Shown one piece after another: positions 1 through 64,000 of a stretch of DNA of 64,000 nucleotides. Under the pieces are notes generated by a model that worked only from the letters and a program-made list of their open reading frames with translations, searched no databases and had not been told where the DNA came from. A program made the translations under genes and the position numbers. How positions within the stretch are numbered: position 1 is the first letter of the stretch; every line of letters begins with the position of its first letter. The DNA is from Candidatus Omnitrophota bacterium (GTDB lineage: Bacteria; Omnitrophota; Gorgyraeia; Duberdicusellales; Duberdicusellaceae). Location: positions 2,547 to 66,546 of the forward strand of contig JAFGCB010000029.1 of assembly GCA_016932855.1 (NCBI GenBank). The letters are read 5' to 3'.

Positions 1-3000
1 ATTTACTTCATAGAGCTTTTCCAGGTTTATGTCCTGGGTTGCGCCGATAGATCTAATATCCTTGCTCATATTGACCAGCTGCGAATATACCGAGTCTAAG
101 TTTGTGGTTGATTCCACCGCGCTGGTAACCTGGTTTACTATATCCCGGGAAATCGAGGCAAGGGCTGATTCAACAACTGCAAACTGGGCAGTCATGGTTT
201 CAGCTACCCCTTTAAAGTCGTCAAGGCTTGATGTTGTTCCCATTATCGATGCGACTTGGCCGGCAATCGAGTCGATATCCGAGCTTATGACAGTCATTAT
301 AAGGGCATCAAGCGTCCCTTTTATTGCCTCCGAACAGACGATAGTAAAGTCTCCTCTACCCCATTTAGTATCGAATTTAACCAGATATTCATAGATGCCG
401 GTTGTGCCTATTTCTGCCATCGTTCCTTTTACGATTTGCTGGGCGTTTTCGGCGTCGTATAAATCTATAGAAGGCACAAGACCGGAATAAGTCCTGTAGC
501 GGATAACAAGCTCTTCCCCGCTCTTTACCGTATTTTCACGGTTAAGTATCTCTGATTTCATCGCGGTTTCAGCAACATCTTTTGCTTCCTCGACTGTCTG
601 AGTAAGAGACTCTTCCACGGTGCTTAGGATACTCGATGTATGCGATTTAATAGACGCGGCTGAAGAAGCGATATCGTTCTCTATGTCTTGTTTTGTCTGG
701 CCAAGACCTATGGCTACCGCGTCTTTAATTTGTTCTACTGATGAGGCAAGCTTGGTGGCGGTCTGGGTGAAGAATTCATACTGTAATATTTCTGAACCAA
801 CATCGATATTGGCGCTGGAAGTATAACTCTGGTCCCGGTAGAAAATACTAAGGGTTGCCGGATAGACATAGCCTGCCGCAAAGGTAGTATTAGCAAGGGT
901 AAAGGTGTAGAAGCCGCTGTCGTTAGGCTGGAAAGCAGTAAGAGTATTTCTTACTGTTTCGCCGTCAGGTTCGTATATGGTAAGAGTAGCCGCTCCCATG
1001 GATTCTCTTTCTTCCGGCCGGGTGCCGACTAGTTTACCTTTTCTTTGCAAGGAGCCGACAGCGGCTAAAGTGTCAGTTGCCGGCGCGAAACTGTAAGTAA
1101 GGATAGCTTCCCAGCTTACCTGGGCTGAAGCCGTGTTTTCTAGGTAGCAGGTTATTACATAAGGAGTAATTATTCCCACATATTCCTTAGGCGGAGACCA
1201 GGTAACGCTATTATCGATGTAGTTGGTTTTAGAGAAAAATGTAGTGTAGGTCGCGTAAGCATACCCGGGAATTTCTCTTATAAGGTTATCCGGTGAGATA
1301 AGGCCGGTATCGTGCCAGGAGGTTGCAGGTTCGGTTACTTCTAAATCATCCAGATGGCTCATGGTGTCAAAATCAAGGACCTTAAAATGGACAGGCACAT
1401 AGACAATCCTGAAATCATTCTCGCTGGTATCGGGTATCGAGGCATTAAAGTCAACAGCATTGGAGATTCTAAGCTTTACCGTATCAGAGACAATGTCAGG
1501 GAGAGTCCAGGTGTAAGAATTAAGATTTGCGTCTACCGAGGCAGAGATCAAGTTCCAGTTTAAACCGTCGTCAAGAGTATATTCCAGTTTAGCGCTGTCT
1601 ATATTACCCCGGGTCTGCCAGGTAACGGTATGGGCTGATTTTGCCACCCAGATCTCAGCGCCGTTAGGTGTAATCAGCTCAAAACCGCCTTTTATGGTGA
1701 AGTATCCGGGAGAGGCCCCGGTTACTTCAGTGCGGCTTCCGTCGGTAATCCGGACTTTCATGGTTGAGCCGGTTAAAGAATTCTGAGGTATGCTCCAGCT
1801 GTAGTTTCCGTCATTAGCTTCGCCGCTTATGATTACCTGGGAACTTACAAAGTTATTGTTGGAACTTTCAATCAGGAGATTATCGGAAATATCCAGACCT
1901 TCACAGGTCCAGGTGATATTCAGAGTGTTTTCTAAAACGTAAGATTCACCGCCGGCCGGAGAGGTAATGACAAACCTGGGTATGGCGATAATCTTAAATA
2001 CGCCGCTGGAAAGACCCACTGTTGCCGGCCGGTTTCCGTCAATAATCTTGAACTTAGCGTTGGAAGTAATATAGTCGGCTACCAGCCAGTTAAAGCTTCC
2101 GCTGTTAGGTACTCCGATTGCTTCCAGGCCGGTATCAGCTGAAATCGCGGTATAGTAATTCGCGCCGCCGTCAGGTGAATATTGTAGAACCAGATTGTCA
2201 GATACGGTCCCTTCGGTTGTCCAGATAATAGAGGCGCGGTCATCGACTGCCCAGACGGTTGAAGAGTCGGGTGAAGTAATTGTAATAAGCGGGTCAGCAA
2301 TCTGGAAAATATCGTCACTTTCATCGGTATTGCTAGGCCGGCTGGCATCAGTAATCCGCACCAGACAGCTTGCGCTTACCTGGTCAGGTATACCCCAGGC
2401 ATAGAGGCCGCCGTTGGAAACACCTGTTGCAATCTCGGTCCAGTCACTTCCGGCGTTAGTAGAGTATTCAAGGGTTAGATTATTAGAGACCAACCCTCCG
2501 TTATCAGACCAGGTAATATCCTCTTCTGAACCTACCCGCCAGACCTCACTTCCGTTAGGCGTAAGGATTTGCAGCTGGGGAATAGGCAAAATCGTAAAAC
2601 CGGCATTTGATTTATCCCATACTGCCGGCCGGGTATTGTCGGTAATCCGGACTCTTGCCGTAGCTGTTGGGTCAATAGGCAACTGCCAGGGATGATTTCC
2701 GTTGTTGGGGGTAAGGTTAGCTGCTATGGTGATTATGTTTGAGGCGAAGTTATCTTTTGAATATTCAATTAAGAGGTCATCTCCTACGCTTCCGGTATTA
2801 GTCCAGGTGATATTTTCGGTGTCGCCCACAGTCCAGAGTTCTCCTCCGTTAGGCGCGGTAACTGTCAAGACCGGGTTAACAATAGAAAATACCGCGTCAG
2901 AGTCATCGGTTATAAGAGACTCGGTATTATCGGTAATCCTTACTTTGACCGTTGCCGAGAAATCATCGGGTATTGTCCATTCGTAATTGGGTTGCGCGAT

Positions 3001-6000
3001 TACACCGTCAAAGATTATATCCGAAGTTGAGAAATTGTCTTTGGAATACTCAATTTGCAAATCATCCGATACCGCTCCCACGGTCCTCCACTCGATTTGG
3101 TGGGTTGTCCCGATAATCCAGCTTTCACCGCCGTTAGGTTTAAGTACCTCGACAAAAGGAAGGGTTATTGAAAAAGCCTCATCGGTTTCGTCCTGGGTTG
3201 CCTGCCGTGTTGCATCGAATATCTGCACGTAGCAGTCGGTGGAAATCGCACCGGGTATAGTCCAGGTATAATACCCGTCGTTTGCCTCGCCGGTAGATAT
3301 ATCAGTCCAGTTTGAACCCCCGTTACTTGAGTACTGCAAAGTCAGATTGTCTCTTATTGCTCCGAAATCGTAACCCATTGATGTCCAGCTTACTTCATGG
3401 ACTGTTCCTTCAGCCCATTCTTCCCCGCCGTTAGGCGTAGTTACTGTAATAGTAGGCTCTATTATGGAAAAAGGCGCATCAGAGACATCGATAACGCTGG
3501 GCCGGTCAGCATCAATCATCCGGATAAGGGCGTTACTTGTTATTGAATCAGTAACCGAAAGCCAGGTGTAGCTTCCGGTGTCATCTACGCCGGCATCAAT
3601 ATCAGTCCAGCTTCCTCCGCCGTTTGTAGAATACTGCAGGGTTAAATTGTCACTTACCGCGCCCACCGTAGACCAGGTGATATCATAACTTCCCGTGGCA
3701 TAGAAAGCTTCTCCCCCGTTGGGAAATTCAATTGTTATTGTAGGGATGCTAATGCTGAATATTGCATCCGAAGTATCAGAATACGAAGTGTTGTTTTCAT
3801 CTTCGACTTTTATAAGAGCCTGGGTTGTCTCGGCGTCAGCCACTTCCCAGGAATGAGATTTGCTGTTGGCGATATTGTAGGCAGCCAGGACCCAGTTCTG
3901 GCCGTTATCATCAGAGTAGTAAATATTAATCTTATTATAATCAGCTCCGCCCGATTCCAAGATGTTACCGTAGCTTATCCAGGTAATGGTTTCGAAAGTT
4001 CCGATAGTAAAAGTTTCTCCTCCGTTAGGATAAGTTACGGTAATCTCGGGCTCGCTTAAGATTTTTACGGTTTTGGTGTCGCTCACGCTCGGCCGGTCTA
4101 AATCACTTATTTTCACCAGCACGTTATTTTCAGAAGCTTGGGCCGGTATGTTCCAGGAGTAGGTTGCGTCGTTATCTTCACCGGTTGCGATTTCATTCCA
4201 GTTTTGACCATCATCAGTGCTGTATTCTATATAAAGGTTATCACTTACGTTTCCTTCTGTTTCCCAGGTTATATCATTGGTGTCTCCTACTACCCAAATA
4301 GTTTCTGTGCTTGATACGGGAGAAGTAATGGCGATGCTCGGCTCCATTATTGAAAATTCTTCGGAAATCTTAGATACCGTAAACTGGGTATCTCTTCCTA
4401 CGGGTATATCTACCTCTCTTATTCTTACTCTTACCGTAGCTGAAGGGTCATCGGGCAAGTTCCAGGGATGTGAGCCGACAATGTCATCATTGGGGTTTGC
4501 TCCTTGAGGCGTACCGATGCTTACCTGGGCAATTGTATGTACATCACTTGCGAAATTATCTTTGGAATATTCCAGAATAACTTCGTCCGAGAATTGAAGC
4601 TGGTTAGCTTCCCAGCTTATAGCGTGTTCTGTTCCCAGGGTCCATTCTTCGCCGCCTTGAGGTGAAGTTATGGTAATTTCAGGCGTAGGCACTATATGAA
4701 ATACGGCGTCGGAAGTGTCAGTAATCTCGGGGTTGTTGGAGTTAGAAATCTGTACTAAAACAGTTTCCGATTCCGTATCCGAAGGAATACCCCAGGGGTG
4801 CTCGCTGTCGTTAGGAGTAGGATTTACTATGCTGGTCCAGTTTCCTCCTCCGTCAGTAGAAAAATCAATTTTTACCACGTTTCCGGGAATTGAACCGGGA
4901 GCTGACCAGAGGATGTTGTGAGTTTTTCCTTCTTCCCAGATTTCACCTCCGTTAGGTGAAGTTACTTCCAGAGAAAGAATTCTAAAAGTATCATTAGAGG
5001 TATCCGATACAGTAGGAAAGTCTTCACTGCTTATTTTTATTAGGGCATTCTGGGCCGGGTCATCAGGGATTTCCCAGGTGTAGCTTCCGTCATCATCAAC
5101 ATTTTCTTCAACCGTCTGGTAAATGCTTCCTCCGTCAGCTGAATATTCTATCTTTACAAGGCCGGTTGCGCCGTCAATTCCCTGGGATGTCCAGGTGACT
5201 TCAACGTCCTGGCCGACATTTAAGTCTTCCCCGCCATTAGGATAGGTAATATCGATTCTTGCTTCAATATACTCAATAGTTATATCATCCAAGAGGGGCG
5301 TTTCTTCTCCGTCGGAGTAGAGTATTGCTTTATACTGGACCCAGCGGTCGCTGGAAGCATCGCTGTGCAGGGAATTAATGCTTATTGAGCCTGAAGGGTC
5401 GATGTAGAAAGTTTCCCCTGTAAGAAGCGTTACCATTATATTATCTAAAGAAGGGGTCATAAATGTGCCGGGTTCAGTATGAAGGTAAACTCTGTAGTAA
5501 AAATCTCCGCTAGGATACAAATCCTGGAATGAAGAAATGTTGGAATTTACGGTTGCGGCAAGATTGGCATTGTCATAACCTAATTCCACTTCTTCCCAGC
5601 TGTCGCCGTCCCACCAGTACCATCTGTAGCCGTCAGCTGATATCTGGTATTTAATCCCCGTATTATGCGGTATATTGGCTATTTCCTGGAAATCAGCTAT
5701 TCTACTGTTTTCATAAAATACTCCGAAAACCGGCTGGATAACCGGGTTGTTTACCGCGTAGGCAGCAATGTCCTGGGTTCCTTCAACTTCATAAATATTT
5801 AATTCCAAGGGAGCGTTAACATAGTGCGAGCGGTGCTGGTAATGGTGCAGGATTTCTTCAGGGCTTAAGGCCCGCCGATAGATTCTTACGTCATCTATAA
5901 GCCCGTAGTAAGCAAAAGCCCCTGATATTTCCTTTCCGATTTGGAGGTTATCATCATTGGGGAGCATATTTACGGTGCATTCAGAGCTGTATCTTAGCTG

Positions 6001-9000
6001 GCCGTTACTGTAAATCTTTACCAGGCCTTCTTCCTGGTCATAGGTGGCTACGATATGATAGGTATTGCCTGCCGAGATGAACCCGCTTGAAGGAGTAAAG
6101 TTATATTCCTCTCCGTTATAGAAGATAAAAGAGATATTATTTCCGTCTTGGAGTAGTCTGTAATTATAGCGCGGCGCTGCATCATTTCCTTTTACCACCA
6201 GGGTCTGGGTTGAGACGTTATCGCTGGGTTTTATCCAAGCTTCAATGCTTATTCGTTTAGTTGTGTCTAAGCTTGGGGAATCAACCCTATAAGCGTAGGA
6301 AGTAACCCCGTCAAACTCCAGAGAATTCCCCGAAGGAAACCCGGTAAGGTCTTCCAAATCCCAGTTAAGGCCGGATAAGGTAATGTGGTTGTTATTCCCG
6401 CTGGAATCAGCGCTGCTAAATCCTCCGCCTTCATCCATATGGTAGAGAGCCGAAGAAGCTCCGTTAGTATAGCTTAAAGGATTGTCTATCCAGCCTGCGC
6501 CGTTCTCTAATATCGCGTCGTTATTATTACTGGTTAAGTCCAGGGCGTCGGTGCCGCTATTCTCATTAAAGGGCAGGTAGCAAACAAGCCCGCTTTCATT
6601 TCCAGTAAGGTATCTTTGTTTATATTCGTTTATCAAAGCCTGGCTGTTAGCCATATTCCAGACTCTGGCCTCGTCAATAAATCCTTTAATCCCTTGGCCT
6701 ATTATAAGATTATTGCTGTTAGTGTTTATGGTTCCGATTGATTCGACCGATTCTTTTTCTAAGCCGTCTACAAAGATCTTGGCATTAGCCCCGTCATAGG
6801 TAAAAGCAATATGCATAAGCTGGCCGAACTGGTAGGCATCAAGCACAGAAATAACATTGGAGCCGTTTATAAGCCCTGATAGCCCCTGTTCATTGAATTT
6901 CAGTTCATAAGCGCCGCTTTTTCCGATTATCGTATCATTGATAGCCGGCTGGTTCTCTTCGGTTGCGAAATTGGTTGGAAAAGATACGCCGGTGTTAGGT
7001 GAAAAAGCAACCCAGCCTATGGTTTCGTTTCCTCTTGTTCCGTCAAAGGGCGAAGGTTCTTCAATCGCTACTTCTACGTCCTGAGAGGTTGTATTTCTTA
7101 CTATTGCATAGCCAGGATCCCCGGCGTCTTCTGATTGCATATGGGCAACTACACCCACGTCATTGCGGGTGAAGCTGAAGTTAAAGCGGTCAAAGTTTTC
7201 ATCAACTTCATCGCCTGAGCGGTAGGCTTCTATTTTAGCCTCAGTATCTGTTTCTACAGATATAACAGCGTAAGCCACTGTTTCAGCATTAGCGATAGTA
7301 GGGTTACTATCTTCGGTCGTCTCTATCTGGACTTGAAATGAATTATTACCTACGTTTCTTACCCGGGTAAACATAGGAAGGCTGTTATTGTCGGTCTGGG
7401 TTGCTGCTAAAACAACCGGAGGAGAAGTAAAATAGGTCGTGGTATATACTGTTTGATAACCCGAGCCGCTTATTTCCAGGGTCCCTACTTCCACGGTCAT
7501 GTTTCCTATGGTATGAATCCCTTCCTCAAATATTAAATAAGCTACATTTTGAGGGATAATCAAATCGTCTCCAGCGGAGGGAGATTCGATAAGCTTTAAA
7601 TCAAATCCTGAGGAGCTGACATTGGTTATAAAGGGATTTTGAGTAGCAGTTCCGCCTGAGCGGTAGGTGTCAGACGGAAGCTGTTCGGAAGCGAATACAC
7701 GGGGGTTGGTAAAACCGATTAGAGAAACATTGATGTTGGTTCCGGTTGCCTGGATAATACCGCCGTCATAAGCCGACAAGGCTGATTCAGACTCAAAAGT
7801 AGCATTAGGATTTCCGTAATACATAAGGATTTTCTTGGTTGAATTTTGGGGAAAGACCGGAATTTTTACTAATATTGTGGCTTCAGTGGGGCTTGATTCA
7901 GTTATCCTGTGGTCAAGCCTTGTACCGTCAGTATCCAAGAAACGTAAGTCTGAATAATCAGCATTCATCTTGCCGGATTCGAAGCTTACGTCGAATTGAC
8001 CCAGGATATTTGTGTACTTGCTTCCTCCTGTGTTATCCAGTGTTATTATCTTGCGGTAGCTGAAGCCGGGAAGCCATTTAAGGGTTGAGGTTTCAGTTTC
8101 TTGGGAGCCGAAATTAACTGAAGGCGAGATTGTGGTTCGAAGTATAACCCAGTCGTCAGTATGGGTTTGGTAATTCATGCTGTAATGGCTTACCGCGCCT
8201 CTTAAATGGGTTTCGCTGGAGTAGCTTGAATCATAGGCTTGTATCCAGGTCGGCGAGCTTGCTAGTTTATAGTAGTAGATCGCCCCTTGATTCTTTAAGA
8301 CTATTTTGCAGTCATACCATTCACCGGGAGTATAACTGCCGACTCCTCCGCGGCTGGTTCCGTCTTCATATATATAGATATTATTGCCGGTGAAGTAGAG
8401 GCAGTAGACCAAATCCCAATATCCGGCGGCTGTTCCTGAGTCATGCAAGCCGACCATGGCCGTAGCACTGGAGTCAGTCTTAAACTTAAATTGGAAATAT
8501 TTGTCAGCAGCTCTATTAAAAGTATCTTTGGTGATAAGGTAGCAGTCCCAGCCGGTATTATCGTTATTAAAGCTTATAAATTCGTTTTGGGATACAGTTC
8601 CTCCCCCGTAAAGAAATTTATTGCTGTCTATAACTGTCCCTGAAAAATCTACATTAAACTCGTATTCGGAAATGGTATTGTCGCTTTCGCTGGAAGCTGA
8701 AGAATTTCCGTAGTACATATAGATTTCTTTGTTTGCGTTAGCCGGGATTTCCGGGATAACCAGCCAGATTTCCGCTTCTGTGGGGTTTGAGGAGTTTATT
8801 TTATAACGCAGCTTTTGGGAATGTTCAGCATTCCAGAAGCGTAAGTCCGAATAATCAGCGTTCATTTCACCCTGGTAAGGAACAGTAAATTCAACTGTCA
8901 TATAGCTGTATGCAGGGCCTGCGGAATTATTAATAGTAAGTTTCTTGCGGTAGCTAAAGCCTTCCGGCCAGTAGTCAATATCGGCTTTTACTTGAGCTTC

Positions 9001-12000
9001 CAGGGTTATGCTGCTGGTTGCATCTAAAGAAGTAGCGCTTGAAACAGCTGCCCTGTCATCTACTCCGTCCAGTAATAAGCCTGATACATTAAATCCGGTC
9101 TCATCAAAGTCTTTGTAGAGAGTATTATCATAATTAGAGGTGTTTGAGGCGTCGCTTTTTCCGTAATAAAGGTATATTTTTTTGGTTTGTTCTTCGGGAA
9201 TTAAGGGCACTTCTACGTAAAGAGTCCCTGTTTTGGCGGCGTAGCTAAAGGCTGTTCGGGTATAATCAAGAATAGTGATATTATCCGAATCAACAAAGCG
9301 GATATCATAACCGTCGCTTCTGCACCTTTTCCAAAAGCCTTCGTGGCTGGGAGTAAGCTCTATTTTAGCCGGATAATTTGTAAGTTCTATACCGCTTGTA
9401 TTATCTATCTCGATATCCAGGTGGTATTCCCAGCCGGAAAGAGAAGGTGAAGTCGTATGTTCTTCGTAAAGGGTAAAATAGTAAGGTATGTCACTTCCGG
9501 TTCCGCCTCCTCCGGTAAAGTCATCAATAAAACCGATTGACCAGTTGTCGGTATGAGACATCTCATCCCGGTCATTATGGCTTATCCCGACTTTTAGAGG
9601 CGATTCCGAAGAATAGACTGAATTATACAATTCTATCCATTCAGTTTCACCGGAAAGCCGGTAATAATAGGTAGCCCCGGGATTTTTTAAAGTAATCTTT
9701 ATGTCATACCATTCTCCGGGAGTATAAGATCCTACGCTTCCTCTGTTGCCGCCGTCCTCGTAAACCCTAAGCTCGCCGTTATTAAAGTAGAGGCAGTAGA
9801 TTAGATCGGTGTAACTTGCTCCGCTTCCGGCGTCATGCCAGCCCACCATTACTCTTGTTCCCAAGTCAGCTTTAAACTGGGCAATAAAGGATAAGTTGTT
9901 TTCCCGGGCAAAAACTTCAGTGGTTATTAAGTAGGTATCCCAGCCATCAGCAGTATCGTTACGTAAGGATAGATATTCGTCCTGGCTTATATTTCCTCCG
10001 CCGAATTCAAACTTGTCGCTGTCAATGGTTGTGCCGGCGAAATCCGCGTATAAAGGAAAGACTTCAGCATCACTCTCGGATACTGCCGCGGCATTTCCGT
10101 ACTTAAGATAGATTGTTGTTTCTTCGCCTGCCGGCATAAAGGGGATCTTGATATATATTCGTGCGTATTGGGCTGCGTAATCAAAGGTTGCTCCCTGGTC
10201 ATGGATGTTGTAGCCTAAGCTATTCCCCTGTCCATCGGAAAATCTTACGTCGCTTCCGTCGCTTTTTACGTGCTCCCAGAAGTCTTTATTCGAAGAGTCT
10301 ATTTCAATAGTCGCCACAAAATTAGTATAGGAGTTTGCGCCGGAGGTATTATCAAATATAATCCTCTGGGTATAGTCAAAGCCCTGGTAGAGTTTCTTAA
10401 GTCTTCCTACACCGCTAGCTACTTCAATGCTTGTAGCGTAAGCATAGTCAGTATCTAAGGAAAAGTCATGGGTAAAGCCTTGGGTTCCTCCGGGTCCTAC
10501 CCATGAAGCAGAAGCAAGGCTTGCTTCATCAGCAGCTGTTCTTAGCTGGAAGCGTATATCCGAACCTCCGGGCTGGGTTTCTGACCAGGAAAGTCCTGTT
10601 ATTCGGTTAGCGGTTGTTGAGGTATCATAAGGAGATGAGATAAGGGTTTGCTTGGCCGGGTATTTGGTATAGTTTAGGTCTATATCCTGCAGTTCCGGCA
10701 AGTTATTGATGTCATCGGCAAAGAACCTAAGCTGGTACTGGATATAGGCTTGCCCGTCAACTATTGCCGGATAGGACAAGGTTAAGTCATCCCCTTTATG
10801 CCGGATTTCAATATCATCCCAGTCCTGGGCATCAGCCATTGATTCGCTGCCGGAAGTGCGGGCCCTTAGTTCAAAGGAAGAAGCAGCTACATTGGAATTC
10901 CAGTCAACAATATCAAAACCTTGGTTTCGCCCCACTTCTTTTACGGTTGAGGTAAAAGAGCCTTTTTTAAATACCAGGAATTTAGAGATATTTTCTTTAT
11001 AATCGCCGTGCAGAGCATAGAGATAGTCACCGGTTCCCGGGTAGACTATCCGGGAAAGGCCGTCAAACTGCTGGGGGCATAGTTCGTCTAAGGCTTCCCA
11101 GGTGTTCTGGGACATGGAGTATCTAAAGACAGTTCCTGTAGGGCAAGAATATTCATAGCTTGAGCCCTGGGAAAGATAGATAAAGTCGCCTGCTCCGGGA
11201 TAGACTAAAGATGAGGCCATGTAGCTGTTTCCTCCTAAAAGAGCCGGCACGCTCGCTAAGGCTTCCCACTGGCTGCTGGATAAAGAATATCTCCAGAAAG
11301 CTCCGGTGCCGTTACCTCGGGTAGCATAGATGTAATCGCCTGAACCCGGATAGCATAATGAAGCTCCCCAGTTTGTTGCTGCCGGGGTGGCAGTAGCAGT
11401 TGACCAGGAGCCGGAGACAGGGTTGTAGGACCAGAAATCAGTTGTATTCCCTCCCCTAAGAGCGTATATCCTTTGGGCTGTTGAGACAAGCTGGTGGCCG
11501 TTGCCAAAAGGCTGCGAGGGAGTATTTAAGACATCCCATTCATTAGCCGGTATGGAGTAGCGGACAAAATTACTGGTATTTCTGCCTCTGGTGGCATATA
11601 GATGACTTCCCTGTCCGGGATAGATAAGTTGTGCTCCGTAGTTATCCCAGCGCCAGTTAGGTGCTGAATTCCAGGGGCTGGTAAGAGAAGTCCAGGTCCG
11701 GTCAGTAAGGTTATATCGATAAAAAGTGTGATAAGCTCCGGAATATAGAGTATTGCCGTCTGCTCCCTCGCAGAAAGAGCTGTAATGAATAGTATGACAG
11801 TGTACATAAGGAAAGCCGACTTCCAAATCCCAGGTATCCTGGCTTATAGAATAGCGGGCAAAGAGCTGGTTGTAACCGTCAGTAAGATAGATAAAATCCC
11901 CTGTTCCCGGGTAGAACATATCCGAGTCATAAGGAGAAGTATAGTGGCCGAAAGGAGGGTTGCTTAATTCATACCAGGCATCTTCGGATATATCGTAGCG

Positions 12001-15000
12001 GTAGAATTTAAAATAGCCTGAGCCTGAAAAGTAATAAATAGAGTCGCCGTCACCAATATCGGGGTGATAATATATAGTTCCGTTTTGGCAGTAATAGGGC
12101 GAATTCGTAAGCGGCTGCCAGGTATCCAGGTCAGTGCGGTACGCGTAAAAAGAATTACTGTTTCTTCCTACTTTCCAGAAGACAGTATTTTCCGAAGAGA
12201 CATATCTTAAGCGGTTGCCCCGGGGCGATGAGGTGGTAACAGCATCCGGCAGCGCCTCTACTGAGGGCGGGTTATCTAAAGATGTTTCCCAGCTGTCAGT
12301 AGAGATAGTGTATCGCATGAATACCGAGCGGTTCCAGGAGCTTTCAGTATAATAAGGGTCATGTCCGGCAATAAGATAGATAATATCACCGCTAGAACTC
12401 ATCTGGGAGCCGTCAGTAAAGAGAACAGGTGTTGCTTCATTGGTTTCAGCATTGGATAGCTGAGTCCAGGTTCTGTTTACAATATCATAACGCCAGAGAT
12501 GATTAGTATAGCTTCCTTCAATAAGATAGATATAGTCGCCGCTTCCCGGGTAAGTTGCCCTTGTCCCGAAGCTCATGGAGAAAGGAGTATATATAGTGCC
12601 GGTAAATCTATCCTGCGATACTGAATATTTCCAGGCATGCCTTCCGAATATACCCGTAAATATATATACAGTATCACCGCCGGCATGAACCACGCTTCCG
12701 TAGCCAAATCTTGAGGAAGCATATTCTTCAAGCTTTTCTGTCCACTCATTTGTAGATATGGTATAGGTATGTAATTGATAGGAGTCTTCATTTAATAGAT
12801 AAACATTATTTCCTACCGCTTCTAAAGAAAGGCAATAGGTTGCTGCGACTAAGGGAGGTTGGGACAGCCATTCCCAGGTGCCTTCATTCGCGCCCTGGAA
12901 AGCGTAGCGCACGAAACAGCCGTTATTAGTATAGCCGTTAATAAAATATAGGTAATCCCCGCTTCCCGGGTATTTCATCTTTGCCGAATAGTAAAACGGT
13001 ACAGGCGTTTTTAAGGCAACCCCTGGACTTTCTTCGGTTATCCATTCGCCGGTTGAGATATTATATTTCCAGAAATCACTGCTGTTTCCCCGGGCGGCAT
13101 AGATGTAATCGCCAAAGCCGGGATAAGCCAGACAGCTTCCGTAATAGACAGTATCCGGAGCCATATTAAAGGCATTAAAATTCCAGCGGGTACTATTGGT
13201 GTGGCCGCTGGTAGCTCCGAAAGTAACAGTTATACCGTTATTTAAGTCCTGGGAAGCTCCGGTTATAGGGATATCCGTTGCCTGCCAGGTTGAGCCGTTA
13301 TCATCTGACCAGCGGAAGGTATCCGGTGTTCCTTCCGAGTCGATTTGAACCCGGTAGCGCATTAGATTTTCTTCACCGGTATAAGCCCCGCCGGTAGTCA
13401 TATCATCAAGGGCTGTTTGTGAAGAGAAGGTAAGCGGCCCGATAGTAGGATTAGCTACTTCTGACCAGGTATCAGTTGAAGGGTCATATTTCCAGAAGTC
13501 AGGAGATTGGTTTCCTCTAAATGCATATATATAATTTCCCACTGTAACTAAAGCTCCTCCCCAGTAGACTTCTGCCGGAGTATCTGATAAGGTTTCCCAG
13601 CTATTGGCTGAAGTATTATATCTGGCAAAATTAACGGCGGTTTCTCCTCTTGTGGCGTAGACATAGCCGTTAAGATAAGCAATATCCGCACCGTGGTAAA
13701 TACCAAATGGCGCATTTGCTAAATTTTCCCATTCGTTATTAGTAATTGAATATCTTTCAAGATAATTGTTACTTGAACCGCGCGTCCGGTATATGTAGTC
13801 TGTTCCGTCATAGGCTAAAGCTGCTCCCCGGTAATTGGTTGTCCTTTGTGGATGGGGAAGAAAGTTCCATTCTGAAGTGGAAGTATCAAAGGCTAACGAG
13901 CCTCCTGTGTAGTTACGCACAGATATGTATTTAAGCTCTGTTCCTGCTCCTCCGGGGTGGTAAAGGAATCCTCTTTGGGAATATATAGGTAATTTAGGCA
14001 GTTCTTCCCAGGTTTCACTGCTTATGGAATAACGGGAGAAGCGGCCGTATTCAGCGTATTGGATGCCGTATATATAATCTCCTGTTCCCGGGTAAAATAT
14101 ATCTGATATGCCGTGATCAGCGTTAGGCGGCTTAAAGAAATCCCAGCGCTGTTTAGTGATATGGTAAGCGCAGAAATTAGTAGAGTTATATCCCCTGTTT
14201 AAATATATGTAATTGCCTGTTCCCGGATATACTAAAGTTGACTGTCTGGTAGGAGTCCAGTTGGAGTAGATATTTTCTCTTGGGGTCCAAGTATCGGAGC
14301 CTATGTCATATTCGTAGAATAAGGCGCTGCTTCCTGCTGTGCAGAAGACTTTACTGGTAGTAGCAGTCAGGTTTCCGCCTCCTCGGACATAAGTCGGGAC
14401 ATTAGCCATTACTGTCCAGGTGTCTGCGCTTATTGAGTATCTCCAGAACCCTCTTCGGGAGCCGCCCTGAGTTACGAAAATATAGTCTTCATTCGGGCCT
14501 GCTCCCGGCCAGGCAAGGCTTGCTCCTGCGCCGGTTCCCCCCGGCATTTTAGCTAAGAATTCCCATTCCTGGGTATCCACCGAGAATCTGCCTAGAATAT
14601 CTTTATCCCAGACAGCGTATATATAGACTTTAGAGTCGGTGTGCACTACTCTTTCGTAGTCCGAATACCAGTCTAACGTGGGAACCTCATTAAGGGAAAC
14701 CCATTTTCCCAGGTTATCTACAAAAGGGTCTTCTAAGCCTCCTTGTAAGACTACCGAGGCGTCTTCTCCGGGGTTTCCTGAAATTTGGACGTTTTCAGTT
14801 GTCCCTCCCTGGTAGTCTTCATACACAGTATCTTTAATCGAGAACTGGTCAGAAGTTAGAAGAGCCTTTCCGAACTGGCCGGTTCCCGTGGCAATGACAT
14901 TATCGTCTTTAGCGGAGAACTCGTTCCAGTCGGTCTGGTCACCGGGATGGCTAGCAGTATTTGCGCTTGTTCCACCTGACCAGTCAGTCTGGACAAAGCT

Positions 15001-15102
15001 GTCAGCATAGGCCTTGCTTTCCGGTAGAAAGCCCAGGGGTCCTATTTGGCTAAAGATAAAGACCTCGATTAAAAGGATAATAAGAGTCTTTTTCCTATTC
15101 AT
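1..15102 (-). CDS. Giant secreted multidomain surface protein/adhesin, partial: the N-terminal >5,030 codons are in the window and the 3' end lies beyond position 1. Domains: signal peptide, Kelch-type beta-propeller repeats, 4x DUF2341-like modules, LamG/ConA-like domain, ~13 tandem Ig-like repeats, then a distinct C-terminal region.
   Basis: Start is ATG at 15102 (rc of cat at 15100-15102), preceded by AAGGAG (rc of 15111-15116) at 8 nt. N-terminus MNRKKTLIILLIEVFIFSQIGPLGFLPESKAYA is a signal peptide. Sampling the minus frame with codon first base congruent to 0 mod 3 at about 1020, 2040, 5040, 7020, 8400, 10020, 12000 and 14040 found no in-frame stops. Hand translations: YVYATRGETAVNFARYNTSANSWETL and YIYAFRGNQSPDFWKYDPSTDTW (Kelch-like blades, about 13.6 kb); SYRK...ADYSDLRF...IYMYYGN repeated 4x (DUF2341 signature, about 10.4-7.8 kb); YHIVATYDQEEGLVKIYSNG (LamG/Laminin_G_3 signature, about 6.0 kb); PNGGELWTVGDTENITWT... 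repeated with ~285-nt period (5.3-1.45 kb). All plus-strand ORFs listed in this span are short antisense artefacts. Confidence 0.8.
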   Translation of the reverse strand, partial: MNRKKTLIILLIEVFIFSQIGPLGFLPESKAYADSFVQTDWSGGTSANTASHPGDQTDWNEFSAKDDNVIATGTGQFGKALLTSDQFSIKDTVYEDYQGGTTENVQISGNPGEDASVVLQGGLEDPFVDNLGKWVSLNEVPTLDWYSDYERVVHTDSKVYIYAVWDKDILGRFSVDTQEWEFLAKMPGGTGAGASLAWPGAGPNEDYIFVTQGGSRRGFWRYSISADTWTVMANVPTYVRGGGNLTATTSKVFCTAGSSALFYEYDIGSDTWTPRENIYSNWTPTRQSTLVYPGTGNYIYLNRGYNSTNFCAYHITKQRWDFFKPPNADHGISDIFYPGTGDYIYGIQYAEYGRFSRYSISSETWEELPKLPIYSQRGFLYHPGGAGTELKYISVRNYTGGSLAFDTSTSEWNFLPHPQRTTNYRGAALAYDGTDYIYRTRGSSNNYLERYSITNNEWENLANAPFGIYHGADIAYLNGYVYATRGETAVNFARYNTSANSWETLSDTPAEVYWGGALVTVGNYIYAFRGNQSPDFWKYDPSTDTWSEVANPTIGPLTFSSQTALDDMTTGGAYTGEENLMRYRVQIDSEGTPDTFRWSDDNGSTWQATDIPITGASQDLNNGITVTFGATSGHTNSTRWNFNAFNMAPDTVYYGSCLAYPGFGDYIYAARGNSSDFWKYNISTGEWITEESPGVALKTPVPFYYSAKMKYPGSGDYLYFINGYTNNGCFVRYAFQGANEGTWEWLSQPPLVAATYCLSLEAVGNNVYLLNEDSYQLHTYTISTNEWTEKLEEYASSRFGYGSVVHAGGDTVYIFTGIFGRHAWKYSVSQDRFTGTIYTPFSMSFGTRATYPGSGDYIYLIEGSYTNHLWRYDIVNRTWTQLSNAETNEATPVLFTDGSQMSSSGDIIYLIAGHDPYYTESSWNRSVFMRYTISTDSWETSLDNPPSVEALPDAVTTSSPRGNRLRYVSSENTVFWKVGRNSNSFYAYRTDLDTWQPLTNSPYYCQNGTIYYHPDIGDGDSIYYFSGSGYFKFYRYDISEDAWYELSNPPFGHYTSPYDSDMFYPGTGDFIYLTDGYNQLFARYSISQDTWDLEVGFPYVHCHTIHYSSFCEGADGNTLYSGAYHTFYRYNLTDRTWTSLTSPWNSAPNWRWDNYGAQLIYPGQGSHLYATRGRNTSNFVRYSIPANEWDVLNTPSQPFGNGHQLVSTAQRIYALRGGNTTDFWSYNPVSGSWSTATATPAATNWGASLCYPGSGDYIYATRGNGTGAFWRYSLSSSQWEALASVPALLGGNSYMASSLVYPGAGDFIYLSQGSSYEYSCPTGTVFRYSMSQNTWEALDELCPQQFDGLSRIVYPGTGDYLYALHGDYKENISKFLVFKKGSFTSTVKEVGRNQGFDIVDWNSNVAASSFELRARTSGSESMADAQDWDDIEIRHKGDDLTLSYPAIVDGQAYIQYQLRFFADDINNLPELQDIDLNYTKYPAKQTLISSPYDTSTTANRITGLSWSETQPGGSDIRFQLRTAADEASLASASWVGPGGTQGFTHDFSLDTDYAYATSIEVASGVGRLKKLYQGFDYTQRIIFDNTSGANSYTNFVATIEIDSSNKDFWEHVKSDGSDVRFSDGQGNSLGYNIHDQGATFDYAAQYARIYIKIPFMPAGEETTIYLKYGNAAAVSESDAEVFPLYADFAGTTIDSDKFEFGGGNISQDEYLSLRNDTADGWDTYLITTEVFARENNLSFIAQFKADLGTRVMVGWHDAGSGASYTDLIYCLYFNNGELRVYEDGGNRGSVGSYTPGEWYDIKITLKNPGATYYYRLSGETEWIELYNSVYSSESPLKVGISHNDRDEMSHTDNWSIGFIDDFTGGGGTGSDIPYYFTLYEEHTTSPSLSGWEYHLDIEIDNTSGIELTNYPAKIELTPSHEGFWKRCRSDGYDIRFVDSDNITILDYTRTAFSYAAKTGTLYVEVPLIPEEQTKKIYLYYGKSDASNTSNYDNTLYKDFDETGFNVSGLLLDGVDDRAAVSSATSLDATSSITLEAQVKADIDYWPEGFSYRKKLTINNSAGPAYSYMTVEFTVPYQGEMNADYSDLRFWNAEHSQKLRYKINSSNPTEAEIWLVIPEIPANANKEIYMYYGNSSASSESDNTISEYEFNVDFSGTVIDSNKFLYGGGTVSQNEFISFNNDNTGWDCYLITKDTFNRAADKYFQFKFKTDSSATAMVGLHDSGTAAGYWDLVYCLYFTGNNIYIYEDGTSRGGVGSYTPGEWYDCKIVLKNQGAIYYYKLASSPTWIQAYDSSYSSETHLRGAVSHYSMNYQTHTDDWVILRTTISPSVNFGSQETETSTLKWLPGFSYRKIITLDNTGGSKYTNILGQFDVSFESGKMNADYSDLRFLDTDGTRLDHRITESSPTEATILVKIPVFPQNSTKKILMYYGNPNATFESESALSAYDGGIIQATGTNINVSLIGFTNPRVFASEQLPSDTYRSGGTATQNPFITNVSSSGFDLKLIESPSAGDDLIIPQNVAYLIFEEGIHTIGNMTVEVGTLEISGSGYQTVYTTTYFTSPPVVLAATQTDNNSLPMFTRVRNVGNNSFQVQIETTEDSNPTIANAETVAYAVISVETDTEAKIEAYRSGDEVDENFDRFNFSFTRNDVGVVAHMQSEDAGDPGYAIVRNTTSQDVEVAIEEPSPFDGTRGNETIGWVAFSPNTGVSFPTNFATEENQPAINDTIIGKSGAYELKFNEQGLSGLINGSNVISVLDAYQFGQLMHIAFTYDGANAKIFVDGLEKESVESIGTINTNSNNLIIGQGIKGFIDEARVWNMANSQALINEYKQRYLTGNESGLVCYLPFNENSGTDALDLTSNNNDAILENGAGWIDNPLSYTNGASSALYHMDEGGGFSSADSSGNNNHITLSGLNWDLEDLTGFPSGNSLEFDGVTSYAYRVDSPSLDTTKRISIEAWIKPSDNVSTQTLVVKGNDAAPRYNYRLLQDGNNISFIFYNGEEYNFTPSSGFISAGNTYHIVATYDQEEGLVKIYSNGQLRYSSECTVNMLPNDDNLQIGKEISGAFAYYGLIDDVRIYRRALSPEEILHHYQHRSHYVNAPLELNIYEVEGTQDIAAYAVNNPVIQPVFGVFYENSRIADFQEIANIPHNTGIKYQISADGYRWYWWDGDSWEEVELGYDNANLAATVNSNISSFQDLYPSGDFYYRVYLHTEPGTFMTPSLDNIMVTLLTGETFYIDPSGSISINSLHSDASSDRWVQYKAILYSDGEETPLLDDITIEYIEARIDITYPNGGEDLNVGQDVEVTWTSQGIDGATGLVKIEYSADGGSIYQTVEENVDDDGSYTWEIPDDPAQNALIKISSEDFPTVSDTSNDTFRILSLEVTSPNGGEIWEEGKTHNILWSAPGSIPGNVVKIDFSTDGGGNWTSIVNPTPNDSEHPWGIPSDTESETVLVQISNSNNPEITDTSDAVFHIVPTPEITITSPQGGEEWTLGTEHAISWEANQLQFSDEVILEYSKDNFASDVHTIAQVSIGTPQGANPNDDIVGSHPWNLPDDPSATVRVRIREVDIPVGRDTQFTVSKISEEFSIMEPSIAITSPVSSTETIWVVGDTNDITWETEGNVSDNLYIEYSTDDGQNWNEIATGEDNDATYSWNIPAQASENNVLVKISDLDRPSVSDTKTVKILSEPEITVTYPNGGETFTIGTFETITWISYGNILESGGADYNKINIYYSDDNGQNWVLAAYNIANSKSHSWEVADAETTQALIKVEDENNTSYSDTSDAIFSISIPTITIEFPNGGEAFYATGSYDITWSTVGAVSDNLTLQYSTNGGGSWTDIDAGVDDTGSYTWLSVTDSITSNALIRMIDADRPSVIDVSDAPFSIIEPTITVTTPNGGEEWAEGTVHEVSWTSMGYDFGAIRDNLTLQYSSNGGSNWTDISTGEANDGYYTWTIPGAISTDCYVQIFDATRQATQDETDEAFSITLPFVEVLKPNGGESWIIGTTHQIEWRTVGAVSDDLQIEYSKDNFSTSDIIFDGVIAQPNYEWTIPDDFSATVKVRITDNTESLITDDSDAVFSIVNPVLTVTAPNGGELWTVGDTENITWTNTGSVGDDLLIEYSKDNFASNIITIAANLTPNNGNHPWQLPIDPTATARVRITDNTRPAVWDKSNAGFTILPIPQLQILTPNGSEVWRVGSEEDITWSDNGGLVSNNLTLEYSTNAGSDWTEIATGVSNGGLYAWGIPDQVSASCLVRITDASRPSNTDESDDIFQIADPLITITSPDSSTVWAVDDRASIIWTTEGTVSDNLVLQYSPDGGANYYTAISADTGLEAIGVPNSGSFNWLVADYITSNAKFKIIDGNRPATVGLSSGVFKIIAIPRFVITSPAGGESYVLENTLNITWTCEGLDISDNLLIESSNNNFVSSQVIISGEANDGNYSWSIPQNSLTGSTMKVRITDGSRTEVTGASPGYFTIKGGFELITPNGAEIWVAKSAHTVTWQTRGNIDSAKLEYTLDDGLNWNLISASVDANLNSYTWTLPDIVSDTVKLRISNAVDFNASIPDTSENDFRIVYVPVHFKVLDFDTMSHLDDLEVTEPATSWHDTGLISPDNLIREIPGYAYATYTTFFSKTNYIDNSVTWSPPKEYVGIITPYVITCYLENTASAQVSWEAILTYSFAPATDTLAAVGSLQRKGKLVGTRPEERESMGAATLTIYEPDGETVRNTLTAFQPNDSGFYTFTLANTTFAAGYVYPATLSIFYRDQSYTSSANIDVGSEILQYEFFTQTATKLASSVEQIKDAVAIGLGQTKQDIENDIASSAASIKSHTSSILSTVEESLTQTVEEAKDVAETAMKSEILNRENTVKSGEELVIRYRTYSGLVPSIDLYDAENAQQIVKGTMAEIGTTGIYEYLVKFDTKWGRGDFTIVCSEAIKGTLDALIMTVISSDIDSIAGQVASIMGTTSSLDDFKGVAETMTAQFAVVESALASISRDIVNQVTSAVESTTNLDSVYSQLVNMSKDIRSIGATQDINLEKLYEVN
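1450..5300 (-). repeat. Coding tandem array of ~13 Ig-like/Kre9-KNH-like domains (~95 aa, ~285 nt each) inside the giant gene.
   Basis: Repeated translations such as ITYPNGGEDLNVGQDVEVTWT, VTAPNGGELWTVGDTENITWT and ELITPNGAEIWVAKSAHTVTWQT. Antisense plus-strand ORFs occur with 285-288-nt spacing (2414, 2702, 2987). Confidence 0.7.
7780..10480 (-). repeat. Four diverged tandem DUF2341-like modules (internal duplication of a ~450-900-nt coding unit) inside the giant gene.
   Basis: Nucleotide-level similarity between 8290-8460 and 9650-9850 (gtcataccattc(a/t)ccgggagtataa...). YYGN-type motifs (rc atgtattacgg / atgtactacgg) sit at about 7821, 8718, 9165 and 10097, each preceded by ADYSDLRF(L/W). 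Confidence 0.65.
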
Positions 15103-15107
15103 CTTGA

Positions 15108-15146
15108 CCGCTCCTTTTTATTTACCGCTGCTGTTACCGGCAGCGG
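15108..15146 (-). promoter_or_regulatory. 5' leader of the giant gene: a 7-bp stem hairpin (ccgctgc-tgttaccg-gcagcgg) 20 nt upstream of the AAGGAG RBS.
   Basis: Perfect inverted repeat at 15125-15131 / 15140-15146. RBS is the rc of 15111-15116. Confidence 0.4.
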
Positions 15147-15234
15147 CAAGAATATAAATCCTTTATTACTTAAAAGATATACCTTAATAAGTTCCCAAAG
15201 TCTCTCGTTCTGTAATAAAACGTTAATAATTTTT

Positions 15235-15267
15235 GCGTACTGCTTACCGCGTACTGCGTACTGAGAG
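15235..15267. repeat. Three direct GCGTACTG repeats immediately 3' of the HUH-domain gene.
   Basis: gcgtactgcttaccgcgtactgcgtactg lies 5-37 nt after the stop at 15272-15274. Confidence 0.5.
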
Positions 15268-15271
15268 TATT

Positions 15272-16252
15272 TCATTTGCCTAATTTGCCCTCCAGTTCCT
15301 TTACTTTCTGTTTTTCCGCTTCCAGCCTTTTGGACATAGCCTCATATGAGACCATATTAGCCCGGTATAATTCGTCCAAGCCCCGCTTTATTCTTTCTTT
15401 TTCGGTTGTTAATTTTTTACTGTATTCTTTTTCCTGTTTTTGAGAAAGGTCGGTAAACTCGCCTTTTAAGTGGCGGTTTGTCCCCATAAGGGCTATATTT
15501 ACCAGGCCCAGTATTGCAATAGCCAGAGTCCCGGCCAGCACGAACTTTTTATTTACTTCCGGAGAAAGTAACTGGGGCTTTTGTTTAGACTCGGCTATTT
15601 TTCTTTTTATCTTGTCTTTAAAAGCATCGCTTCCCAGCAGCCTGGCGCTCTTTATTTTCTTGACCAGATTATCGAACTCTTTCTGAGGAGGGTTTTCAAA
15701 GAATTGCTTGTAGTCTTGAGCCGGTGAAATTTCGCTAAGAGCAATTTCTACTTCCTTAATTTCCTCGTTTATGTCAGGTTCATTAAAGCCTTCGTTTTCA
15801 AGGCTTTCATCCTTTAAGTATAGGGGAAGGCTTGTGTATTTGTAGTCTTTCGCCTCAGAGCTTAAGCCCAGGTGATAGGGGTTGCGGTGAATATAGGCAG
15901 TCATATAGGCCAAGTAAGATTTCTTCTCTACCAGAACCATCCGGAAGCGTTCCTGCAGGAGGTGGCCGCCTCTGTTATAGCGGCTGTTAAAGTATTTGAT
16001 GTAGGTGTTGTTTATATCGTGCATAATATCGGATATAGTTACCCCGCTGGTTAGCTCGATTAAAAGGTGAAGGTGGTTGCAGAGAAGGCTAAAGGAAAAC
16101 AATTTAAACCCGTATTGCTCCTTATATTTTTTCAAGAGCCCGATATAGGTTTTAAAGTCTTCTTTGTCCTTAAAGATAGTCTGGTTATTGTCTCCCCGGG
16201 TTGTTATGTAATAGAGTTCTTCTTCAACATGAATACGCGGCAGTCTAGGCAT
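15272..16252 (-). CDS. IS200/IS605-TnpA- or RAYT-like HUH-Y1 domain protein (N-terminal ~165 aa) fused to a linker, a TM helix and a C-terminal coiled coil.
   Basis: RIHVEEELYYITTRG...LLCNHLHLLIE (HxH motif)...AYIHRNPYH (catalytic Tyr motif) matches the Y1 transposase / COG1943 fold. TM helix is FVLAGTLAIAILGLVNIALMG. The tail KERIKRGLDELYRANMVSYEAMSKRLEAEKQKVKELE is paralogous to the tail of the 16745..17137 product. Start revised to ATG 16252 with GGAGGA just upstream. The ORF-track TTG start at 16312 overlaps an intrinsic terminator. Confidence 0.7.
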   Translation of the reverse strand: MPRLPRIHVEEELYYITTRGDNNQTIFKDKEDFKTYIGLLKKYKEQYGFKLFSFSLLCNHLHLLIELTSGVTISDIMHDINNTYIKYFNSRYNRGGHLLQERFRMVLVEKKSYLAYMTAYIHRNPYHLGLSSEAKDYKYTSLPLYLKDESLENEGFNEPDINEEIKEVEIALSEISPAQDYKQFFENPPQKEFDNLVKKIKSARLLGSDAFKDKIKRKIAESKQKPQLLSPEVNKKFVLAGTLAIAILGLVNIALMGTNRHLKGEFTDLSQKQEKEYSKKLTTEKERIKRGLDELYRANMVSYEAMSKRLEAEKQKVKELEGKLGK

Positions 16253-16310
16253 ACTTCCTCCTTGGCTTGGCCTCGCAGCAGGAGCGTGCGTGGCACTTTT
16301 TGGAATTTTC

Positions 16311-16341
16311 AAAAAAAAATCCCAGGATGCTGTTTCCTGGG
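16311..16341 (-). terminator. Rho-independent terminator on the minus strand (7-bp stem CCCAGGA/TCCTGGG followed by T9).
   Basis: Minus-strand reading is tttatttCCCAGGAaacagcaTCCTGGGattttttttt. It lies between the 16745..17137 gene and the HUH gene start. Confidence 0.6.
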
Positions 16342-16657
16342 AAATAAATACATTTTAGAATTTTCGGTAGCTTGACCATCCTTATCCTTTCAAGGACTCA
16401 CAGCTTTGCGCCCCCCGGTTACCCGGGGTTTGCCCTTTCGAATCCTACCTTTTTGTCACAATTAAAGTCTACACTTATTACTTTTATATTTCAAGGGTGC
16501 GTGGCACTTTCTATCAAATCAACCTATTTAAAAAGTATTATAAATAAAGAACTTTTGGGTGGGTCTAAAAAAAAAGGCGAAAAAAGCGGCAAAAAAACAA
16601 AAAATATTCTCAAAACCGGCTTTTTGTAGATTCCAAGGTAAATGCTTTAAACAAACC

Positions 16658-16727
16658 TACGAATTTACTAATCTTTACGAATATACGAATGGGCTATTCG
16701 TAAAAAATTCGTAATGCAGATTCGTAA
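16658..16727. promoter_or_regulatory. Nested inverted-repeat array: TACGAAT x3 followed by ATTCGTAA x3.
   Basis: cctacgaatttactaatctttacgaatatacgaatgggctattcgtaaaaaattcgtaatgcagattcgtaatg, with core TACGAATgggctATTCGTA. Lies 18-87 nt 3' of the 16745..17137 stop and ~400 nt 5' of the HUH gene start. Confidence 0.55.
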
Positions 16728-16744
16728 TGATTAGTAGCTGGGGT

Positions 16745-17137
16745 CTAGGATCCGTTATTCAGTTCTTCCTGGAGTTCTTGTTTTCTCTTCTTTTCCTGCT
16801 CAAGCCGGTCAGCCATGCTTTCATAGGAGCGCATGCTTTCGTTGTACACGGCTTCGAGCCCTTCTTTTATTATTTCTTTTTCCCGGTAAAGTCTTTTATT
16901 GAATGCCTCTTTTTTAATTTCCGAGAGGCTGTTAATGGATTTTTTTAAGGAGAGGTTGCTTAAGATAAGATATACGGTAAGTGCGGCAAGCAAAACAACC
17001 CCTATTAATAAGCCGATGATTTTTGACAAGATTTTTTTAGTTTTATTTTCCAGCCGTTGATAGAAGCGGCTAGAATTTATCAATTGGTTTATAGCTGTAG
17101 TAGAGAAGCTCTGAGTCGTCTTTTGTTTCAAAGACAT
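16745..17137 (-). CDS. Small bitopic membrane protein with a C-terminal coiled coil, paralogous to the tail of the HUH fusion protein.
   Basis: TM helix IIGLLIGVVLLAALTVYLIL. KEIIKEGLEAVYNESMRSYESMADRLEQEKKRKQELQEEL aligns with the HUH protein's C-terminus. Confidence 0.6.
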   Translation of the reverse strand: MSLKQKTTQSFSTTAINQLINSSRFYQRLENKTKKILSKIIGLLIGVVLLAALTVYLILSNLSLKKSINSLSEIKKEAFNKRLYREKEIIKEGLEAVYNESMRSYESMADRLEQEKKRKQELQEELNNGS

Positions 17138-17250
17138 TGAATCCTGCCGTTAAGCACTTTTTATATATTTCAAGAGTTTGGGGATTGGGCTTGAGCCTTG
17201 GAATGCTGGATTTTTCAATATTGTCTTTCTCCACTTTTTGTTTTCCTTTC

Positions 17251-17964
17251 CTAGTAAGTTAGTTCTTTTATTAAGGCTTTAACTTCGTTACTGTCTTCGG
17301 CCTGAGGCTTAAGCTCAAGGTACTTTTCGTAATGAAGCGCGGCTTTTTCAGAATTTTCCTCGTAGTCTTGATATAAAAGGCCTAAATTATAATGAGCTTC
17401 GGGATTATCAGGGTTAGCCTCAAGCGACTTTTCGTAAGCTTCAATGGCCTGGGCGTAGAATTCAGCTTCTGTATAGGCTACGCCTAGGTTGTATTGATAA
17501 AGGGCTCTTTCCTGGAGAATTTTCTGTTTTAAGTTCTTAATTTCATTTTCCAGGGATTCTTTTTCTTTTAATGCATTACCCTTTTGAACGGGGCCGGTCA
17601 GGCCAAGGCGCTCTTTGGTTTCGTATTGTCTTAACTTATCGTTTAAGGCTTTTATTTCACTGTTTTTTTTCCTAATAAGAGCTTCTTTTTCAGTAAGCTT
17701 GCTTTGAAGATTTTCTTGAGTGGTTTGAAGCTTGGTAGTAAGCCCGAGGTATGATGTTGAGTCCGCTTCAAGGCGTTCTTTTTCTTTTACCGCTTTTCCT
17801 TTTTCAAGACTAAGAAGCTCTATCTGTTGCTTGAGATTTTCGACTAAATCATTGTTTTGTGCAAGTCTTTTTTGGGAATTGGCGGCTTTTGAGGAGATAA
17901 AAATTACTATAATAAGAAGGGTAAAGGCAATGGCAGACGGGATAATAACTTTTAGCTCTTTCAT
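17251..17964 (-). CDS. Membrane-anchored coiled-coil protein with C-terminal TPR repeats (MshN/PilF-like secretin-associated TPR protein?).
   Basis: N-terminal TM helix, long heptad-rich region, then TPR-like [37 protein letters not shown]. Confidence 0.55.
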
Positions 17965-17980
17965 TTTAAAACTTAGGGAT

Positions 17981-19276
17981 TTAATGGGAGAGCATATCTA
18001 TCAGATATTCTATTTCTTGTTTATCCTTTACGCTGTCGGTAAGCTTAAGGGATTTACGGAAATGTTTAAGAGCTTCTTTGTTGTTGTTTTGAGAATGTTG
18101 GTATAAAAGGCCGAGATTATAATGTATCTTGGAATTTTCCGGATCGGTCTCCAGGGATTTATTAAACGATTCTATTGCCAGGCCAAAGAGTTTTGCCTGG
18201 GTATAAATTGTACCCAGTTCTTCATAGAGGCGGGAGCGTTCCTTTTTAAAAGTATTCTCAAGCGCGGCGACTTTTCTTTTAAGATGTTCATTTTCTTTGA
18301 TAAGTTTTTGGCTTTCTCTCGCCAGCTTAAAAGCCTCCTTCTGTAGTTTGTTTATTTGTTTTTGTTCCTGCCCGGAAGAGGCTGGCTTGCTATCGGTTTT
18401 CCGGTTTTCTTTAATTTGCTTGTTTTTTTCTGCAAGAACTGCTTTATCCCGGGTTAAATTATCGATTTTTTCTTCGAGGATCTTTACTTGTTCCTTGTAT
18501 TGTTCAGATTCTTTAAGTTTACTTTCAAGGGCTCTTTCCCGGTCTTCAAGAGCTTTTAATTCGCCCGAAAAATCACCTTCTTGAAGGGCGCTTATAAGAG
18601 TCAGGTTTTGTTCTTCCAGGGTTTGAATTTTTTCTTTAAGGCTTGTATTTTCAGCGCCAAGGTTTTCTTTTAATCTTTTTACCGTTTCTTCATATTCTTT
18701 AAGCTTTTCTAACTGAGCCTTTGAAGATTCACCTTTATCTTCCAGCCGGGCTTTAACATTTAAGGCCTGCTTCAGCTCTTCTTTTAACTCCAGGTTTTTT
18801 TGGCTTAAGGTTTCTATGCGCTGCTGGTAAGACAGCTCTTTCTTGCTGTCCTGAGCATTTTTTTCTTTGAGGGTCTTTTCAAAAAGGCCGACCTCTTTTT
18901 TTAAGAGTTGGTTTTCTTTAGAGAACCGGGCGTGCTCTTCAATGATATTTTCCAGCTTTTTCTCTAAGGCGGCTGCCTTTTCTTCCCGGGCTTCCACCAC
19001 GGCTAATCTAGTTTCAAGAAGGCCTTGCTTTTCTTTGATAGCCTCTAATTTTTTTTCCGATTCAGCTTTGAGCAATTGAACGCTTTGCAGCTGCTGTTTT
19101 AATTCAGCGCTTTGCTGTTTTAATTTATTAATGTCGATTTCACCCAGTATTTTATCTATGGTGTCGGATAATTCTTTTGCTTCGGTTTCGGCATTTTCAG
19201 CCCAAGCTTTAGACCCCGGGTCTATAGACAAGCAAGCAGCGAATATAAATACAAAAATTAAAATTTTGTTTTTCAT
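17981..19276 (-). CDS. Secreted coiled-coil + TPR protein, paralog of 17251..17964.
   Basis: Signal peptide [26 protein letters not shown], ~330 aa of coiled coil, then C-terminal [42 protein letters not shown]. Confidence 0.55.
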
Positions 19277-19278
19277 GT

Positions 19279-21171
19279 TTAGTATTCCTTTATTCCCTTC
19301 ATTTTATCGGATATACTTGCCGGTTTTTTAGAGCTTTTAGGTTCATTTTTGTTCTCGTCGCAAGTTCCTAAGGGTGACAGATTTTTCGGGGTTACTCTAA
19401 TTTGTTCTATCTTTTTAGATATTATCGATTCTTGCAGGTCATCAGGCATGATATCCGCGGGTATGTGATCCTGGATTTCGGCATGCTTGACCGGAACATC
19501 GCCCTTTATAATGTGGGGTTTAAGAAATATCACTATTTCGGTTTGATTGTTTTTTTTAGCCTGGGAGCCGAAAACCGCTCCTAAAATCGGTATACGCCTT
19601 AAGAAAGGTATGCCTTTTTCGTCATCTTCACGGGAGTCCTTTATGAGTCCGGCAATCATTATCATTGTATTATCTTTTACTTTTACGACAGTTTCTGCTT
19701 CGGAAGTCTCGATGATAGGTATGCGGCTTCCCAGGGAGGTTTCTAATTCATCTATAACCGAGCTTACCTCAGGTTTTATCTTCATAGTAACAAAGCCGTC
19801 TTTGCCTATGGTGGGCACAACATTTAATTTTACTCCTACGTCCACGAATTCAATCGATTCCGAAGTAACCGTGGTAGTTTCGGCCTGGCTTAAGCTTTGG
19901 GTTACATAAGCGTCGCGTATGCCTACCAGTATTTTAGCCTCTTCATTATTTACTACGGCGATGCGGGGACGCGAGAGAATCTTTGTATTGCCGTAGCTTT
20001 CAAGCATGTCTAGAGTAGCGTCAAAATCATCAGCATCAAGCGTACCTACAGTCATTGCGAAATTCTCCGTGGTATAATTAGGCGGTGCGTCTATGGGGCT
20101 AAAAGCTGAGGTTAAATCTAGGCCGTGCATGTATGCGTTTTGGAATACCCGTTCCCAGTCTATGCCTTGATGATATTCGTCTTTAAGGCTTATCTGGATA
20201 ATCTCAGCTTCAATAAAGACCTGGCGGTTCTCCTCGTCTAAGGCTTCGACAATCTTTTTTATCTTCTTCATTTTCTTGGGTAAATCAGAAACCAATACCT
20301 TACCTGAACGCTCGTCGATAAGAAGTTCGCCTGGCCCTGTGGTTATAGCTTCGGAAAGATGGGTTTTTAGGTCTTCTGTTTTAGCATAATTGATATCAAA
20401 TACTTCGGTTTGTAAGGGCTTATCTAAATCGTTAGTTACCTTTTCCATGAGCTCGATTTTGTCCGGTATATCAATGAGAATGATAGTCCCTGAGGCTTCA
20501 TCGACAATAATTTTTCCTATACTTGATTTAAGCTCTGATAAGGCTTTAAACACCGAAGCAGGTTCTGCGTATGACAGGTTAATGCTTTTGATTTCTCTTT
20601 TTTCATTATATTTTTTCCCGTAAAGAGTTTCGTATTCCGCGGCGGTCATTACGCTTATAATCTCGTTTTTCTTTTCGCAAGCCAGCTGCTGGCTTACCAG
20701 GATGACGTCAAGGGCGTCTTCAAAGGTTATGTTGTTTAAGAATATATTTACTCTTCCGGTGATCTTTCTTGAGGGTACAATAGTCAGGTTCATCTTCAAG
20801 GAGAGAATTCTGAAGAGTTCGATAATATCAACCCCTTTTAAATCTAAAGAAATTCTTTCTTCAGCTATTTTTACGCCCTGGTTTACTTCTTCTTCTGACA
20901 GGGGGTGTGTTGCCCCTATATCGGATATTTCTTCGTCTTGGTAGAGGTCTTCCAAGGGTGGCTCTGGTATGGGCATATCGCCTTCAGCAGCATCGATTCC
21001 CTGCAAGATTGCCTGCTCTTCAGGCGGGATAGTCTGTATAGGTTCGGGGGGATTTTCGTCTTGAGAAAAAACACATAGGGTGGTTGTTCCGAAGACCAGA
21101 GCTATTCCGCAGACCATAATCAATGTTTTAATAAACACAAGGACATTCTGGCGGTTCATTCTATGGTCCAT
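19279..21171 (-). CDS. Secretin (PilQ/GspD/MshL family outer-membrane channel).
   Basis: C-terminal secretin signature ...KGIPFLRRIPILGAVFGSQAKKNNQTEIVIFLKPHII, N-terminal N0/N1-like domains, N-terminal signal/TM. Overlaps the upstream gene by 16 nt. Confidence 0.85.
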   Translation of the reverse strand: MDHRMNRQNVLVFIKTLIMVCGIALVFGTTTLCVFSQDENPPEPIQTIPPEEQAILQGIDAAEGDMPIPEPPLEDLYQDEEISDIGATHPLSEEEVNQGVKIAEERISLDLKGVDIIELFRILSLKMNLTIVPSRKITGRVNIFLNNITFEDALDVILVSQQLACEKKNEIISVMTAAEYETLYGKKYNEKREIKSINLSYAEPASVFKALSELKSSIGKIIVDEASGTIILIDIPDKIELMEKVTNDLDKPLQTEVFDINYAKTEDLKTHLSEAITTGPGELLIDERSGKVLVSDLPKKMKKIKKIVEALDEENRQVFIEAEIIQISLKDEYHQGIDWERVFQNAYMHGLDLTSAFSPIDAPPNYTTENFAMTVGTLDADDFDATLDMLESYGNTKILSRPRIAVVNNEEAKILVGIRDAYVTQSLSQAETTTVTSESIEFVDVGVKLNVVPTIGKDGFVTMKIKPEVSSVIDELETSLGSRIPIIETSEAETVVKVKDNTMIMIAGLIKDSREDDEKGIPFLRRIPILGAVFGSQAKKNNQTEIVIFLKPHIIKGDVPVKHAEIQDHIPADIMPDDLQESIISKKIEQIRVTPKNLSPLGTCDENKNEPKSSKKPASISDKMKGIKEY

Positions 21172-21770
21172 TCCATCCCTTCTCTTTCAATAAGGACCTG
21201 GTTTCTTAAGACTTTTTTTACCTTAAAGCCTTCGATTGTCTCGCCTGCGCCTAAAAGATGAGTTTTGCCGCTTTTGGTGTATTCAATCATTGCCTGAGGG
21301 TTATCCGACCAGATTACGCCCACAAGCTTTAAGCTTTTAATCGTTTCCGAGGTATCAAGGCTTATCTTTTTCTCCGGGGCCGCAGGGATAAAGGTAAATA
21401 TATTTCTTTTTCTGGCTTGAGCTTGAATTTCGTTTATATTAGTTTCCAGAGATATTTTTTTTGTTTGATCTACTGCCGCAATAGCGGAGTTTTCCTGGAT
21501 TTGGGCGAAGCGGTCTTCGAGATCAGAGCTTATCTTCATAAAATCGAAAACAGCCAAGATTGTAAAAGCTACGCATAAGCCGAGAAGTATTCTATTTACC
21601 GTCTCCAGTTTAAGGGATTTAAAAGCATTTTTAAGACCTTCTAATGAGCCGCTAAGTCCTGCAAACAAAGATACCTTTCCTTTAGTTACCGCAGAGGGGC
21701 TTCGTTTGGCAACCGTAGGGTCTTCCAGGATTTTTAGTAATTTTTCTTCAGGGGTGCTTTTATCTTTCAT
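21156..21770 (-). CDS. Bitopic inner-membrane protein, GspB/ExeB- or PilP/GspC-like secretin-assembly partner (tentative).
   Basis: Cytoplasmic N-terminus, single TM (ILLGLCVAFTILAVFDF), periplasmic beta-rich C-terminus. Sits between the ExeA-like ATPase and the secretin. Confidence 0.4.
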   Translation of the reverse strand: MKDKSTPEEKLLKILEDPTVAKRSPSAVTKGKVSLFAGLSGSLEGLKNAFKSLKLETVNRILLGLCVAFTILAVFDFMKISSDLEDRFAQIQENSAIAAVDQTKKISLETNINEIQAQARKRNIFTFIPAAPEKKISLDTSETIKSLKLVGVIWSDNPQAMIEYTKSGKTHLLGAGETIEGFKVKKVLRNQVLIEREGMEWTIE

Positions 21771-21772
21771 GT

Positions 21773-22615
21773 CTAAATAATTTGCGACTGGGAAATCTTT
21801 ACTTCCTGGGAAATTAACTCCCGGATTATATCCACGGTAACTGCGGGCTTATTGTGCATAATAAGTTCTTTTAATCCGCTGTGGCAAATCATGGCTATTC
21901 TTCGGGGATAGCCTTGGGTATAGTGATAAATCTCTCTAATCGCATCATCGGTAAAAAGGCCGGGCCCGGAAAGGTAACCCGCGGTTTTTAGCCTGAATTC
22001 TATCATCGCTCTTGTTCCCTGCAGGTCAAGAGGGTTTATCACGTACTTTAAGCTTAGACGGTCCATAAGGTTTTTAATTTCCCGTATTCTGGGAAGAAGC
22101 TCCATTTGGGAAAGAAGCACAAGTTGCAGCAGTTTGTATTCATTGGTTTCGTAATTTAAGAGGACCCGCAGGATTTCTAAAGAAAGAGAGTTTAGTTTTT
22201 GGGCTTCGTCGATTAATAATACTATTGTCTTTTTTTCTTCGACGCCGGTTCTGAAAAGGTAGTCTTTTATCGCTTCTTTAAAGTCCAGTATGTTAGGATT
22301 GGGTTTTTGAAGCGTTATCTTAAAGGTCCTGATTAGAGAATCTAAAAACAGCTCTTCCGTTTCAAAGGTAGGGTCGAGAATCATGTGAAAGATAATATCA
22401 TCCCTTTCTTTAAGCATACGGAAAAGCTTCCGGGAAAGCGTGGTCTTTCCGGTTCCCACATCTCCCAGTATAAGACTTAATCCTCTTTTAAGGCGGATTT
22501 CTATCATGAGCCTCATCAAGGCCGCGTGGTGTTCCTTGGAGTCGTAGAAAAATTCCGGGTCAGGACTTGTTGAAAAGGGCTCTTTGTCCAGGCCCAAGAG
22601 TTTATAGTAGCTCAT
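21773..22615 (-). CDS. ExeA/GspA/MshM-family AAA+ ATPase (AAA_22).
   Basis: LLGLDKEPFSTSPDPEFFYDSKEHHAALMRLMIEI...LILGDVGTGKTTLSRKL matches the GspA/ExeA N-terminal region and Walker A. Walker B is LLIDEAQ. Confidence 0.8.
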   Translation of the reverse strand: MSYYKLLGLDKEPFSTSPDPEFFYDSKEHHAALMRLMIEIRLKRGLSLILGDVGTGKTTLSRKLFRMLKERDDIIFHMILDPTFETEELFLDSLIRTFKITLQKPNPNILDFKEAIKDYLFRTGVEEKKTIVLLIDEAQKLNSLSLEILRVLLNYETNEYKLLQLVLLSQMELLPRIREIKNLMDRLSLKYVINPLDLQGTRAMIEFRLKTAGYLSGPGLFTDDAIREIYHYTQGYPRRIAMICHSGLKELIMHNKPAVTVDIIRELISQEVKISQSQII

Positions 22616-22617
22616 AT

Positions 22618-22884
22618 TCAGTCTCCTATTTGACCGGAGAGTATCTTGCGTATAAGCCTTAGGGTGTAACCCTCTTTTTTAAGATCATTAATCCTGTCTA
22701 ATGTTAGGCGCAGCTGGCGCTCTTCGTAGAGGCGTTTATTCCCTTTTTTATCTACAACCGGAAGAAGCCCCAGGTTTGTGTAATAATTTAGAGTCTGGTA
22801 GGAGATATTGTACTTTCTGACAATATCCGTAGTTGAAATTAGCTTGTTCATTAGTTTATTTACCCAAATACGCTTTGCCGGCAT
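22618..22884 (-). CDS. Short MerR-superfamily HTH DNA-binding protein (88 aa, no effector domain).
   Basis: ISTTDIVRKYNISYQTLNYYTNLGLLPV..KGNKRLYEERQLRLTLDRI is MerR-type HTH. 3-nt gap to the downstream ATPase gene. Confidence 0.65.
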   Translation of the reverse strand: MPAKRIWVNKLMNKLISTTDIVRKYNISYQTLNYYTNLGLLPVVDKKGNKRLYEERQLRLTLDRINDLKKEGYTLRLIRKILSGQIGD

Positions 22885-22904
22885 TGAGGTGTTTAAGTTG
22901 TTCT

Positions 22905-22940
22905 ATAACACTTATAGTACAAACTATAAGTGTTGTCAAG
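22905..22940 (-). promoter_or_regulatory. Promoter with an embedded perfect 11-bp inverted-repeat operator upstream of the MerR-like gene.
   Basis: Minus strand: TTGACA (rc of 22934-22939), 17-nt spacer, TATAAG (rc of 22911-22916). Palindrome ACACTTATAGT-acaa-ACTATAAGTGT (22908-22933) overlaps the spacer and -10. Confidence 0.6.
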
Positions 22941-23048
22941 TACATTTTGCTGTTTTTGTTTATTTTGTTTGGGTCCGGACCGGAATAGACAAAGAGGTTT
23001 TGGTTTTGAGACAGGTTGCCCCGGGTTTACAGGCAAGATTCAAGGCAT

Positions 23049-23630
23049 CTAATCGTTTATTTCTTTTCCGTTTTCATAAACCCGCGTGTCGGTAAGCTTA
23101 CCGTCTTTATTGTAGAATTTCCATTCACCGTGGGGCTGGCTTTCTTTGAAGTATCTTTCCGAGCTCAACTCGCCGTTTTCGTAGTAGCTTCTCCACTTGC
23201 CGTTGGCTTGCCCTTTTTCATGTTCTTGTTCAGCGGCTAATTTGCCGCTCTGGTAATATCTTTTTATTACTCCGCATTGAAGGCCGTTTTTGTAGGGTAT
23301 TTCCCACTGCAGGCAGCCGTTTTCATAGTAAATTTTGGCTGTCCCGCATCTTTTATTATCTTCGTAGGATTCCTCTATTTTTAACTGCCCGTTTTTATAG
23401 TAGCATTTTCGCGTTCCCCAGAGAGCATTGTTTTTATAGGATGTTTTCGAGAAGAGTTTTCCATCGTCATAATAATATTTGCATACGCCGTGTTTTTCTC
23501 CGTCTTTGTACGGGGTTTCGCATTTAAGTGTTCCGCCGGGGTAATATTCCTTTTTTATTTCAATGTCCGCCAGGCAAGCCCTGACAGGGAAGCTTAAAAA
23601 TATCAATATAAGTATGGAGGGGCGAAGCAT
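23049..23630 (-). CDS. Secreted MORN-repeat (MORN_2/YwqK-like) protein.
   Basis: Signal peptide, then repeated Y(Y/K)xNGxLxxExxYKNG units. Confidence 0.65.
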   Translation of the reverse strand: MLRPSILILIFLSFPVRACLADIEIKKEYYPGGTLKCETPYKDGEKHGVCKYYYDDGKLFSKTSYKNNALWGTRKCYYKNGQLKIEESYEDNKRCGTAKIYYENGCLQWEIPYKNGLQCGVIKRYYQSGKLAAEQEHEKGQANGKWRSYYENGELSSERYFKESQPHGEWKFYNKDGKLTDTRVYENGKEIND

Positions 23631-23925
23631 AAGCTATATCTTTTTTTTTAGTGTGTAATATATCCACACACTGAAGTGTTGGATTATAGTATACTACTTT
23701 AGGAAAAACCGAAAGTCAATACTGATTTGATATTTTGTCTCATTTAAGAATGCTTGTAGCAGAAAGCATTTAAGGGATAAGAGTTTTTTGAGAAATCCGG
23801 CCGAAATCCGCTTAAGTGCTATATATTCAAAGGGAGTTGTTTTAAGGTATGCATTCCAATATTTTTAAGAATATTGGAATAAGTGGAGGTAGTTTAGGAA
23901 GCAGGGTTAAGCAGGAAGGCGGTAT

Positions 23926-26817
23926 TCAAAATGAGATGTGCAGTTCGCCGCTTAGGGAGTTTGCGGAATAATCTTCTTGGCCTAAGCGGGTTTCGTAATC
24001 AAGATTTATTGAAACAGCTTCTGTAAGCTCCATTGTTAGTCCGCAGCCGAGAAGGGCGAAATTGCGATCGGGCTCATCGGTTGTTATTTGGAAGATTCCT
24101 CTTCCCGGTCCTAAATTTGCATCTATAGTTCGGCTGTTATTAAGAAATTCGTGCTGAAAGGAGGCATGCAATCTGGGAATAACCGTTTTATCGCTTATGT
24201 TCATAATGTGCTTAGCCTGTATTCCTAATCCTAGCTGAAGAGATTCACTGGTCTGGTCGGGAAATCGTATATTAAGAGCGCCGGCGCCGGTTTCTGTGAA
24301 GCTATCTATCCAGAGCCTGCTGTATTGCAAGGTGAGTTTAGGTCCGAGATCCAGATTTTTTATCTCGAAATCATTGCCGGTTTCAAGAAACAGGCTGAGT
24401 TGATGCCCTAAGGTATCTGCTTTGGCTCCTCTTTGCAGTCCTCCAAAGTTAATATTGCGACGGGTATCATAGAGGTTTGCTGTATAGCTAATAGCGGTAT
24501 GGAAATAAAAATCATCGTTATAATATATTCCATAGCCACCGAAAGGTATGCTGTCTACATAAACCTTTCCGTTGGAGCCGTCAAGCATTGATTTTGTTCT
24601 GTTATACCCGGAGTACAGGCCGACAAGGGTTTTGTCTGTAAGTCTATAATCCAACCCGGCAGTTAATCCTGCTGTTGTGTAATTAAAACCGGCTTGAGCA
24701 TTGGTGGATTCCTGATCTCCTAGCCCGCCGTTTGCATTTATAAATAGTCCGAGATTACCGGCCTCTTGGGCTTTAGGGTCGCTGCGGGGAAGGAATTTAG
24801 CCCAGTCATCTCCTTCGTAGGCAAGAAGAACGCCGTTATATATGTCTCCGGCGAATAACCCGCTGCGGCTGTTATAAGACACTCCTCTACTTAAGCCGCT
24901 GCGAATAGTTTCCATTTGATTGCCGAGGCTGGTGAATCCCAAGGCTGCATTATTCAAGGATATTGTGGAGATGCTATTTAATTTTTCAGGCGATATCTGG
25001 GCGTAGGCATTTTTAACCGCGGCGTTAGTTGCCAGGGCGTCAATAGCTGTTTTTACTGTTGCTAGATCACCGGCGGCTGTAGGAAGTATTTTTTGCATAA
25101 TAGCTGCGACTTTCTGTTCGTTGGGTGCCAGAGAGGCTTTGAGAGTAGCGTTGTTGTAGTCGCGGGTAGCTACTAAGTCCAAGTCATTACCGTCAATATC
25201 AGGTTGCCATATTATTGTTGGTGTGATCTGGGTTTGCAGGTCAGTAAATGAGCCTGTGATTCCTCCCGCGGTCTGGATTACGCCGTTGAGCGTATCGCCG
25301 GGGGAATAATTTCCCGAAGTTATCGTTTTAAGCGTTCCGTTAAGACCGGCGGTGCTTGCGCCGATAATTTTGTCGAAATTGAGCAATGAGGAGATCTCAA
25401 GTTCAAGGATTCCGCTTGAAGACTGTGAGAAGGACCCGCCGTTGAGATTTAAAGTGCCTATGGAATTTCCGGGCTTAATTGTTCCGGAGTTTAAGATGCT
25501 TTTAATTGTTCCGGTTCCCGCTAGAATACCCGCCGGCTGCACTGTTGCGGCTGTATTTGAGTTATTGCCTAGAATATTAAGGGTGCCTTCGTTTATTATC
25601 GTAGCTCCTGTGTAATCATTATCGGCAGTAAAAGTTAATTTACCCTTTCCGCTTTTGACTACATCGCCGGTTCCGTCTATCTGATTTGTATAGGCGCCGT
25701 CTATAGTTTGATTAAATTCAAGGGTTGCATCGTTAGTGATGCCGCTGGTTAAGGTAGTGGTATTTCCCTGCAAGGTTCCGTTTATGACTAATGTGTGAAG
25801 CACTTGCCAGTCTACAGGGGTAAGGTTTTCGGTTCCATAGAGTTTAAGCCACAAACTTTCATCGTCAATAGTTACTACACCATAGCCGTAATGATAAGGA
25901 ATGCTTGCGCCGGGGTCACTGTCATGATAAAGGTCCGAAACTTCATAATCAGCGTAGCCGCTGTTATATACTCCGTCAAAATTATGTGAGGGAGCTCCCC
26001 CGCTTCCTATAATTAATTGGTAAAAATCCTGGCTGCCGCCAAGAGCAGGATTTTTTTCATATACCCGGCCAAGAGCAATGAAATGGTCATGGCCGCAAAA
26101 GTAAAGTTTGCCGCCATAGTCACCGGCATTACGAAGGCTAGTTAAAAAAGCATCTCTTGAAGCCTGGTCGCCTGCCAGGCAGTCTACGTGGTTAGCTTGG
26201 TATGCGGGTTCGTGTCCGAAAGCAATGATATGTCCGCTGCTAGTAATAAGTTGTTGGTCTACCCACTCTTGGTTGGTCTGGTCAGCATTAATATATTGGT
26301 CGATAGCCAAAATAAAAGCATTATTATATTCAAAGCTGTAAGTCATTCCTACTTCACTATTGCCTCCCCCGCCGGAAGCGGTAGTGGGTCCATTCTGAGG
26401 CAGGGTGCTGAATTTATTCCTCCATAAGGCTTCGGTGTCGATACCAGTTTCAGAATTGTCGAGTTCGTGGTTGCCCCGGACAGGATAGTAGGTAAGCCCT
26501 GCTTCGCCAGAGCCAACAAGGCTTAGACCTCTGTTAGAGACAGTATCTTTAAATGTCTGAAATTGACTCTCCAGTGTAGGCCAGCCAGCGTCTTCGCCGT
26601 ATACGTAATCGCCTACAAAAAGAACGAATTCGCAGTCTCTATTATTTACAATGTCATTGGTAATTGCAGTTACTGCGGTTGTATTTACGCCTGTAGGGTC
26701 GCCTCCTCCTGTAGCGCGTGTATCACCGGTTACGGCGAAATTCCATTCCTCGGCTTTTGCTAAGTTTCCGGATAATGTGATAGTTAACGAGATAATGAGA
26801 TAGCAGATTTTTTTCAT
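23926..26817 (-). CDS. Type Va autotransporter with an N-terminal calcineurin-like metallophosphoesterase passenger.
   Basis: Signal peptide. GDTRA...VLFVGDYVY...VRGNHE...GHDH phosphoesterase motifs. Autotransporter-associated beta-strand repeats (TFTADNDYTGATIINEGTLNILG). C-terminal beta-barrel ending ...GELHISF. Confidence 0.8.
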   Translation of the reverse strand: MKKICYLIISLTITLSGNLAKAEEWNFAVTGDTRATGGGDPTGVNTTAVTAITNDIVNNRDCEFVLFVGDYVYGEDAGWPTLESQFQTFKDTVSNRGLSLVGSGEAGLTYYPVRGNHELDNSETGIDTEALWRNKFSTLPQNGPTTASGGGGNSEVGMTYSFEYNNAFILAIDQYINADQTNQEWVDQQLITSSGHIIAFGHEPAYQANHVDCLAGDQASRDAFLTSLRNAGDYGGKLYFCGHDHFIALGRVYEKNPALGGSQDFYQLIIGSGGAPSHNFDGVYNSGYADYEVSDLYHDSDPGASIPYHYGYGVVTIDDESLWLKLYGTENLTPVDWQVLHTLVINGTLQGNTTTLTSGITNDATLEFNQTIDGAYTNQIDGTGDVVKSGKGKLTFTADNDYTGATIINEGTLNILGNNSNTAATVQPAGILAGTGTIKSILNSGTIKPGNSIGTLNLNGGSFSQSSSGILELEISSLLNFDKIIGASTAGLNGTLKTITSGNYSPGDTLNGVIQTAGGITGSFTDLQTQITPTIIWQPDIDGNDLDLVATRDYNNATLKASLAPNEQKVAAIMQKILPTAAGDLATVKTAIDALATNAAVKNAYAQISPEKLNSISTISLNNAALGFTSLGNQMETIRSGLSRGVSYNSRSGLFAGDIYNGVLLAYEGDDWAKFLPRSDPKAQEAGNLGLFINANGGLGDQESTNAQAGFNYTTAGLTAGLDYRLTDKTLVGLYSGYNRTKSMLDGSNGKVYVDSIPFGGYGIYYNDDFYFHTAISYTANLYDTRRNINFGGLQRGAKADTLGHQLSLFLETGNDFEIKNLDLGPKLTLQYSRLWIDSFTETGAGALNIRFPDQTSESLQLGLGIQAKHIMNISDKTVIPRLHASFQHEFLNNSRTIDANLGPGRGIFQITTDEPDRNFALLGCGLTMELTEAVSINLDYETRLGQEDYSANSLSGELHISF

Positions 26818-26991
26818 CTAAGTAATTTATAAAATTTTTCAGCTGTTAATTTTTATTATAACATTATATAAAAATTTATTCGAGAAAAATTCACCAATTG
26901 GTGGGCTTCGTCGGATTTAGCAGGTTAACACGCTTGGCTAAGCCATACGTAGCCCGTAGAAAGCTATTACGTCAAATTCTAGGGCGAAGTA

Positions 26992-27086
26992 TGGCGGAGA
27001 GGCTGGGATTCGAACCCAGGGTTCCGCTTGTGGCAGAACATCCGCTTTCGAGGCGGACCCTTTAAGCCGGACTCAGGCACCTCTCC
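26992..27086 (-). tRNA. tRNA-Ser (anticodon CGA), 95 nt with long variable arm and encoded CCA.
   Basis: rc is GGAGAGGTGCCTGAGTCCGGCTTAAAGGGTCCGCCTCGAAAGCGGATGTTCTGCCACAAGCGGAACCCTGGGTTCGAATCCCAGCCTCTCCGCCA. Anticodon loop CU-CGA-AA, T-arm GGTTCGAATCC, acceptor GGAGAGG/CCTCTCC. Confidence 0.85.
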
Positions 27087-27094
27087 GATGAAAT

Positions 27095-27130
27095 GTTATT
27101 ATATAGGCACCGTTGCTTTAATTTAACCCC
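27095..27130 (-). promoter_or_regulatory. tRNA-Ser promoter (TATATAAT extended -10 about 12 nt upstream of tRNA +1).
   Basis: Minus strand ...ttaaattaaagcaacggtgccTATATAATaacatttcatc-GGAGAGG. A 10-bp inverted repeat cgatgaaatg/catttcatcg (27085-27094 / 27147-27156) brackets the region. Confidence 0.5.
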
Positions 27131-27304
27131 CTCGCTCTGCTCGGGGTCATTTCATCGTCTTTAGTAAGCTGGAAATGAGGATCTCGAATCCCACAGAGTG
27201 GGTGAGAGATATTTAGTCTTGAGTCTTTAGTCTTATATTGGGGTTATTTTATCATAAATTGAGCTGAAGAAAAGAAAGATTGTCTTAAGGTAGGTTTTTA
27301 TAAA

Positions 27305-27338
27305 ATAGAAGCGGGAGGAACCCTCCTCCCGCTTTTCC
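27305..27338. terminator. Bidirectional intrinsic terminator (8-bp GC stem GCGGGAGG/CCTCCCGC plus T-run).
   Basis: gaagcgggaggaaccctcctcccgcttttcc lies downstream of the 27512..27910 lipoprotein gene. Confidence 0.6.
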
Positions 27339-27511
27339 AAAAAGGAAAGTAATGAGGCAAATCGCAGTTAGGGTATACCATAAAATAAAGGAAAATTTCA
27401 AGGGGCGCTTTTATGAAATAAAAAATAAAAAAGCAATATTTGTCATATTTTACATGCCTTTTTAATCTTCGTTGTTCTATTGTTTAATCTTTGAGTTTGT
27501 TTGGGCGGGGT

Positions 27512-27910
27512 TTAGTCCAGAAATTTTATGATTTTGCCGCAAATCCGGGAATCGGTAAGAGCTTGGATTTGGGGTTTCTGATAGATAATGGTTTTACCTG
27601 TAGAGTCAACTACGACTTCTTTGCTGCCCGGTTGAATAATCCGGGCATTGGCGTCTTTAAGGTTAATAATAACAGCATCACCCCCTGCTTGGGCTACTTT
27701 CTCCTTCAGTGTTTTTTCATTATAGCTTGCACTGGATACAGTAACTTCTCCGATAACAATATGTTCCCTGGCAGGCGTACTGTGAATTATTAGTACATCT
27801 TGGGGGTTGGTGGGTGGAAATTTTCCTTCAGGGTAGTAGGAGGCGGGTTTCATGGTTGCGCAGCCGGAAAATAAAAGAATTAAAGCGGTGAGCAGAAATA
27901 CCGTTTTCAT
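27512..27910 (-). CDS. Lipoprotein, possibly BhsA/YdgH (DUF1471)-like.
   Basis: Lipobox LLFSGC. HIVIGEVTVSSASYNEKTLKEKVAQAGGDAVII resembles the DUF1471 core. Confidence 0.4.
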   Translation of the reverse strand: MKTVFLLTALILLFSGCATMKPASYYPEGKFPPTNPQDVLIIHSTPAREHIVIGEVTVSSASYNEKTLKEKVAQAGGDAVIINLKDANARIIQPGSKEVVVDSTGKTIIYQKPQIQALTDSRICGKIIKFLD

Positions 27911-27974
27911 GCCTTTTTGTTTTCAGGCAATAAGGAGGTTGCAGATAGCAAGCGTGATGGAGCCTGGATTTACT

Positions 27975-28166
27975 CTATTTTTCGAATAACTTATATTCTT
28001 TCTTTTCGTCGTCAGGAGTCGTGTCCATTTCTTCAAGCATATCCAGGACTTCATCGTTGGTGATTCCGAAAGACTTTACTCTTCGGTGTTCACCGGTATC
28101 ATCAACAATAGAAAAGCAACCTCCAAGCAGCAAGGCTATGCAAAAAAGCAGTAGGACTTTTTTCAT
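27975..28166 (-). CDS. Small acidic lipoprotein (63 aa).
   Basis: Lipobox LLLGGC. Confidence 0.4.
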   Translation of the reverse strand: MKKVLLLFCIALLLGGCFSIVDDTGEHRRVKSFGITNDEVLDMLEEMDTTPDDEKKEYKLFEK

Positions 28167-28240
28167 GGTTTTCCCTTCCGGTTTACTACCCGAATAATAC
28201 TACTTTTCTTAAGAGTCGTCAATTCTAAAATACAGCCTTT

Positions 28241-28864
28241 CTAGGTTTTCTTTTTATTGGTTTTTACGAATAAAAGGGGGAATACGATATCGCTTATACA
28301 GCAAGGAAGCCAAACCGCCAGAAACAGAAAGACAAATATTGCAACCGAAGTTATAAGAGACATTGCTTCGGCCTTGGCCATAAGAATGTGAAATAGTGAA
28401 GCCCAGGTGCTTATTAAGACGTGTCCTAAGTGGGGAAATTTTGTGGAAGGGTTAAAATAAGCAATGGTTATGCCCACTATAGCCACGCCGCTTATCAACC
28501 ACCATTTTTCAATAAAGCCTATATGGTGATGACGGTTGGGCATATTGAGCAAAGCTTCGCCTATGTAGGGCATTATTGAGTCGCTTAAGGTCGCTATACC
28601 TATTGAGCCTACGAATCCTATACTGAGTAATAAAGGTAAATTGCAGTTCTTTGAATGGTTTTTCGGACAGGTATGAAGCCTATACATTGTTGCCGTAGTA
28701 AGGGCGCTTAATAATACGTGAAGGGGGTGAAAGACATAGAAAAGCTCGTGGGATACTTCGCGGGGCATATGCCAGAAGACAAGCATGAGGATTATTCCGC
28801 TAAGTGCACCCAGGGCGGTAAAAGGAGCATGATTTTTAAGTTCTTTGATGATAAGGTTAAACAT
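28241..28864 (-). CDS. His/Cys-rich polytopic membrane protein, possible metal (Ni/Co) transporter HupE/UreJ-like.
   Basis: About 6 TM helices. Motifs FHPLHVL, HHHIGF, FPHLGHVL, WLPCC. Confidence 0.3.
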   Translation of the reverse strand: MFNLIIKELKNHAPFTALGALSGIILMLVFWHMPREVSHELFYVFHPLHVLLSALTTATMYRLHTCPKNHSKNCNLPLLLSIGFVGSIGIATLSDSIMPYIGEALLNMPNRHHHIGFIEKWWLISGVAIVGITIAYFNPSTKFPHLGHVLISTWASLFHILMAKAEAMSLITSVAIFVFLFLAVWLPCCISDIVFPLLFVKTNKKKT

Positions 28865-28891
28865 TTTCTTCTCCTTTTTATGGTTTAGTTC

Positions 28892-29509
28892 TTATAATAG
28901 CATGAGTCTGCGTATAGCGATACAGATAAACCAGATTCCGGTAATAATAGAGGTTATCCTGGCTGCTGATTTTACGTTTTCAAAGCGAGCAAGAAATCCC
29001 GAGAATAAAAAAGGCAGGATAAATACGCTGGTTGCGAAAAAGAAGAAAATAAAAAAGATTAGACTTTTTTCTATTTCACCGACACTTAGGACATAACTCG
29101 TTGCTAAAAGAAAAGGCGGACAGAGGTTAACTCCGGTTAAGAATCCTATTATCAGTAAATGTCGGGGTTTTTGAAGATAATCTTCTTTTATAGGGCATAA
29201 TTTTAAATTAGGTAAGTTTCGGGCCAGTCCGTATAAAATCATTATAACCCCCAGGGTAATGAAAAGAGCCGGCACAATCCTTGTTTGGAAAAAAAGGGCT
29301 TTTTTAGTATGATAGCCGATAAGACCTAGGCTTAGGCCAAAAAGACAATAGGCTAAAAATCTTCCTAAGGTAAAAAGTCCCACAGAGATTACCGAGGCTT
29401 TAAAGCCGGGGTCTTTGCGCGAAAGCATAAGAGTCCCCAGGATCGGCGCGCAATGCCCCAGGCAGAAAATTCCGCTCGAAAACCCAAGAGCCAGAGCTTT
29501 AAGAATCAT
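28892..29509 (-). CDS. Polytopic membrane protein with paired Cys motifs (DsbD_2/CcdA-like or metal permease).
   Basis: CLGHCAP and NLCPPF motifs within TM helices. 6-7 predicted TM segments. Confidence 0.35.
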   Translation of the reverse strand: MILKALALGFSSGIFCLGHCAPILGTLMLSRKDPGFKASVISVGLFTLGRFLAYCLFGLSLGLIGYHTKKALFFQTRIVPALFITLGVIMILYGLARNLPNLKLCPIKEDYLQKPRHLLIIGFLTGVNLCPPFLLATSYVLSVGEIEKSLIFFIFFFFATSVFILPFLFSGFLARFENVKSAARITSIITGIWFICIAIRRLMLL

Positions 29510-29990
29510 TGAACAATTTTTCTAGCTTCTTTCTGCCTTCTTGGCTTACCATACCTGGATGCCAGGGAGTTTTCCAGTCAATATTGATTTCTACCCTTTT
29601 GATATCCGAGGCTTTTTTAATATGTTCTTTAATCTCCAGGACTAAAATATCAAGAAAGGGGCAAAAAGGCGAAGTAGGAATTAGCGTAATGTAAGCTTCG
29701 CCGGATTTATTTAGATTCACCTTTCTTACCAGGCCCAAATCAACTATATTTAATCCTATTTCAGGATCTTTTATCTCTTTAAGAAGAGTAAGGATATCGC
29801 CGGCTTCAACAGCTTTAATTATTGTATTTTTTACGGGTTTAAAGTCTTTTATTTTCCGGGTGTTAGGAAGTTTATGTAAATAAAAACCGATAAGACAGAG
29901 CAGAATAATTAATCCTACCCGGATAAAAATCCGGGCCGGGGATAATTTCTTAAGAAATGTCGGGTTATTGCCATTCTTCGGTTGTTTCAT
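29499..29990 (-). CDS. DUF59/MIP18-family (FeS_assembly_P) domain protein with an N-terminal TM anchor.
   Basis: EIKDPEIGLNIVDLGLV...ITLIPTSPFCP matches the DUF59 consensus. N-terminal helix VGLIILLCLIGFYL. Confidence 0.6.
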   Translation of the reverse strand: MKQPKNGNNPTFLKKLSPARIFIRVGLIILLCLIGFYLHKLPNTRKIKDFKPVKNTIIKAVEAGDILTLLKEIKDPEIGLNIVDLGLVRKVNLNKSGEAYITLIPTSPFCPFLDILVLEIKEHIKKASDIKRVEINIDWKTPWHPGMVSQEGRKKLEKLFNDS

Positions 29991-30441
29991 CCTGGGAAAG
30001 TTCTTCTTCCAGATTTTTGAAAATTAGCTTGGCAGCAAACTCGGCTAAATTGATATTCCCGCAGGCAATATCAACCTGCGTTTTTCCAGGCCCCGTTTCT
30101 TTAAAGAATATCCCTACTTCGGTAGTATCAATGCAGTTTTTAAAAATACCGTTGAAATTTTTAGCTGAGATTATTCCTTCTGGGAGGCTTTCATAGTAGA
30201 CAGAGACTCCCGTTTCGCATAAAACCTTTTTAGTCCGGGTAAAACAGTCGGAATAGGAATAATTGAAGTTTTGGCTGTAACGGCCTTTTTGGCCTTTTTC
30301 AGGCTGGGTCACTTCAGTGCCGATTATATAGCGATAACAGCCGCAGAGTAAAAAGATAACTATAAAAGAAAGGCAGCTATTCTTAAAAAGTTTGCCCTTA
30401 TTCATTTTGCAGGTTGATTTAAGGCTAATAGGCATAAGCAT
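29965..30441 (-). CDS. Lipoprotein of unknown function (likely starts at internal MNKGKLF...).
   Basis: Lipobox IFLLCGC. Overlaps neighbouring genes at both ends if the longest ORF is taken. Confidence 0.4.
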   Translation of the reverse strand: MLMPISLKSTCKMNKGKLFKNSCLSFIVIFLLCGCYRYIIGTEVTQPEKGQKGRYSQNFNYSYSDCFTRTKKVLCETGVSVYYESLPEGIISAKNFNGIFKNCIDTTEVGIFFKETGPGKTQVDIACGNINLAEFAAKLIFKNLEEELSQDETTEEWQ

Positions 30442-32134
30442 TCAGGACGTACTGTTGTACCATTCGGTGGGTGTTAAAGAAAGAAGCGTTGATAGCTATA
30501 GCGTGGCGCATTATTTCAATCCATCTGTCACGGTTTTGATAAAAAGTAGGGATGATTATTTTTTCCAGTTTATCATAGAGTGAATGAGCGTTGTCGTGGT
30601 CAATGCTTTCGGTTTCCGTCGCTGTTCCTATCGACCACCCGGTAAGTCCTTCTATACAGCCCTCTATCCACCAGCCGTCAAGGACGCTAAGGCTGGGAAT
30701 CCCGTTAAGAGCGGCTTTCATGCCTGAGGTTCCTGAGGCTTCCTGGGGCTTGCGCGGCGTATTAAGCCATAAATCAGCGCCCGAGATAAGGATTTTAGCC
30801 AGGTCAATGTCGTAATTATCAAGATAGACTATTTTGATTTGGTCTTTTAGGTGCTGGGCGACGTTAAATATTCTTTTTACCATTTCTTTGCCCGGCCAGT
30901 CTTTGGGATGAGATTTTCCGGCGAAAATAAACTGCAGCTTGCCTATATTCTGGGTGATATGAACGAGTCGGCCTGTATCATAAAAGACCAAGTCCGCCCG
31001 CTTGTAAGCCGTGGCTCTTCGGGCAAAGCAAATAGTAAGGCAGTCACAGTCCATGCCGGAGTTTGTTTTGGCGTTTACGTATTCGATTAAGAGCTTTTTT
31101 GACTCTTGGTGCGCGCTCCAAAGTTCTTCTTTAGGGATATTAAGAGCGTAGCGCAGGCTGAAGGGGTCGTTTATCCAACCCCAGATGTATTGGTCATAGA
31201 GCTTCTTAAAGCTCTCGGAGGTCCAGGTGTATGAATGTACCCCGTTAGTAATCGAATCGATGTGATAGCCGGGAAACATTTCACGGGAAACCTTTCCGTG
31301 AGCTTTAGCAACCCCGTTTACATAATGGCTCAGGTTAAGGGCTAGAAGAGTCATGTTAAGCTTTTCTTCTCCGCCGACGCTCTTTAAAAAATTAACGGGA
31401 ATGAAGTCGCCGAGAAGCTGGCAGACTAAATCATAAGAAAATTGGTCGTGTCCCGTGGGAACCGGCGTATGGGTGGTAAATACGCACATTCTTCTTATGC
31501 CGTCTATGTCCCATATTGGTTCGTGTTCTCTTTTGCGTTGATTTAAGAGTTCAAGAGTAAGAAGGCTGGAGTGTCCTTCGTTCATATGATAGCGGCTGAG
31601 ACGATGATAGCCCAGCTCTTTGAGCATTCTTACCCCGCCTATTCCTAAGACTACTTCTTGGGCAAGCCGGTATTTTTCGTCTCCCCCATAAAGATAATGA
31701 GTTAAGCGCCGGTCATATTCGCTGTTTTGGGCAATATCCGTATCTAAGAATATAACCGGAGCATGATGACCGCTTATCCCCTTTATTCTATATTGCCAGG
31801 CTTGTATCCAGACGGTTCTTGACTCGATGGTTACGCTTACTTTCTTCGGCAGGAGTCTTAAGAATTTCTTGGGCGTCCAGTCGTAGGGATGTTCTTCTTG
31901 ATCGCCGTATTCATTTAATTTTTGATAAAAATATCCTTTTCTATAGAGCAGGCTTACCCCGATTACCGGAACGCTTAAATCAGCGCAGGATTTCAGTGTA
32001 TCAGCCGCAAGTATGCCTAATCCTCCGCTGTAGGTGCGGATTCTGGAATCTATGCCTATTTCCATAGAGAAGTAAGCAATCTGCACTTCTGTTTTACGGA
32101 CTTTTCTGAATTTAATCCTTTTTTGGTTATCCAT
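30425..32134 (-). CDS. glgP: Alpha-glucan (glycogen/maltodextrin) phosphorylase, short GT35 form.
   Basis: PLP-lysine signature EASGTSGMKAALNG and overall GT35-like sequence. Confidence 0.8.
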   Translation of the reverse strand: MDNQKRIKFRKVRKTEVQIAYFSMEIGIDSRIRTYSGGLGILAADTLKSCADLSVPVIGVSLLYRKGYFYQKLNEYGDQEEHPYDWTPKKFLRLLPKKVSVTIESRTVWIQAWQYRIKGISGHHAPVIFLDTDIAQNSEYDRRLTHYLYGGDEKYRLAQEVVLGIGGVRMLKELGYHRLSRYHMNEGHSSLLTLELLNQRKREHEPIWDIDGIRRMCVFTTHTPVPTGHDQFSYDLVCQLLGDFIPVNFLKSVGGEEKLNMTLLALNLSHYVNGVAKAHGKVSREMFPGYHIDSITNGVHSYTWTSESFKKLYDQYIWGWINDPFSLRYALNIPKEELWSAHQESKKLLIEYVNAKTNSGMDCDCLTICFARRATAYKRADLVFYDTGRLVHITQNIGKLQFIFAGKSHPKDWPGKEMVKRIFNVAQHLKDQIKIVYLDNYDIDLAKILISGADLWLNTPRKPQEASGTSGMKAALNGIPSLSVLDGWWIEGCIEGLTGWSIGTATETESIDHDNAHSLYDKLEKIIIPTFYQNRDRWIEIMRHAIAINASFFNTHRMVQQYVLNAYAY

Positions 32135-32231
32135 GCTTGGAAAGCTTAATTACCAGCTTATTTGCATTATTTAAAGTATGTGTCTATACTTTAATGTTCA
32201 ATGATCAATCCCGAATGACGAATACAATATT

Positions 32232-32340
32232 TAAATCCCAATGTCAAGTACTACCAATACTACCAAACAAATCCCAAACCCCAAATTCAAAAAAGTTTTT
32301 TGGTTTCTTTGGGATTTGGTAGTATTGGGATTTTGGATTT
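32232..32340. repeat. ~110-bp imperfect palindrome (REP/MITE-like) with internal short direct repeats.
   Basis: aaatcccaatgtcaagtactaccaatactaccaaacaaatcccaaacc...caaaaaagttttttg...ctttgggatttggtagtattgggattttggattt. Arms are near-reverse-complements. Central perfect palindrome caaaaaagttttttg at 32288-32302. Confidence 0.55.
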
Positions 32341-32430
32341 TATTAGTCATTAGTTATTTAAACATTAGTCATTAACGAGGCGAAGCGCAAAAGATTGTTT
32401 ACATATTACACTTGTTTTATACAAGATAGG

Positions 32431-32955
32431 CTATTTCTTCCCGGTTGTAAGCTGTATAAAATTAACTATGCTTAAGATTCCTATACCCAGATAGGACCAT
32501 AAGGTAAGCCAGAGTCCTGTTCCTATTGTTATCTGGAGAACAAGTTTATCAAGGTCGGTTGTCTTTATTTTGTAAACCGCAACGGCGAATATAGCTATGC
32601 CTAGAATACCCACGATTAAATTAAGCCAGCGATTTTTACCGAGAACTAAGTTTAATATAAGTATGACCACTGCCAGAAGGGGTATAGACCATATTAAGTA
32701 GCTTTTCTTGTCGGCATTCTCTATTTTGGGGTTAAATATTTTTATTATGCTTATCATCAGGCGTGATTCATTACTGTTAGCCATTACCGGAACGCTATAA
32801 GCGCTTATAGCGTCGATTTTTTCCTGGCGTTTTCCGGTAAGTATTTCCGTGACTGCTCCCGCAGCCTTTGATTGGACGCTTACCCAGGGAAGAAAGAACG
32901 CTACAGCTATAATTGCCACTAGCACGATTAATGCAGCTTTCGATATATTCTCCAT
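32431..32955 (-). CDS. Hypothetical polytopic membrane protein.
   Basis: Several hydrophobic helices. No recognised motif. Confidence 0.4.
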   Translation of the reverse strand: MENISKAALIVLVAIIAVAFFLPWVSVQSKAAGAVTEILTGKRQEKIDAISAYSVPVMANSNESRLMISIIKIFNPKIENADKKSYLIWSIPLLAVVILILNLVLGKNRWLNLIVGILGIAIFAVAVYKIKTTDLDKLVLQITIGTGLWLTLWSYLGIGILSIVNFIQLTTGKK

Positions 32956-32976
32956 TTCTAACCTCCTTTTTTCGGC

Positions 32977-33321
32977 TTATTTACCTAAGCCCTCCAGTTT
33001 TTTGGTTACTTCGTCCATTGCGCCTTTGGCTTGCTGGGCTAAGGCTTCTTTTGCCTTTTCCAGCAGATTTTTAGCCGCAGTTGAATCCTTATCAAGATAG
33101 CCTAGAATATATTGAGCTACGTCAATAGCGCTCTGGAATTCTTTTGAAGCCTGAAAGGTTTTTGCTTGTCCTATCAAATAATCTACTTTTTCTTTTACAG
33201 TTCCCATTGATTTTGCGATTTCAATAGCCTGGCTGCTTGATTCTGCTTTGTTCTGTGAGCACCCCGTACTTAGGCTTAAGACTAGACCAGCGATCGCTAG
33301 AATAACCCAGAAATTTCTCAT
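32977..33321 (-). CDS. Helical lipoprotein of unknown function.
   Basis: Lipobox LSLSTGC. Ala/Lys/Glu-rich helical sequence. Confidence 0.45.
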   Translation of the reverse strand: MRNFWVILAIAGLVLSLSTGCSQNKAESSSQAIEIAKSMGTVKEKVDYLIGQAKTFQASKEFQSAIDVAQYILGYLDKDSTAAKNLLEKAKEALAQQAKGAMDEVTKKLEGLGK

Positions 33322-33339
33322 AGGTCAACCTCCTTGTTT

Positions 33340-34146
33340 CTATTCGTTATAAATATGGATATCGTTTTGGGGGAAAGGAATGGTAATTCCGTTCTTTTCC
33401 AGCTCTAGCTTACCCTTTTCCAAGGTGTCAAAGTAGACATTCCAGTAGTCGCCGGGCTTTACCCAAGGCCGGCAGACAAGATTAACGCTACTGTCGCCTA
33501 ATTCGGATACAGCAACAACCGGCTTAGGTTCTTTAAGTACGCGGGGGTCGGCTGATACCACCTTTTCCAGGGTTTCTTTGGCGGCTTTTATATTATCGCT
33601 ATACGAGATTCCAAAGGTCAAATCGATTCTTCGTTTTTCTATAGCCGAGAAATTGGAAATAATTCCGCCGGTAATTTGAGCATTAGGAACCACAATGCGT
33701 CTATTGTCGGGGTGATTCAGTATGGTATTAAAAATCTGGATTTCTACTACAGTGCCCATGGTGCCGGCCGCATCGATGAAATCACCGACTTTAAAGGGTT
33801 TAAAAATGATAAGCATAACACCGGCAGCAAAGTTAGCAAGGGAGCCTTGCAGGGCAAGTCCGACAGCTAAACCCGCAGCGCCGATTACCGCGATAAAAGA
33901 AGTGGTTTGTATTCCTAATTTCCCCAAGGCCGCGATGACTACAAAGAGTAAAAGGGCTACATAGCACATATGTTTGCTAAAGGCGGCTAGTGTTTTATCA
34001 GTGTTTGCCTTAATCATAATTCTTTCAATAGTCCGTGAGATTATCCCGGCTAGCCATTTACCGATTATAAAGATAACAACAGCGGCAAGCAGATTTATTC
34101 CGTAGGCCATAAGGTAGGTGTAGAATTTAGACAGTAAATCTTCCAT
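33340..34146 (-). CDS. mscS: Small-conductance mechanosensitive channel (MscS family).
   Basis: GAAGLAVGLALQGSLANFAAGVMLIIFKPFKVGDFI...TVVEIQIFNTIL matches the MscS pore-lining TM3 and beta domain. Confidence 0.75.
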   Translation of the reverse strand: MEDLLSKFYTYLMAYGINLLAAVVIFIIGKWLAGIISRTIERIMIKANTDKTLAAFSKHMCYVALLLFVVIAALGKLGIQTTSFIAVIGAAGLAVGLALQGSLANFAAGVMLIIFKPFKVGDFIDAAGTMGTVVEIQIFNTILNHPDNRRIVVPNAQITGGIISNFSAIEKRRIDLTFGISYSDNIKAAKETLEKVVSADPRVLKEPKPVVAVSELGDSSVNLVCRPWVKPGDYWNVYFDTLEKGKLELEKNGITIPFPQNDIHIYNE

Positions 34147-34448
34147 AAAAACCTCCTTTTTTCATATAGATAGCTTGTATAGGCTCCCGAAGCACTCTTT
34201 TAAGACAATATTTATCTACTCAAATCGCGATGTTGTTATTTAAAGTGTATATGATACCTTGAAAAGGGCTCTAGGTCAATTTTAAAATTTAGGCCTTTTA
34301 AGGGGAGATTTCTCGGCAAATTTTTTACGAAAAACAGGCGAAAAATAGCTATTTTTTCCTAATAAAAGCCCAAAGAAAACATTTTCAAAAAAAAATCGGC
34401 CTACCCCTTGAAAAAACGGGGAAAATATGTTATCCTTTCATTCTAAAA

Positions 34449-34493
34449 ACCGGATTTACCACAGGAAAAAAGGTAGATCCGGTCTTTTTTTTT
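34449..34493 (+). terminator. Strong stem-loop (12-bp stem with one G.U wobble, loop ACAGGAAAAAA) followed by T9, in a divergent intergenic region.
   Basis: accggatttacc-acaggaaaaaa-ggtagatccggt-cttttttttt. A near-identical hairpin with the same loop recurs at 35839-35874. Confidence 0.55.
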
Positions 34494-34571
34494 ACAGGAA
34501 AATTTCAAATTAATTATGCAAGATTATCAAGTGAAGAACCGAGTTTATAGCCAATAACTGATGGTTGATGA

Positions 34572-34615
34572 TTTTGCATTTTCAAACCAGCCGCAAAGCG
34601 GCTTAAGGGAAGATA
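34572..34615 (+). promoter_or_regulatory. Conserved 5' leader module (copy 1): ttttgcattttcaaacc + small hairpin gccgcAAAgcggc + RBS.
   Basis: Near-identical to 35956-35997 and related to 36895-36931. Precedes the ATG of a secreted-protein gene. Confidence 0.5.
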
Positions 34616-34658
34616 GATGGGTAGTTTTAATTACAGGGAGAATGAAAGGAGGTTCGGT

Positions 34659-35624
34659 ATGAGAAAGGCTATTTACTTAAGCTTAGGAGTAATGCTCCTT
34701 CTTCAGGTGCCGGGTTTTGCGCAGGTGGGAGTAAAAAGCGATCAACCTAATGTAATCGGCGCGGCCGGTAATCAGACCATGAATGCAATGTCGCTAGAGA
34801 GTCTTAGCAATGACCAGCTTTATGCGCTGGCGAAACTTTTCTTAGTAAGTTCCAATGGGATGCAGCAAGATGGTCAATTTGGGAAGGCAATTGGGCAAAT
34901 TGACGCAGCTTTGCTTGCACTCGGTAAGATTGACGAAGCATCTTTAGATAAAGACCAGAAGTTAGAGATTGCTACTTTCAGGAAAGGCGCCGAGATTCAA
35001 AAGCTGGAAATACTCTCGGCCCAAGCAGCCGAAGCCGATGATTACGATACCGCTATTGCCTATCAAAATCAGATAGTTTCTTTAGCCAACGCGTTTATTG
35101 GCGAAGTCAGTGACAAGAGGGTTAAGGCAGAATTTACCTATACCAGAAACATGGCAGAGATTTACAAATTGACTTTAGCGGCAGGCAAGGCAGCGAAAGC
35201 TGAGGATTATGCAGGCGCCGCGGCTTTGCAAGCTCAGATAGCAGTACTTGCTGGTAAGTTTGCTGGCGAGGCGGACAGCAAGGCTCAAAAGGCCAATTAT
35301 AATTTGCAGAAACACAACGCCGAGATCACGCAAATGAATTTAACAGCTGTCCAGTTAGGTAAGGACAATAAGGTAAACGCATTGATAGACGTTTACTTGG
35401 GAGAAATTGCTAAGATTCAGCAGTTCATGGTTACTAATCCTGATGGGAAAAAGAACTATGAAATAATGCTGGATAATGCTAAATCAGGCCTTCAGGATGT
35501 TACTTTTAGCGCTCTTAACGTTGAATCTGCGGTAGACACTTTGAATTTGATTCTTCCCAAGGTAGCACCGCATATTGACCCGGTTATTTTGCAGGCAATA
35601 AAACTTCAAGCAGGAATCGAATAG
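34659..35624 (+). CDS. Secreted protein with two UVR-like motifs (unknown function).
   Basis: Start revised to ATG 34659 (AGGAGG at -9). Signal peptide MRKAIYLSLGVMLLLQVPGFAQ. DYDTAIAYQNQIVSL and DYAGAAALQAQIAVL resemble the UvrB/UvrC UVR motif. Confidence 0.55.
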   Translation: MRKAIYLSLGVMLLLQVPGFAQVGVKSDQPNVIGAAGNQTMNAMSLESLSNDQLYALAKLFLVSSNGMQQDGQFGKAIGQIDAALLALGKIDEASLDKDQKLEIATFRKGAEIQKLEILSAQAAEADDYDTAIAYQNQIVSLANAFIGEVSDKRVKAEFTYTRNMAEIYKLTLAAGKAAKAEDYAGAAALQAQIAVLAGKFAGEADSKAQKANYNLQKHNAEITQMNLTAVQLGKDNKVNALIDVYLGEIAKIQQFMVTNPDGKKNYEIMLDNAKSGLQDVTFSALNVESAVDTLNLILPKVAPHIDPVILQAIKLQAGIE

Positions 35625-35666
35625 TAATTCTTCCATGATCTTTGCAGATTAACGATTAAAATAAAA

Positions 35667-35700
35667 AACCGCCCTTTGTTAAGGGAGGGGCGGTTTTTTA
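35667..35700 (+). terminator. Intrinsic terminator after the 34659..35624 gene.
   Basis: aaccgccctttgttaagggaggggcggtttttt. Confidence 0.6.
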
Positions 35701-35838
35701 TTTTAAGTCTAGTAAAAGTTAAAATTAACAATTAACAATGCAAAATTAGCAATTCCAGTAATTAATAGTTGTTAATCGTTGTCTTTGTAGAAATGCTTTC
35801 TCCCCTTTTAAAATCAGGAAATAGTTCTTTAAATATAA

Positions 35839-35874
35839 GCCGGATTTAACACAGGAAAAAAGGTAAATCCGGTC
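35839..35874 (+). promoter_or_regulatory. Second copy of the conserved hairpin (loop ACAGGAAAAAA identical to copy at 34449).
   Basis: gccggatttaac-acaggaaaaaa-ggtaaatccggtc, followed by a T-rich tract that is interrupted. Confidence 0.5.
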
Positions 35875-35955
35875 TCTTTATTTATAGGGAAAAGTTAAAT
35901 TTAGCAATGAGTAATTAACAATTCAAAATGCTAATTGATAACTGATAATTGATAG

Positions 35956-35997
35956 TTTTGCATTTTCAAACCAGCCGCAAAGCGGCGTAATGGGAGG
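35956..35997 (+). promoter_or_regulatory. Conserved 5' leader module (copy 2).
   Basis: ttttgcattttcaaaccagccgcaaagcggcgtaatgggagg immediately 5' of the ATG at 36003. Upstream AATTGATAA-type AT-rich repeats. Confidence 0.5.
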
Positions 35998-36002
35998 TTT
36001 TT

Positions 36003-36845
36003 ATGAGAAAGGCGTTGATTCTGGCAATAGGGTTAGGGTTCATTATGCAAGGCGTAAGTTTCGCGCAGACGCCCCTTGGTAAGCCTTTGCCTGAAATATC
36101 CCAAGCAGGTTCTTCATTTAATTCCGGTCCGGAAATGCTTCAGGAGGTGCTTACTCCGGATAGCTTGTATTTAGTCCAGTTAGGTGTGGGTTCTCATAGC
36201 GTTGATCATCTAGAGTGCGTTTGGCCTATGGGCACACAAGTAAGTACCGGAAAAGGCGGGGTAGCAGTCAGCTTATTTTACGATGAGGTTCCACATCCTA
36301 TTACTGGCGCGGTAACTACCCAGGAGCGTTTGCAGGTCGATGCAGTAATTTTTGATGGTAAGGGTAAGCCCAGAGTCAGCTTTAATGAATGGGTAAGAAT
36401 CGAGTCTAAGGAAGGAAAGACTCAGGTGATAAGTGTATATACCGCGGCCCAGTATTTACAGAAAAAAGGTAAAGAAGCAGAGCCAGTGGCCCAGATTTTT
36501 ATAATGAGTAAAAAAGGGCAAGATATCGTAGAATTTGTCGTAACCGGTTTGACTTCAGGCCCTAATCCCGAAGCCTTAGTCGTACAGGCGAAACTAAACA
36601 GAGAAGTTGGAAAGATGGGAGTTTCGGAATTTTATGATATCGTAAGCGTAGAGCCAGGGTCGCATAATGTAATAGAAGGAGATGCTATTCAGGTTATGTA
36701 TCAAGAGAATGGTTTGCCGATGGACGCAAGGCTTCATCGCACCGGCGAGGATCATTATGTTCCCCTTCTTTATGCGCCTGGCATAACATTCGACGGAACA
36801 ACTCCTTACGAGAATTTTAAGTTACCTAGCAAGATAATGGAATAG
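36003..36845 (+). CDS. Secreted hypothetical protein (280 aa).
   Basis: Signal peptide MRKALILAIGLGFIMQGVSFAQ, similar to the signal peptide of the upstream gene. Mature part unrelated. Confidence 0.55.
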   Translation: MRKALILAIGLGFIMQGVSFAQTPLGKPLPEISQAGSSFNSGPEMLQEVLTPDSLYLVQLGVGSHSVDHLECVWPMGTQVSTGKGGVAVSLFYDEVPHPITGAVTTQERLQVDAVIFDGKGKPRVSFNEWVRIESKEGKTQVISVYTAAQYLQKKGKEAEPVAQIFIMSKKGQDIVEFVVTGLTSGPNPEALVVQAKLNREVGKMGVSEFYDIVSVEPGSHNVIEGDAIQVMYQENGLPMDARLHRTGEDHYVPLLYAPGITFDGTTPYENFKLPSKIME

Positions 36846-36934
36846 TCTTTGACGCAGATGGCCGCAGATTGATTACTTAATTTTGAATTGATAATTTGAT
36901 ATTTTCAAATACGCTGCGTAGTGGGAGGCATTTT

Positions 36935-37150
36935 GTGAAAGAGAAAAAATATGTAGTTGAGCAAGCTGTATATGGAGAGTTGTTTCAGCTTATGCTTTTT
37001 AAATTTCCTGTCTTGATGAAAGCAGTTATGGATAGAGGTAACTCTGCTTTTGAGCAAAGTACATATGGTTGGGTAAAAGATTACCTTCCTCCGCTCTACC
37101 GTAAGGCATTGGAATCGCAAACACCGGGATTAAACGAAACAAAGTATTGA
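36935..37150 (+). CDS. Small hypothetical protein (~71 aa) with a diverged copy of the same leader.
   Basis: GTG start at 36935 after GGGAGG. Leader ttgatattttcaaatacgctgcgtagtgggaggc parallels copies 1 and 2. Confidence 0.4.
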   Translation: MKEKKYVVEQAVYGELFQLMLFKFPVLMKAVMDRGNSAFEQSTYGWVKDYLPPLYRKALESQTPGLNETKY

Positions 37151-37205
37151 TTTTTAATTGATAATTGTTAATTGATAATTTTGTATTTTCCAAGTCTACT
37201 GATTT

Positions 37206-37715
37206 CTATTTTAACTTAGATTCCATGACCTTAATGTCTTCTTTTATTGCTTCAAGGTCTTCTTCGTGTTCGATTTCGTCTTCAAGGATTTTTAAGGCCA
37301 TATCATAGGTTACCGGGTCTTTTCCCTGGGTGTAATCCATTATTTTCTTATACTGGGTAATCGCGCACTGCTCCCCTTTTATATTCTGTTCAAGTAAGAC
37401 CCTTACATCAGGGTCATCCGGACGGTCATAACCGCAATTTGTTTGAGCTATCCACTCTTTTGGTTCCAGGAGAGGTTTTCCTCCCAGCTGGATAATCCGG
37501 TCAGCAACCATTCCTGCATGGCGCAGTTCATCAGCTGAGTGCTGGGTAAGCTCTGCTACTACTGCTTCTTTGGGCATTCCTACTGCGACTTTTGCTCCAA
37601 TCCAGTACTGGTAATAAGCCAGCCATTCATCAGCAAAAGCTTTATTGAGCATTTTGATTAATTCATTTACCTTTACCCCGAATGACTCCAGGATTTCTCT
37701 TCCCCTTGTCCCCAT
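37206..37715 (-). CDS. bfr: Bacterioferritin (ferritin-like di-iron protein).
   Basis: LNKAFADEWLAYYQYW...ELRHAGMVADRIIQLGG...ILEDEIEHEEDL aligns with Bfr ligand helices. Confidence 0.7.
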   Translation of the reverse strand: MGTRGREILESFGVKVNELIKMLNKAFADEWLAYYQYWIGAKVAVGMPKEAVVAELTQHSADELRHAGMVADRIIQLGGKPLLEPKEWIAQTNCGYDRPDDPDVRVLLEQNIKGEQCAITQYKKIMDYTQGKDPVTYDMALKILEDEIEHEEDLEAIKEDIKVMESKLK

Positions 37716-37880
37716 GATTAATCCCCCTTTCTTGCTTTGCTATGCTTGGGTTTGTAAGCGACAATTCTATCTCTTAAAAATCTATTTTGCAAGTAATAAA
37801 TAGCATTAATTTGCCGGCATTGAATGTCACTAAGTTACTGCAGATCTCAAGTAATACAGGCCATAGACTTTTTCTGATCT

Positions 37881-37968
37881 TCGATTCTCGATTTTCGGGT
37901 GTAGCGTATCGGGTATGGGGTGTCGGGAGGATAAATACGACACCCGATGCGCGATGCCCGATGCCCGA
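37881..37968. repeat. Nested inverted-repeat array (TCGGGT-type x3 / ACCCGA-type x3) forming a long imperfect hairpin with a perfect 8-bp core stem.
   Basis: tcgattctcgattttcgggtgtagcgtatcgggtatggggtgtcg-ggaggataaata-cgacacccgatgcgcgatgcccgatgcccga. Lies between the ZIP-like gene 3' end and the bfr promoter region. No flanking T-run. Confidence 0.5.
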
Positions 37969-37999
37969 AAAAATAGGATTTAGTAGTATATAAAGCCTA

Positions 38000-39271
38000 T
38001 CAGGATATGGATTTTACAAAAAGAGCGGTTAAAAAACCGGCTAAGGTTGACAGGCCCACCACAGCCCCGCCTTGTTCGAATGCTTCAGGAAGCATTGTTT
38101 CGGCAATCATTACAAGCATTGCCCCGGCTGCCATGCCTTCCAGTATTGCAATGCCGTTTAGGTGAAGATTCTGCAAGAATATGTTTCCGATAAAAGCTCC
38201 CAGGGCAGTCATAAGAGTTATAGAGCTCCACATCAAAAGAATCTTAAGCCCTGTATATTTTTGGTTTTTCATGATTACCGAGCTGGACATAGCTTCCGGA
38301 AGATTTGCCAGAAAAACTCCGGCTATAAGAGCCCAGGGAATAACCGTTTCCTTAGTAGCTATACCGATTACCAGGGATTCGGGTATTCCGTCTAAAAGTA
38401 TGCCTAACCAGATCCCTATGCCGGCCTGGCCGCCGGCTTTGGCAGCGTTTTCGATTTCAAGGCTGGTAGGAGTAAGATCCTGGCTTTTCAAAGAAGAGAC
38501 AGCTTCCTCTTTCCATTGCCTGGCTAGCTCCTTCGGTACAACTGATCTTTTACCAAGTTCGTCCCCTCTTTTGATAAGTAAATTTTCAAAGGATTTTTTA
38601 AGCTCCGGCGAGGCTTTAAGAAGTGCATTAAAATCGTTTTTAGAAATAAGAAAAAGAGTAGATTTTTTTGTGGCAATTGCCCGGGCGGTTCTGGGAGCGT
38701 TAGTTAAGAGGGCCATTTCTCCGAAAGTATCACCGCTGGTCCCTCTTGCTATGGATTTACCTTCTTTGAAAATTTCTACCTGGCCTTGGTCAATAATGTA
38801 AAGTGCTTCGGCCGGCGAATTTTCTTTAAAAATAAGCTCATTTTCCTCGAATACCCGTTCCTCAACAAGGGTAGCGAGCTTGGCAATATTTCTTGCCGGT
38901 AAAGCCTGTAATACAGGCACCTCGGCAAGGCGTTGAAGTATTTTCTCCGCTTTTTTTAGTTTCATTCTGGTGAGTTGCCGGATAACTGTCGCTCCTTTAC
39001 GAAAAAAGGCTCCCATGGAATTAAGCCCGTGATTTAGGAGCTCATAAAGTATGCCGCCGAGCAAGCACCCCAGGGCTAAAGGCATAAAGCCCACCAGATG
39101 AAAGGAGTGGGCAACGATTTCTATGGTAAGGGCAAAAAGCAGCGCTCCACCTCCAAAAGCCATAAAAGCCGAGGTGATTTTTGCATTTGGCTTAGCCGCC
39201 AGCCCTATAGCCGAACCTATAGGAAGGGAAACCGCGGAGAGAAAACCTACAAATAAAGCAATCAGGCTCAT
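38000..39271 (-). CDS. ZIP (ZupT-like) family metal transporter with a cyclic-nucleotide-binding domain inserted in the central cytoplasmic loop.
   Basis: TM regions with ZIP-like LLDGIPESLVIGIA, FLANLPEAM and C-terminal MLPEAFEQGGAVVGL. The insert has a cNMP-binding fold (FKENSPAEALYIIDQGQVEI...FGEMALLTNAPRTARAIA). Confidence 0.6.
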   Translation of the reverse strand: MSLIALFVGFLSAVSLPIGSAIGLAAKPNAKITSAFMAFGGGALLFALTIEIVAHSFHLVGFMPLALGCLLGGILYELLNHGLNSMGAFFRKGATVIRQLTRMKLKKAEKILQRLAEVPVLQALPARNIAKLATLVEERVFEENELIFKENSPAEALYIIDQGQVEIFKEGKSIARGTSGDTFGEMALLTNAPRTARAIATKKSTLFLISKNDFNALLKASPELKKSFENLLIKRGDELGKRSVVPKELARQWKEEAVSSLKSQDLTPTSLEIENAAKAGGQAGIGIWLGILLDGIPESLVIGIATKETVIPWALIAGVFLANLPEAMSSSVIMKNQKYTGLKILLMWSSITLMTALGAFIGNIFLQNLHLNGIAILEGMAAGAMLVMIAETMLPEAFEQGGAVVGLSTLAGFLTALFVKSIS

Positions 39272-39284
39272 ACCAACTCCTTTA

Positions 39285-39860
39285 TTATTTATTTTTGTAT
39301 TTAAGCCCTATATTCCAGGCTTTTGCTAAATGTTCTCCGACTTTGAAGTAGTTGTTGTCGTGCATTGAAAATAGAATTGGTTTAAGCTTTTGTATTTCGG
39401 GTAAGCCCTGGCTTAGGATTTGTTTTTGAGCGTAAGTTTGGATAATTTGTCCTATGAAAATTTCGGCATTACCGCTAAAATTTAAGGTCTCTACTAATTT
39501 GCACTCAAGGTTTAGGGGTGTTTCTTCTATCATCGGCGCTGTCTTTAGTTCGCCGTAGAATACCTTGAATAACTTTGATTTGTCGACTAACTTTCCGGAT
39601 TTTATCCCCACATAATCGGTAAGTTCCAGTAAATCTTCCGAGGGGATATTTACGCTGAATGTCCGGTTTTTCTTTATTCCGGAGTTGGTGTAATGCATTT
39701 TACCTAAGCCTATAGCAATCAGCGGCGGTGCATGCTGGACTATTCCGCAGTAGGCTATGGCAAGAAAGTTTGGTTTTTCGTTTACGTTGGCGCCTACTAT
39801 TGTAGTCGGCATCGGGTAAAGATAAGTGCCCGGGCCGATTTTTTTCTTATTTTCCTGCAT
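39285..39860 (-). CDS. Flavin reductase-like FMN-binding split-barrel protein.
   Basis: YLYPMPTTIVGANVNEKPNFLAIAYCG matches the flavin reductase domain. Confidence 0.6.
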   Translation of the reverse strand: MQENKKKIGPGTYLYPMPTTIVGANVNEKPNFLAIAYCGIVQHAPPLIAIGLGKMHYTNSGIKKNRTFSVNIPSEDLLELTDYVGIKSGKLVDKSKLFKVFYGELKTAPMIEETPLNLECKLVETLNFSGNAEIFIGQIIQTYAQKQILSQGLPEIQKLKPILFSMHDNNYFKVGEHLAKAWNIGLKYKNK

Positions 39861-39870
39861 TGGGTCGAGC

Positions 39871-40371
39871 TTACCAGTTTTCGTAATGGATGCGTTGCTG
39901 GTTATAGCGGCTTACGGGTTTCATCTCCTGGGCCGGGTGGCCGACCGGGATTATGGAAAAAGGAATGATATTTTCGGGTAGTTTAAATTGTTCTTTTATA
40001 TATTCAATTCTTTCTTTAAGCGGATAGACGCCTAACCAGACAGCGCCCAGGTTAAGTTCGGTTACCTCAAGCAGGATATTCTCGCTTGCCGCAGAGCAGT
40101 CTTGAACCCAGTAGCCCTGATGTTTATCAAGATTTAAATCCCCGCAGACTACAATAGCGCAGGGAGCGTCTTTTACCATTTTCGCGTAAGGGCTGGATTC
40201 GGCTAATTTTTGAAGGCCCCCTTTGTTTTTAATAACAATAAAATGCCAGGGCTGTTCGTTTCCGGCTGAAGGAGCGTTCATAGCGGCTTCTAAGATCTTT
40301 TTTATCAAATCATTACTTACCTCATCGCTTTTATACCTTCGTATACTTCTTCTTTTAAGGATCGCGTCCAC
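39871..40371 (-). CDS. Nitroreductase-family oxidoreductase.
   Basis: RRSIRRYKSDEVSNDLIKKILEAAMNAPSAGNEQPWHFIVI matches the nitroreductase N-terminal signature. Confidence 0.75.
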   Translation of the reverse strand: MDAILKRRSIRRYKSDEVSNDLIKKILEAAMNAPSAGNEQPWHFIVIKNKGGLQKLAESSPYAKMVKDAPCAIVVCGDLNLDKHQGYWVQDCSAASENILLEVTELNLGAVWLGVYPLKERIEYIKEQFKLPENIIPFSIIPVGHPAQEMKPVSRYNQQRIHYENW

Positions 40372-40554
40372 AGTTTACCTCCTCTTTTATGCTCACGAGA
40401 TTGTTGTGTATATTTTACAGTTTTTTAAACTGAATTCAAGCTGATTTACAGAGAGAATTTATCTTTAGCTTGGAATTTGGTAAATTAACCTTGAATTTAC
40501 TGGGGCTTAGGTTAAAATGTTTAACTACATACATTAAATACGGGAAATAAAGAT

Positions 40555-41283
40555 ATGTTTATTTTTATACGCTTATTTCTGGCTCATTTAGTAGGAGATT
40601 TTATTCTTCAATTCGATAATATTTACAGGCTTAAATACCGGGGTCTTACAGGGGTTATTCCTCATGTTTTGCTAATTATGGCCAGCATGGCTGTCTTTTC
40701 CTGGCCTTACCTTGTCCAACCCGGCCTTTGGATTTTTTTAGGTTTTATCGGGATTAGCCACCTTATTCAGGACTGGGTAAAGGCAAACCATATAAATATA
40801 AAAGACAATTTCTGGATTTATTTCCTCGACCAAGTTCTGCATGTCATAGCAATAAGCGTGGTTTTCTTGACCGGTCTTAAGGCTCTTAAGCCGCCCTCTT
40901 ATAATAATATTATAGTTTTGCTCTATAATAACGACTCTCTTTTCATATACGCTATTGCCGCAATTCTGGCCAGCTACAACGGGTTTTATATGGTTACCAA
41001 TTTCAAGAAAAGTTATCTTTCAGTGCAGTGCGCTTGTACGCCATTTGAAAAATGGTACGGTATCCTGGAGAGGTTTTTGATAGTTTCCTTGTTTTTTCTT
41101 GGCGGGGCTTACTTATTTTTTCTTTTAGTACTGGCGGTTTTTAGGCCCATAGCTTTTTCTCTTTTTAGAAAGAAGACGGCAATTGATGGGCGCTTTACAT
41201 CCTTTCGGGAGTTCGTTTTAAGCTGGTCAATCGCTCTTACTATAGGTACGATTCTTCGCTTAACCCTTAATTATCTTACCTAA
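40555..41283 (+). CDS. DUF3307-family membrane protein.
   Basis: N-terminal LAHLVGDFILQ motif. Polytopic. Confidence 0.5.
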   Translation: MFIFIRLFLAHLVGDFILQFDNIYRLKYRGLTGVIPHVLLIMASMAVFSWPYLVQPGLWIFLGFIGISHLIQDWVKANHINIKDNFWIYFLDQVLHVIAISVVFLTGLKALKPPSYNNIIVLLYNNDSLFIYAIAAILASYNGFYMVTNFKKSYLSVQCACTPFEKWYGILERFLIVSLFFLGGAYLFFLLVLAVFRPIAFSLFRKKTAIDGRFTSFREFVLSWSIALTIGTILRLTLNYLT

Positions 41284-41290
41284 AGTCTTA

Positions 41291-43558
41291 TTATTCTAAG
41301 CCGACTGCTTTATATATAGAAATTGGTTCTGTCTTGCCTTTTACTGAAATAGGCTCAAGTTTTTCGACTTTTACTTCGTCTTTAACCTGTTCGTAGGTAG
41401 AGTTGCTTATAATAATTTCGTTCTTTGCCGCGGCTGAACATAGCCTGGCTGCAAGGTTTACGTTATCCCCTATTACAGTATAATCCATCCGTTTTGAGGA
41501 GCCCATATTTCCTACAACAACATCACCGCTGTTTATGCCGATTCCTATCTGCAGGGGAGTTTTACCTTCTTCTATCCACTTGACTTGAAGTTTTTTTAGT
41601 TCCTCTTGCATTTCAATAGCTGTACGCACGGCCATAACCGCGTGATTTCTGATGTGCAGTTCGCTGGGGGCTCCCCAGAAAGCCATAAGTTCGTCTCCCA
41701 CAAATTTATCTAAGGTTCCGTTGTATTTAAAGACTACGTTTACCAGATTGTCAAGAATTTCATTGAGCATTGCTACGACTTCCTCCGGCTGATGGGATTC
41801 GGAAAAGCTGGTAAATCCTCTTACATCGGCGAAGAGAATGCTTAAGCTGCGTTTTTGCCCGCCTAATTTAAGCTTGGAGGGGTCGTTTATTAATTCATTT
41901 ATTACTTCCTGGGAAAGGTAGAAGCTGAAGGCTTGCTTTATCCAGAGTTTTTCTCTTTCTTCGGTAAAATAGCGAAAACCTATAATTCCGGAGAATCCGA
42001 AAATAACTATTCCTAAAGGTCCGACCAAATCTACCCAGAGCCCCAGTTTAGCAAAGGCCAGAAGAATCGACAGAAAATAACCACCGGCGTAAAAAATCGA
42101 GAGAATCAGGCTCCTCCATAGCCCCAGTAAAGCGCAGAGGCCGATAATCAGGGCAGTAAGAAAAAAAACAGCAGTATTTAAAAAGAAAGGAGCTTTAAAG
42201 AGGAATTTTTCAGTGAGGATTGTATTAATTAAGTTTGAGTGGGTCCCGACCATGGGGTAGCCGGTCTGCAGCGGAATAGGCGCTAAATCCTGGGTTCCGG
42301 TTGCGGTAAGGCCGACGATGCACACTTTGTCTTTTACCATTCCTGTAAGTTTCTCTTTTAGCTTGAGCTCTGAGTTTTTGAGGTAGTTAATTTCGGATTG
42401 GTTTAGGCCGGATTTTTCTTTTTCGCCGGCTATATAGGAGGATAATCGAGCCCTTATATCGTTAAGCTGTATTATAGAAGCGTAAGGCAGGTGCTTGAAG
42501 CAATCGCCCCAGCGGCCGGACCAGTTTACAAGCATGCAGCCCTGGCTGTCTACCGGTATTGCTATATCTTTAATCCCGGAATCCAAGCTTGCTTTCTTAA
42601 GCACCACTCTATCAGGTTTAAAGTCTACTTTCTCCACAGCCAATAGGTCCATAAGGGCTGAAATTGAAAGCTGGGGCAGTATGCTTTCTTGCTGCTTTAC
42701 AAAGAGGGGCACTCTGCGCATGACTCCGTCCAGGTCAGCGTCAGCGTTAACAAACCCGCTTCCAGCCAGAACGTTTGCGTATTTTTCGATAGGAGGAACA
42801 AGGCGGTCGTATCGTTTTGTGTAGGGCCAGGAGTCAGAGGAATATTTTTTTGCGAATTTTTTAATAAAAGACAAGGCTAGTTTATAGCTTTGGATATTTT
42901 CTCTTACATAGCTTTCTTCCTCGGCAAATAGGTACCAGTTTTTTTCCTCTTCTAGGCTGGTTAGAAGTTCTTCCAGGGATATATTAGGCTTTTCGAAAAC
43001 CGCTTCTTCTATGGCTTTATCCATGAGGTAGTGTTTTGTTGCAAGGAATTTTTCTTCAAGTACCCGGGGGCTTACCTTAAGAGAGCTTGCTGCCTCTTCC
43101 AGGGACATGGTGATATCATTTTTTAAGAGCATTTCCAGTTCTTTAAAAGATTGAGTTTGTCTTTCGGCAAAGTAAAAAGCAAGATAAGTTTTTTCTGAAT
43201 TTGATATTGCTTCTTTAAAAAGTTCATCGTCCTGGATTTTTTCGCTTAACGTTTCGGTAAAAAGAATATCCATAATAATCTGTTTGGCCCCGCATTCAGT
43301 AAGAATATTAACTAAATCGGCATGGTATCTTCGCGGCCAGGGCCATCTGCCGAGTTTTGCAAGGCTGACATCATCTATATCAATATGGATTAGGGGCGTT
43401 TTTGGTTTATTCCGGGGGCTTAAGGTAAAGCGTAAATCAAGGGCTTTAAGTTCAAGAATTTGGTAGGTTTTCGTAGGGCAAAGCAAAAGGAAGATAATAC
43501 TTAAGAGGAAGGTTATGGTCCAGCCGACAATTAATTTTTTCAGATTTTTTTTCTGCAC
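41291..43558 (-). CDS. CHASE2 sensor domain - class III adenylate/guanylate cyclase.
   Basis: N-terminal TM + CHASE2 region, multi-TM segment, C-terminal cyclase core LSILFADVRGFTSFSE...KFVGDELMAFWGAP...GDVVVGNMGS. Confidence 0.8.
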   Translation of the reverse strand: MQKKNLKKLIVGWTITFLLSIIFLLLCPTKTYQILELKALDLRFTLSPRNKPKTPLIHIDIDDVSLAKLGRWPWPRRYHADLVNILTECGAKQIIMDILFTETLSEKIQDDELFKEAISNSEKTYLAFYFAERQTQSFKELEMLLKNDITMSLEEAASSLKVSPRVLEEKFLATKHYLMDKAIEEAVFEKPNISLEELLTSLEEEKNWYLFAEEESYVRENIQSYKLALSFIKKFAKKYSSDSWPYTKRYDRLVPPIEKYANVLAGSGFVNADADLDGVMRRVPLFVKQQESILPQLSISALMDLLAVEKVDFKPDRVVLKKASLDSGIKDIAIPVDSQGCMLVNWSGRWGDCFKHLPYASIIQLNDIRARLSSYIAGEKEKSGLNQSEINYLKNSELKLKEKLTGMVKDKVCIVGLTATGTQDLAPIPLQTGYPMVGTHSNLINTILTEKFLFKAPFFLNTAVFFLTALIIGLCALLGLWRSLILSIFYAGGYFLSILLAFAKLGLWVDLVGPLGIVIFGFSGIIGFRYFTEEREKLWIKQAFSFYLSQEVINELINDPSKLKLGGQKRSLSILFADVRGFTSFSESHQPEEVVAMLNEILDNLVNVVFKYNGTLDKFVGDELMAFWGAPSELHIRNHAVMAVRTAIEMQEELKKLQVKWIEEGKTPLQIGIGINSGDVVVGNMGSSKRMDYTVIGDNVNLAARLCSAAAKNEIIISNSTYEQVKDEVKVEKLEPISVKGKTEPISIYKAVGLE

Positions 43559-43711
43559 AATCTTGCGAAGGTGATTTTATTATTGAGTCTGAGTCTGCTT
43601 AGGGTTGTAAGCAAATAGCACCGCGTTGATCAGAAAAAAATAAAATGAGGAAATAATCTCTGTAAACGCTCTTATGTTTTTAGCTTTAGAGAAGACTTTT
43701 TAAGGCCCCGG

Positions 43712-44713
43712 CTAGAAGGTGTAATAGGCGCTCAAGGAACACATTGAGCCGGAATATCTTGCCAGGGGTTCGTTTGACCAATTTTGCCGATAGGAGTAGT
43801 TCAATCCGATGGTAAAATTTTCGGTCAGGTTGTAATAGAGCCCGGCAGAGCCTGTATAGGTTCTGTCCCATTCTGCGCTTCCCGGATCCAGAGCCAGAGT
43901 ACGGTCGCAGTAACTGCGGAATCTTCTTGAAAAAGATAAATAGCCAAACAAATCTTCGCTGAAAAGGTGGGTTAAGGATGCGGTTGTGTTGTAGTTATGG
44001 TAGTCATAGAAGTGTACGAAAAGGTCATTAGAATTATTATAGTAATATTCAAAAGTAAGTTTTAATAAATCGTTGGTGAAGAATTTTCCTAGTTCATAAG
44101 TGGCGGTTTGCCTTAAGTCTTCCCGGACGTCGTCGGCGAGAGCGCCGAAGAAATCCCTTGCTTTTCTTTCTTCATAAAACCTGAACATAAGCTCATATCC
44201 CAAGCTGTGGTAGAAATTGTCGGGAAGGTCATGTTTGCATTTAAACTCAATACTGTGATCATAAAAATCATCAATATCGGTATCGAAGTAGCTGGTTATC
44301 CCAAAGCGGTAATTGGTCATAAAGGCTACATCTTCTTTCATGTCAACTTCCAGCCCTGCCCGTATTTCATTACGCATTAGGCTAAGTTCATCAGCATCGT
44401 AATAGTGAAAATTCATAATTTGGTGTTCAAGTATCCCGTCGGTTTTTTTATTTATAGCAGTGGTAAGCCGGCTTCTTAGGAAGACTTGGGTAAAGCCGTC
44501 TCTTTTACGTTCAGGATTAAGCCGGGCGTTGTTGTCGTATCCTTGAGTAAGGCCAAGGGTAAAATCATAGTCGCCCTCGGTAAAGAAGAGACCGATTTTA
44601 TCAAAGTAGTAGGGAGTATCGGAATAGGCCGGGACATCCCTTTCTTTAGCGAAACAGGAAAAGCAGAATAAGAACATAAGGAAAACCACGAAAAAACTCT
44701 TAAATTTGTTCAT
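43712..44713 (-). CDS. Outer-membrane beta-barrel protein of unknown function.
   Basis: Start revised to ATG 44713 (AAGGAGG at -6; MNKFKSFFVVFLMFLFCFSCFA signal). Alternating amphipathic strands. C-terminal ...SAYYTF. Confidence 0.5.
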   Translation of the reverse strand: MNKFKSFFVVFLMFLFCFSCFAKERDVPAYSDTPYYFDKIGLFFTEGDYDFTLGLTQGYDNNARLNPERKRDGFTQVFLRSRLTTAINKKTDGILEHQIMNFHYYDADELSLMRNEIRAGLEVDMKEDVAFMTNYRFGITSYFDTDIDDFYDHSIEFKCKHDLPDNFYHSLGYELMFRFYEERKARDFFGALADDVREDLRQTATYELGKFFTNDLLKLTFEYYYNNSNDLFVHFYDYHNYNTTASLTHLFSEDLFGYLSFSRRFRSYCDRTLALDPGSAEWDRTYTGSAGLYYNLTENFTIGLNYSYRQNWSNEPLARYSGSMCSLSAYYTF

Positions 44714-44808
44714 TATGCCTCCTTGTATATTGTAGCACAAGACCTTTTTTAGTCTTTTTAGCACTACCGTACTTAAAATCTAAAGAATTTCAAAAGATTC
44801 TAACTTAC

Positions 44809-45597
44809 CTAAGGCATGCTGTCGGTGCAGCCAATCGACTCTTCTTGCTTTAGCTCGTCAGTTAAGTCTTTAATCTCGTCAAGATCCTTTATTTTTTCCT
44901 GTACGTCATTTGCCTTTTTGAATTTATCGGACCGGCCGGCTTTCTTATCTTTTCTTGGTTTCTGTTTGGTCCGTTCGGTTACTTCTTCTTTAACGTCATT
45001 CCAGCGGTTCATTTCTCTATCGGTAAGGCCCATTAGTTCGCTGGGCCGTTTAAAGCGTTCAATCATAGTCTTGAATCCTTCATTGAGAATAATTTCTGTT
45101 ATGAGGTTTTTAGCTTCATCAAAAGCTTTTACAAAGACAGAATCTTCATAGCAGGCTACTTCATCTTGGTTTTCCTGGCTGTCTACGCTCCAGCCTGTTC
45201 CTCTGACTCCGGCTACCGCGCTGGGCGTGGAAACTTCGAAAGTAAGGCCTGATTGCACGGTCGCTATATCGGCGTAGATTTTACCGTGCGAAAGATCGAG
45301 CCGGTTAATCTGGCCCGGGGAGGTAGAATCAAGAAGGAGAAGTGTTTTTTCCTCTAGCCGGATAAGGTTTCTTTTGCCGTCGTCAACAGCGATGTCGGCT
45401 TTTGAATTTCTGGCTGTTCGTACGCTGTCCCCGATATCAAGAGGCATGCCGGTTTTTGCTCTTTTCCACACACCTTCTTTAGAATATTGCAGTTCGACAT
45501 TTCCCTTAGTGTAGACGATTTCGGCTGCTTTTAATGTGGCAATAAAGAAAAGCCCGATAAAAAGCACCATTAGAAGGACTAGAAAACTTTTTTTCAT
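44809..45597 (-). CDS. Periplasmic FecR-domain protein with a charged C-terminal tail.
   Basis: Signal peptide. KGNVELQ...WKRAKTGMPLDIGDSVRTARNSKADIAVDDG matches the FecR domain. Confidence 0.55.
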   Translation of the reverse strand: MKKSFLVLLMVLFIGLFFIATLKAAEIVYTKGNVELQYSKEGVWKRAKTGMPLDIGDSVRTARNSKADIAVDDGKRNLIRLEEKTLLLLDSTSPGQINRLDLSHGKIYADIATVQSGLTFEVSTPSAVAGVRGTGWSVDSQENQDEVACYEDSVFVKAFDEAKNLITEIILNEGFKTMIERFKRPSELMGLTDREMNRWNDVKEEVTERTKQKPRKDKKAGRSDKFKKANDVQEKIKDLDEIKDLTDELKQEESIGCTDSMP

Positions 45598-45746
45598 GAT
45601 TCTGTCTCCTTTTTTGCTATGCCGAATTTAAATATTATACCCTGTCCAGGTTTGGGTATGTACTAAGTCTATGATATAAAACAAGTTTTTGTCTGTCAAC
45701 AAAAAAAACCAAAAAATATGAAGGTTTTTTAAACCTCCGGATGCGT

Positions 45747-46421
45747 TCAGTCTTTATTATTGATTTTAGACGAAAAGTAATTGATAAAAAGAAGGATAAA
45801 TAATATAAAAATAATCAGCTGAAATATTACTACCACTTGGCCCAGGCCGGGCTTGGGGTAATATTCACCGAATCCCAGAGTAGTGTTGGTGACAAAGCTG
45901 AAATATACGACCGAAAGCGCAGGCAGTTTTTCATTTAAAAGGTCAAGGCCTAAATAGATGATTGAAAAATCCAAAACCACCTCGATATAATTTAGAAAAA
46001 GAAATAGTAACGAGCGCCTGTATGATAGGGTAGCCGGATAGACGTCAGACAAAAATATTAAACTTAAGATATTAAATATCGTTTCACTCAGCAAATAGAC
46101 GATAAGGATGATTGCGACAGGGTAGCGGTACAGGCCTGACGCGATTACAAAAACCGGCAAAAATAATTTAAGTATAATGTAAAATTCGACAGAAAGTTTT
46201 CTTGCAAGGCTTGAGAACTTGCCGGATATGTTTTTTACCAGCAGAGTCGGGTAGATAAAGTGGATGAGGCACAAAAATATGCGAAATATTCTCTCAAGGC
46301 CGTAGGTTTTGTCGTTCCAAATTTCTTTTAAGGAGCGCAACTGCTGAGTATAGGCGTTTATAGTTTTTTCGTTGCTTAGGGCCTCATATGATACGATTAT
46401 TTTTTTAAAGAATTTAAGCAT
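45747..46421 (-). CDS. Ion-channel family membrane protein (2TM pore-loop type) with an atypical TLGFGE selectivity filter.
   Basis: YFSFVTNTTLGFGEYYPKPGLGQVVVIFQLIIFILF parallels the K+-channel pore helix/filter (TVGYGD) and inner helix. N-terminal extension with extra TMs. Confidence 0.5.
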   Translation of the reverse strand: MLKFFKKIIVSYEALSNEKTINAYTQQLRSLKEIWNDKTYGLERIFRIFLCLIHFIYPTLLVKNISGKFSSLARKLSVEFYIILKLFLPVFVIASGLYRYPVAIILIVYLLSETIFNILSLIFLSDVYPATLSYRRSLLFLFLNYIEVVLDFSIIYLGLDLLNEKLPALSVVYFSFVTNTTLGFGEYYPKPGLGQVVVIFQLIIFILFILLFINYFSSKINNKD

Positions 46422-46470
46422 TTTTCCCCCCGCTGTTTACGATCTTTAGAAATCAGCGATTATTGCGTCT

Positions 46471-48216
46471 TTAAAAATGAAAGTCGTACATGACTTGAAC
46501 CCAGTTATGCTTTCGTTTATTGTCGGAAGGAGGCGCGCCCAAAGGCCAGCCGATATCATATCTTATACTAAAGTCGTTTATTTTAAAACGGAAACCGCAC
46601 CCGGCAGATTTTAAATTCGCTCTTCTTGCCTCATTGTTTCTGGGTTTTCTTACCCAAACATAGCCATAGTCATAAATTGCAAAAAGCTGCAAGGCTTTAT
46701 GCCATTTTGTCTCGGTAAAAGGAACATTCCAATTTTTCGGGATGATATAGGGCGGAAATAATAAACCTGCATTCACGCTGCAACCCGAATCTCCCAACAG
46801 CTCGGCCCGGGGGTAACCCCGGTTATCAGAGATGCCGTGCACACCGCCGATGCTGAACCTGTTAGCGCCGGGTAGGACATCGGTAGAGATCTCAAATTGG
46901 GGCTTCAGCAGAAGTTGAAGGTCGCCAAAGAGTTTTTGTCTGCGGGCTATGTATATACGATTATATACCCAATTACCGGTCATGCCAGGCATGCAGGCGC
47001 GTTCATCGATATCATGGCGTAAGCCTTGCCAGATATCCGGGATACTGATCTCCATATCGCTGGAAATAATCGTACGTCCATAATCATCAGTCGTATCAAA
47101 ATTGAAATGCGAGTATACGGCGCGTACTCTTTCCCGGCACATATACTCACGCATTACAAACATATTAACATCTTTATATATAAAACCCAAAGCAGCGCTG
47201 AGGTCGGTTTTCTCTTCTTCGATAAAGTGGTAATGAAGAAGAAACCAGGTTTTATAACTCCTTTTCTCCATAAGGAATAGTCTTTTTTTTCCGCAGTAAT
47301 GTTCTTCTTTAACCAAACCATAAAAATCAAATTTCAACCTTTCGCCTATAGGCAGGGTATAGTACATAATTGCTATATCTTGGTCTCGTGAAGGCCCCCT
47401 GCGATAATCGTAGAAAATTAAGGAATCATCGTGTCCGGTGAAATTATTATGCATGCCGACTAGCCTGTAGCGCCTGTATTCTGTGCTGGGGGAGTTATAA
47501 TTATTGAATTCATATATAAGATGTATGGGTAGGCGGTCTTTTACTTTAAGGACAATATCGGTAAATCCCGGCTTTTGTCCGGGTTTAACTATTACTTTTA
47601 TCTTTCGGTCAGGATGTTTGTTGAGTTTATGTATGTATTTGCGCAATATATGACCGTTGAAGGGGTCCGCTTCTTTTAAGCCAATCCTTTCCCTGATAAA
47701 ATCTTCTTTAAAATGTTTGTTGCCTTCTATCGTTATTTCTCCTACAAATCCTTCTCGGACCTTGAGTTCCAACTCCTCTTTATCAAATTCCTGTATGGGG
47801 ACAAATGCCCGGGATGTAGGATAGCCTTCTTTATAATAGAGATTTGAAATCTGGTCGGCAATTTCCTGCATTTGTTTTAAGGAAAGTTCTTTATTTTCAT
47901 AGGGCTTAGTAATTTCTCTGACTTCTTCTTGGGAGATAAAAGTTACACCCTTTACGTTAATTCTTTTGATGAAGATTCTTTCTCCGGGAAGCGAAGGAAG
48001 TTTCTCTTCTTCTTTTACAATCTGCTCGATTACTATTTCAGCAGGCGTTGGTTCTCTTTCTTGGAGTTTCTTTTCCATCTCAATAGCCATCTGGGATTCG
48101 TCGTCACCAAACTGAGCAATAAGCGATATAGGCCGACAGATAAGGAAATTTAAAAAGACCAGAACAAAGACTAATTTTTTAATTATATTTGTGCTATTTG
48201 TGGCAAACATAACCAT
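46471..48216 (-). CDS. TpsB/ShlB/FhaC-family outer-membrane transporter (POTRA + beta-barrel).
   Basis: ERIFIKRINVKGVTFISQEEVREITKPYENKELSLKQMQEIADQISNLYYKEGYPTSRAFVPIQEF...LELKVREG is a POTRA_2-type domain. C-terminal beta-barrel ends ...VMYDFHF. Confidence 0.7.
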   Translation of the reverse strand: MVMFATNSTNIIKKLVFVLVFLNFLICRPISLIAQFGDDESQMAIEMEKKLQEREPTPAEIVIEQIVKEEEKLPSLPGERIFIKRINVKGVTFISQEEVREITKPYENKELSLKQMQEIADQISNLYYKEGYPTSRAFVPIQEFDKEELELKVREGFVGEITIEGNKHFKEDFIRERIGLKEADPFNGHILRKYIHKLNKHPDRKIKVIVKPGQKPGFTDIVLKVKDRLPIHLIYEFNNYNSPSTEYRRYRLVGMHNNFTGHDDSLIFYDYRRGPSRDQDIAIMYYTLPIGERLKFDFYGLVKEEHYCGKKRLFLMEKRSYKTWFLLHYHFIEEEKTDLSAALGFIYKDVNMFVMREYMCRERVRAVYSHFNFDTTDDYGRTIISSDMEISIPDIWQGLRHDIDERACMPGMTGNWVYNRIYIARRQKLFGDLQLLLKPQFEISTDVLPGANRFSIGGVHGISDNRGYPRAELLGDSGCSVNAGLLFPPYIIPKNWNVPFTETKWHKALQLFAIYDYGYVWVRKPRNNEARRANLKSAGCGFRFKINDFSIRYDIGWPLGAPPSDNKRKHNWVQVMYDFHF

Positions 48217-48295
48217 ATTTTCTTTTTCGAAACCTTAAACCGGACAACGCTTTCAAAAGTTGAAAGTTCTTTAGGTTTAAGATATCATTTTTATT

Positions 48296-48769
48296 TTACT
48301 CTGTTGTTGTTTTTTTCACAACCCTTATTTGCAATATTCCTTCTTTAAAGTTCTGCACGGGAATGTAAGCACGCGACAGGAGATAACCTTTTTTATGATA
48401 CGCTTCAGTGACACTGTCAGCAATTTTTTGTATTTGCTTTAAAGAAAACTCTTTATTTTCGTACGCGGAAGTAATATCCTTTATTTCTTTTTCAGTAATA
48501 ATGCCTGCTCCGGTTAGTCTAATTTTTTTAATCAGGATTTTTTCTTCAAAGGAAGGAAAATCTAGTTCTTTTTCGGTCAGTGTTTCCTCAGGTTCTTCTT
48601 CTTGCTTAAAAAACAGCTCTTCTTCCTTGTTCTTAAAAAGAAACTGCTTTACTATTGCCTCTTCTTCTTGGGTTTCCTCAAAACAGTCAGTACATTGGCT
48701 AAAAAGCGGCATATTGACACAACTAGCTGTAAGAGTTAGTGATAGGACCAGGATGGTTTTTCTGAGCAT
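48296..48769 (-). CDS. Stand-alone POTRA-domain lipoprotein, a partial tandem duplicate of the TpsB 5' region.
   Basis: KILIKKIRLTGAGIITEKEIKDITSAYENKEFSLKQIQKIADSVTEAYHKKGYLLSRAYIPVQNF aligns with the TpsB POTRA. Nucleotide similarity 48440-48500 vs 47860-47920. Confidence 0.55.
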   Translation of the reverse strand: MLRKTILVLSLTLTASCVNMPLFSQCTDCFEETQEEEAIVKQFLFKNKEEELFFKQEEEPEETLTEKELDFPSFEEKILIKKIRLTGAGIITEKEIKDITSAYENKEFSLKQIQKIADSVTEAYHKKGYLLSRAYIPVQNFKEGILQIRVVKKTTTE

Positions 48770-48782
48770 AAATTTTCTTAGT

Positions 48783-50195
48783 CTAACCCCCGGGATTTTG
48801 AGTAATAGCCTTAGGTTTGGGTATCGACATCACCAGACCAATCACACCGGCTATAATGACAGAAATAGCGCAAAAATTAAATCTAAAGTATATTGAGTTA
48901 TTTCCCGCTATCGCAGCAACTCCTCCCAGGATTATCGGTGAAATAAACTGTCCAAAAAATATGGAACTACCCACAACAGCCATGCCCATGGCACGGGCTT
49001 GGGGCGGAGAATACTTTTGAACAAATAGAAATATGGATGGCTGTATAACGCCGAAATTCAAGCCCACTACTACGACGGCGACAAAAATCATAAATAAACT
49101 TGTAGCATTACCAAGCATCCCGAATCCTATTCCCATGAGTAAAATGGTAATAGGAAATGAGAAACGTTTAAGGAATTTAGTAATGTGGCTTAAAAATATC
49201 CCGGAGATCATCGCGCTAAGGGATAAGAGAGACAGGATATAACCGGCAATAGCAGTTTTACCAAGCTTTCCTGCGTGGATAACCAGCTTGTTATCTTTCT
49301 TTTCAATAAGATATCTTTTCCTGTCAACAATCTCCCATTTTTTTCCTTCTTCTATAACATTAATAAATGCATTCTCCGAAAGGTGGATATTCTTTTCTTT
49401 GAAAGCATTTTTTGTGAATTGAGAAAGTGTTTTTGCTTCTAAGTGATGCTGAAAATCCTGTTTACTTTCAAACAAGGGTTTTGGGGAAACGAATAATTGC
49501 CTTTCGTTTTCAAGCAACATAGCCATGTTTGTCATGACCGCATAAAAAACCACCATGTTTAGTGCGCAAAGTCCTGCGCAAATATACACTTTTAAGGGAA
49601 GCGCAGATTTTGCCTTTTGTCCCGGTTTTAGCGCCGGTTTAGGAGGTTCAGGCAAAAATATAGCGATTAATACAAGGATAACGAAGGCCATAGAATAGAC
49701 CCCAAAGGAATAGCGCCAGCTGATAACCGCAAGATAACCGGCTGCTATTTGAAATATGACTCCACCAAGGTTCTGGACTGAAACTGCATAGCCCATCATC
49801 TTGCGCCTGGCATCTGCTTCGTAGAAATCTCCTACCAAGGTCGTGGATAAGGGCATAATTAAGCCAACTCCTATACCTAAAATAGCCCGGATAATCAGAA
49901 GTTCAGTGATATTCCTGGCAAAACCTCCGCCAATGCCGGCAAGAAAGTAAATAGCCAGACCTATCAGCATAATTGTTTTTTTCTTCATCCGCTTGACAAG
50001 CCAACCGGTCACAAAACTGAAAGGAACAATAAAAAGCGGAGGTAAAGTTAATACCAGTTTAATAAGTGTATCATTAACACCGGGAAAGGCCATCCGGATT
50101 CTTCCTAAGGCCGGAGCAACGGCGGCGGAAGACATAATTGTCAGTAAAGAAACTGAGAGGATGGCCGGCTTTAGCATTTTCTCTTTTATATCCAT
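48783..50195 (-). CDS. MFS transporter with a ~100-aa insertion in the central cytoplasmic loop.
   Basis: 12 TM helices, MFS-like GxLaDrxGrR-type loop (VGDFYEADARRKMMG). Hydrophilic insert NERQLF...HAGK. Confidence 0.6.
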   Translation of the reverse strand: MDIKEKMLKPAILSVSLLTIMSSAAVAPALGRIRMAFPGVNDTLIKLVLTLPPLFIVPFSFVTGWLVKRMKKKTIMLIGLAIYFLAGIGGGFARNITELLIIRAILGIGVGLIMPLSTTLVGDFYEADARRKMMGYAVSVQNLGGVIFQIAAGYLAVISWRYSFGVYSMAFVILVLIAIFLPEPPKPALKPGQKAKSALPLKVYICAGLCALNMVVFYAVMTNMAMLLENERQLFVSPKPLFESKQDFQHHLEAKTLSQFTKNAFKEKNIHLSENAFINVIEEGKKWEIVDRKRYLIEKKDNKLVIHAGKLGKTAIAGYILSLLSLSAMISGIFLSHITKFLKRFSFPITILLMGIGFGMLGNATSLFMIFVAVVVVGLNFGVIQPSIFLFVQKYSPPQARAMGMAVVGSSIFFGQFISPIILGGVAAIAGNNSIYFRFNFCAISVIIAGVIGLVMSIPKPKAITQNPGG

Positions 50196-50287
50196 ACCAT
50201 TTTCCTTTTTTCTTTCTATTTGGGCAAATTTATTACAGATTAGTTTAGAGCACTTAGTTGTGAGTCAGACGATTTTTTCTTCGCGTT

Positions 50288-51841
50288 TTAGAATGCAAGA
50301 CGGCAACCACCATTCATTCGCCGTTCTGCCTTAGGGTGATACCCGGCTTGTCTTCTTGCCATGCATACATATATACAACCCGGACTTACCCAGACTCCTC
50401 CTCTGGCACCTGTTCCTTGAGCATCTTTTCCCGGCCAGGTAGGAATATTAGCATAGCCTTCTTTATCTAGGGTTCCATCTCCATGTACTCTTGTGAAAGA
50501 ACGCCCTATCTGATGACCGATCGATACACAGGTAATCCAGACATTACCGCACATTTCCGCTGCGCCGTAGAATGTGGCGCCTGCATTCTCTCTTTCCGAA
50601 TAACCTTCAACCATGGAATTGCCGAATACACCGCAGCTTACCGGGCCAAGAAGCCCTGGGTGCTTGGGTTTTTTTTGCTTACCCCGGTGCATAGGTCCAA
50701 TTCCGCCGTCAACACAGCAGTTAACTAATTTATTTTTGGGAAGTTTAAGTTCGTATCCGCTTCCGTCTTCTCCCTCAACTCCTTCGATTCTGCCTATCCG
50801 GGTTGAGCCCCAGGAAAATTCATAAGGAACAGGGTCTGCTGTTCCCCGGTTAGCCTTTTCATATTCCATCTCTGTCATCGGACGAAGCCCTGACCAGGCA
50901 GCGTAAGCCATGCTGTCAGTCCAGCCGAGAATATTGCAGGCACGTTGAGGGGCATTGGTGGAAAAAACTACCGATATATCCTGTCCGTTTCCCGAAGAAG
51001 GGCAGGTAATCGATTGCCTTAAAGTTTCTTTCTTGGTGTTACTCATTACATAAATGTTTTCAACCGCATCACCGCTTATATCCGAAGCAACGTGATTTTG
51101 CTGTTGTTCGCGGGTTAAGCAATTAAGAAAATCAACATAGTGCTGAGTGCTGAGTTCATATTTGCTTACCCAGAAAGCCTTATATCCTTTGGGAAAAGCT
51201 GCCGGAATAGTAAAAGGCGGCTCATCAAAACGGCTGTTCTTTCCTACAGGTCCCGCGACTCTCCCGCAATAGAGGCGGTCTTCTTCTTCAGCTACGAGAA
51301 TTTCATCTTCGGATTGTACAAGATAAGGACCGTTATTATAATAAGCGTAAAAACAATTAGCCGGTCCATCAGGTCCGTCAGGATCTCCTAAACAGAACCT
51401 ATCTTCCGGAACATAAACCATTTCTAGGCCAAAAACTTTCAGCTCTAGGTTTGAAAAATCCGTAACTTTTGCCTGCGAACAGTCCCACGCGAGTGTCACC
51501 TTTTTTGAACTTACTTTTCCTTCGCCTTTTGTCCGGAAAATGAAACTACCTTTCTTTGTTTCAGGAATCCATAAGCCCATTTCAGAGCTTGTACCTTCAG
51601 CCCCCTTGGAAAAACCAGACGGGGTCTGGTCGGTATAATCAAAATCAGCAGCACTTTTATTTTTTAAGTCAGTGTGTCTCCAAGGGCCATTACCCTGACG
51701 GAATTTAGCAAAAACCCAGACCCCGTCACAGTTAACCTTATTCTTCCATGCTTTATCCCAGGAAACGTCGAATTGGATTTTAGCCAAACCATCAACCTTG
51801 CTCACTTCCCCTAAAGAAACATTCTCGATTTTTAAATGCAT
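50288..51841 (-). CDS. FGE-sulfatase (SUMF1/EgtB-like) domain protein with an N-terminal ~150-aa unknown domain.
   Basis: MVYVPEDRFCLGDPDG...RPMTEMEYEKANRG...FSWGS...GNVW...ARGGVW...CRLAF follow FGE-family conserved blocks. Confidence 0.6.
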   Translation of the reverse strand: MHLKIENVSLGEVSKVDGLAKIQFDVSWDKAWKNKVNCDGVWVFAKFRQGNGPWRHTDLKNKSAADFDYTDQTPSGFSKGAEGTSSEMGLWIPETKKGSFIFRTKGEGKVSSKKVTLAWDCSQAKVTDFSNLELKVFGLEMVYVPEDRFCLGDPDGPDGPANCFYAYYNNGPYLVQSEDEILVAEEEDRLYCGRVAGPVGKNSRFDEPPFTIPAAFPKGYKAFWVSKYELSTQHYVDFLNCLTREQQQNHVASDISGDAVENIYVMSNTKKETLRQSITCPSSGNGQDISVVFSTNAPQRACNILGWTDSMAYAAWSGLRPMTEMEYEKANRGTADPVPYEFSWGSTRIGRIEGVEGEDGSGYELKLPKNKLVNCCVDGGIGPMHRGKQKKPKHPGLLGPVSCGVFGNSMVEGYSERENAGATFYGAAEMCGNVWITCVSIGHQIGRSFTRVHGDGTLDKEGYANIPTWPGKDAQGTGARGGVWVSPGCIYVCMARRQAGYHPKAERRMNGGCRLAF

Positions 51842-51865
51842 AGTTTGCTCCCTTTTTTTGCCTTT

Positions 51866-52483
51866 TTATTTTGAGGTAGTATTTCTTGTTGCTCTTTTTG
51901 CGCCGTATTGACGAAGAAGATTTACTGTTTCGGTATTGTTGTTAAATAAAGCCATAGAAAGTGGCGTAGCTCCGTTATCCATTTTAGCATTAACATCAGC
52001 ACCCTTCTTTAATAGAATCTTTACCACTTCCAGATGGCCTTTATCGCTTTTAAACGCCGCGAAATGAAGAGGTGTTGCCCCGTTTTTCGCCCGGGCGTTA
52101 ATTTTAGCCCCGTACTTAAGGAGAAGACTTGCTCCTTCTGGTCTAGCCTGAGAAGCCGCGACATGTAAAGGCGTGCCGTTATTTTTATTCCTTACATCCA
52201 CATCTGCGTGGTAGGTTTCAAGGAGCAGGGTCATTACGTCCAGGTGGCCTCTGCTGGTTGCCCAGTGCAGGGGAGTTTTGCCTTCTTCGTCCGGTATCTG
52301 CAAGAGTGAAGGGTTCTGGTCAAGAAGCTTTTTTACCTTTTCCGCATTTCCTGATTTTGCAGCGTCGTGAATAGGCCCGGCATCAGCGGTTATTGAAAAT
52401 ATTAACAAGATTGCAAGAAAAGCTACACAACCTAGATTTTTAGTCATAATCTCTTTTCTTAATTTTGACCGGAGTATCGTCAA
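51866..52483 (-). CDS. Secreted ankyrin-repeat protein.
   Basis: Signal/TM LGCVAFLAILLIFSITADA. GKTPLHWATSRGHLDVMTLLL, GTPLHVAASQ, GATPLHFAAF... ANK repeats. Confidence 0.7.
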   Translation of the reverse strand: MTILRSKLRKEIMTKNLGCVAFLAILLIFSITADAGPIHDAAKSGNAEKVKKLLDQNPSLLQIPDEEGKTPLHWATSRGHLDVMTLLLETYHADVDVRNKNNGTPLHVAASQARPEGASLLLKYGAKINARAKNGATPLHFAAFKSDKGHLEVVKILLKKGADVNAKMDNGATPLSMALFNNNTETVNLLRQYGAKRATRNTTSK

Positions 52484-52508
52484 GAGTTTAATCCTATCTT
52501 AATAAGCC

Positions 52509-52726
52509 AAAAATCAAAATTCAAAAGGAAAAAGTTCAAGTTAAAATTCAAAATCTTTAAAAATCTTGATATTTTAGATGTTTTTTAAAATATGTGTCAA
52601 TTTTTCTCTGACTTTTGACTTTTGAATTGCAATTTTGAGTTTTGAATTTTTACTTTTGAATTTTTTCATCTTCCAGTATCCAGAATCTAAGATCTAACAT
52701 CAATTATCCAGTAACCGGAATCCAGG
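52509..52726. repeat. Mirrored tandem-repeat arrays (AAAATTCAAAA-type x3-4 / TTTTGAAT-type x5) flanking a ~55-bp AT-rich core, followed by 4 ATCCAG-type direct repeats.
   Basis: aaaaatcaaaattcaaaaggaaaaagttcaagttaaaattcaaaatc ... gacttttgacttttgaattgcaattttgagttttgaatttttacttttgaatttttt ; then cttccagtatccagaatc...ttatccagtaaccggaatccagg. Confidence 0.55.
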
Positions 52727-52727
52727 A

Positions 52728-54719
52728 TCAAGCATTCCGCACCGGTCGAAAAGCGTAACGGCCGTTCTTTTTAGCGGCATAATAGCCGTCATAGCCGAAT
52801 TGAAAGTTTACTCCCCAGCCGAATGTATCTCCATAAGTTGTTGAGGCCCAATAGAATCCTAAAGGTGCAGTCTTTACATCAGGAAAAAATTCTTTATTAT
52901 ACCAGAGTCCGTCCGTGCAGGATAAATCAATAAGAGTGGCTATTTCCTTTATATTAGGAAGCCTCCAGTCGGAGTGACCGCCAAGAGTAAGATTTTCGCA
53001 ATACTTAAGAGCCTCCTGCCAGTTTAAATCCGGGCTTTCTTCTTTCTTCCACACTAGATTCGTGTTTAAATCAGTTATTGTGCCGTCTGTGTTATCCTTG
53101 AAAGCGTACTTCTGGGGGTCGCCAAAATTTTTATTGTATCCGCCGCGCACCGCTCTTACGTAGTAAGAAGTGTCTTTTAAGTAGCAGATAGTGCATCCGT
53201 AGGCAAAGTAGACGCCCCAGATTAAGTCAGGGTTCTTTGCGAATGCTAGGCTGGTCCAGTAAAAAGACGGACGGCAATGGGGAAAATATTTTTCCGAAAC
53301 AGCCGGTACAAGGCTGCTATAGTCTATAATAGAACGAAACTCTTCCCGGTTAGGCAGGCGCCAATCATTAAAACCAGCGTATTCTCGTTTATTAAGTTGG
53401 TCTACATATTCTTTAGCTGCTTCGAAGGTGTATTTGTTGTCTTTAAAGTTTATATCAGCCGGGTTCGGAGACTTAATTTCCCACACTAAGCCGGTATTGC
53501 CATCTTTTGTCATTAGAAAGCCTTTCTCGAAGCTTAGTTCATCGGATATTTCTTTACCGCCGTAGCCTAGTTTCCTAAAGGAAAAAGGGTTTATTGAGTA
53601 TGAGCCGTCCTGGCCGTAATAGTCTTCTTTCTTTTTAGGCGGGGTTATCTGGTTTCCGTCTTGGTCATAACATATTTTTTGCCCGCTATCAGGCAGTTTA
53701 AATTCTGTTGAGCCCGTTCTTATAGCCGGGGTTAAATTTCTAACAGCCCGGATAAGAAGCTTAGCGTTTTTATTGGCGTAATAGCCGTCATAGCCAAAGC
53801 AGAAGTTTGTTACCCAGGCATAGGTCTTCTCGAAAGGAGTCGATGAAAAATAATGCAATAGCGGAGGCTGCAGGCCTTCGGCGGGAAAAAAATCTTTATG
53901 ATACCACCATCCGTCTTTGTATGATAAGTCTAAAATAGTATTTAATTCCTTTATATTAGGAAGCCTCCAGTCGGAGTGACCGGCAAGTTTCAGCTGTTTA
54001 CAGTAATCCAAAGCTTCATACCAGCTCATCCTGGGGTTTTCACCCTTTTGCCACATAAGGTCGGTTTTTAAGTCGGTTATTGTTCCGTCTCCACCATCCT
54101 TAAATTTCGGTTTTTCAGGGTTACCGAAGTTTAAAAGGCCGCCGCGTACGGCTCTTACGCATTGCAGGCTTGAAGGAGTATAAGGTATGCCGCTGCCAAG
54201 TCCGAAGAAAATTCCCCAGATAAAAGGCGGCTGCATTTTGTAGGGTATACTTGTCCAGTAGAAAGATACCTGGCAGTTAGGAAAATAAGACTCATCTACC
54301 GCAGGGTCGGTTTTGCCGTAATCAACAATTGAGCGCAGTTCGTCCTTATTGGGAAGTCGCCAGTCGGAGAATCCTCCGTATTTTTCCTGATTAAGTTTTT
54401 TTATAAAAGTTTCTTGGGCCTGGGAAAAATTGTACTTTACCTTGCAGAAATTTATATCCTTAGGGTTTGGTGATTTTACTTCCCAGATTAAGCCGGTGTT
54501 ATTGTCTTTAACCATACGCAAACCCTCTTTCCACGAAAAGTCATCAGGAAGCGGATTGCTTTTAAGGCTGAGTTTAGTAAATGATATAGGATTTACGATA
54601 AAGCATCCGTTTTGGCCGTAAAGCTTATCTTCGGGTTTTGGGTTTATTTCTCTGCCTTTTTCATTGAAGCATCTTGTGCATCCGCTGTCAGGAAGTCTAA
54701 ATTTTCCGGTTTGGTTCAT
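52728..54719 (-). CDS. Protein with three DUF1566 (Lcl C-terminal-like) domains.
   Basis: Three repeats of TGL(I/V/M)W...W(Y/Q)EAL.YC..L.L.GHSDWRLPN(I)KEL. Each repeat is ~200 aa. Confidence 0.6.
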   Translation of the reverse strand: MNQTGKFRLPDSGCTRCFNEKGREINPKPEDKLYGQNGCFIVNPISFTKLSLKSNPLPDDFSWKEGLRMVKDNNTGLIWEVKSPNPKDINFCKVKYNFSQAQETFIKKLNQEKYGGFSDWRLPNKDELRSIVDYGKTDPAVDESYFPNCQVSFYWTSIPYKMQPPFIWGIFFGLGSGIPYTPSSLQCVRAVRGGLLNFGNPEKPKFKDGGDGTITDLKTDLMWQKGENPRMSWYEALDYCKQLKLAGHSDWRLPNIKELNTILDLSYKDGWWYHKDFFPAEGLQPPLLHYFSSTPFEKTYAWVTNFCFGYDGYYANKNAKLLIRAVRNLTPAIRTGSTEFKLPDSGQKICYDQDGNQITPPKKKEDYYGQDGSYSINPFSFRKLGYGGKEISDELSFEKGFLMTKDGNTGLVWEIKSPNPADINFKDNKYTFEAAKEYVDQLNKREYAGFNDWRLPNREEFRSIIDYSSLVPAVSEKYFPHCRPSFYWTSLAFAKNPDLIWGVYFAYGCTICYLKDTSYYVRAVRGGYNKNFGDPQKYAFKDNTDGTITDLNTNLVWKKEESPDLNWQEALKYCENLTLGGHSDWRLPNIKEIATLIDLSCTDGLWYNKEFFPDVKTAPLGFYWASTTYGDTFGWGVNFQFGYDGYYAAKKNGRYAFRPVRNA

Positions 54720-55132
54720 TTTTTTTCCTTTCGTTCAATCAATTCTATAAAAATGCCGTCCGGATCTTTAATAAAAAAATATCGTAAACCGTTGGGAAGT
54801 TTGTTTATATCCGTGCCCAGGCAAACTCCCTGGTTTTTCAGCCTTTGGTAATCGGGCTCTATATCCTCTGTTTCAAGGGCGAAATGTTTTACTCCCAGGG
54901 TTTGCAATTCGCTTAAAAGATTTTTCCGGTATTCCGGAAGCGCTTTAGGCTCTTTAAATTCGAAGAGCTCAAGCCTAAGAGTATTGTTTTCTAAGATAGC
55001 TATATCAGGGTCCTGGGAATCACCTTTGATATGTTCCTTAAGCTTAAATCCGAAATTTTTCTCATAAAAAGCTGAAGACTTCTCAATGCTGGAAATACTT
55101 ATGGCGATATGCCCGAGTTTTAATTTCCCCAC
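54716..55132 (-). CDS. VOC/glyoxalase-family protein.
   Basis: LGHIAISISSIEKSSAFYEKNFGFKL...HFALETEDI...DPDGIFIELIE. Confidence 0.65.
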   Translation of the reverse strand: MGKLKLGHIAISISSIEKSSAFYEKNFGFKLKEHIKGDSQDPDIAILENNTLRLELFEFKEPKALPEYRKNLLSELQTLGVKHFALETEDIEPDYQRLKNQGVCLGTDINKLPNGLRYFFIKDPDGIFIELIERKEKK

Positions 55133-55143
55133 TGTCTTTTTAC

Positions 55144-56796
55144 TTAAACCTTTGCCAGGCTAAAAGGCGGATATACCTCTGATTCAACCACTACGTCGAT
55201 TAATGCAGGTTTGCCCGAAGCCAGAGCCTTTTTAAATGCCGGTTCAAAATCTTCAAGCTTTTCGACTCTTGTGCAATAGCTGCCGCAGGCTTCTGCGTAT
55301 TTTACATAATCGGGATTCTGAAATTGCATAAAAGCGTGTTCGCCGAAGAGGTTTATCAGAAACTTTTTAATTACGTTAAATTCTCCGTTGTCGAAGATTA
55401 CCCATATTACCGGTATATCATATTGGACAGCTGTTAAAAGCTCGAATCCGGCCATAAGATAAGCTCCGTCGCCGCAGCCGCAGATAACTGTTTTATCGGG
55501 ATTGGCGCATTTTACTCCGATTGAGCCGTTTACGTGGCTGGCCATGGGGCCAAAGCTTCCCGGATTTTGATAACGCTGGTTTTTAGTAAGTTTTAAGTAG
55601 CAGTTGAGCCAGAGCATGTGCGAGCCGGCATCTCCCATGATAATGCTGTTTGGGGGCAAGTTTCTGGACATAATTTTTACCATTTCTCCGGGATGGATTT
55701 TGCTTCCCTTGTGTTCTATAGGTGTATCGTACCAGGTTTCTTTGTTGGCTGTTTTAGGTTCAACTTTACTTATCTTTTTGGAAAGTTCCTGGGCGATTCG
55801 TGTAATAGCCGGCTTGACGTCACTTACAATTCCAATAGTTGCCTTGTAGACCTTATTTATTTCCTTTTCATCGATATTTATGTGGATAAGGGTTTTAGCG
55901 GAGTAGGAATCCGCCTTGAATCCAAAAGTAGCATTTTGGGCAAAAGAGTTGCCGATGGCTATAACAAGCTTTGAATTATCAAAATAATTCTTAGCCCCCA
56001 GGTCTCCTGATGTACCCAATACGCCCAGAGCTAAGGGGTGGTCTTCAGGTAATACTCCTTTTGCGTCCATAGTAGTAGCAAAAGGAATTTGGAATTTTTC
56101 AACAAAATCCAAAACTTCTTTCTCGGCATGGCTTCTAATTGAGCCGTATCCGATAAGGGCCATAATTTGTTCGTTGCTTTGAATTGATTTAGCTATCGTA
56201 TTTGCGGCCTCAGCTATTTTTTTAGAGTCCGGTAAAACAGGCTTTATAGCCAGTTTAATTTCCCGGAAATTTTTAACTTCAGCAACGGTAATATTTTTAG
56301 GCACGTGGATATGAACCGGTCCCGGCCTGCCCTCAAAAGCAGTATTAATTGCTTCTTCGAGGATGTCGCAGGTTTTATCAGGGTCTTCGATAATAAAAGA
56401 CTTTTTGGTTGTAGCCGAAAACATCTTGTGGGAATCAGGAGTCCGGTTAAGCCCGGTTGATTCGTTTAAGGCGCCTTTACCTCTATTAGGAGCTGAGGCG
56501 TATCCGGTAATGCCGATAATTGGCAGGCTGTCGTAGAGGGCCACTGCCATGCCGGAAAAAAGATTAAAGGCTCCTGGTCCGCCGGTAGCAAAACAGACAC
56601 CGAGCTTATCGGAAAACATAGCATAGCCGCAGGCCATAAATGATGCGGCTTGTTCATTGCGGACGATCAGGGTTTTGATTTGCTTTGATTTCTTTAAGGC
56701 CAGAAGCATTGTGGCGTTAACCTGGCCTGAACCGCCGAATACATGGTCGACCCCGACTAACTCCAGAGTTTTAACAATAGCTTGATTTACATCCAT
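55144..56796 (-). CDS. Thiamine-pyrophosphate enzyme (acetolactate synthase / pyruvate oxidase family).
   Basis: N-terminal TPP_N (HVFGGSGQVN...ASFMACGYA), central and C-terminal TPP-binding block GCGDGAYLMAGFELLTAVQYDIPVIWVIFDNGEFNVI. Confidence 0.7.
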   Translation of the reverse strand: MDVNQAIVKTLELVGVDHVFGGSGQVNATMLLALKKSKQIKTLIVRNEQAASFMACGYAMFSDKLGVCFATGGPGAFNLFSGMAVALYDSLPIIGITGYASAPNRGKGALNESTGLNRTPDSHKMFSATTKKSFIIEDPDKTCDILEEAINTAFEGRPGPVHIHVPKNITVAEVKNFREIKLAIKPVLPDSKKIAEAANTIAKSIQSNEQIMALIGYGSIRSHAEKEVLDFVEKFQIPFATTMDAKGVLPEDHPLALGVLGTSGDLGAKNYFDNSKLVIAIGNSFAQNATFGFKADSYSAKTLIHINIDEKEINKVYKATIGIVSDVKPAITRIAQELSKKISKVEPKTANKETWYDTPIEHKGSKIHPGEMVKIMSRNLPPNSIIMGDAGSHMLWLNCYLKLTKNQRYQNPGSFGPMASHVNGSIGVKCANPDKTVICGCGDGAYLMAGFELLTAVQYDIPVIWVIFDNGEFNVIKKFLINLFGEHAFMQFQNPDYVKYAEACGSYCTRVEKLEDFEPAFKKALASGKPALIDVVVESEVYPPFSLAKV

Positions 56797-56798
56797 AA

Positions 56799-57038
56799 TT
56801 ATTCCCCTTCTTTTTTCTGGCTGAACTTGCCGACCGCAAGCTTAGGCGGGCGTTTAGAAAAAAGTATCCCGTCGCAGGCCGCGTTATCAAGAGTATATCC
56901 GTTAAAAAACAGATAGATACGGTCTTTAGGGACTTTGCTTAGCTCGGAGAATGTGGTTATGAACTTATCGGCAAGAACTTCCTTTTGTTCGTCGGTAAGC
57001 TCTAAAGAGTGTATTACTATTGACGGCACACTACACCT
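56799..57038 (-). CDS. Tautomerase (4-OT) family protein.
   Basis: GTG start at 57038 after AAGGAGG. (M)PSIVIHSLELTDEQKEVLADKFITTFSELSKVPKDRIYLFF is the Pro1 tautomerase pattern. Confidence 0.55.
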   Translation of the reverse strand, partial: RCSVPSIVIHSLELTDEQKEVLADKFITTFSELSKVPKDRIYLFFNGYTLDNAACDGILFSKRPPKLAVGKFSQKKEGE

Positions 57039-57222
57039 CCTTAAATGAGTCCCGCTATTGCGGGACGAATTCAACCCCCTGATTTCTACGAAAGTAGAAG
57101 TTTTACGGGGTGATTTTTAATATTAATTTTTAAGAAAACATTTATGGGTCTGCCCAGCGCTAATTCCTTTTACAGAAGATAGCGCTGGGTTTGTCCACTA
57201 GATAATAAAAGTTGTCTTTGTT

Positions 57223-58008
57223 TCAGGCGCGGACTTTATCTTTTCTGGTTGCCAAGACTTCGACGATTTTTTTTCCGTAAGCAATAGATGATTCGACTGA
57301 GGTTCCGGTGACAAAGGGCCAGTCAAAAGCAACTTCCGGGTTATCCCGGTTTGCTCTTGCGTTGGCAATGCACATTCCATTAGGTCCTACTGCGTCTCTT
57401 ACCAGATGTTCTATAGGCCAGAGAAAACCCGGGGTGTGAACGTCGGTGCCCTTGTTATCTTCGGTTGCACCATAAAGAGGGTAAGGAAAATCCCAGTCAG
57501 GGCCGTAAAAATCCCAGGCAGCCGGATGAGCGGTTACTCGTTTTCCCCAGATAATGCTTCTATTGTTGTTTTCGGGGTTACGTAAAAACACAAGCGTTGT
57601 TACCGCGTAGCATAAAGCGCCGATAAGCTTATCGGACTTATAGGCATCCCAGATGAGTTTATGTACATTGTAGTTATTGCACATATCAATCATTGCGCCT
57701 AAGCCGCCGGTGAGAACTATGGCGTCGTAATCAGCCATCTTAGCTTGCTTAAAAGTAAGTGGATTTGCCCATTCATTTCCGTCGGTAAGCTCTTTTATCC
57801 TTTTACAGACTTCAGGCGGGTTAACTTTAAAATTAATAATCGGGTCCACAAAATCCGGGTCAACGCTTACTGCTAAAGGTAAGGGTTTTTTCCCCAAGGG
57901 TGTGGCAAGAGTAACATCGTGACCCGCGGCTTTAATAATATCCCAGGGTGCCTGAAGTTCCTCTCCCCATGTGCCGTAGTTTGTGGCGAGAATTAAAACT
58001 TTTGCCAT
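57223..58008 (-). CDS. DJ-1/PfpI (class I glutamine-amidotransferase-like) family protein, paralog 1.
   Basis: KVLILATNYGTWGEE...YDAIVLTGGLGAM...GALCYAV. Paralog of 58102..58884. Confidence 0.5.
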   Translation of the reverse strand: MAKVLILATNYGTWGEELQAPWDIIKAAGHDVTLATPLGKKPLPLAVSVDPDFVDPIINFKVNPPEVCKRIKELTDGNEWANPLTFKQAKMADYDAIVLTGGLGAMIDMCNNYNVHKLIWDAYKSDKLIGALCYAVTTLVFLRNPENNNRSIIWGKRVTAHPAAWDFYGPDWDFPYPLYGATEDNKGTDVHTPGFLWPIEHLVRDAVGPNGMCIANARANRDNPEVAFDWPFVTGTSVESSIAYGKKIVEVLATRKDKVRA

Positions 58009-58101
58009 AAAACCTCCTTTTAAATTAGTTTTGACAAACGCGATTTTTTCATTTAATGATACTTATCCGGCCCCACCGTATAAGATATACGAATTTCCAT
58101 G

Positions 58102-58884
58102 CTAACCTCGTTGGTTTAACACTTCCACTATCTTTTTGCCAAAGGCAATTGATGATTCAACTGAGTTCCCGGTTATAAAAGGCCAATCAAACTCAACTCT
58201 GGGATTATCACGGGTCGCGCCGGGATCACCAATGCAAAGGCCGCCGGGACCCACTGCATCTCGCGCTATATCTTCTAAGGGATATAAAAATCCCGAATAC
58301 ACAGCGTCGGTACCCTTATTATCGTCTGTGGCACCCCATAATTCCAAAGTCACGTTGTCTTCGAAATCCCAGGCCCGGGGATGACAGGCTATTCTTTTAC
58401 CTTTTATGATGCTGTTATAAGCATCTTTGGGGTCTCGCGTGAAAAGAAGAGCCGCGGTCGAGTAACACAAGGTAGCTATCAATTTATTTGAATAATAGGC
58501 TTGGTAAATAAGCCTCTTGAAATATTTATTGGGAGCCAAATCCATCATCGCGCCTAAACCACCTGTACCTACAATAGCATCGTAATCAGACATTTTAGCG
58601 TCAGCAAGTTTAATCGGATGGGCCCATTCTTCTCCTTGGACTAATTCTTTTGTCCGGTCACAAACAAATTTAGGATTTACCTTAGGATTCGCACCGGGTA
58701 TTTTTTCAAGCATTGGATCGACAAAATCCGGATCAACACTTATTTTTAAGGGTAAAGGTTTTTTGCCTTGAGGAGTAGCAAGAGTCACGTCAAGCTTAGC
58801 CTTTTTTAGTTCATCCCAAGGTCCTTGGAGTTCTTCAGCCCATACGCCAAAATTCGTCGCGCATACTAATACCTTTTTAGCCAT
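58102..58884 (-). CDS. DJ-1/PfpI-like family protein, paralog 2.
   Basis: KVLVCATNFGVWAEE...YDAIVGTGGLGAM...ATLCYS. Collinear with paralog 1. Confidence 0.5.
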   Translation of the reverse strand: MAKKVLVCATNFGVWAEELQGPWDELKKAKLDVTLATPQGKKPLPLKISVDPDFVDPMLEKIPGANPKVNPKFVCDRTKELVQGEEWAHPIKLADAKMSDYDAIVGTGGLGAMMDLAPNKYFKRLIYQAYYSNKLIATLCYSTAALLFTRDPKDAYNSIIKGKRIACHPRAWDFEDNVTLELWGATDDNKGTDAVYSGFLYPLEDIARDAVGPGGLCIGDPGATRDNPRVEFDWPFITGNSVESSIAFGKKIVEVLNQRG

Positions 58885-58925
58885 TAGTTACCTCCTTTTA
58901 CCTAAATTTAAAAAATAACGAAATT

Positions 58926-59262
58926 TCACTTATCATCCTTCCAGGGGAAATCGGTTTTAATAGGGCTAAATATATCAATAGCCTCAGTCTGGCCCACTGC
59001 GGTAAATTCATGCGGGACGTCCGGCGGAATAAAATACGCATCCCCTTCTTTAAGCATTTCTTCTCTGTCGCCGATAAGCATTTTAAAACCGCCTTTTATG
59101 ACATAGCCGAATTGTTCCTGAGAATGGGTATGAAGTTTTACCACGCTTCCGTCGGCCATGTCCCAGTGCTGAGCGTTCATTTTCTGGCATTCTCCCAGAT
59201 ACTGGCGGATAACCCCTCCGCCCATATCATGCTTCTTTAATTTTCCTCTAAAAACAAACATT
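58926..59262 (-). CDS. Cupin-domain protein.
   Basis: Start revised to ATG 59262 (AAGGAGGTG at -5). HTHSQEQFGYVIKGGFKMLIGDREEMLKEGDAYFIPPDVPHEF is cupin_2 motifs. Confidence 0.6.
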
Positions 59263-59395
59263 TCACCTCCTTCAATGAGCTCATAACTTACGCGACCAAA
59301 GGGAGCGTAAGTTATGTGAGCGAATTGAACCCCGTGATAAGCGCAGCGCATTTTACGGGGTCAATGGTGTAAGCGTTATCCTTCTAAGCTGCGTC

Positions 59396-59965
59396 CTATT
59401 TCTTCGCGGCCAGCATCTCAATTATCTTTTTAGCAAACAAATGGCAGTGCCCTCCTGAGCGGGCAGTTACCAGGTCGTCATCGACTACCACGTCTTCATC
59501 TACGTATACCGCGCCCATATTCTTCGCGTCTCCCAAGAGATTGTTATGAACTACTAATTTTCTTCCCTTGATTACTTCGGCAATAGGCGCCATAAGCCAT
59601 AGCCCATGGCAGATAATCCCTTTTATAATATTTTTTTCCCCGAAGGCTCTTTTCATAAGCTCAACTGCCGGGGATATCTTTTTTACATCCTCGGTGTATC
59701 TTAATCGGTCAGCTACTATGCCGGCCGGCACGATTATAGCTGAATAGCTTTTAAGGGTTGCATCGTCGATATTCTCCAAACTTTCGTGACATTCAAAAGG
59801 AATATGATATTCATGTCCTTTAAAGGTTAAAGAGGTTTGGCCCCACATCCGGGTTAAAAAATGCACATCAGCGCCTTCTTCGGCGAATCTAAACTTGTAA
59901 TACCAAATTTCCGGTTCGTAAAAATCAGCTTCCATTAATATGGCGATTTTCTTACCTTTAAGCAT
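59396..59965 (-). CDS. PfpI/DJ-1 family intracellular protease/amidase-like protein.
   Basis: KKIAILMEADFYEPE...GIICHGLWLM (Cys-His nucleophile elbow). Confidence 0.65.
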   Translation of the reverse strand: MLKGKKIAILMEADFYEPEIWYYKFRFAEEGADVHFLTRMWGQTSLTFKGHEYHIPFECHESLENIDDATLKSYSAIIVPAGIVADRLRYTEDVKKISPAVELMKRAFGEKNIIKGIICHGLWLMAPIAEVIKGRKLVVHNNLLGDAKNMGAVYVDEDVVVDDDLVTARSGGHCHLFAKKIIEMLAAKK

Positions 59966-61146
59966 TATTCCCCCTTCCCTTTGTAGCGCATAGTAAGCAT
60001 GGTAATGTCATCAGACTGGGGTTCATCCTCGGCGAATTCGTGTATTTGCCGGCGGACTTCGGCCACAATATCTTTTAGGTCTTTATCTTTTAAACCCGAC
60101 ATGCAGTTTTTTAAGCGTTCGTCCGAAAAAAGTTGATGTGCCGGATTCATGGCTTCAGTCACCCCGTCAGTATAGATAAATATTGAATCGCCTGGTTCGA
60201 GTTTCAAGCAGCGGCTCTCGAATTTAGCCTCAGGCATAACTCCCACCACGCAGGCACTATGAACATCTAAGTAGTCAAAGTCTTTATTGTTTACTGAAAT
60301 TAAGGGCGGATTATGGCCGCCGTTGGAATAGCAAAGACTGCCGTTTTCAAAATCAAGAACCGCGTAAAAAAGTGTAACAAACATGCAATTGTCATTATCG
60401 GGGAAAAGTATCTTATTTGTCCTAAAGAGGGCTTCGTCAGGGTCGCACCCGGTTAGAGCCTGGGTTTTTAGAACGGCTTTACTTATGGCCATAAAAAGCG
60501 CTGCCGGGACTCCTTTGCCTGAGACGTCGCCTATAAGAAAACCTAATTTATTTTCGCCGATAAGAAAGAAATCGAAGAAATCACCTCCTACTTCCCGGGC
60601 CGGATCCATGGTTGCGAATATTTCAAATTCCTTTCTTTCGGGAAAAGGCGGAAATATCCGGGGAAGCATGCTGGTTTGAATCCGCTGGGCGATTCTCAGT
60701 TCGCTCTTGATGCGTTCCTTGGCTTCTGTCTCCTTCCGCAAGTTTTCGACAAAGCGCTCGAAACTTACATACATCAGATTAAGGACGAGAGCTGTATCCT
60801 TCTGGCATAACCCGACTAGTTCATTCTTGCTTAGGGTATATACCTCTAAATCCTCCGCGCAGACGGCTGAAGCCATCCTCTGTTTAGAAGGAGAAAAAAT
60901 TCCCATCTCGCCTATAACCTGTCCTTTGCCTACCGTTTTATTGATCTCTATTAATTTTATCGAACCTGTGTCTATATAAAACATCTTGTCAGCCTTATCT
61001 CCGGCTTTGAAAAGAGCGTCTCCTTTTTTATAGGTTTCTTTCTTCATGTAAGAAAGAGGCCATTTAAAAGATTCGTATCCTTTTTCCTGATTTTGCTTTT
61101 TTGATTGGGAAGGATTATCCATGGCAATTTCCTTTCTATCTAGCAA
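59965..61146 (-). CDS. Cyclic-nucleotide-binding domain - PP2C (SpoIIE/RsbU-type) Ser/Thr phosphatase.
   Basis: N-terminal cNMP fold (FKAGDKADKMFYIDTGSIKLIE...IGEMGIF...RMASAVCAE). C-terminal PP2C DVSGKGVPAALFMA...NGGHNPP...YTDGVTEA. Confidence 0.7.
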   Translation of the reverse strand: MLDRKEIAMDNPSQSKKQNQEKGYESFKWPLSYMKKETYKKGDALFKAGDKADKMFYIDTGSIKLIEINKTVGKGQVIGEMGIFSPSKQRMASAVCAEDLEVYTLSKNELVGLCQKDTALVLNLMYVSFERFVENLRKETEAKERIKSELRIAQRIQTSMLPRIFPPFPERKEFEIFATMDPAREVGGDFFDFFLIGENKLGFLIGDVSGKGVPAALFMAISKAVLKTQALTGCDPDEALFRTNKILFPDNDNCMFVTLFYAVLDFENGSLCYSNGGHNPPLISVNNKDFDYLDVHSACVVGVMPEAKFESRCLKLEPGDSIFIYTDGVTEAMNPAHQLFSDERLKNCMSGLKDKDLKDIVAEVRRQIHEFAEDEPQSDDITMLTMRYKGKGE

Positions 61147-61147
61147 C

Positions 61148-62761
61148 TTAAGCGTAAGCTACGCCGTTATAGCGTAAGGCCAGCATGGTAATATCATCGG
61201 ATTGGATAGTTCCCTGGGCAAAAATACTTACCTCATCCCGTATGCCCTTGATCAGTTCTTCTATATTTTTATCCTTAAGAGCTGATACGCAGCTTTTAAG
61301 TTTTTTTTCGGAAAACATTTTGTCTTCGGGATTCATGGCTTCGGTTACTCCGTCGGTGTAAAGAAGAATAGCATCTTGCGGTTTAAGGTCTATAGTTTGA
61401 AGCGTAAATTTAGTATCCGGCATAGCCCCGACTACAAATCCCTTGGCCACATCCAGAAATTCAAATTCGGCCTTGCCGCTATAAAGCATGGGGGGATTGT
61501 GCCCGGCATTAGCATATTCTAGTCTGCCGGTGGAAATATCAAGGGTCGCGCAGAAAACCGTGACAAACATGCAGGTATCATTATCAGGAAAAATAATCTG
61601 GTTAACCCGTGTAAGAATTTCATCGGGCTTAAGGCCCCTTAGGCCTTCGGTTTTAAATAAGGCCTTACTTATAGCCATAAAAAGCGCTGCCGGAATTCCT
61701 TTTCCCGAAACATCCCCGATAAGAAAACAAAGTTTATTTTTATCTACCAGAAAAAAGTCAAAAAGGTCTCCTCCTACTTCCTTTGCCGGTTCCATCATGG
61801 CGTAAATATCAAATTCTTTTCTTTCTGGAAAAGGCGGAAATATCCGGGGCAGAAGACTTGTTTGTATTGTGTTGGCAATTTTAAGCTCGCTTTCGATTCT
61901 TTCCTTTGCTGCGGTAGTGCGTTTAAGTTCTTCAATGTGGTCTTTAAGGTCTTGGGCCATGCTGTTGAAGGAGCGGGCAAGGGTGCCTATTTCATCGCGG
62001 CTTTTGACCTTAACCCGGTAATCTAAATTACCTTCGGCAATATGGCGGGTTCCCTGGGCCAGTTCAGTAATCGGGTTAGTGACACCCTTGGAGATGAAGG
62101 CTGCAACGCTTAAGGAAAGAATAACTCCTAAGACTAATACCAGAATAGCCCGCTGGGTAACTTTTTTTTGTATTGCCTCGACGTCATGGGCAGTCATATC
62201 TATTCCTAATATAGCTATGCTTTTGCCGTTTTTATCGTAAATCGGGGCATAGGCCGACAAAAATGTCCCCCAGGGATCATGGGTAAGTTCTTTATCAACG
62301 CAAGCTTTGTTAAAAGCTTCAAGCATTTCGGGAAAAGCTGAGGCATCGTAGGTATCGCCGGGGAAGGAAGTCGCTGCAGTTTTTTTTGTCATGTCTTCTG
62401 TATCAGGGTCAACAATGAATTTAAGAATCCCTGTTTTTTCGGTTTTGGCTAAAGTATAAATATACTTGAGGTAAGGATTAGTCTTTTTTATTTTCCGTAA
62501 TTTTTCCGCGATTATTTTATACTCAGAGGTTTTGATGCCTTGTTGGTTTAAAGGAACCTCAAGCAGCATATCCGCATCTACCAATAAGCTTGCTGTTTGG
62601 GCGATTATTTTTAGCTTTTCCTGAAGCTGAGAAAATTGAGCTTTCCGGGCGAACTCATAGATGAGAAAATTACTTAAAGCCGCGGAAAAGAGCATTGCAA
62701 GCACCAGGATTATTGTAATTTTTGCCTGGTAGCTGCGCAGTTTTTCAATGATCTTTGTCAT
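61148..62761 (-). CDS. Membrane sensor phosphatase: TM - periplasmic Cache-like domain - TM - HAMP - PP2C (SpoIIE/RsbU-type).
   Basis: HAMP EGNLDYRVKVKSRDEIGTLARSFNSMAQDL. PP2C GDVSGKGIPAALFMA...AGHNPP...YTDGVTEA, highly similar to the catalytic domain of the adjacent gene. Confidence 0.7.
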   Translation of the reverse strand: MTKIIEKLRSYQAKITIILVLAMLFSAALSNFLIYEFARKAQFSQLQEKLKIIAQTASLLVDADMLLEVPLNQQGIKTSEYKIIAEKLRKIKKTNPYLKYIYTLAKTEKTGILKFIVDPDTEDMTKKTAATSFPGDTYDASAFPEMLEAFNKACVDKELTHDPWGTFLSAYAPIYDKNGKSIAILGIDMTAHDVEAIQKKVTQRAILVLVLGVILSLSVAAFISKGVTNPITELAQGTRHIAEGNLDYRVKVKSRDEIGTLARSFNSMAQDLKDHIEELKRTTAAKERIESELKIANTIQTSLLPRIFPPFPERKEFDIYAMMEPAKEVGGDLFDFFLVDKNKLCFLIGDVSGKGIPAALFMAISKALFKTEGLRGLKPDEILTRVNQIIFPDNDTCMFVTVFCATLDISTGRLEYANAGHNPPMLYSGKAEFEFLDVAKGFVVGAMPDTKFTLQTIDLKPQDAILLYTDGVTEAMNPEDKMFSEKKLKSCVSALKDKNIEELIKGIRDEVSIFAQGTIQSDDITMLALRYNGVAYA

Positions 62762-62802
62762 TTTTTAGCTTATTCTAGCGAGCAGTTACGCCGGTATAAT
62801 TA

Positions 62803-63204
62803 TCAATATTTTACAAAAGTGAAAATATTGCTATCGCCGGTTCGGGTATAATTTGTTTCGTCCATGGTATTGCGGACCAAATATATGCCCAGGCCGCCTA
62901 TTTTTCGTTCTTCCAAGGGGGCTTTCGTGTCCGGTTCCGGCAGTTCAAGCGGATTAAAAGCAATTCCCCAGTCGACAATTTTTACTTCCAGGCCCTTGGA
63001 TTCTTTGGTACTGCAGGTTATTTCAAATTTGCCTTTTTTATCGGGATAGGCGTAATTAATGATATTTACCAGCAGTTCTTCGGAGGCAAGCTGGATTTGA
63101 TTTATTTTCTTCTTATCAAAGCCCTGCAGTTGAGCTTGTTGATTTATAAAGTCAACAGCCTTATCAAGATTCTCCAGCTTAGCCTCAAGGGTTAACTTTT
63201 CCAT
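62803..63204 (-). CDS. Anti-sigma regulatory factor / Ser-protein kinase (RsbW/SpoIIAB-like HATPase).
   Basis: ASEELLVNIINYAY...GGLGIYLVRNTMDE. Confidence 0.65.
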   Translation of the reverse strand: MEKLTLEAKLENLDKAVDFINQQAQLQGFDKKKINQIQLASEELLVNIINYAYPDKKGKFEITCSTKESKGLEVKIVDWGIAFNPLELPEPDTKAPLEERKIGGLGIYLVRNTMDETNYTRTGDSNIFTFVKY

Positions 63205-63209
63205 GTCCG

Positions 63210-63530
63210 CTATTCTTCGTAGCTGTCCTGGATAACCATGAAATTATCGAGTCCGCTCATCTTGATAACGTTTAAGACGGTTTCTTGCGCTCCGATCAGG
63301 TATACTTGGGCATTAACCCCTATTTTTTGTTTAGCGAATATAATTACCCTTAGTCCCGCACTGGAGATATAAGTGAGATCTTTTGCGAACAGGACAAGGC
63401 GCGCGACAGTTTGTCCGATTAATTTTTGTAGTTCCGCTTGAAGGCCGGGTGAATTCGTGGCGTCTAATTTGCCGGAAAGTTCTATCTTAGCAATTCCTTC
63501 TTTGAAATTCACCGAACATTTGGACTCCAT
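63210..63530 (-). CDS. STAS-domain anti-sigma-factor antagonist (RsbV/SpoIIAA-like).
   Basis: DLTYISSAGLRVIIFA with conserved phosphorylatable Ser context. Confidence 0.7.
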   Translation of the reverse strand: MESKCSVNFKEGIAKIELSGKLDATNSPGLQAELQKLIGQTVARLVLFAKDLTYISSAGLRVIIFAKQKIGVNAQVYLIGAQETVLNVIKMSGLDNFMVIQDSYEE

Positions 63531-63563
63531 TATTTTTTCTCCTTTCTTTCCTTTGATTTCATC

Positions 63564-64000
63564 TTAGGAGTTTTTTTTGATTTTATTTTGGTAGTTTTTT
63601 CGGGCTTCTGTTTTCTGTGTATCGCTTTGTCTAGCCGCGGGTCTTTTACCGATTAATATGATAACCGAATGGGGTCCCACGAGGAATTCTTTTTGGTTGT
63701 CTAGTTCTTTTTCCTGGCCTACTTTCCAGATGTCTTGTCCGGCCTCAGCGTCGGTATTTACACAAACATACCAGGCGATATCCGTTGGCAGCTGAGGAAG
63801 CTCAAAGCCGTGCATTTCCCAGTGCATATTCATGGCAACATAAATAGGGTTGTCCATTGCCGTGCCGCCTTTGGCGTGCTTTCCGCAAAGCAGAAAAGCA
63901 AGAACCCTGCTGCTTTCGGACCAGTCGGCATACCAGGCTTTGGTTCCGTGCCAGGATATATCAGGATAGCCGCTTCCCATATAGTCTATGTTTTGAAAGT
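63564..64000 (-). CDS. C-terminal part of a GlgX/isoamylase-like alpha-amylase-family enzyme (partial; 5' end beyond window).
   Basis: ...SSRVLAFLLCGKH...IYVAMNMHWEMHGFELP resembles the C-terminal beta domain of glycogen debranching enzymes. Frame is open to the window edge. Confidence 0.35.
   Translation of the reverse strand, partial: FQNIDYMGSGYPDISWHGTKAWYADWSESSRVLAFLLCGKHAKGGTAMDNPIYVAMNMHWEMHGFELPQLPTDIAWYVCVNTDAEAGQDIWKVGQEKELDNQKEFLVGPHSVIILIGKRPAARQSDTQKTEARKNYQNKIKKNS

Follow-up and report, generated by a model that had tools for sequence, protein, structure and literature searches.

At the left end of the window, by which we mean the whole 64,000-nucleotide stretch of DNA analysed here, lies a giant gene on the minus strand (1..15102). 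From the ATG at position 15102 down to position 1, its frame runs through 5,034 codons without a stop, as the first-pass annotation had read it. An in-frame stop sits six codons 5' of this ATG and an AGGAG motif 8 nt ahead of it; a promoter and terminator scan around the start gave a result no better than chance. Across the 15-kb region, the sole overlapping ORF of at least 100 aa is one of 121 aa at 29-394. The features of the giant and of the genes upstream of it are all encoded on the minus strand.

The window holds codons 1-5034 of 5078. Exact 50-mer searches of genome contigs and metagenome contigs with the left edge of the window returned no match, and the missing end was obtained via the Logan record of a partner protein. 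The Logan contig SRR13394437_76949 equals the window over 9,748 nt, differs by 2 SNPs across another 17,702 nt, and closes the gene 44 codons beyond the window edge with TAA TAA, giving a full length of 5,078 aa. The first-pass annotation, which had called for recovery of the full gene, overstated the case when it described the protein as still incomplete and larger in full. Its expectation of a poorly annotated protein from an uncultivated lineage held, the lineage being Omnitrophota. The 5,078-aa protein is not a new sequence: the public protein P0252 is identical to the assembled product and is deposited merely as a hypothetical protein.

The frame represents a real single protein and not an artefact of repeat assembly, because its Ig-like units are divergent (mutual identity 26-51%), no 20-mer occurs twice in the gene, TRF reports no tandem repeats, and colinear orthologs of 4-5.7 kaa are present in many independent samples.

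Domain architecture of the giant protein

The protein starts with a signal peptide (aa 1-33; 15004..15102), called by eye from hydrophobicity and family N-termini. MNRKK is followed by a hydrophobic core and by AYA, with the cut before D; the segment at aa 5-27 is the sole hydrophobic one in the protein (KD). All family N-termini have an AXA-type site and then F[VL]QTDWSGG, which reads FVQTDWSGG at the mature N-terminus of the giant. A prepilin-type signal was considered and rejected, as there is no motif with a cut between G and F-x-x-x-E, and other family members do not keep the Glu of the hydrophobic core.

Approximately 24 Kelch-type beta-propeller blades occupy aa 159-1390 (10933..14628), as identified by Pfam and a purpose-built HMM. 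The latter, used iteratively, places 23 blades there and one more likely at aa 374-421, and a ~95-aa insert (aa 554-650) breaks the array. Scores are above the Pfam thresholds for Kelch_6 (112.6 bits, GA 25.3, 4e-33) and Kelch_1 (78.1 bits, GA 20.1), as well as for Beta-prop_ATRN-LZTR1 (83.9 bits, GA 50).

The middle region is of lectin type (aa 1575-3095; 5818..10380; Pfam and our own HMMs). It contains four DUF2341 modules, at aa 1575-1695, 1890-2008, 2046-2160 and 2344-2459, with DUF2341 (PF10102) scores of 106 and 130.8 bits against a GA of 23.4 (1e-30 and 3e-38). Laminin_G_3 (PF13385), from the ConA-like lectin superfamily, matches in two stretches with 136.7 bits (GA 27.6; E 9e-40). The first LamG copy consists of aa 2003-2045 and ~2724-2835, parted by a nested insertion of ~675 aa, and the second spans aa 2926-3090. 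The split of the first copy is well above chance (z = 6.7, 0/2,000 shuffles) and is identical in the ortholog L012. Besides these, two paralogous domains of ~190 aa (aa 1712-1900 and 2177-2356) belong to no family; compared with LamG they reach an hhalign probability of just 62%, with which the label "ConA-like" is not established. A weak H_lectin-like stretch in the same region is below the Pfam cutoff (4e-4).

The stalk (aa 3283-4563; 1414..5256) is made of exactly 13 Ig-like repeats of the Kre9_KNH/Big_7 type, each recognized by our own HMM with E-values of 1e-28 to 1e-35 and matching Kre9_KNH and Big_7 in Pfam. It is followed by a conserved, non-repetitive C-terminal module, defined by homology and an AF2 model (aa 4564-5034, continuing to aa 5078 off-window; 1..1413). 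The model (m382f47102dfc, pTM 0.32) predicts three beta-sandwiches, a single helix of ~80 residues and a helical tail. In the family, the module terminates in ...KPVTQTW[FY]E[FY][KR]-COOH, and the giant ends in ...TQTWFEFK. The C-terminal 535 aa of the giant match no Pfam or NCBIfam family. Fold searches with the module and the partner gave just generic Ig-, macroglobulin- or titin-like matches (TM <=0.23 over the whole query), PDB sequence searches with three unannotated segments of the giant gave no match, and Pfam, NCBIfam and PDB sequence searches of the 5,078 aa revealed no catalytic domain.

The composition given by the first-pass annotation was thus largely right. The signal peptide and the many Kelch blades were recovered, as were all four DUF2341-like modules above the gathering score, and Pfam supported the Kelch, DUF2341 and LamG assignments alike. 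The single LamG/ConA-like domain turned out to be two copies, the "about 13" Ig-like repeats are 13, and the non-repetitive C-terminal region ends 44 aa outside the window.

The giant protein family in Omnitrophota

The giant belongs to a previously undescribed protein family that is widespread in Omnitrophota. Among the top 148 representatives, clustering at 50% identity divides the family into 32 or more clusters, most of them of 3.8–5.7 kaa, and in 32/32 clusters carrying the C-terminal module it is found at the extreme C-terminus. The layout signal peptide, Kelch, DUF2341, (LamG), Ig-like repeats and module is common to ~18 of 22 members. The C-terminal module of the giant is 50-57% identical to Omnitrophota proteins; the homologue search that gave its relatives listed matches that are all of ~1,230 aa or less, the 5,078-aa giant itself not among them. 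All close homologs with a named source, for the module as well as for the partner, derive from Ca. Omnitrophica/Omnitrophota MAGs, which supports an Omnitrophota origin, and the related secretin loci likewise belong to such MAGs.

Conservation follows a gradient along the protein, from the Kelch region, the most divergent (26-44% identity), to the C-terminal module (40-57%). In the locus L007 the giant is 28% identical to that of the window, the adjoining ExeA 76% and the secretin 55%. In P0321, discoidin and LamG replace the Kelch domains and the gene context is unchanged. Family members thus keep a fixed C-terminal base, and their lectin-type heads (Kelch or discoidin) diverge and are in some cases exchanged. 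A 445-aa call in L011 was considered as a minimal version and rejected: in CP070797.1, a complete genome, it adjoins a run of Ns and represents part of another Ig protein.

Tail-anchored partner and fusions

A partner protein of ~260 aa with a C-terminal TM anchor is encoded directly 3' of the giant gene in eight loci (L003, L010 from this organism, L012/L013, L014/L015, L016, L017, L018). At least 252 homologs of the partner exist, Pfam assigns it no domain, and more than 30 genomes encode both giant and partner. From its signal peptide the partner runs through an Ig-like domain and a helical bundle to a C-terminal TM helix and a short cytoplasmic tail; its fold is predicted with a pLDDT of 90-97, TM helix included.

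Giant and partner are fused in frame in at least nine clusters. The fusions P0004, P0299, P0262 and P0275 lack precisely the stop codon, the intergenic stretch and the signal peptide of the partner, and a sister group (P0348, P0339, P0355, P0298, P0273) is fused in every case. AF2 modelling of a natural fusion gave no confident interface between tail and partner, with a pLDDT of 31-48 for the tail and junction. The adjacency of a TM-anchored partner, together with recurrent fusion into one polypeptide, implies that the giant would be held at the cytoplasmic membrane via its C-terminus, and thus tethering rather than free secretion. The coupling and fusion of the C-terminal module with the tail-anchored partner, which the first-pass annotation missed, are to us the most informative feature.

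Gene neighbourhood

Immediately upstream of the giant gene, a Y1_Tnp/REP-tyrosine-transposase-like domain is joined to a TM helix and a coiled coil (15272..16312; Pfam Y1_Tnp 9e-13; NCBIfam REP_Tyr_transpos 1.6e-18, below cutoff). Such a gene occupies this position in four loci: the window, L007 (44%), L016 (46%) and L017 (36%). Further upstream, a gene encodes a small TM and coiled-coil protein of 130 aa (16745..17137), a paralog of the C-terminal part of the Y1_Tnp-like protein, with 34-37% identity to the C-terminal coiled coil of these proteins.

Upstream of it lies the secretin operon. Two TPR proteins (17251..19276; Pfam TPR families) of 237 aa and 431 aa, the latter with a long coiled coil, resemble the PilW/Tgl type, with NCBIfam type_IV_pilW and social_mot_Tgl both below cutoff. 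The secretin of 630 aa (19279..21171), encoded 4 kb upstream of the giant gene, is above the Pfam cutoffs (Secretin 8e-46, Secretin_N 8e-19) and has orthologs of 53-55% identity in L007 and L017; it scores near-equally, and below all cutoffs, against the PilQ, GspD and MshL models, so that no class can be assigned. The operon starts with genes for a MerR-family regulator (88 aa), an ExeA/GspA-like AAA ATPase (280 aa) and a GspC-like protein (204 aa) at 21156..22884 (Pfam MerR_1 6e-11, AAA_22 3e-17, and T2SSC 5e-6, just below cutoff), in an order identical in L007 and L018. A PEP-CTERM system was rejected here, as the ExeA-like ATPase reaches 167 bits against its best NCBIfam match, the XrtA/PEP-CTERM-associated ATPase (cutoff 324), and the giant has no PEP-CTERM motif. 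The operon lies upstream of the giant in 4/4 loci whose upstream side is visible (window, L007, L017, L018). L018 has secretins in tandem, a hint that a second one may be specific to the giant.

On the other side of the giant gene, related loci continue as a supercluster with an F-type ATP synthase operon and then MshE-like GspE, GspF and PilM/N. Six loci (L002, L003, L012, L014, L017, L018) place the giant between the secretin/PilW-like operon and MshEN-GspE, GspF and PilM/PilN. A Peptidase_MA_2 gene is conserved downstream of the giant, in some loci alongside a GGDEF regulator, and pilin genes are absent beside the giant, both in the window and among the loci read.

The first-pass annotation had suggested that the secretin provides a dedicated export route. 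Prerequisites for type II or other secretin-dependent export are present, namely a signal peptide-like N-terminus and a secretin nearby, in an order kept in four loci, and this recurrent adjacency indicates that the link between secretin and giant is more than local coincidence. A dedicated role is no more than plausible, as the secretin operon is one end of a larger T4P/T2SS-like supercluster. Since the supercluster runs on to GspE, GspF and PilM/N, the operon may be just the T4P/T2SS-like machine of the cell and may serve only the pilus or T2SS-like system encoded further downstream. Furthermore, because the ATP synthase operon stands in between, part of the synteny could reflect inherited gene order and not functional coupling.

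Proposed function

The giant is presumably a surface protein. We consider it probable that this 5,078-aa protein is a beads-on-a-string fibre exported by Sec, with a distal lectin head and a C-terminus tethered to the membrane via the partner, and that the secretin is its likely passage through the outer membrane. The N-terminal half would be the distal one: Kelch, DUF2341, LamG, the two possibly LamG-like domains and the H-lectin-like stretch are carbohydrate-binding-type folds, and this half would most likely bind glycans on another cell or surface. The 13 Ig-like repeats would serve as a spacer stalk. The C-terminal module, with its three beta-sandwiches, a helix of ~12 nm and the helical tail, would join the giant to the ~260-aa partner, which may hold it at the cytoplasmic membrane so that the lectin head faces outwards. 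Passage through the outer membrane would likely fall to the secretin operon, with its ExeA-like ATPase, GspC-like protein, secretin and PilW/Tgl-like TPR proteins. The Peptidase_MA_2 encoded downstream may serve to process the giant or to set it free.

The gene order also fits a pilus-associated tip adhesin like PilY1 or MshQ. The giant would then ride the tip of a type IV pilus or T2SS pseudopilus (MshE-like ATPase, GspF, PilM/N) through the secretin, and the partner would only be a docking factor before assembly. A function as PilY-like tip adhesins has been put forward for DUF2341 proteins of T4P loci (PMC4858521), the six loci above flank the giant with the secretin/PilW-like operon and the GspE/GspF/PilM/PilN genes, and a signal peptide is combined with a beta-propeller as in PilY1. 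However, the giant has no sequence match to the PilY1 or MshQ models of NCBIfam and Pfam, lacks neighbouring pilin genes in the window and the loci read, and is separated from the GspE/F genes by the ATP synthase operon. In addition, the fused relatives have their own C-terminal TM anchor, which sits badly with transport at a pilus tip. We therefore regard such a role as unlikely.

The anchor itself raises another question. A helical TM anchor puts the C-terminus at the inner membrane, which is hard to square with a crossing of the outer membrane, and the giant could therefore stay periplasmic. It would be an inner-membrane-tethered scaffold binding peptidoglycan or envelope glycans, next to the secretin by inherited order. 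A signal peptide with a C-terminal TM helix, in partner or fusion, corresponds to the topology of a type I inner-membrane protein, the giant carries no outer-membrane targeting signal (T9SS CTD, autotransporter barrel, RTX, LPXTG, PEP-CTERM), and the ATP synthase genes in the supercluster show that unrelated genes can keep their order. Nevertheless, a fast-evolving head that swaps lectin folds is typical of proteins facing other organisms and not of housekeeping scaffolds. The domain string, estimated from the domain count at ~100-150 nm, would roughly match the length of these very small cells, and the secretin operon adjoins the giant in 4/4 loci, one of them at 28% giant identity. A periplasmic scaffold thus seems improbable.

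A bolder version of the tethered fibre, which we hold to be unlikely, would bring membrane anchor and outer-membrane passage together. The giant would be a pilus-like fibre made of a single polypeptide, anchored with its C-terminus in the cytoplasmic membrane (by the partner, or by its own TM helix in fused relatives), spanning the periplasm with the ~12-nm helix and the beta-sandwich base, and permanently threaded through the secretin. The Ig stalk and interchangeable lectin heads would reach ~100 nm out from an ultra-small episymbiotic or predatory cell, with the metallopeptidase and c-di-GMP-linked regulators controlling release. If true, the secretin would be a conduit for a tethered protein fibre, and not for a pilus or a released substrate. 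Very unlikely is a freely secreted T2SS substrate, an enzyme or toxin-like effector that would break down the cell walls of prey, a function suggested for larger Omnitrophota giants: the conserved downstream metallopeptidase could release the giant, but its 5,078 aa hold binding and spacer folds only, with no catalytic domain in Pfam, NCBIfam or PDB sequence searches, and the recurrent fusion to the TM-anchored partner favours retention.

The Omnitrophota, most of them uncultivated, are ultra-small and abundant bacteria with a presumed lifestyle of attachment to, or predation on, other microbes. The tethered lectin fibre proposed here would make the giant family a tractable candidate for their host-attachment organelle, given its phylum-wide conservation, the fixed base, the fast-evolving, swappable head, and the adjoining secretin operon, partner and metallopeptidase. 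With 4-6 kaa and soluble domains throughout, its modules suit recombinant work, unlike the giants of 30-150 kaa on which attention has centred so far. The split or fused relation between C-terminal module and partner offers a testable protein-protein interaction and a defined topology. Moreover, the family is a natural context for finding the function of DUF2341.

Comparison with known systems

LapA, MpIBP and SiiE are beads-on-a-string adhesins of several thousand residues, in which an Ig-like stalk projects ligand-binding, often sugar-binding, domains and one terminus is retained. LapA is released by the dedicated protease LapG under c-di-GMP control. The giant resembles them in its long Ig-like stalk and its putative binding domains, and its loci encode a Peptidase_MA_2 and sometimes a GGDEF regulator. 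In contrast to these adhesins, it has an N-terminal Sec signal, would be retained C-terminally via an inner-membrane partner instead of an N-terminal plug in a TolC-like channel, and adjoins a secretin operon, not T1SS genes. The giant shows no GGxGxDxUx motif, RTX Pfam match or T1SS signal, and T1SS genes are absent from the window and from related loci.

Neither does the giant carry a Por_Secre_tail (PF18962/TIGR04183) of T9SS cargo at its C-terminus according to Pfam and NCBIfam, or an Autotransporter or TPS domain (T5SS) according to Pfam. A separate autotransporter gene (23926-26817) and a TpsB-like gene (46471-48216) are present elsewhere in the window and are unrelated to the giant.

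For large DUF2341 proteins encoded in T4P loci, a role as tip adhesins of the PilY1 type has been suggested by inference (Makarova et al. 2016; PMC4858521). They share with the giant a large size, a signal peptide, DUF2341 and a predicted role as adhesins, and they lie in T4P-type clusters, as the giant may do. The giant differs by its TM-anchored partner or fusion, by the lack of adjacent pilins in the stretches read, and by the lack of an NCBIfam or Pfam match to PilY1 or MshQ, the sole match being a local LamG similarity to TafC (40.9 bits, cutoff 410).

Giant genes beside T2SS/T4P-like systems have been reported in Omnitrophota before (bioRxiv 10.1101/2023.11.21.568195). The Archaeovorin-type giants of this phylum have 10-147 kaa, many TM helices and often SecA-like or enzymatic modules (West-Roberts et al. 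2023; Nielsen & Lui 2026); neither study mentions Kelch, DUF2341, LamG, Kre9 or a secretin. Like our family, they are very long, membrane-associated or exported proteins, encoded near gspD, gspE and gspF, for which attachment to host or prey has been proposed. Our family differs by its size of 3.8-5.7 kaa, a signal peptide only, a fixed architecture, and the specific C-terminal module with its partner. The type is marked by a length >30 kaa, by many TM regions and by a SecA DEAD helicase domain of divergent sequence; the giant, with 5,078 aa, one N-terminal hydrophobic segment and no SecA match, does not belong to it.

The 13 stalk repeats are of the same type as those of bacterial Kre9_KNH/"Ser-Thr-rich GPI-anchored family" Ig-repeat proteins, whose arrays occur in thousands of environmental proteins. 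Most of these, however, come from other phyla and end in T9SS C-terminal domains (PF18962) or otherwise, and among them the C-terminal module and the partner are limited to the Omnitrophota set.

Completeness and continuity of the giant gene

Translation of the minus strand from 15102 to 1 gave 5,034 codons with zero stops, in agreement with the single uninterrupted frame of the first-pass annotation. The ATG at 15102 is the first start past an in-frame stop six codons upstream, with AGGAG 8 nt before it, and only one other ORF of at least 100 aa overlaps the 15 kb of the gene. The description of the protein as still incomplete was overstated. The full gene was recovered from the Logan assembly of run SRR13394437 (contig 76949, 29.5 kb), where the gene call is 5,078 aa; the remainder of this contig was linked via P0198, the partner protein encoded downstream. 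Over its last 9,748 nt the contig matches the window exactly, and the other 17.7 kb contain two base differences, at 11789 and 11802. The stop, TAA TAA, lies 44 codons past the window edge and the protein ends in …KPVTQTWFEFK, hence the C-terminal region continues off-window as proposed, by 44 aa only. The assembled product is identical to public protein P0252. It is already deposited as a hypothetical protein, which bears out the remark that proteins of such composition are usually poorly annotated.

The frame is no repeat-assembly artefact, because the 13 Ig units are mutually 26-51% identical, no 20-mer recurs within the gene, Tandem Repeats Finder reported nothing, and colinear relatives of similar length are present in many independent samples.

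Domain architecture

The module list of the first-pass annotation (signal peptide, Kelch, four DUF2341, LamG, about 13 Ig-like repeats and a non-repetitive C-terminus) proved accurate by Pfam and purpose-built HMMs. All positions below are on the minus strand and convert as nt = 15102 − 3(aa − 1). The signal peptide (aa 1-33), with the sole hydrophobic segment of the protein at aa 5-27 followed by AYA↓D, precedes an N-terminal region (aa 34-158) that begins with FVQTDWSGG, a motif found after the predicted cleavage site in most relatives. About 24 Kelch-type blades follow (aa 159-1390; Pfam Kelch_6, 4e-33), 23 of them plus one likely blade recognized by the purpose-built HMM, with a ~95-aa insert at aa 554-650. 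After an unannotated stretch (aa 1391-1574), the four DUF2341 modules lie within aa 1575-3095, as found by both Pfam and a purpose-built HMM. Each is ~115 aa long, and the Pfam model spans only the last ~80 residues. The same region holds two paralogous ~190-aa domains (aa 1712-1900 and 2177-2356), unrecognised by Pfam and at most possibly related to LamG (hhalign probability 62%), and a weak H_lectin-like stretch (aa ~2558-2602; E 4e-4, below the cutoff).

Two LamG domains were found. The second is intact (aa 2926-3090; Laminin_G_3, 9e-40), and the first (aa 2003-2835; window 6598-9096) is split into aa 2003-2045 and ~2724-2835 by ~675 nested aa, which comprise, in order, DUF2341 #3, the second unassigned domain, DUF2341 #4 and the H-lectin-like region. 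The alignment of its first strands reached z = 6.7, a score attained by 0 of 2,000 shuffles. The LamG of the L012 ortholog (52% identity) is split identically, therefore the insertion is conserved.

Exactly 13 Ig-like repeats of the Kre9_KNH/Big_7 type (aa 3283-4563) lead to the C-terminal module (aa 4564-5078, to aa 5034 in the window), which has no relatives by sequence in Pfam, NCBIfam or PDB. An AlphaFold2 model from nine aligned sequences predicts three beta-sandwiches, the second at pLDDT ~90, a single helix of ~80 residues between sandwiches two and three, and finally a low-confidence helical tail. Foldseek searches with this model returned generic Ig/macroglobulin strings only. Altogether, the giant is a real, conserved, Sec-signal-bearing protein of 5,078 aa, made up solely of binding-type and spacer folds.

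A membrane-anchored partner

A gene that begins 117 nt past the stop of the giant in this organism encodes a 267-aa protein with a signal peptide, a beta-domain, helices, a C-terminal TM helix and a Lys/Glu-rich tail. The partner family has at least 252 members, the named ones all from Omnitrophota, and no Pfam or NCBIfam model; a PDB fold search gave generic matches only. Homologs lie directly 3' of the giant in L003, L012/L013, L014/L015, L016, L017 and L018.

The C-terminal module is either coupled to this TM-anchored partner or fused to it. The mature partner continues the giant in frame in P0004, P0299, P0262 and P0275, joined two residues past the last conserved motif of the giant (…VVQTW[FY]EYRS|VV[LI][KR]A..NPS), with exact loss of stop codon, intergenic region and partner signal peptide. 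The members of a sister group whose tail is a variant (P0348, P0339, P0355, P0298, P0273) are fused in every case. That the two recur in both split and fused form argues strongly, on comparative grounds, that the giant C-terminus and the partner act together, and implies a type I topology, in which the assembly would end in a single TM helix and a short cytoplasmic tail. AlphaFold2 of a natural fusion predicts the Ig-like sandwich, helical bundle and TM helix of the partner at pLDDT 90-97. The helical tail of the giant and the junction are not confident in this model (pLDDT 31-48), and it yields no confident interface between tail and partner. At L002 (165-13369; ENA contig NODE_2759), a giant homolog occupies two overlapping frames of 3,232 and 1,122 aa that break within the Ig array, owing to a frameshift or to an error in sequencing. 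The 3' part of this homolog belongs to the natural fusions with the partner.

A conserved base and a divergent head

To delimit the family, 1.84 billion cluster representatives were searched exhaustively with a profile and the best 148 then by phmmer with aa 4564-5078; among these, 32 clusters carry the C-terminal module. It always lies within 0-4 residues of the C-terminus, save in partner fusions. The named close relatives of the module (50-57% identity across 705 aa) and those of the partner are without exception from Candidatus Omnitrophica/Omnitrophota MAGs, and the related secretin loci are mostly from Omnitrophota. Apparently complete members measure 3,994-5,743 aa, and about 18 of 22 share the layout of signal peptide, Kelch (13-23 blades, aa ~140-1300), DUF2341 (1-4), LamG (0-5), Ig (11-15 repeats) and module. 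Three members have no Kelch and 24 Ig repeats; one of them, P0321, has discoidin (F5_F8_type_C) and LamG heads instead.

The head is divergent and swappable. Identity to 12 relatives rises from head to base, from 26-44% (Kelch) through 26-51% (DUF2341/LamG) and 30-52% (Ig) to 40-57% in the C-terminal module. Between L007 and the window, the giants are 28% identical, as against 76% for the ExeA-like ATPase and 55% for the secretin. The pattern is one of a conserved base and a fast-evolving, exchangeable head.

Genomic context

Upstream of the giant, all on the minus strand, the window encodes a MerR regulator, an ExeA/GspA-like AAA ATPase, a GspC-like protein and a secretin (Pfam 8e-46; PilQ, GspD and MshL models about equal, all below cutoffs), then two TPR proteins resembling the PilW/Tgl type, a small TM and coiled-coil protein, and a Y1_Tnp-like gene. 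The secretin operon precedes the giant in every locus with a readable upstream side, namely the window, L007 (143-kb contig), L017 (the entire arrangement on one 33-kb contig) and the Kelch-less L018, where the Y1_Tnp-like gene is replaced by a two-component system and a 448-aa DUF2341 protein. The contig of L016 begins too near the giant to reach the operon, and a Y1_Tnp-like gene again adjoins the giant. L018 carries two tandem secretin genes (1791-6408), the second (980 aa) fused to TPR repeats, which might point to specialisation of a secretin for the giant.

The Y1_Tnp-like protein (15272-16312, minus) combines a REP-associated tyrosine-transposase-like domain, a TM helix and a C-terminal coiled coil, and the 130-aa TM protein (16745-17137, minus) is a paralog of its coiled-coil part. 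Related genes occur at L007:15072-16019, L016:626-1579, L017:4497-5381 and L017:3902-4210, and HLH (HUH-like) and YIHRNP motifs were seen by eye. Its retention directly upstream of the giant in four loci of different samples suggests a domesticated HUH-fold protein that is bound to the membrane, and not a mobile element. Its gene is closely preceded by a terminator-like hairpin with a T-run; between this gene and the giant, no promoter or terminator signal exceeds chance. The 173-nt leader of the giant folds better than shuffles (z = -2.4), and a stable GC-rich hairpin without U-tract, GCCGCUGCCGG-UAACA-GCAGCGGU (15125-15150, minus), ~10 nt upstream of the Shine-Dalgarno, may be a regulatory or processing site.

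On the downstream side come the partner and Peptidase_MA_2, in some loci a GGDEF response regulator, next an F-type ATP synthase operon and finally MshEN-domain GspE, GspF and PilM/PilN, an order kept in L002, L003, L012, L014 (where the peptidase is absent), L016, L017 and L018. The ATP synthase operon is complete and holds this same place in all seven loci, occasionally interrupted by 23S_rRNA_IVP (four-helix-bundle) or response-regulator genes. The secreted peptidase, with an HEMGH motif, directly follows the partner gene in this organism (L010:10865-11683, just off-window) and in L003, L012, L016, L017 and L018; a response regulator-GGDEF gene comes after it in L011, L017 and L018.

The adjacency of the giant to a secretin operon and a metallopeptidase is thus conserved. 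The first-pass annotation had placed the giant directly downstream of the secretin operon and seen in this a hint of a dedicated export route. The order and the secretin link hold, and dedicated export is plausible, but the operon is one flank of a larger T4P/T2SS-like supercluster. Such surroundings bring to mind a PilY1-like adhesin at a pilus tip, which we consider improbable; the rest of the window holds no pilins or other T2SS parts.

Other genes in the window

A 963-aa autotransporter (23926-26817, minus) joins a passenger of the calcineurin-like metallophosphatase type and a PATR repeat to a C-terminal Autotransporter beta-domain (E 4e-62). Its presence shows that T5SS export and an outer membrane exist in the organism. 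A cluster at 41291-48216 (minus) encodes a CHASE2-guanylate/adenylate cyclase (755 aa), a possible BBP2_2-like protein, a FecR-domain protein and a ShlB/FhaC-type POTRA transporter (581 aa). With several cNMP-binding proteins (38000-39271, 59965-61146) and SpoIIE phosphatases nearby, this looks like a cyclic-nucleotide signalling neighbourhood. A 663-aa protein with four Lcl_C domains (52728-54719, minus; Pfam E 6e-116) is a further candidate surface protein, and the sole tRNA of the window is tRNA-Ser (CGA) at 26992-27086 (minus).

Proposed function

We consider it fairly likely that the giant is a tethered lectin-fibre or adhesin. It would be exported via Sec and held by its C-terminus at the cytoplasmic membrane through the partner, while the base, with its beta-sandwiches and ~12-nm helix, and the 13-Ig stalk would push the Kelch/DUF2341/LamG head outward. 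There, the head could bind glycans of a host, prey or substrate. Passage through the outer membrane is probably by the secretin, and the peptidase may process or release the giant. The giant could also be a periplasmic envelope scaffold, a reading as improbable as the pilus tip. A fibre of one polypeptide, tethered to the membrane and threaded through a secretin of its own, is likewise improbable. A freely secreted effector is very unlikely, as no catalytic domain was found in the giant and the TM fusions argue for retention.

Comparison with known systems

As a tethered adhesin, the giant would work like the giant repeat adhesins LapA, MpIBP and SiiE, and be of the giant fibrillar adhesin kind. 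Unlike these, it has neither RTX repeats nor a T1SS, its signal peptide is N-terminal, and it would be retained by its C-terminus. LapG and LapD mediate the c-di-GMP-controlled release of giant adhesins, which the Peptidase_MA_2 and GGDEF genes recall.

Archaeovorin-type Omnitrophota giants exceed 30 kaa and have many TM helices and SecA-like modules; such an identity was ruled out for the giant. Kelch, DUF2341, LamG, Kre9 and secretin are not mentioned in the Omnitrophota giant-protein papers (West-Roberts et al. 2023; Nielsen & Lui 2026), and the 2026 survey focuses on proteins of at least 10 kaa. Closest in the literature are a proposed tip-adhesin role for DUF2341 proteins of T4P loci (PMC4858521) and the report of Patescibacteria proteins >4,000 aa with DUF2341 (PMC11809585). 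New here is a coherent Omnitrophota family defined by a fixed C-terminal module, together with its recurrently fused, tail-anchored partner, nested LamG insertion, exchangeable lectin heads and conserved secretin/peptidase context.

Follow-up and report, generated by a model that had tools for sequence, protein, structure and literature searches.

A riboswitch-preceded operon for a transposase-like membrane protein and a giant Sec-signal protein beside a secretin module in Omnitrophota

Introduction

Does a secretin module that lies next to a gene for a giant secreted protein belong to the same machinery as that protein? The question is raised by a 64,000-nt stretch of DNA (the window) from a Candidatus Omnitrophota bacterium. 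An earlier note, made from the letters alone, described eight co-directional genes next to a giant adhesin gene and offered two readings, an accessory secretin whose cargo could be the adhesin, or a DNA-translocating machine using an HUH protein. A T2SS-like locus is known to adjoin Omnitrophota giant genes, whose products were proposed to be secreted and to act in adhesion or degradation (West-Roberts et al. 2023, bioRxiv 10.1101/2023.11.21.568195; complete-genome preprint 10.64898/2026.06.07.730766). Those studies share with our locus the phylum, gspD/E/F-type genes near giant genes and PilZ (c-di-GMP) nearby. The published giants exceed 30,000 aa and carry many TM segments and SecA-like domains, whereas the protein described here has about 5,000 aa, a Sec signal and Kelch, DUF2341 and LamG domains. 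Transposase genes flanking giant genes were counted as mobile DNA in the complete-genome preprint. Riboswitch, IS200, RAYT and HUH genes go unmentioned in the texts of both preprints, as do DUF2341 and Kelch in the 2023 text.

Results

Two transcription units

All eight minus-strand ORFs, their domain content and their junctions were recovered as the earlier note had described them. They form two transcription units rather than one. Unit 1 (22884-16745, minus strand) comprises the first seven genes below.

22618..22884, minus: MerR-family HTH regulator, which opens unit 1 (MerR_1, E=6e-11)
21773..22615, minus: GspA/ExeA/MshM-like AAA+ ATPase (AAA_22, E=3e-17; TIGR03015, 167 bits, below cutoff)
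21156..21770, minus: bitopic GspB/GspC-like protein with TM 61-79 and a periplasmic HR-type domain (borderline T2SSC)
19279..21171, minus: secretin of PilQ/GspD type (Secretin, E=8e-46, and two Secretin_N)
17981..19276, minus: periplasmic coiled-coil and TPR protein, MshN/PilW/Tgl-like (TPR families, residues 348-418; weak PilW and Tgl)
17251..17964, minus: second coiled-coil and TPR protein with an N-terminal TM or signal segment (TPR_11, E=7e-10; TM 6-24)
16745..17137, minus: small bitopic TM-coiled-coil subunit of the secretin module (TM 40-58)
16650..16725, minus: AT-rich long hairpin with TTACGAAT / ATTCGTAA repeats, past the stop codon of the TM-coiled-coil gene (folding against shuffles)

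Spacers of 2 nt occur at three junctions (22615/22618, 21770/21773 and 19276/19279), genes overlap by 16 nt at 21156/21171, and the later genes are preceded by gaps of 16, 113, 492 and 169 nt. The AT-rich hairpin (dG -22.7 kcal/mol, z=-3.85, with equal stability in none of 200 shuffles) is the probable end of unit 1.

The MerR gene lies 5' of the AAA+ gene in many relatives too. The AAA+ protein, whose identity is 76% with the orthologue in L003 and 62% with the copy in L066, consists of the ATPase part alone, without a peptidoglycan-binding domain, and its best NCBIfam match is the ExeA-like 'pepcterm_ATPase' model TIGR03015, below cutoff. In the bitopic protein the T2SSC HR-domain scores 26.8 bits, just under the cutoff of 27; the same C-terminal stretch has weak matches to three GspC NCBIfam models, and GspC in PDB 7oio is matched weakly too. 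The secretin falls below cutoff with each of the PilQ, GspD and MshL models, and its nearest solved structures are PilQ (3jc8 and 6ve2), with GspD next. The first TPR protein has a hydrophobic signal- or lipoprotein-like N-terminus followed by a coiled coil and C-terminal TPRs; the second also gives weak Tgl and PilW matches. Homologues of the small TM-coiled-coil subunit occur within secretin modules without a nearby HUH gene (L065, L066).

By its predicted domains, unit 1 encodes one half of a T2SS, that of the outer membrane and periplasm, in which the GspC/GspB-like protein would connect to the secretin, the AAA+ protein would be a GspA/MshM-like assembly ATPase and the TPR/coiled-coil proteins would be pilotin-like. 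The Msh-like M-L-N logic that had been suggested is a fair description of it. Among window ORFs of at least 150 aa there was no GspE, GspF or Zot-like gene, and the 64 kb contain no prepilin motif, in agreement with the earlier note.

The riboswitch operon

Unit 2 is a separate operon, in which a promoter is followed by a c-di-GMP-I riboswitch with an intrinsic terminator, a RAYT-like-TM-coiled-coil gene and the giant Sec-signal gene.

16498..16508, minus: conserved box AGTGCCACGCA, copy 1, 2 nt 5' of the -35 hexamer
16466..16494, minus: sigma-70-like promoter TTGAAA-17-TAGACT, just 5' of the aptamer (consensus scan only)
16359..16448, minus: c-di-GMP-I class riboswitch aptamer (Rfam RF03167, 60.2 bits, GA 59, E=1.5e-12)
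16311..16342, minus: intrinsic terminator UCCCAGGA...UCCUGGGA plus U9, the riboswitch expression platform
16287..16297, minus: conserved box AGTGCCACGCA, copy 2, in the 5'UTR past the terminator
15272..16252, minus: RAYT-like HUH protein (Y1_Tnp, E=9e-13; REP_Tyr_transpos, 67 bits, below the cutoff of 80)
15122..15149, minus: GC-rich 10-bp hairpin without a U-run, 8 nt 5' of the giant gene's SD
1..15102, minus: giant secreted protein, >5,030 aa in the window, C-terminus off-window (Sec signal peptide)

The gap lengths had been given correctly, but the 492-nt gap before the HUH gene contains the riboswitch and its terminator, which had gone unreported. The 169-nt gap before the giant gene was said to contain a terminator; its hairpin has no U-run, is not a canonical terminator and is not kept in relatives, whose HUH and giant genes overlap at stop and start or are separated by 13-85 nt.

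The promoter position suits a transcript starting about 10 nt ahead of the aptamer. Gathering-level Rfam matches were obtained for the window and six of seven loci tested, while a covariance model built in this analysis (94.8 bits for the window's aptamer) gave exactly one same-strand match per locus at 50 loci. In 49 of these 50 the riboswitch lies about 30-430 nt (mostly 50-150 nt) 5' of the HUH gene; at L021 it is directly 5' of the giant gene. The alignment of 48 distinct aptamers shows compensatory changes at 15 of 20 pairs, with 97.5% of pairs formed and none of 500 shuffles as good. An equivalent hairpin with U7-9 follows the aptamer by roughly 5-25 nt at all 35 other loci examined. Because the terminator stands alone past the aptamer, our reading leans towards an OFF switch; a cognate versus non-cognate duplex test of switch direction gave p=0.12. 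PilZ genes and a GGDEF regulator are present in the neighbourhoods.

The conserved box has just two copies in the 64-kb window. Relatives have it at matching places, and close to the riboswitch it is enriched about 72-fold; nearly every locus has copy 2 between +47 and +73 nt, counted from the end of the aptamer, and always on the coding strand. In the clade with HUH proteins of about 320 aa, two same-strand, near-palindromic boxes bracket the promoter-riboswitch cassette.

The HUH protein

The HUH ORF spans 15272-16312, and translation probably begins at the ATG at 16252; the resulting 326-aa product is 100% identical to NCBI protein P0001. It has an HUH domain (residues 1 to about 135), a helical region (about 140-224), a TM segment (237-255) and a periplasmic coiled coil of about 70 aa. 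The closest fold to its AF2 model (pLDDT 92) is TnpA-REP 4er8 (target-normalised TM-score 0.73). At E<=1e-30 the family has 189 clusters. The catalytic triad is intact in 74 of 120 homologues and degenerate in 46 (38%), and in 64% of the long forms; G96, H97 and R102 are near-invariant, and 117 of the 120 keep the TM segment. The C-terminus is 34% identical over 88 aa (E=1e-14) to the small TM-coiled-coil subunit of unit 1, of which the TM-coiled-coil tail of the HUH protein is a paralogue.

Neither REP-like repeats nor extra copies were found, and the protein looks exapted rather than mobile, although the window's own copy has the intact H-u-H motif and Tyr. Most likely it would bind nucleic acid and regulate or tether its own operon, rather than work as a transposase.

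Gene order and secretion genes in relatives

Across about 50 Omnitrophota loci, the riboswitch, the HUH-TM-coiled-coil gene and the giant Sec-signal gene co-occur almost without exception. Wherever enough downstream sequence is available, HUH homologues of 34-55% identity essentially always lie 0-4 small genes 5' of the giant ORF, which encodes proteins of 4,500-6,700 aa in relatives. Among the roughly 40 loci with enough upstream sequence, 28 (about 70%) have the secretin module directly upstream, beside operons with both the ~320-aa and the ~400-aa HUH forms; at 12 (about 30%) glycosyltransferase genes are found there instead. At most of these loci, then, the HUH and giant genes do accompany the secretin, the point of a synteny check proposed in the earlier note. 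Since they are syntenic with the module, the giant protein is a reasonable cargo or partner of the secretin machine, so that the cargo proposal stands as a suggestion from synteny.

The window lacks the T2SS core, whose position is known from relatives rather than from the window's own genome. In L062-L066 and L068 it lies past the 3' end of the giant gene, from which it is separated by a peptidase (Peptidase_MA_2) gene and an F-ATP synthase operon. The set consists of GspE with an MshEN motif (MshE c-di-GMP motif 61.7, cutoff 38), GspF, PilM/N, a GspM-like protein, GspG (125.5 bits, equivalog cutoff 88.85), minor pseudopilins and a GspK-like protein; the ATPase scores almost equally as PilB. 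L067 and L068 jointly show how the genes are arranged in one lineage that has a single secretin module, and there no secretin other than the upstream module is seen beside the core. Some relatives have a second, convergent secretin module by the core. In L066 a Rotamase_2 PPIase is encoded near giant genes, a feature shared with the published T2SS-like locus. An accessory secretin without a core is therefore not what relatives carry. The earlier note held that a complete core next door, with HUH and giant genes not syntenic, would tell against it; a core does lie nearby in relatives, yet the HUH and giant genes are syntenic.

The giant protein contains Kelch beta-propellers, four DUF2341, two LamG domains and Ig-like repeats. 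Its closest C-terminal homologue, P0121, ends with a TM helix and a KKKK tail, an anchor ill-suited to simple T2SS release.

Discussion

We consider it fairly probable that a T2SS is split around the giant gene, which belongs to a riboswitch-switched operon led by an exapted HUH protein. The second, convergent secretin module in some relatives counts against this reading, as do the glycosyltransferase genes that replace the secretin module at some loci and the ATP synthase operon, which is likewise conserved inside the cluster, so that synteny in this phylum need not mean common function.

The last two points, and the C-terminal anchor of P0121, would fit a coincidental neighbourhood, in which the secretin module serves a general T2SS or type IV pilus, the unrelated riboswitch-HUH-giant operon is kept in place by slow genome rearrangement, as the ATP synthase operon would be, and the giant protein surfaces by another route or remains in the periplasm or inner membrane. 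We think this unlikely. The module stays beside the operon across HUH proteins of both lengths that have diverged to 34-55% identity, the paralogous TM-coiled-coil segments provide a link independent of gene order, and in L067 and L068 one T2SS has its two halves on either side of the giant gene.

The giant protein might instead be a pilus- or pseudopilus-associated adhesin (a PilY1/MshQ analogue) or a fibre that is anchored in the inner membrane and passes through the secretin; an MSHA-like machine with a c-di-GMP-activated ATPase would display it. The Vibrio MSHA cluster (MshL secretin, MshM ATPase, MshN TPR protein and c-di-GMP-binding ATPase MshE) shares the adjacent M-L-N-type trio and the MshEN motif on the extension ATPase of the relatives' core. 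PilQ as the nearest relative of the secretin, the near-equal PilB score, the PilM/N-type components, the beta-propellers and LamG domains and the anchor of P0121 point the same way. However, the major pilin exceeds the GspG equivalog cutoff, the giant protein matches neither the MshQ nor the PilY1 family and its signal is of Sec rather than prepilin type. Unlike in the MSHA cluster, the MshL score is below cutoff (190.6 against 250.2), the major pilin is GspG-type and the gene order is interrupted; no MshA, MshI, MshJ or MshK was identified here. Such a role is distinctly unlikely.

That the HUH protein is an active RAYT- or relaxase-like single-strand DNA nickase, feeding DNA to the secretin or rearranging the locus, for example via the two conserved boxes, is highly improbable: its RAYT fold, its retained H60, H62 and Y120 and the near-palindromic boxes around the cassette would allow it, but the triad is often degenerate, the RAYT equivalog score is below cutoff, REP-like repeats and extra copies are missing, the gene is fixed in the riboswitch operon with the giant gene and the window has no ComEC/ComEA, coupling protein or relaxosome genes, so that the DNA-translocating machine once proposed is not supported. 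With RAYT/TnpA-REP proteins (PDB 4er8; IS200/IS605 Y1 HUH superfamily) it shares the fold, a GHxxQxRF-type core and, in the window's copy, HUH and Tyr; it differs in its fusion to a helical domain, TM helix and periplasmic coiled coil, in the loss of catalytic residues across 38% of the family, in lacking REP arrays and in its fixed operon position under a riboswitch.

The split T2SS resembles systems with GspA/GspB (ExeA/ExeB) in its secretin, its HR-domain bitopic connector, the ExeA-like AAA+ gene beside the secretin, a Sec-exported candidate cargo and, in relatives, GspE, GspF, GspG above cutoff, minor pseudopilins and GspK/M-like proteins. In contrast to those systems, the cluster is interrupted by the giant gene, peptidase and ATP synthase operon, the AAA+ protein lacks the peptidoglycan-binding domain, the secretin scores best as PilQ, a PilM/N-type protein takes the place of GspL, GspE bears the MshEN c-di-GMP motif, and there are additional coiled-coil/TPR and TM-coiled-coil subunits.

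Riboswitches of the c-di-GMP-I (GEMM-I) class control adhesin, pilus and motility genes, for example in Vibrio, Clostridioides and Geobacter. Ours has the same aptamer class, intrinsic terminator and downstream surface-protein gene, but its first regulated gene encodes a transposase-derived membrane protein, its cargo gene exceeds 15 kb and a further conserved box lies past the terminator. In Pseudomonas, LapA is a c-di-GMP-controlled giant adhesin that is exported by a T1SS, retained in an outer-membrane pore and controlled post-translationally by LapD and LapG. We know of no homology between that system and our locus; the analogy is functional and lies in a giant repeat adhesin under c-di-GMP control whose gene has close to it those for a dedicated outer-membrane channel and a candidate protease (Peptidase_MA_2 here), whereas export here is proposed to be by Sec and then T2SS/secretin, and control by a transcriptional riboswitch.

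If the T2SS is indeed split around the giant gene, the c-di-GMP level would gate read-through into the HUH-giant operon. The giant protein would be exported by Sec and then cross, or be displayed through, the outer membrane via the flanking T2SS and secretin; its C-terminal anchor and the neighbouring peptidase may serve to retain or free it. The exapted, often non-catalytic RAYT domain would be tethered in the inner membrane and docked to the secretin machine by the coiled coil common to the module's TM-coiled-coil subunit, where it would bind nucleic acid for its own operon, with the conserved GTGCCASGCA boxes as candidate sites. The region would in this way form part of a surface-display/secretion supercluster of roughly 35-40 kb across Omnitrophota.

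Genes of the secretin neighbourhood

The giant gene of the window is preceded by eight minus-strand ORFs, whose positions agree with those of an earlier sequence-only note and whose labels there are concordant with our domain searches, with some refinements.

Features of the secretin and giant-gene region, with equivalents of the two box copies in the loci of relatives (L001-L054)
22618-22884, minus strand: MerR regulator, from domain search
21773-22615, minus strand: AAA_22 ATPase of the ExeA/MshM kind; best NCBIfam match TIGR03015, below cutoff; without a peptidoglycan-binding domain
21156-21770, minus strand: bitopic protein, C-terminal part matching the GspC HR domain (T2SSC) at the Pfam threshold (26.8 bits, cutoff 27)
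19279-21171, minus strand: secretin; PilQ, GspD and MshL models score alike, each below cutoff
17981-19276 and 17251-17964, minus strand: two coiled-coil and TPR proteins, from domain searches
16745-17137, minus strand: small TM-coiled-coil protein (TM-CC)
16498-16508, minus strand: conserved box, of the form AAAGTGCCACGCAC
16466-16494, minus strand: sigma-70-like promoter upstream of the aptamer
16359-16448, minus strand: c-di-GMP-I class riboswitch aptamer (Rfam clan CL00126), 90 nt (RF03167, 60.2 bits, gathering threshold 59, E 1.5e-12)
16311-16342, minus strand: intrinsic terminator downstream of the aptamer
16287-16297, minus strand: conserved box, second copy
15272-16252, minus strand: HUH protein, with Y1_Tnp (HUH) domain, TM helix and coiled coil
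Start at 15102, minus strand: giant ORF with signal peptide, leaving the window after >5,030 aa

The secretin has clear Secretin and Secretin_N domains but scores below the cutoffs of the GspD equivalog (208 vs 351), PilQ (222 vs 284) and MshL (190.6 vs 250.2); its nearest solved structures are those of PilQ. Matches of the bitopic protein to GspC NCBIfam models and to PDB 7oio are weak. Like the GspA/GspB (ExeA/ExeB) pair, the module combines an AAA_22 domain with an adjoining bitopic partner. Whereas GspA has a C-terminal peptidoglycan-binding domain, the 280-aa ATPase ends without one and resembles the short MshM-type form. The top model of this AAA+ protein is a PEP-CTERM-associated ATPase.

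Kelch propellers, four DUF2341 and two LamG domains and Ig-like repeats are found by Pfam in the giant protein. An MshQ-like identity was rejected, as no NCBIfam family matches and Pfam yields only these domains. Most giant N-termini examined carry an F-x-Q-x-D-W-S/T-G-G motif after the signal peptide.

Just upstream of the secretin genes lie an exported MORN-repeat protein with a weak match to the LIC20035 adhesin family (23049-23630, minus strand) and an autotransporter of 963 aa whose passenger is a calcineurin-like phosphoesterase (23926-26817, minus strand). Elsewhere in the window, an intergenic element of ~170 nt containing a terminator-like hairpin is duplicated at 34444-34612 and 35834-35996 (84-88% identity), its copies preceding ORFs 34617-35624 and 36003-36845. 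Genes for a CHASE2-adenylate/guanylate cyclase, a beta-barrel protein, FecR, an ion-channel protein and a ShlB/FhaC-type POTRA transporter (41291-48216, minus strand) form a signalling and two-partner-secretion-like neighbourhood, and cNMP-binding SpoIIE phosphatases are encoded at 59965-62761.

A c-di-GMP riboswitch heads a second transcription unit

The 492-nt gap 5' of the HUH gene is occupied by a riboswitch that the earlier note had overlooked. In an alignment fitted to the model, and hence biased in its favour, 97.5% of cells are paired, with compensatory changes in 15 of 20 pairs; none of 500 shuffles matched this, and slid controls gave 31-46% pairing. A true GGC-variant riboswitch is ruled out: the window and locus L011 carry GCAAAG, the canonical consensus, where the variant has GCGAAG, and the relatives' aptamers score as RF01051 (55-66, gathering threshold 35). 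Given the GCAAAG sequence, the canonical ligand is expected for the window riboswitch.

Seven aptamers served to build a covariance model, which gave exactly one coding-strand match per locus in 50 loci; 49 of these matches lie ~30-430 nt (mostly 50-150) 5' of the HUH start. No match was found in loci whose 5' flank is off the contig, in L023, or in three Firmicutes-type or unassigned outliers, which have just the HUH domain in common with the others. The riboswitch of L021 immediately precedes the giant gene while the HUH gene lies three genes further upstream, an arrangement that links the riboswitch with the giant gene. A terminator hairpin followed by U7-9 stands ~5-25 nt past the aptamer in every locus examined.

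The upstream unit appears to end at a long AT-rich hairpin 3' of the TM-CC stop codon (16650-16740, minus strand; dG -22.7, z -3.85), which is formed by three TTACGAAT motifs followed by three ATTCGTA motifs. Together with the promoter, riboswitch and terminator in the 492-nt gap, this hairpin divides the eight genes into two transcription units, the second of which is headed by the HUH gene and contains the giant gene. The earlier note had proposed one eight-gene operon ending in the HUH protein; its genes stand, but the single operon does not. Three direct CAGTACGC repeats are present immediately 3' of the HUH stop codon (15235-15265, minus strand).

In minimum free energy folds from four loci, the 3' strand of the aptamer can pair with the 3' arm of the terminator. 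As the terminator is also self-contained and separate from the aptamer, we lean towards ligand-induced termination as the direction of the switch. A co-variation test of this direction gave cognate and non-cognate aptamer/terminator duplex energies that do not differ significantly (p=0.12).

A conserved box flanks the riboswitch

Nearly all loci carry a near-palindromic box, AAA-GTGCCA(C/G)GCA-C, just past the terminator. Relative to the aptamer end it lies at +47 to +73 nt, invariably on the coding strand and often 3-6 nt 5' of the SD of the HUH gene, and variants of the ATGC..GCAT type preserve its symmetry. In the clade with ~320-aa HUH proteins a second copy directly adjoins the -35 hexamer; in the ~400-aa clade a second copy lies 20-60 nt further downstream. 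The box is ~72-fold enriched by the riboswitch relative to the rest of the loci. It might hypothetically be a ligand of the HUH domain, and could equally be the site of another regulator. The GTGCCAGGCAC box was also considered as a sigma-54 promoter and rejected as such, as there is no GC at the required spacing.

In two loci, simple-sequence repeats separate the box from the HUH start codon, (AGAC)~20 in L028 (~6100-6190) and (AATGACA)~4 in L017 (~9950-9990), and could be a source of phase variation.

The riboswitch, HUH gene and giant gene form a near-invariant trio

The HUH-TM-coiled-coil family comprises about 190 clusters at 50% identity, and its named members all come from Omnitrophota or PVC MAGs. 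The window protein itself is 100% identical to an NCBI entry, "transposase [Candidatus Omnitrophota]", from an Omnitrophota MAG. We collected 58 loci of relatives from exact look-ups and one genome-collection scan (8-sequence alignment), and annotated them by our own ORF calling and phmmer. Wherever the downstream sequence of an Omnitrophota-type locus is long enough, a giant ORF follows 3' of the HUH gene, directly or after one to four small genes. The HUH stop and giant start frequently overlap, and the annotated giant products measure 4,500-6,700 aa.

The linkage to the secretin module is looser. A module of the order [MerR]-AAA22-GspB/C-like-secretin-TPR(1-3)-TM-CC adjoins the trio directly 5' of the riboswitch in 28 loci, with both ~320-aa and ~400-aa forms of the HUH protein, but glycosyltransferase, PIG-L and WbqC genes take its place in 12 others, all of which have 6 kb or more of sequence upstream. 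The trio is thus a near-invariant core and the module a frequent neighbour whose linkage can break. A reciprocal test of synteny, in which metagenomes were scanned with the secretin, returned only three short contigs and was uninformative. Two small PilZ-domain genes, further c-di-GMP parts, lie 5' of the secretin module in L003 (379-1292).

In relatives, the core of a type II secretion system lies beyond the giant gene

We found no GspE ATPase, GspF platform, Zot-like ATPase, major or minor pseudopilin or prepilin motif in the 64-kb window, as the earlier note had stated. Pilin, GspE and GspF genes are present past the giant gene in relatives. Using C-terminal fragments of giant homologues, we read the 3' flanks of the giant gene in five contigs (L062, L063, L064/L065, L066 and L068). 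The order is the same in all five: the giant gene, a Peptidase_MA_2 gene, an F-ATP synthase operon, a GspE-type ATPase with an MshEN domain, GspF, PilM/N, pseudopilins and a GspK-like protein. The relatives' GspE (565 vs an equivalog cutoff of 630) and GspF (325 vs 424) both score below cutoff. The major pseudopilin of L065 passes the GspG equivalog (125.5 vs 88.85) and is accompanied by minor pilins of the N_methyl type and by a weak match to GspK. The L065 ATPase passes the model of the MshE-type c-di-GMP motif, as in the MSHA pilus. In contrast to that system, no pilin of the MshA type was found here, the major pilin of the relatives fitting GspG. The stretches read contain no Tad-type (rcpC) locus of the kind described in a 2023 preprint (10.1101/2023.11.21.568195).

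In L065 and L066, whose flanks were read to 10 kb, a second, convergent module (AAA22, GspB/C-like, secretin, CC-TPR, TM-CC, TIGR04073, TPR) follows the core; its secretin is 49% and its AAA22 protein 62% identical to those of the window. In L068 there is no second module, and the core is followed by housekeeping genes. In L067, of the same lineage, the upstream module, the HUH gene and a giant gene encoding 4,525 aa are found together on a single contig, which makes the upstream module the sole secretin adjoining the core in that lineage. The module that seemed an orphan in the window is most plausibly the outer-membrane half of a split T2SS, with the giant operon, the Peptidase_MA_2 gene and the ATP synthase operon between it and a core known from relatives. 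An accessory secretin lacking a core, as the earlier note had supposed, finds no support. The proposal that the giant adhesin is the cargo gains support from synteny and from a shared coiled-coil domain. Synteny alone is weak evidence here, since an ATP synthase operon is conserved inside the same cluster.

Several features of these flanks are recorded here in their own right. The ATP synthase operon kept between the giant/Peptidase_MA_2 genes and the GspE-GspF core encodes epsilon, c, b/delta, alpha, gamma and beta subunits, with no a-subunit gene called. In L063, a response-regulator-GGDEF gene, another c-di-GMP part of the neighbourhood, also follows the giant gene in the Peptidase_MA_2 stretch. 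The small TIGR04073 "exosortase system-associated" protein of the second module (86.9 bits, cutoff 50) is encoded at 16459-16827 in L065 and 16169-16519 in L066, both minus strand. With the PEP-CTERM-type ATPase match, it hints at a possible link of the module to exosortase-type sorting loci.

Each of the five contigs has the Peptidase_MA_2 (zincin-like) gene immediately 3' of the giant gene, and the product of this peptidase gene is a candidate protease for processing or release at the C-terminal anchor of the giant protein. Among the homologous giant C-termini (P0121 and P0126 compared with P0122-P0130) there are two types. One ends ...ANKPxTQTWYEYK after a helical region of ~150 aa, and the other continues for ~190 aa more, to a TM helix and KKKK tail. 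The closest homologue of the giant C-terminus is P0121, with a C-terminal helical region/TM anchor.

The HUH protein is a membrane-anchored relative of RAYT transposases

The AlphaFold model of the 326-aa HUH protein (pLDDT 92) comprises an HUH fold (12-127), a helical domain (~140-224) and a single long helix (235-325) that includes the TM segment (237-255). Among solved structures it most resembles the E. coli REP-associated tyrosine transposase (4er8), in agreement with a sub-threshold NCBIfam RAYT match (REP_Tyr_transpos, 67 vs 80; transpos_IS200, 18 vs 55). A PDB sequence search gave no match, the kinship emerging from the fold search; the Pfam superfamily domain Y1_Tnp is passed (48.8 vs 23).

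With RAYT and IS200-IS605 Y1 transposases the protein shares the fold and, in the window copy, the HUH and Tyr residues (H60, H62, Y120). Among 120 homologues, this triad is intact in 74, and in just 36% of the long forms, whereas G96, H97 and R102 hardly vary and the TM segment is kept in 117. Those transposases come with REP arrays or terminal hairpins and in multiple or mobile copies. In contrast, nearly all loci have the HUH gene once, in syntenic position (an extra HUH-like ORF lies on the opposite strand in L021), and the window contains no REP-like or dispersed palindromic repeat family, the short GTGCCASGCA boxes being the sole elements of this kind; a repeat search turned up nothing beyond repetitive coding sequence in the giant gene and two unrelated duplicates between genes. 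A DNA-translocating machine that uses the HUH protein, the other possibility raised in the earlier note, is unsupported in view of the triad being degenerate in many homologues and of the missing REP-like repeats. We consider the HUH domain likely to be exapted, and our data indicate that genes of this family are not mobile.

The last 88 residues of the HUH protein (TM and coiled coil) are 34% identical to TM-CC of the secretin module (E 1e-14), so that the two tails are paralogous. TM-CC homologues with the same RADMVSY motif also occur inside secretin modules that have no adjoining HUH gene. Judged from this sequence relationship, the HUH protein probably docks into a secretin-associated scaffold.

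Discussion

Omnitrophota are abundant, mostly uncultured and ultra-small bacteria, thought to be predators or epibionts, and their giant proteins are a recognised puzzle. T2SS-like loci have been described near Omnitrophota giant genes of far greater size (bioRxiv 10.1101/2023.11.21.568195), and the split-T2SS layout found here fits and extends that observation. The text of that preprint does not mention the riboswitch, the HUH/IS200 gene or the giant protein type of the window. The operon of riboswitch, RAYT-like gene and giant gene is new, as is the position that it occupies within a split T2SS wired to c-di-GMP. A 2026 preprint (10.64898/2026.06.07.730766) counted the transposase genes that flank giant genes as mobile DNA. 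Genes of the HUH family, being annotated "transposase" or RayT, are at risk of being counted in the same way.

We infer that c-di-GMP gates transcription of the riboswitch-led operon. The giant protein would then be exported by Sec and cross the outer membrane through the T2SS/secretin, and its C-terminal helical region/TM anchor and the neighbouring peptidase may govern whether it is retained or released.

For the HUH protein, a trans-envelope signalling or tethering device can be envisaged, a reading that we hold to be rather unlikely. A transposase-derived domain that binds single-strand/hairpin nucleic acid would be held at the inner membrane in a ToxR-like topology, its periplasmic coiled coil plugged into the T2SS/secretin scaffold. 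By binding the GTGC-CAS-GCAC boxes, as DNA or in the 5'UTR, it would couple expression of the giant gene to the state of the machine or tether the locus or mRNA at the export site. If this were true, coupling would let expression of a >15-kb gene follow the state of the secretion machine, and tethering would have the giant protein made at its secretion site. Short parts of the system, namely the 90-nt aptamer, the 11-nt box, a 230-aa soluble domain and the 88-aa coiled coil, are open to in vitro study without culturing.

These findings provide a wiring diagram for a class of ~5,000-aa surface proteins that recurs in about 50 Omnitrophota (or PVC-labelled) loci: a giant gene, probably under riboswitch control, between the halves of a T2SS, an ATPase with a c-di-GMP-binding motif, and a near-constant, transposase-derived membrane protein, in which an HUH/RAYT domain has likely been exapted as a membrane-anchored accessory of the secretion system.

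Follow-up and report, generated by a model that had tools for sequence, protein, structure and literature searches.

In the Omnitrophota genomes sampled, a conserved genetic module was identified that combines a promoter, a c-di-GMP-I riboswitch, an intrinsic terminator, one or more copies of a box motif, the gene of a membrane-tethered HUH-Y1 protein (here HUH-TM), and a giant gene beside a secretin cluster. Module counts were taken over species-level genomes, with 58 loci for the aptamer and the box. The locus in the window, which is the whole 64,000-nucleotide stretch of DNA analyzed, is described in Table 1. HUH-TM descends from an HUH-Y1 protein of the RAYT/TnpA_REP type and has become domesticated and non-mobile. 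Most likely it now serves as a nucleic-acid-binding regulator or tether, not as a DNA-cutting enzyme. Sequence comparisons give about even weight to the more specific proposal that the domesticated HUH domain is a box-binding regulator or tether of the giant-gene operon. The original prediction was aware of no described system with this architecture, and none was found in the literature searched.

Table 1. Features of the HUH-TM locus (nucleotide positions in the window; residues of the HUH-TM protein)
Feature	Position	Strand	Description
Giant surface-protein gene	1..15102	-	>5034 codons; extends beyond window edge
HUH-TM gene	15272..16252	-	326 aa; RAYT-like HUH-Y1 core, helical module, TM helix, long C-terminal helix
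HUH-Y1 core	residues 1-~140		H60, H62, Y120, N124
Helical module	residues ~142-224		conserved
TM helix	residues 236-257 (nt 15482-15547)		Kyte-Doolittle 2.42
Tail	residues 258-325		long C-terminal helix, coiled-coil-like
Box 2	16283..16299	-	AAAGTGCCACGCAC; between terminator and ribosome-binding site
Intrinsic terminator	16310..16342	-	riboswitch expression platform; stem TCCCAGGA...TCCTGGGA, then T9
c-di-GMP-I class aptamer	16362..16443	-	best match GGC-variant model
Sigma-70-like promoter	16466..16494	-	-35 TTGAAA, 17-nt spacer, -10 TAGACT
Box 1	16494..16510	-	AAAGTGCCACGCAC; directly upstream of -35 hexamer
TTACGAAT-rich hairpin-forming region	16640..16744	-	directly 3' of 130-aa gene
Tail paralog gene	16745..17137	-	130 aa; free-standing TM + tail; short cytoplasmic N-terminus, TM ~residues 40-62
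Secretin cluster	17251..22615	-	upstream of HUH-TM gene
Coiled-coil + TPR protein genes	17251-17964 and 17981-19276	-	coiled-coil + TPR proteins; secretin cluster
Secretin	19279-21171	-	secretin cluster
T2SSC-like protein	21156-21770	-	secretin cluster
AAA_22 ExeA-like ATPase	21773-22615	-	secretin cluster

The longest open reading frame of the HUH-TM gene spans 15272-16312 on the minus strand from a TTG start, but a gene beginning there would run across box 2 and the terminator of the riboswitch. Translation almost certainly begins at the ATG at 16252, which is preceded by GGAGG and gives a product with the same sequence as an Omnitrophota protein already deposited (P0001). This frame and that of the 130-aa neighbor are both present on the minus strand. 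The N-terminus matches Pfam Y1_Tnp (E=9.4e-13), and the AF2 model (mean pLDDT 89.4) has the beta-alpha-beta-beta-alpha-beta-alpha core of the HUH-Y1 fold. Both predicted motifs were recovered in the fold comparison: H60-L-H62 aligns with the metal-binding HUH motif of TnpA_REP, and Y120 with the residue that we take to be its catalytic Y115. In the segment Y120-I-H-R-N124-P, N124 corresponds to N119 of TnpA_REP, the role of which has been described (PMC6006769). What had been read as a linker of ~60 aa is instead a conserved folded helical module, also present in soluble relatives according to sequence alignment and AF2 models. Residues 235-325 are modeled as a single unbroken helix that includes the TM segment, in agreement with the predicted membrane tethering. 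The proposed coiled coil stood as a long helix, but the heptad signal is modest (42% of a/d positions hydrophobic vs 24% elsewhere). With three K/R residues on either side of the TM helix, the positive-inside rule is uninformative. An N-in, C-out topology is supported by sequence comparison with a sister subfamily, in which a periplasmic 8-stranded avidin/calycin-like beta-barrel replaces the coiled-coil tail, because at L009 (the sole locus examined) a free-standing barrel paralog with a signal peptide adjoins the sister-subfamily gene.

HUH-TM originated from class 2 ('Y---NP'), subclass 2.1 TnpA_REP proteins. The Tyr lies in a YIHRNP context, which is that of class 2 and not the 'Y---Q' of class 1 (PMC6006769). 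In subclass 2.1 as defined by Quentin et al. 2018 (PMC6006769), the Y1 domain is extended at its C-terminus, and the extension closes with a Bac_DnaA_C/HTH_23/HTH_28-like domain. Members from Elusimicrobia, Nitrospirota, and Clostridia are the nearest relatives of HUH-TM outside Omnitrophota, and in alignments with L063-L076 the match, which takes in the helical module and the Ser-rich motif (Y.YSSY), extends to residue ~220. The terminal HTH-type domain was detected in L063, L065, L066, and L070, and not in the window protein; as the sequences are compared, the DnaA_C-like HTH of the soluble relatives has been replaced in HUH-TM by the TM segment and long helix. The helical module was also considered as a degenerate DnaA_C HTH. 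This was rejected, since the HTH of the soluble relatives comes after the module, at residues ~225-292, which makes the module a linker domain common to both groups. These relatives are not associated with REPs and have no known function; two of them (from Elusimicrobia) also have flanking giant ORFs. They are soluble, end in an HTH, and have neither riboswitch nor box, whereas HUH-TM has a TM and periplasmic module.

Public annotations of HUH-TM proteins read 'transposase' or 'RayT', which together with the Y1_Tnp match would suit an ordinary mobile IS200/IS605 element, a REP-mobilizing RAYT, or a recent pseudogenized copy. Such an element is scarcely credible here. No second copy of the gene was found within the 64-kb window, the number per genome is one or two, and synteny is fixed across deep divergence (37-55% protein identity), as the prediction of domestication, opposed to a multi-copy pseudogenized IS, had anticipated. 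Each protein cluster occurs on few contigs, conservation spans the full length of the protein, including TM helix and tail, and neither IS200-type ends, flanking subterminal hairpins, nor tnpB were found among the neighbors. The NCBIfam equivalog model REP_Tyr_transpos scored 67 bits, below its cut-off of 80, and transpos_IS200 scored 18 bits where its cut-off is 55. No REP/REPIN repeat family was found for HUH-TM: the box, which is the only conserved flanking motif, occurs only twice in 64 kb, so it is not a REP-like high-copy repeat, and across 1.36 Mb of loci it was confined to leaders. HUH-TM differs further from RAYT/TnpA_REP proteins (E. coli YafM, PDB 4ER8) in being twice the size, its additional parts being a periplasmic tail, a TM helix, and the helical module, in the loss of catalytic residues from many orthologues, and in its fixed operon with a riboswitch and giant gene.

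Neither the upstream riboswitch nor the downstream giant gene featured in the original prediction. At the aligned promoter position, relatives have TTGA(A/C)A and TATACT. Within the Rfam clan of c-di-GMP-I riboswitch families considered (CL00126), the window aptamer scored 60.2 bits with RF03167 (gathering score 59), and the aptamers of relatives scored 53-66 bits with RF01051 (threshold 35). A purpose-built covariance model detected the aptamer in 55 of the 58 Omnitrophota loci, always on the gene strand. It lies 5' of the HUH gene, usually ~100-250 nt away, in all but L021, where riboswitch and boxes are immediately 5' of the large ORF. Covariation supports the aptamer structure: 95.5% of cells were paired, 17 of 22 pairs were compensatory, and none of 500 shuffles reached the observed score. 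In 50/54 loci a terminator of the same kind lies 3' of the aptamer. In the nearest relative, L001, the aptamer is degenerate (23 bits), yet the terminator and both boxes are kept. The riboswitch is probably of the OFF type, with c-di-GMP favoring termination, as predicted from thermodynamic folds and complementarity. Canonical and 'GGC'-type aptamers alternate among orthologous leaders, with G in 27 and A in 19 aptamers at the GACGCAAAG / GGCGCAAAG position, which we take, from the sequence itself, to be the variant position that this name denotes.

The giant protein contains a signal peptide, Kelch beta-propellers, four DUF2341 domains, Laminin_G_3, and Ig-like repeats. An ORF of at least 1000 aa was found downstream of the HUH gene in 42/42 Omnitrophota loci. 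The two genes are separated in relatives by anything from a 4-nt overlap to a 50-nt gap, and they are probably co-transcribed, with the HUH-TM gene at the head of the operon.

The box has the consensus AAAGTGCC-N-GGCAC and is palindromic or hairpin-capable. The statement that hairpins are absent was correct for IS200-type ends, but not for this conserved leader element. A total of 79 instances were found on the same strand within 450 nt upstream of the gene in 52 of 58 Omnitrophota loci, against a background of ~10 matches in 1.36 Mb of loci; both copies in the window belong to the HUH-TM leader, and none was found near HUH genes of other phyla. Box 2 lies past the terminator and would thus be present in mRNA only upon read-through. 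The center of the box follows the protein subfamily, being CAC in 24/28 boxes of the coiled-coil type and CAG/CTG in 51/52 of the beta-barrel type, and the match also holds inside the two genomes that carry both systems. In the coiled-coil subfamily, directly repeated boxes bracket promoter, riboswitch, and terminator; in the beta-barrel subfamily, two tandem boxes 30-60 nt apart are both downstream of the terminator. Co-variation of box type and subfamily could stem from shared ancestry instead of recognition.

Several other roles for the box were considered and rejected. As a sigma-54 promoter it offers TGGCAC only on the opposite strand, and the -12 TTGC is absent at proper spacing. As a CsrA site it has no GGA core, and CAC-type boxes have no GG. 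Sequestration of the Shine-Dalgarno sequence by box 2 (a CUCCU...AGGAG pairing exists in the window) is not a conserved feature in relatives, and DNA looping between box 1 and box 2 is not matched by helical phasing (spacings of 186, 206, 211, 215, and 216 nt are out of phase).

The HUH/Tyr triad is intact in 26 of the 42 complete modules (orthologous loci keeping riboswitch, full-length protein, and giant gene), the window included, and has been lost, at HUH and/or Tyr, from the other 16 (38%). In these same modules G96-H97, R102, and H122 are nearly invariant. Family-wide, H60 was found in 88/120, H62 in 100/120, and Y120 in 85/120 proteins. From the 16 modules without an intact triad and the near-invariance of other residues, the sequences indicate that catalysis is not the conserved function of the family, contrary to the endonuclease or ligase activity first proposed. 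The window protein keeps its HUH/Tyr/Asn site, so residual catalysis may persist in its own lineage. The intact site, found in the window and 26/42 modules, leaves room for a heritable DNA-level switch, in which an active Y1 enzyme would cut and rejoin ssDNA at the two boxes and excise or rearrange the promoter-riboswitch segment, turning the giant gene on or off. Bracketing boxes recall the two ends, left and right, of IS200/IS605 elements, and in the coiled-coil subfamily they are directly repeated, hairpin-capable, and flank promoter, riboswitch, and terminator. We nevertheless regard such a switch as distinctly improbable: the boxes and the full architecture persist in the 16/42 modules with a dead site, excision in the beta-barrel subfamily would remove nothing functional since both tandem boxes lie close together past the terminator, and no assembly without the inter-box segment was noticed among the 58 loci.

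The 130-aa neighbor was confirmed as a paralog of the TM and tail region (BLASTP against the HUH-TM tail, 34% identity over 88 aa, E=9e-15) and carries the motif EKE.IK.GLE..Y...M.SYE.MA.RLE.EK. Its gene closes the secretin operon and is kept at the equivalent position in four relatives (L001, L003, L005, L008). Matches to its family were small proteins only (76-213 aa), and no other fusion partner of the tail module was found. The gene order of the secretin cluster is identical in L001, L005, and L008.

Position inside a secretin cluster had led to the proposal that a membrane-tethered ssDNA endonuclease or ligase acts on DNA passing the secretin in uptake, export, conjugation, or a phage-like process. 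The HUH-Y1 fold, whose site is intact in the window, and the nearby secretin, weakly similar to the DNA-uptake porin HofQ, are compatible with it. It is nonetheless very improbable. No genes for ComEA/ComEC, a relaxase, a coupling protein, a pilin, or PilB/GspE were found in the cluster, the triad is gone in 38% of orthologous modules, and the enzyme domain would be cytoplasmic whereas secretins sit in the outer membrane. It is the giant gene that is conserved as a partner, and the beta-barrel loci L007 and L009 have glycosyltransferase genes beside them instead of an adjoining secretin cluster. A defense or phage affiliation was rejected as well, PADLOC giving no match and PHROGs only a marginal one.

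Less unlikely, though still not favored, is a structural role, in which the fusion and its small paralog would form a GspL/GspM- or PilN/PilO-like inner-membrane pair of a giant-protein-exporting secretin machine; the HUH fold would be a cytoplasmic protein docking or chaperone module, and the boxes would be bound by another factor. These systems pair bitopic inner-membrane proteins, encoded by secretin-adjacent genes, that have homologous periplasmic helices, one partner carrying a large cytoplasmic domain. HUH-TM and the 130-aa protein are likewise large and small bitopic paralogs with a common periplasmic part, as in GspL/GspM; genes for a T2SSC-like protein, a secretin, and an ExeA-like ATPase adjoin them, the paralog gene closes the secretin operon, and the dispensability of the catalytic residues also fits. 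However, neither protein has sequence or Pfam/NCBIfam similarity to GspL/M or PilN/O, and HUH-TM has no ferredoxin-like periplasmic domain. Its gene is outside the secretin transcription unit and probably shares riboswitch-controlled transcription with the giant gene. The beta-barrel subfamily at L007 and L009 does without the adjoining cluster, the soluble HTH-bearing relatives indicate a nucleic-acid-binding ancestry, and the subfamily-tracking box motif would be left unexplained.

As a regulator or tether, HUH-TM would act as follows. The c-di-GMP input would come first, through the riboswitch. The cytoplasmic HUH domain would serve without catalysis as a sequence-specific nucleic-acid-binding module and recognize the boxes in its own leader, in a form that may be a dsDNA palindrome, a non-template-strand hairpin, or a 5'-UTR RNA hairpin. 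Binding would lead to autoregulation of the giant-gene transcription unit and/or its tethering to the inner membrane, and the periplasmic helix would pair with the 130-aa paralog and report on, or anchor to, the secretin-side envelope machinery. HUH domains are known as ssDNA binders, and we know of no precedent for dsDNA or RNA binding by them. In the coiled-coil subfamily box 1 precedes the -35 hexamer, and single-stranded DNA is not expected at that place. The putative box binder could also be a factor other than HUH-TM.

ToxR/ToxS, TcpP/TcpH, and CadC-type regulators control surface and virulence-type genes. Like them, HUH-TM is predicted from its sequence and model to have an N-in binding domain, a single TM helix, a periplasmic module, and a small partner encoded next door. 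It has a HUH fold in place of the OmpR-type winged HTH, its binding and signaling are putative, and the partner protein is truly paralogous to its periplasmic part; by analogy, HUH-TM may work like this family without being a member. Surface genes controlled by c-di-GMP riboswitches include V. cholerae gbpA (class I) and C. difficile CD2831 (class II). There, too, an aptamer and terminator lead a large surface-protein operon, but in the module described here the HUH-TM gene and conserved boxes separate the surface-protein gene from the switch.

A bolder extension, which we consider doubtful yet worth stating, is that the HUH fold is the reading head of a new class of single-pass TM regulators, combining recognition of the hairpin or palindrome (AAAGTGCC-N-GGCAC), membrane coupling, and dual sensing. 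RfaH reads ops as a small non-template-strand hairpin, and a small ssDNA hairpin of this kind is the substrate type suited to a HUH domain. The box might similarly be read in the non-template strand or nascent RNA, and transcription and translation of a gene of more than 15 kb would be coupled to the place in the membrane where its dedicated secretin sits. Signals from the envelope would enter via periplasmic modules that can be exchanged for one another (coiled coil or avidin-like barrel), and the intracellular c-di-GMP signal by the riboswitch. The likeness, a specific 5'-leader element of a very long transcription unit, is pure analogy, since HUH-TM has no NusG/RfaH homology and, unlike RfaH, would be membrane-anchored.

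RAYT-like 'domesticated transposases' occur in about one quarter of bacterial species, and no host function beyond presumed REP movement has been assigned to them (PMC5581495). In the HUH-TM clade the genetic context is fixed, a candidate cognate site is at hand, and catalytic-dead variants occur naturally, which makes a non-transposase function directly testable. For Omnitrophota, as for other bacteria that are ultra-small or predatory, the expression and export of proteins of 5,000-40,000 aa are an open question (PMC10066038; bioRxiv 10.1101/2023.11.21.568195), and the riboswitch, box, and HUH-TM directly 5' of such genes would represent an undescribed layer of control. Canonical and 'GGC' aptamers in the same orthologous leader provide a natural experiment on the ligand of the variant. 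If box recognition is true, a compact sequence-specific HUH binder with a ~14-nt site could be a possible tool.

One further element lies between the two transcription units. The TTACGAAT-rich region contains a 17-nt inverted repeat (16666-16682 / 16720-16736) and has a fold z-score of -3.5. No further copy was found within the 64-kb window, and the secretin operon probably ends in this region, at its 3' side.

We found that the HUH-TM protein is a domesticated, membrane-anchored RAYT-like protein, and that its gene is the first of a giant-gene operon controlled by a c-di-GMP riboswitch and adjoining a secretin cluster. The N-terminal Y1 HUH domain of the original prediction was confirmed by a Pfam Y1_Tnp match (E=9.4e-13; residues 40-144, numbering of the 346-aa ORF) and by an AlphaFold2 model (38 homologues as input; mean pLDDT 89.4, confident), the top PDB match of which was E. 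coli TnpA_REP with a REP hairpin (4ER8; Foldseek E=8.7e-8, TM 0.73 on target). The closest NCBIfam model, REP-associated tyrosine transposase, scored 67 bits, below the 80-bit equivalog cut-off. In profile searches H60-L-H62 paired with the TnpA_REP HUH motif and Y120-I-H-R-N124-P with Y115-I-Y-I-N119-P, in which Y115 is presumably the catalytic residue. The role of N119 in TnpA_REP has been treated elsewhere (PMC6006769). The longest ORF starts with a TTG (16312); a GGAGG stands ahead of the ATG at 16252, which gives a product of 326 aa. The segment previously read as a ~60-aa linker is instead a conserved helical module (residues ~142-224), followed by the single TM helix that had been foreseen (strong segment, residues 236-257). 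The proposed coiled coil held in part: residues 235-325 were modelled as one continuous helix, but the heptad signal is only modest. The free-standing tail paralog was also recovered, the 130-aa protein matching the TM helix and tail at 34% identity over 88 aa (E=9e-15), and four relatives encode an equivalent small protein at the same place.

A word-indexed search returned 180 homologues, of which the best ~60 showed 95-100% length coverage, 40-55% identity and, in nearly all, a TM helix at residues ~225-270; an exhaustive search gave 189 cluster representatives (E<=1e-30). All genes relevant to the locus lie on the minus strand. The order secretin, TPR/coiled-coil proteins, small paralog, gap, HUH-TM, giant gene is kept at 41-55% protein identity and the HUH-TM gene is single copy within the window, which bears out the suggested domestication. 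The 326-aa product has an identical counterpart among deposited Candidatus Omnitrophota proteins, annotated as 'transposase'; that the gene is a mobile IS or RAYT is nevertheless extremely improbable given the fixed order. In two MAGs there are two paralogs, housed in separate loci. A same-strand ORF of at least 1000 aa, usually continuing past the locus end, starts within 3 kb downstream in 42/42 species-level Omnitrophota loci whose downstream sequence extends for at least 5 kb. Since in close relatives the two genes overlap by 4 nt at one extreme and stand 50 nt apart at the other, they form an operon.

Features of the window and of homologous loci
Feature	Position	Strand	Remarks
tRNA gene	26995-27086	-	92 nt, long variable arm (Rfam tRNA, 53.6 bits)
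Autotransporter	23926-26817	-	963 aa; passenger a calcineurin-like metallophosphoesterase domain (unusual as passenger)
MORN-repeat protein	23049-23630		
ExeA-like AAA_22 ATPase	21773-22615	-	most upstream of the set
T2SSC-like protein	21156-21770	-	
PilQ/GspD-type secretin	19279-21171	-	
Two coiled-coil + TPR proteins	17981-19276, 17251-17964	-	
130-aa protein	16745-17137	-	downstream of coiled-coil + TPR genes; 430-nt intergenic region to HUH-TM gene
TTACGAAT-rich region	16640-16744	-	directly 3' of 130-aa gene; 17-nt inverted repeat, 94% complementary
Box 1	16494-16510	-	touches -35 hexamer
c-di-GMP-I-class aptamer	16362-16443	- (gene strand)	Rfam RF03167, 60.2 bits
Box 2	16283-16299	-	between terminator and RBS
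HUH-TM gene	15272-16252	-	326 aa
Direct GCGTACTGC repeats	15235-15261	-	immediately past HUH-TM stop codon
GC hairpin	15110-15150		CCGCTGC...GCAGCGG, no T-run; just ahead of giant gene's RBS
Giant ORF	start 15102	-	170 nt past HUH-TM gene; exits window after 5034 codons; signal peptide, Kelch propellers, 4x DUF2341, Laminin_G_3, Ig-like repeats
L001 degenerate aptamer	9749-9848		23 bits, P2 region altered
L009 stand-alone barrel	11417-11953		next gene after HUH-TM; signal peptide
L021 second RAYT-like gene; boxes and riboswitch	42-731 (-) and 4524-4884		gene soluble, on opposite strand
L066 flanking giant ORFs (Elusimicrobia)	767-9823, 10968-end		2330 to >3200 aa (L066, L074)
L074 flanking giant ORFs (Elusimicrobia)	678-7670, 12470-end		

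Canonical c-di-GMP-I aptamers were found by Rfam at the corresponding place in relatives. Five aptamers were used to build a covariance model, which matched 55/58 Omnitrophota loci, always on the gene strand, and 0/23 loci from other phyla. The aptamer precedes the HUH gene, typically by ~100-250 nt; the one exception is L021, where it stands directly before the downstream large ORF. Pairing in the alignment was 95.5%, and 17 of 22 pairs showed compensatory changes. In 50/54 loci the aptamer is followed by an intrinsic terminator whose stem is conserved; the two can form at once, and complementarity of the terminator 3' arm to the aptamer P3 3' strand suggests a putative OFF switch. Among orthologous leaders (alignment A4, 54 loci), 19 aptamers carry the canonical GACGCAAAG and 27, including that of the window, GGCGCAAAG, a position that seems to separate Rfam's c-di-GMP-I from its c-di-GMP-I-GGC variant. 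Because the gene context is identical, it is argued that the two types share a ligand or have closely related ones. In L021 the boxes and riboswitch follow three inserted genes (one DsbD-like, one radical-SAM) and stand immediately ahead of the large ORF; the same three genes occur in L013-L015 with the riboswitch still upstream of the HUH gene. In the closest relative (L001, 55% identity) the aptamer is degenerate and the terminator and both boxes are kept; its riboswitch may be decayed or re-purposed.

The leader also carries a conserved box, AAAGTGCC[A/T/C][G/C]GCAC (or AAAGTGCC-N-GGCAC), with exactly two occurrences in the 64-kb window. In 1.36 Mb of surveyed loci, 79 same-strand boxes, distributed over 52/58 Omnitrophota loci (1-3 per locus among the leaders of L001-L062), precede the HUH gene by <=450 nt, ~10 further matches were scattered elsewhere, and none was near HUH genes of other phyla. 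The box centre is CAC in 24/28 boxes of the coiled-coil type and CAG/CTG in 51/52 of the barrel type described below, a correspondence that also holds in two genomes with both systems. This would be expected if each candidate box were read by the protein of its neighbouring gene; shared ancestry is an alternative cause. An excess of G.U-compatible over A.C-type variants (19 vs 7) weakly hints at a possible top-strand hairpin.

Forty-two loci with aptamer, full-length HUH-TM protein and giant ORF were scored for catalytic residues. H60, H62 and Y120 are all kept in only 26; the remaining 16 are altered, for example to QN., SS., ST. or RE., or by replacement of Tyr with His/Phe/Cys, and loci with such dead sites retain the boxes. 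G96-H97, R102 and H122 are almost invariant, in agreement with family-wide column counts. Judged from these sequences, the conserved function is not catalysis, and the endonuclease or ligase activity originally proposed is not supported as the one conserved in the family; a nuclease serving DNA transport, suggested by the nearby secretin genes, is very doubtful. The window protein's own triad is intact and residual activity in its lineage is possible; for lineages whose site is intact, a switch acting at the DNA level seems improbable, if somewhat less so than DNA transport. We give about an even chance to a reading in which the cytoplasmic HUH domain would bind the candidate boxes without cutting, and so regulate or tether the operon, while the periplasmic helix would pair with the 130-aa paralog.

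A sister subfamily of ~400-aa proteins (L007, L009, L024-L058) has the same HUH core, helical module and TM helix, followed by a long helix and a ~100-aa domain, a periplasmic eight-stranded avidin/calycin-like barrel. The stand-alone barrel of L009 has a signal peptide, and the family topology is therefore N-in, C-out. A fusion with a stand-alone periplasmic paralog is a theme common to both subfamilies. The architecture resembles ToxR/ToxS, although the wHTH defining that family is absent. A structural pair like GspL/GspM would also join two such partners beside a secretin cluster, and is an unlikely but real competitor of box binding. Downstream of the terminator, sister-subfamily leaders have one box or two in tandem; a box on its own often takes the form of an extended palindrome, AAAGTGCC-N-GGCACTTT. 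Between the HUH-TM and giant genes this subfamily encodes a conserved secreted protein of ~130 aa, and an 'A-VQIKRV' motif recurs at the N-terminus of its giant proteins, past the signal peptide.

The nearest relatives outside Omnitrophota (Elusimicrobia, Nitrospirota, Clostridia) align through residue ~220, beyond which a Bac_DnaA_C-like HTH replaces the TM helix. They correspond to TnpA_REP class 2, subclass 2.1 of Quentin et al., for which neither associated REPs nor a function is known (PMC6006769). In two Elusimicrobia loci, with no riboswitch or box, a soluble HUH + DnaA_C-HTH gene sits between two giant ORFs, a hint that the association with very long genes is older than the membrane anchor. 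Papers on Omnitrophota giant genes report T2SS-like loci upstream and PilZ genes downstream and mention neither the HUH-TM gene nor a riboswitch; TM-anchored forms are not mentioned in the HUH phylogenomics literature. The system extends the known domesticated RAYT-like proteins, and its setting is unusually well defined and testable.

Relatives in L072, L078 and L082 adjoin large ORFs (1600-2150 aa). In Clostridia/Tissierellia (L075, L079, L085-L087, L089), ~194-aa soluble relatives are immediately followed by a conserved ~513-aa ORF, a different fixed partnership. The TTACGAAT-rich region of the window (fold z-score -3.5; no second copy within the 64 kb) could be an operator, or could form the 3' end of the secretin operon or act as its stabiliser.
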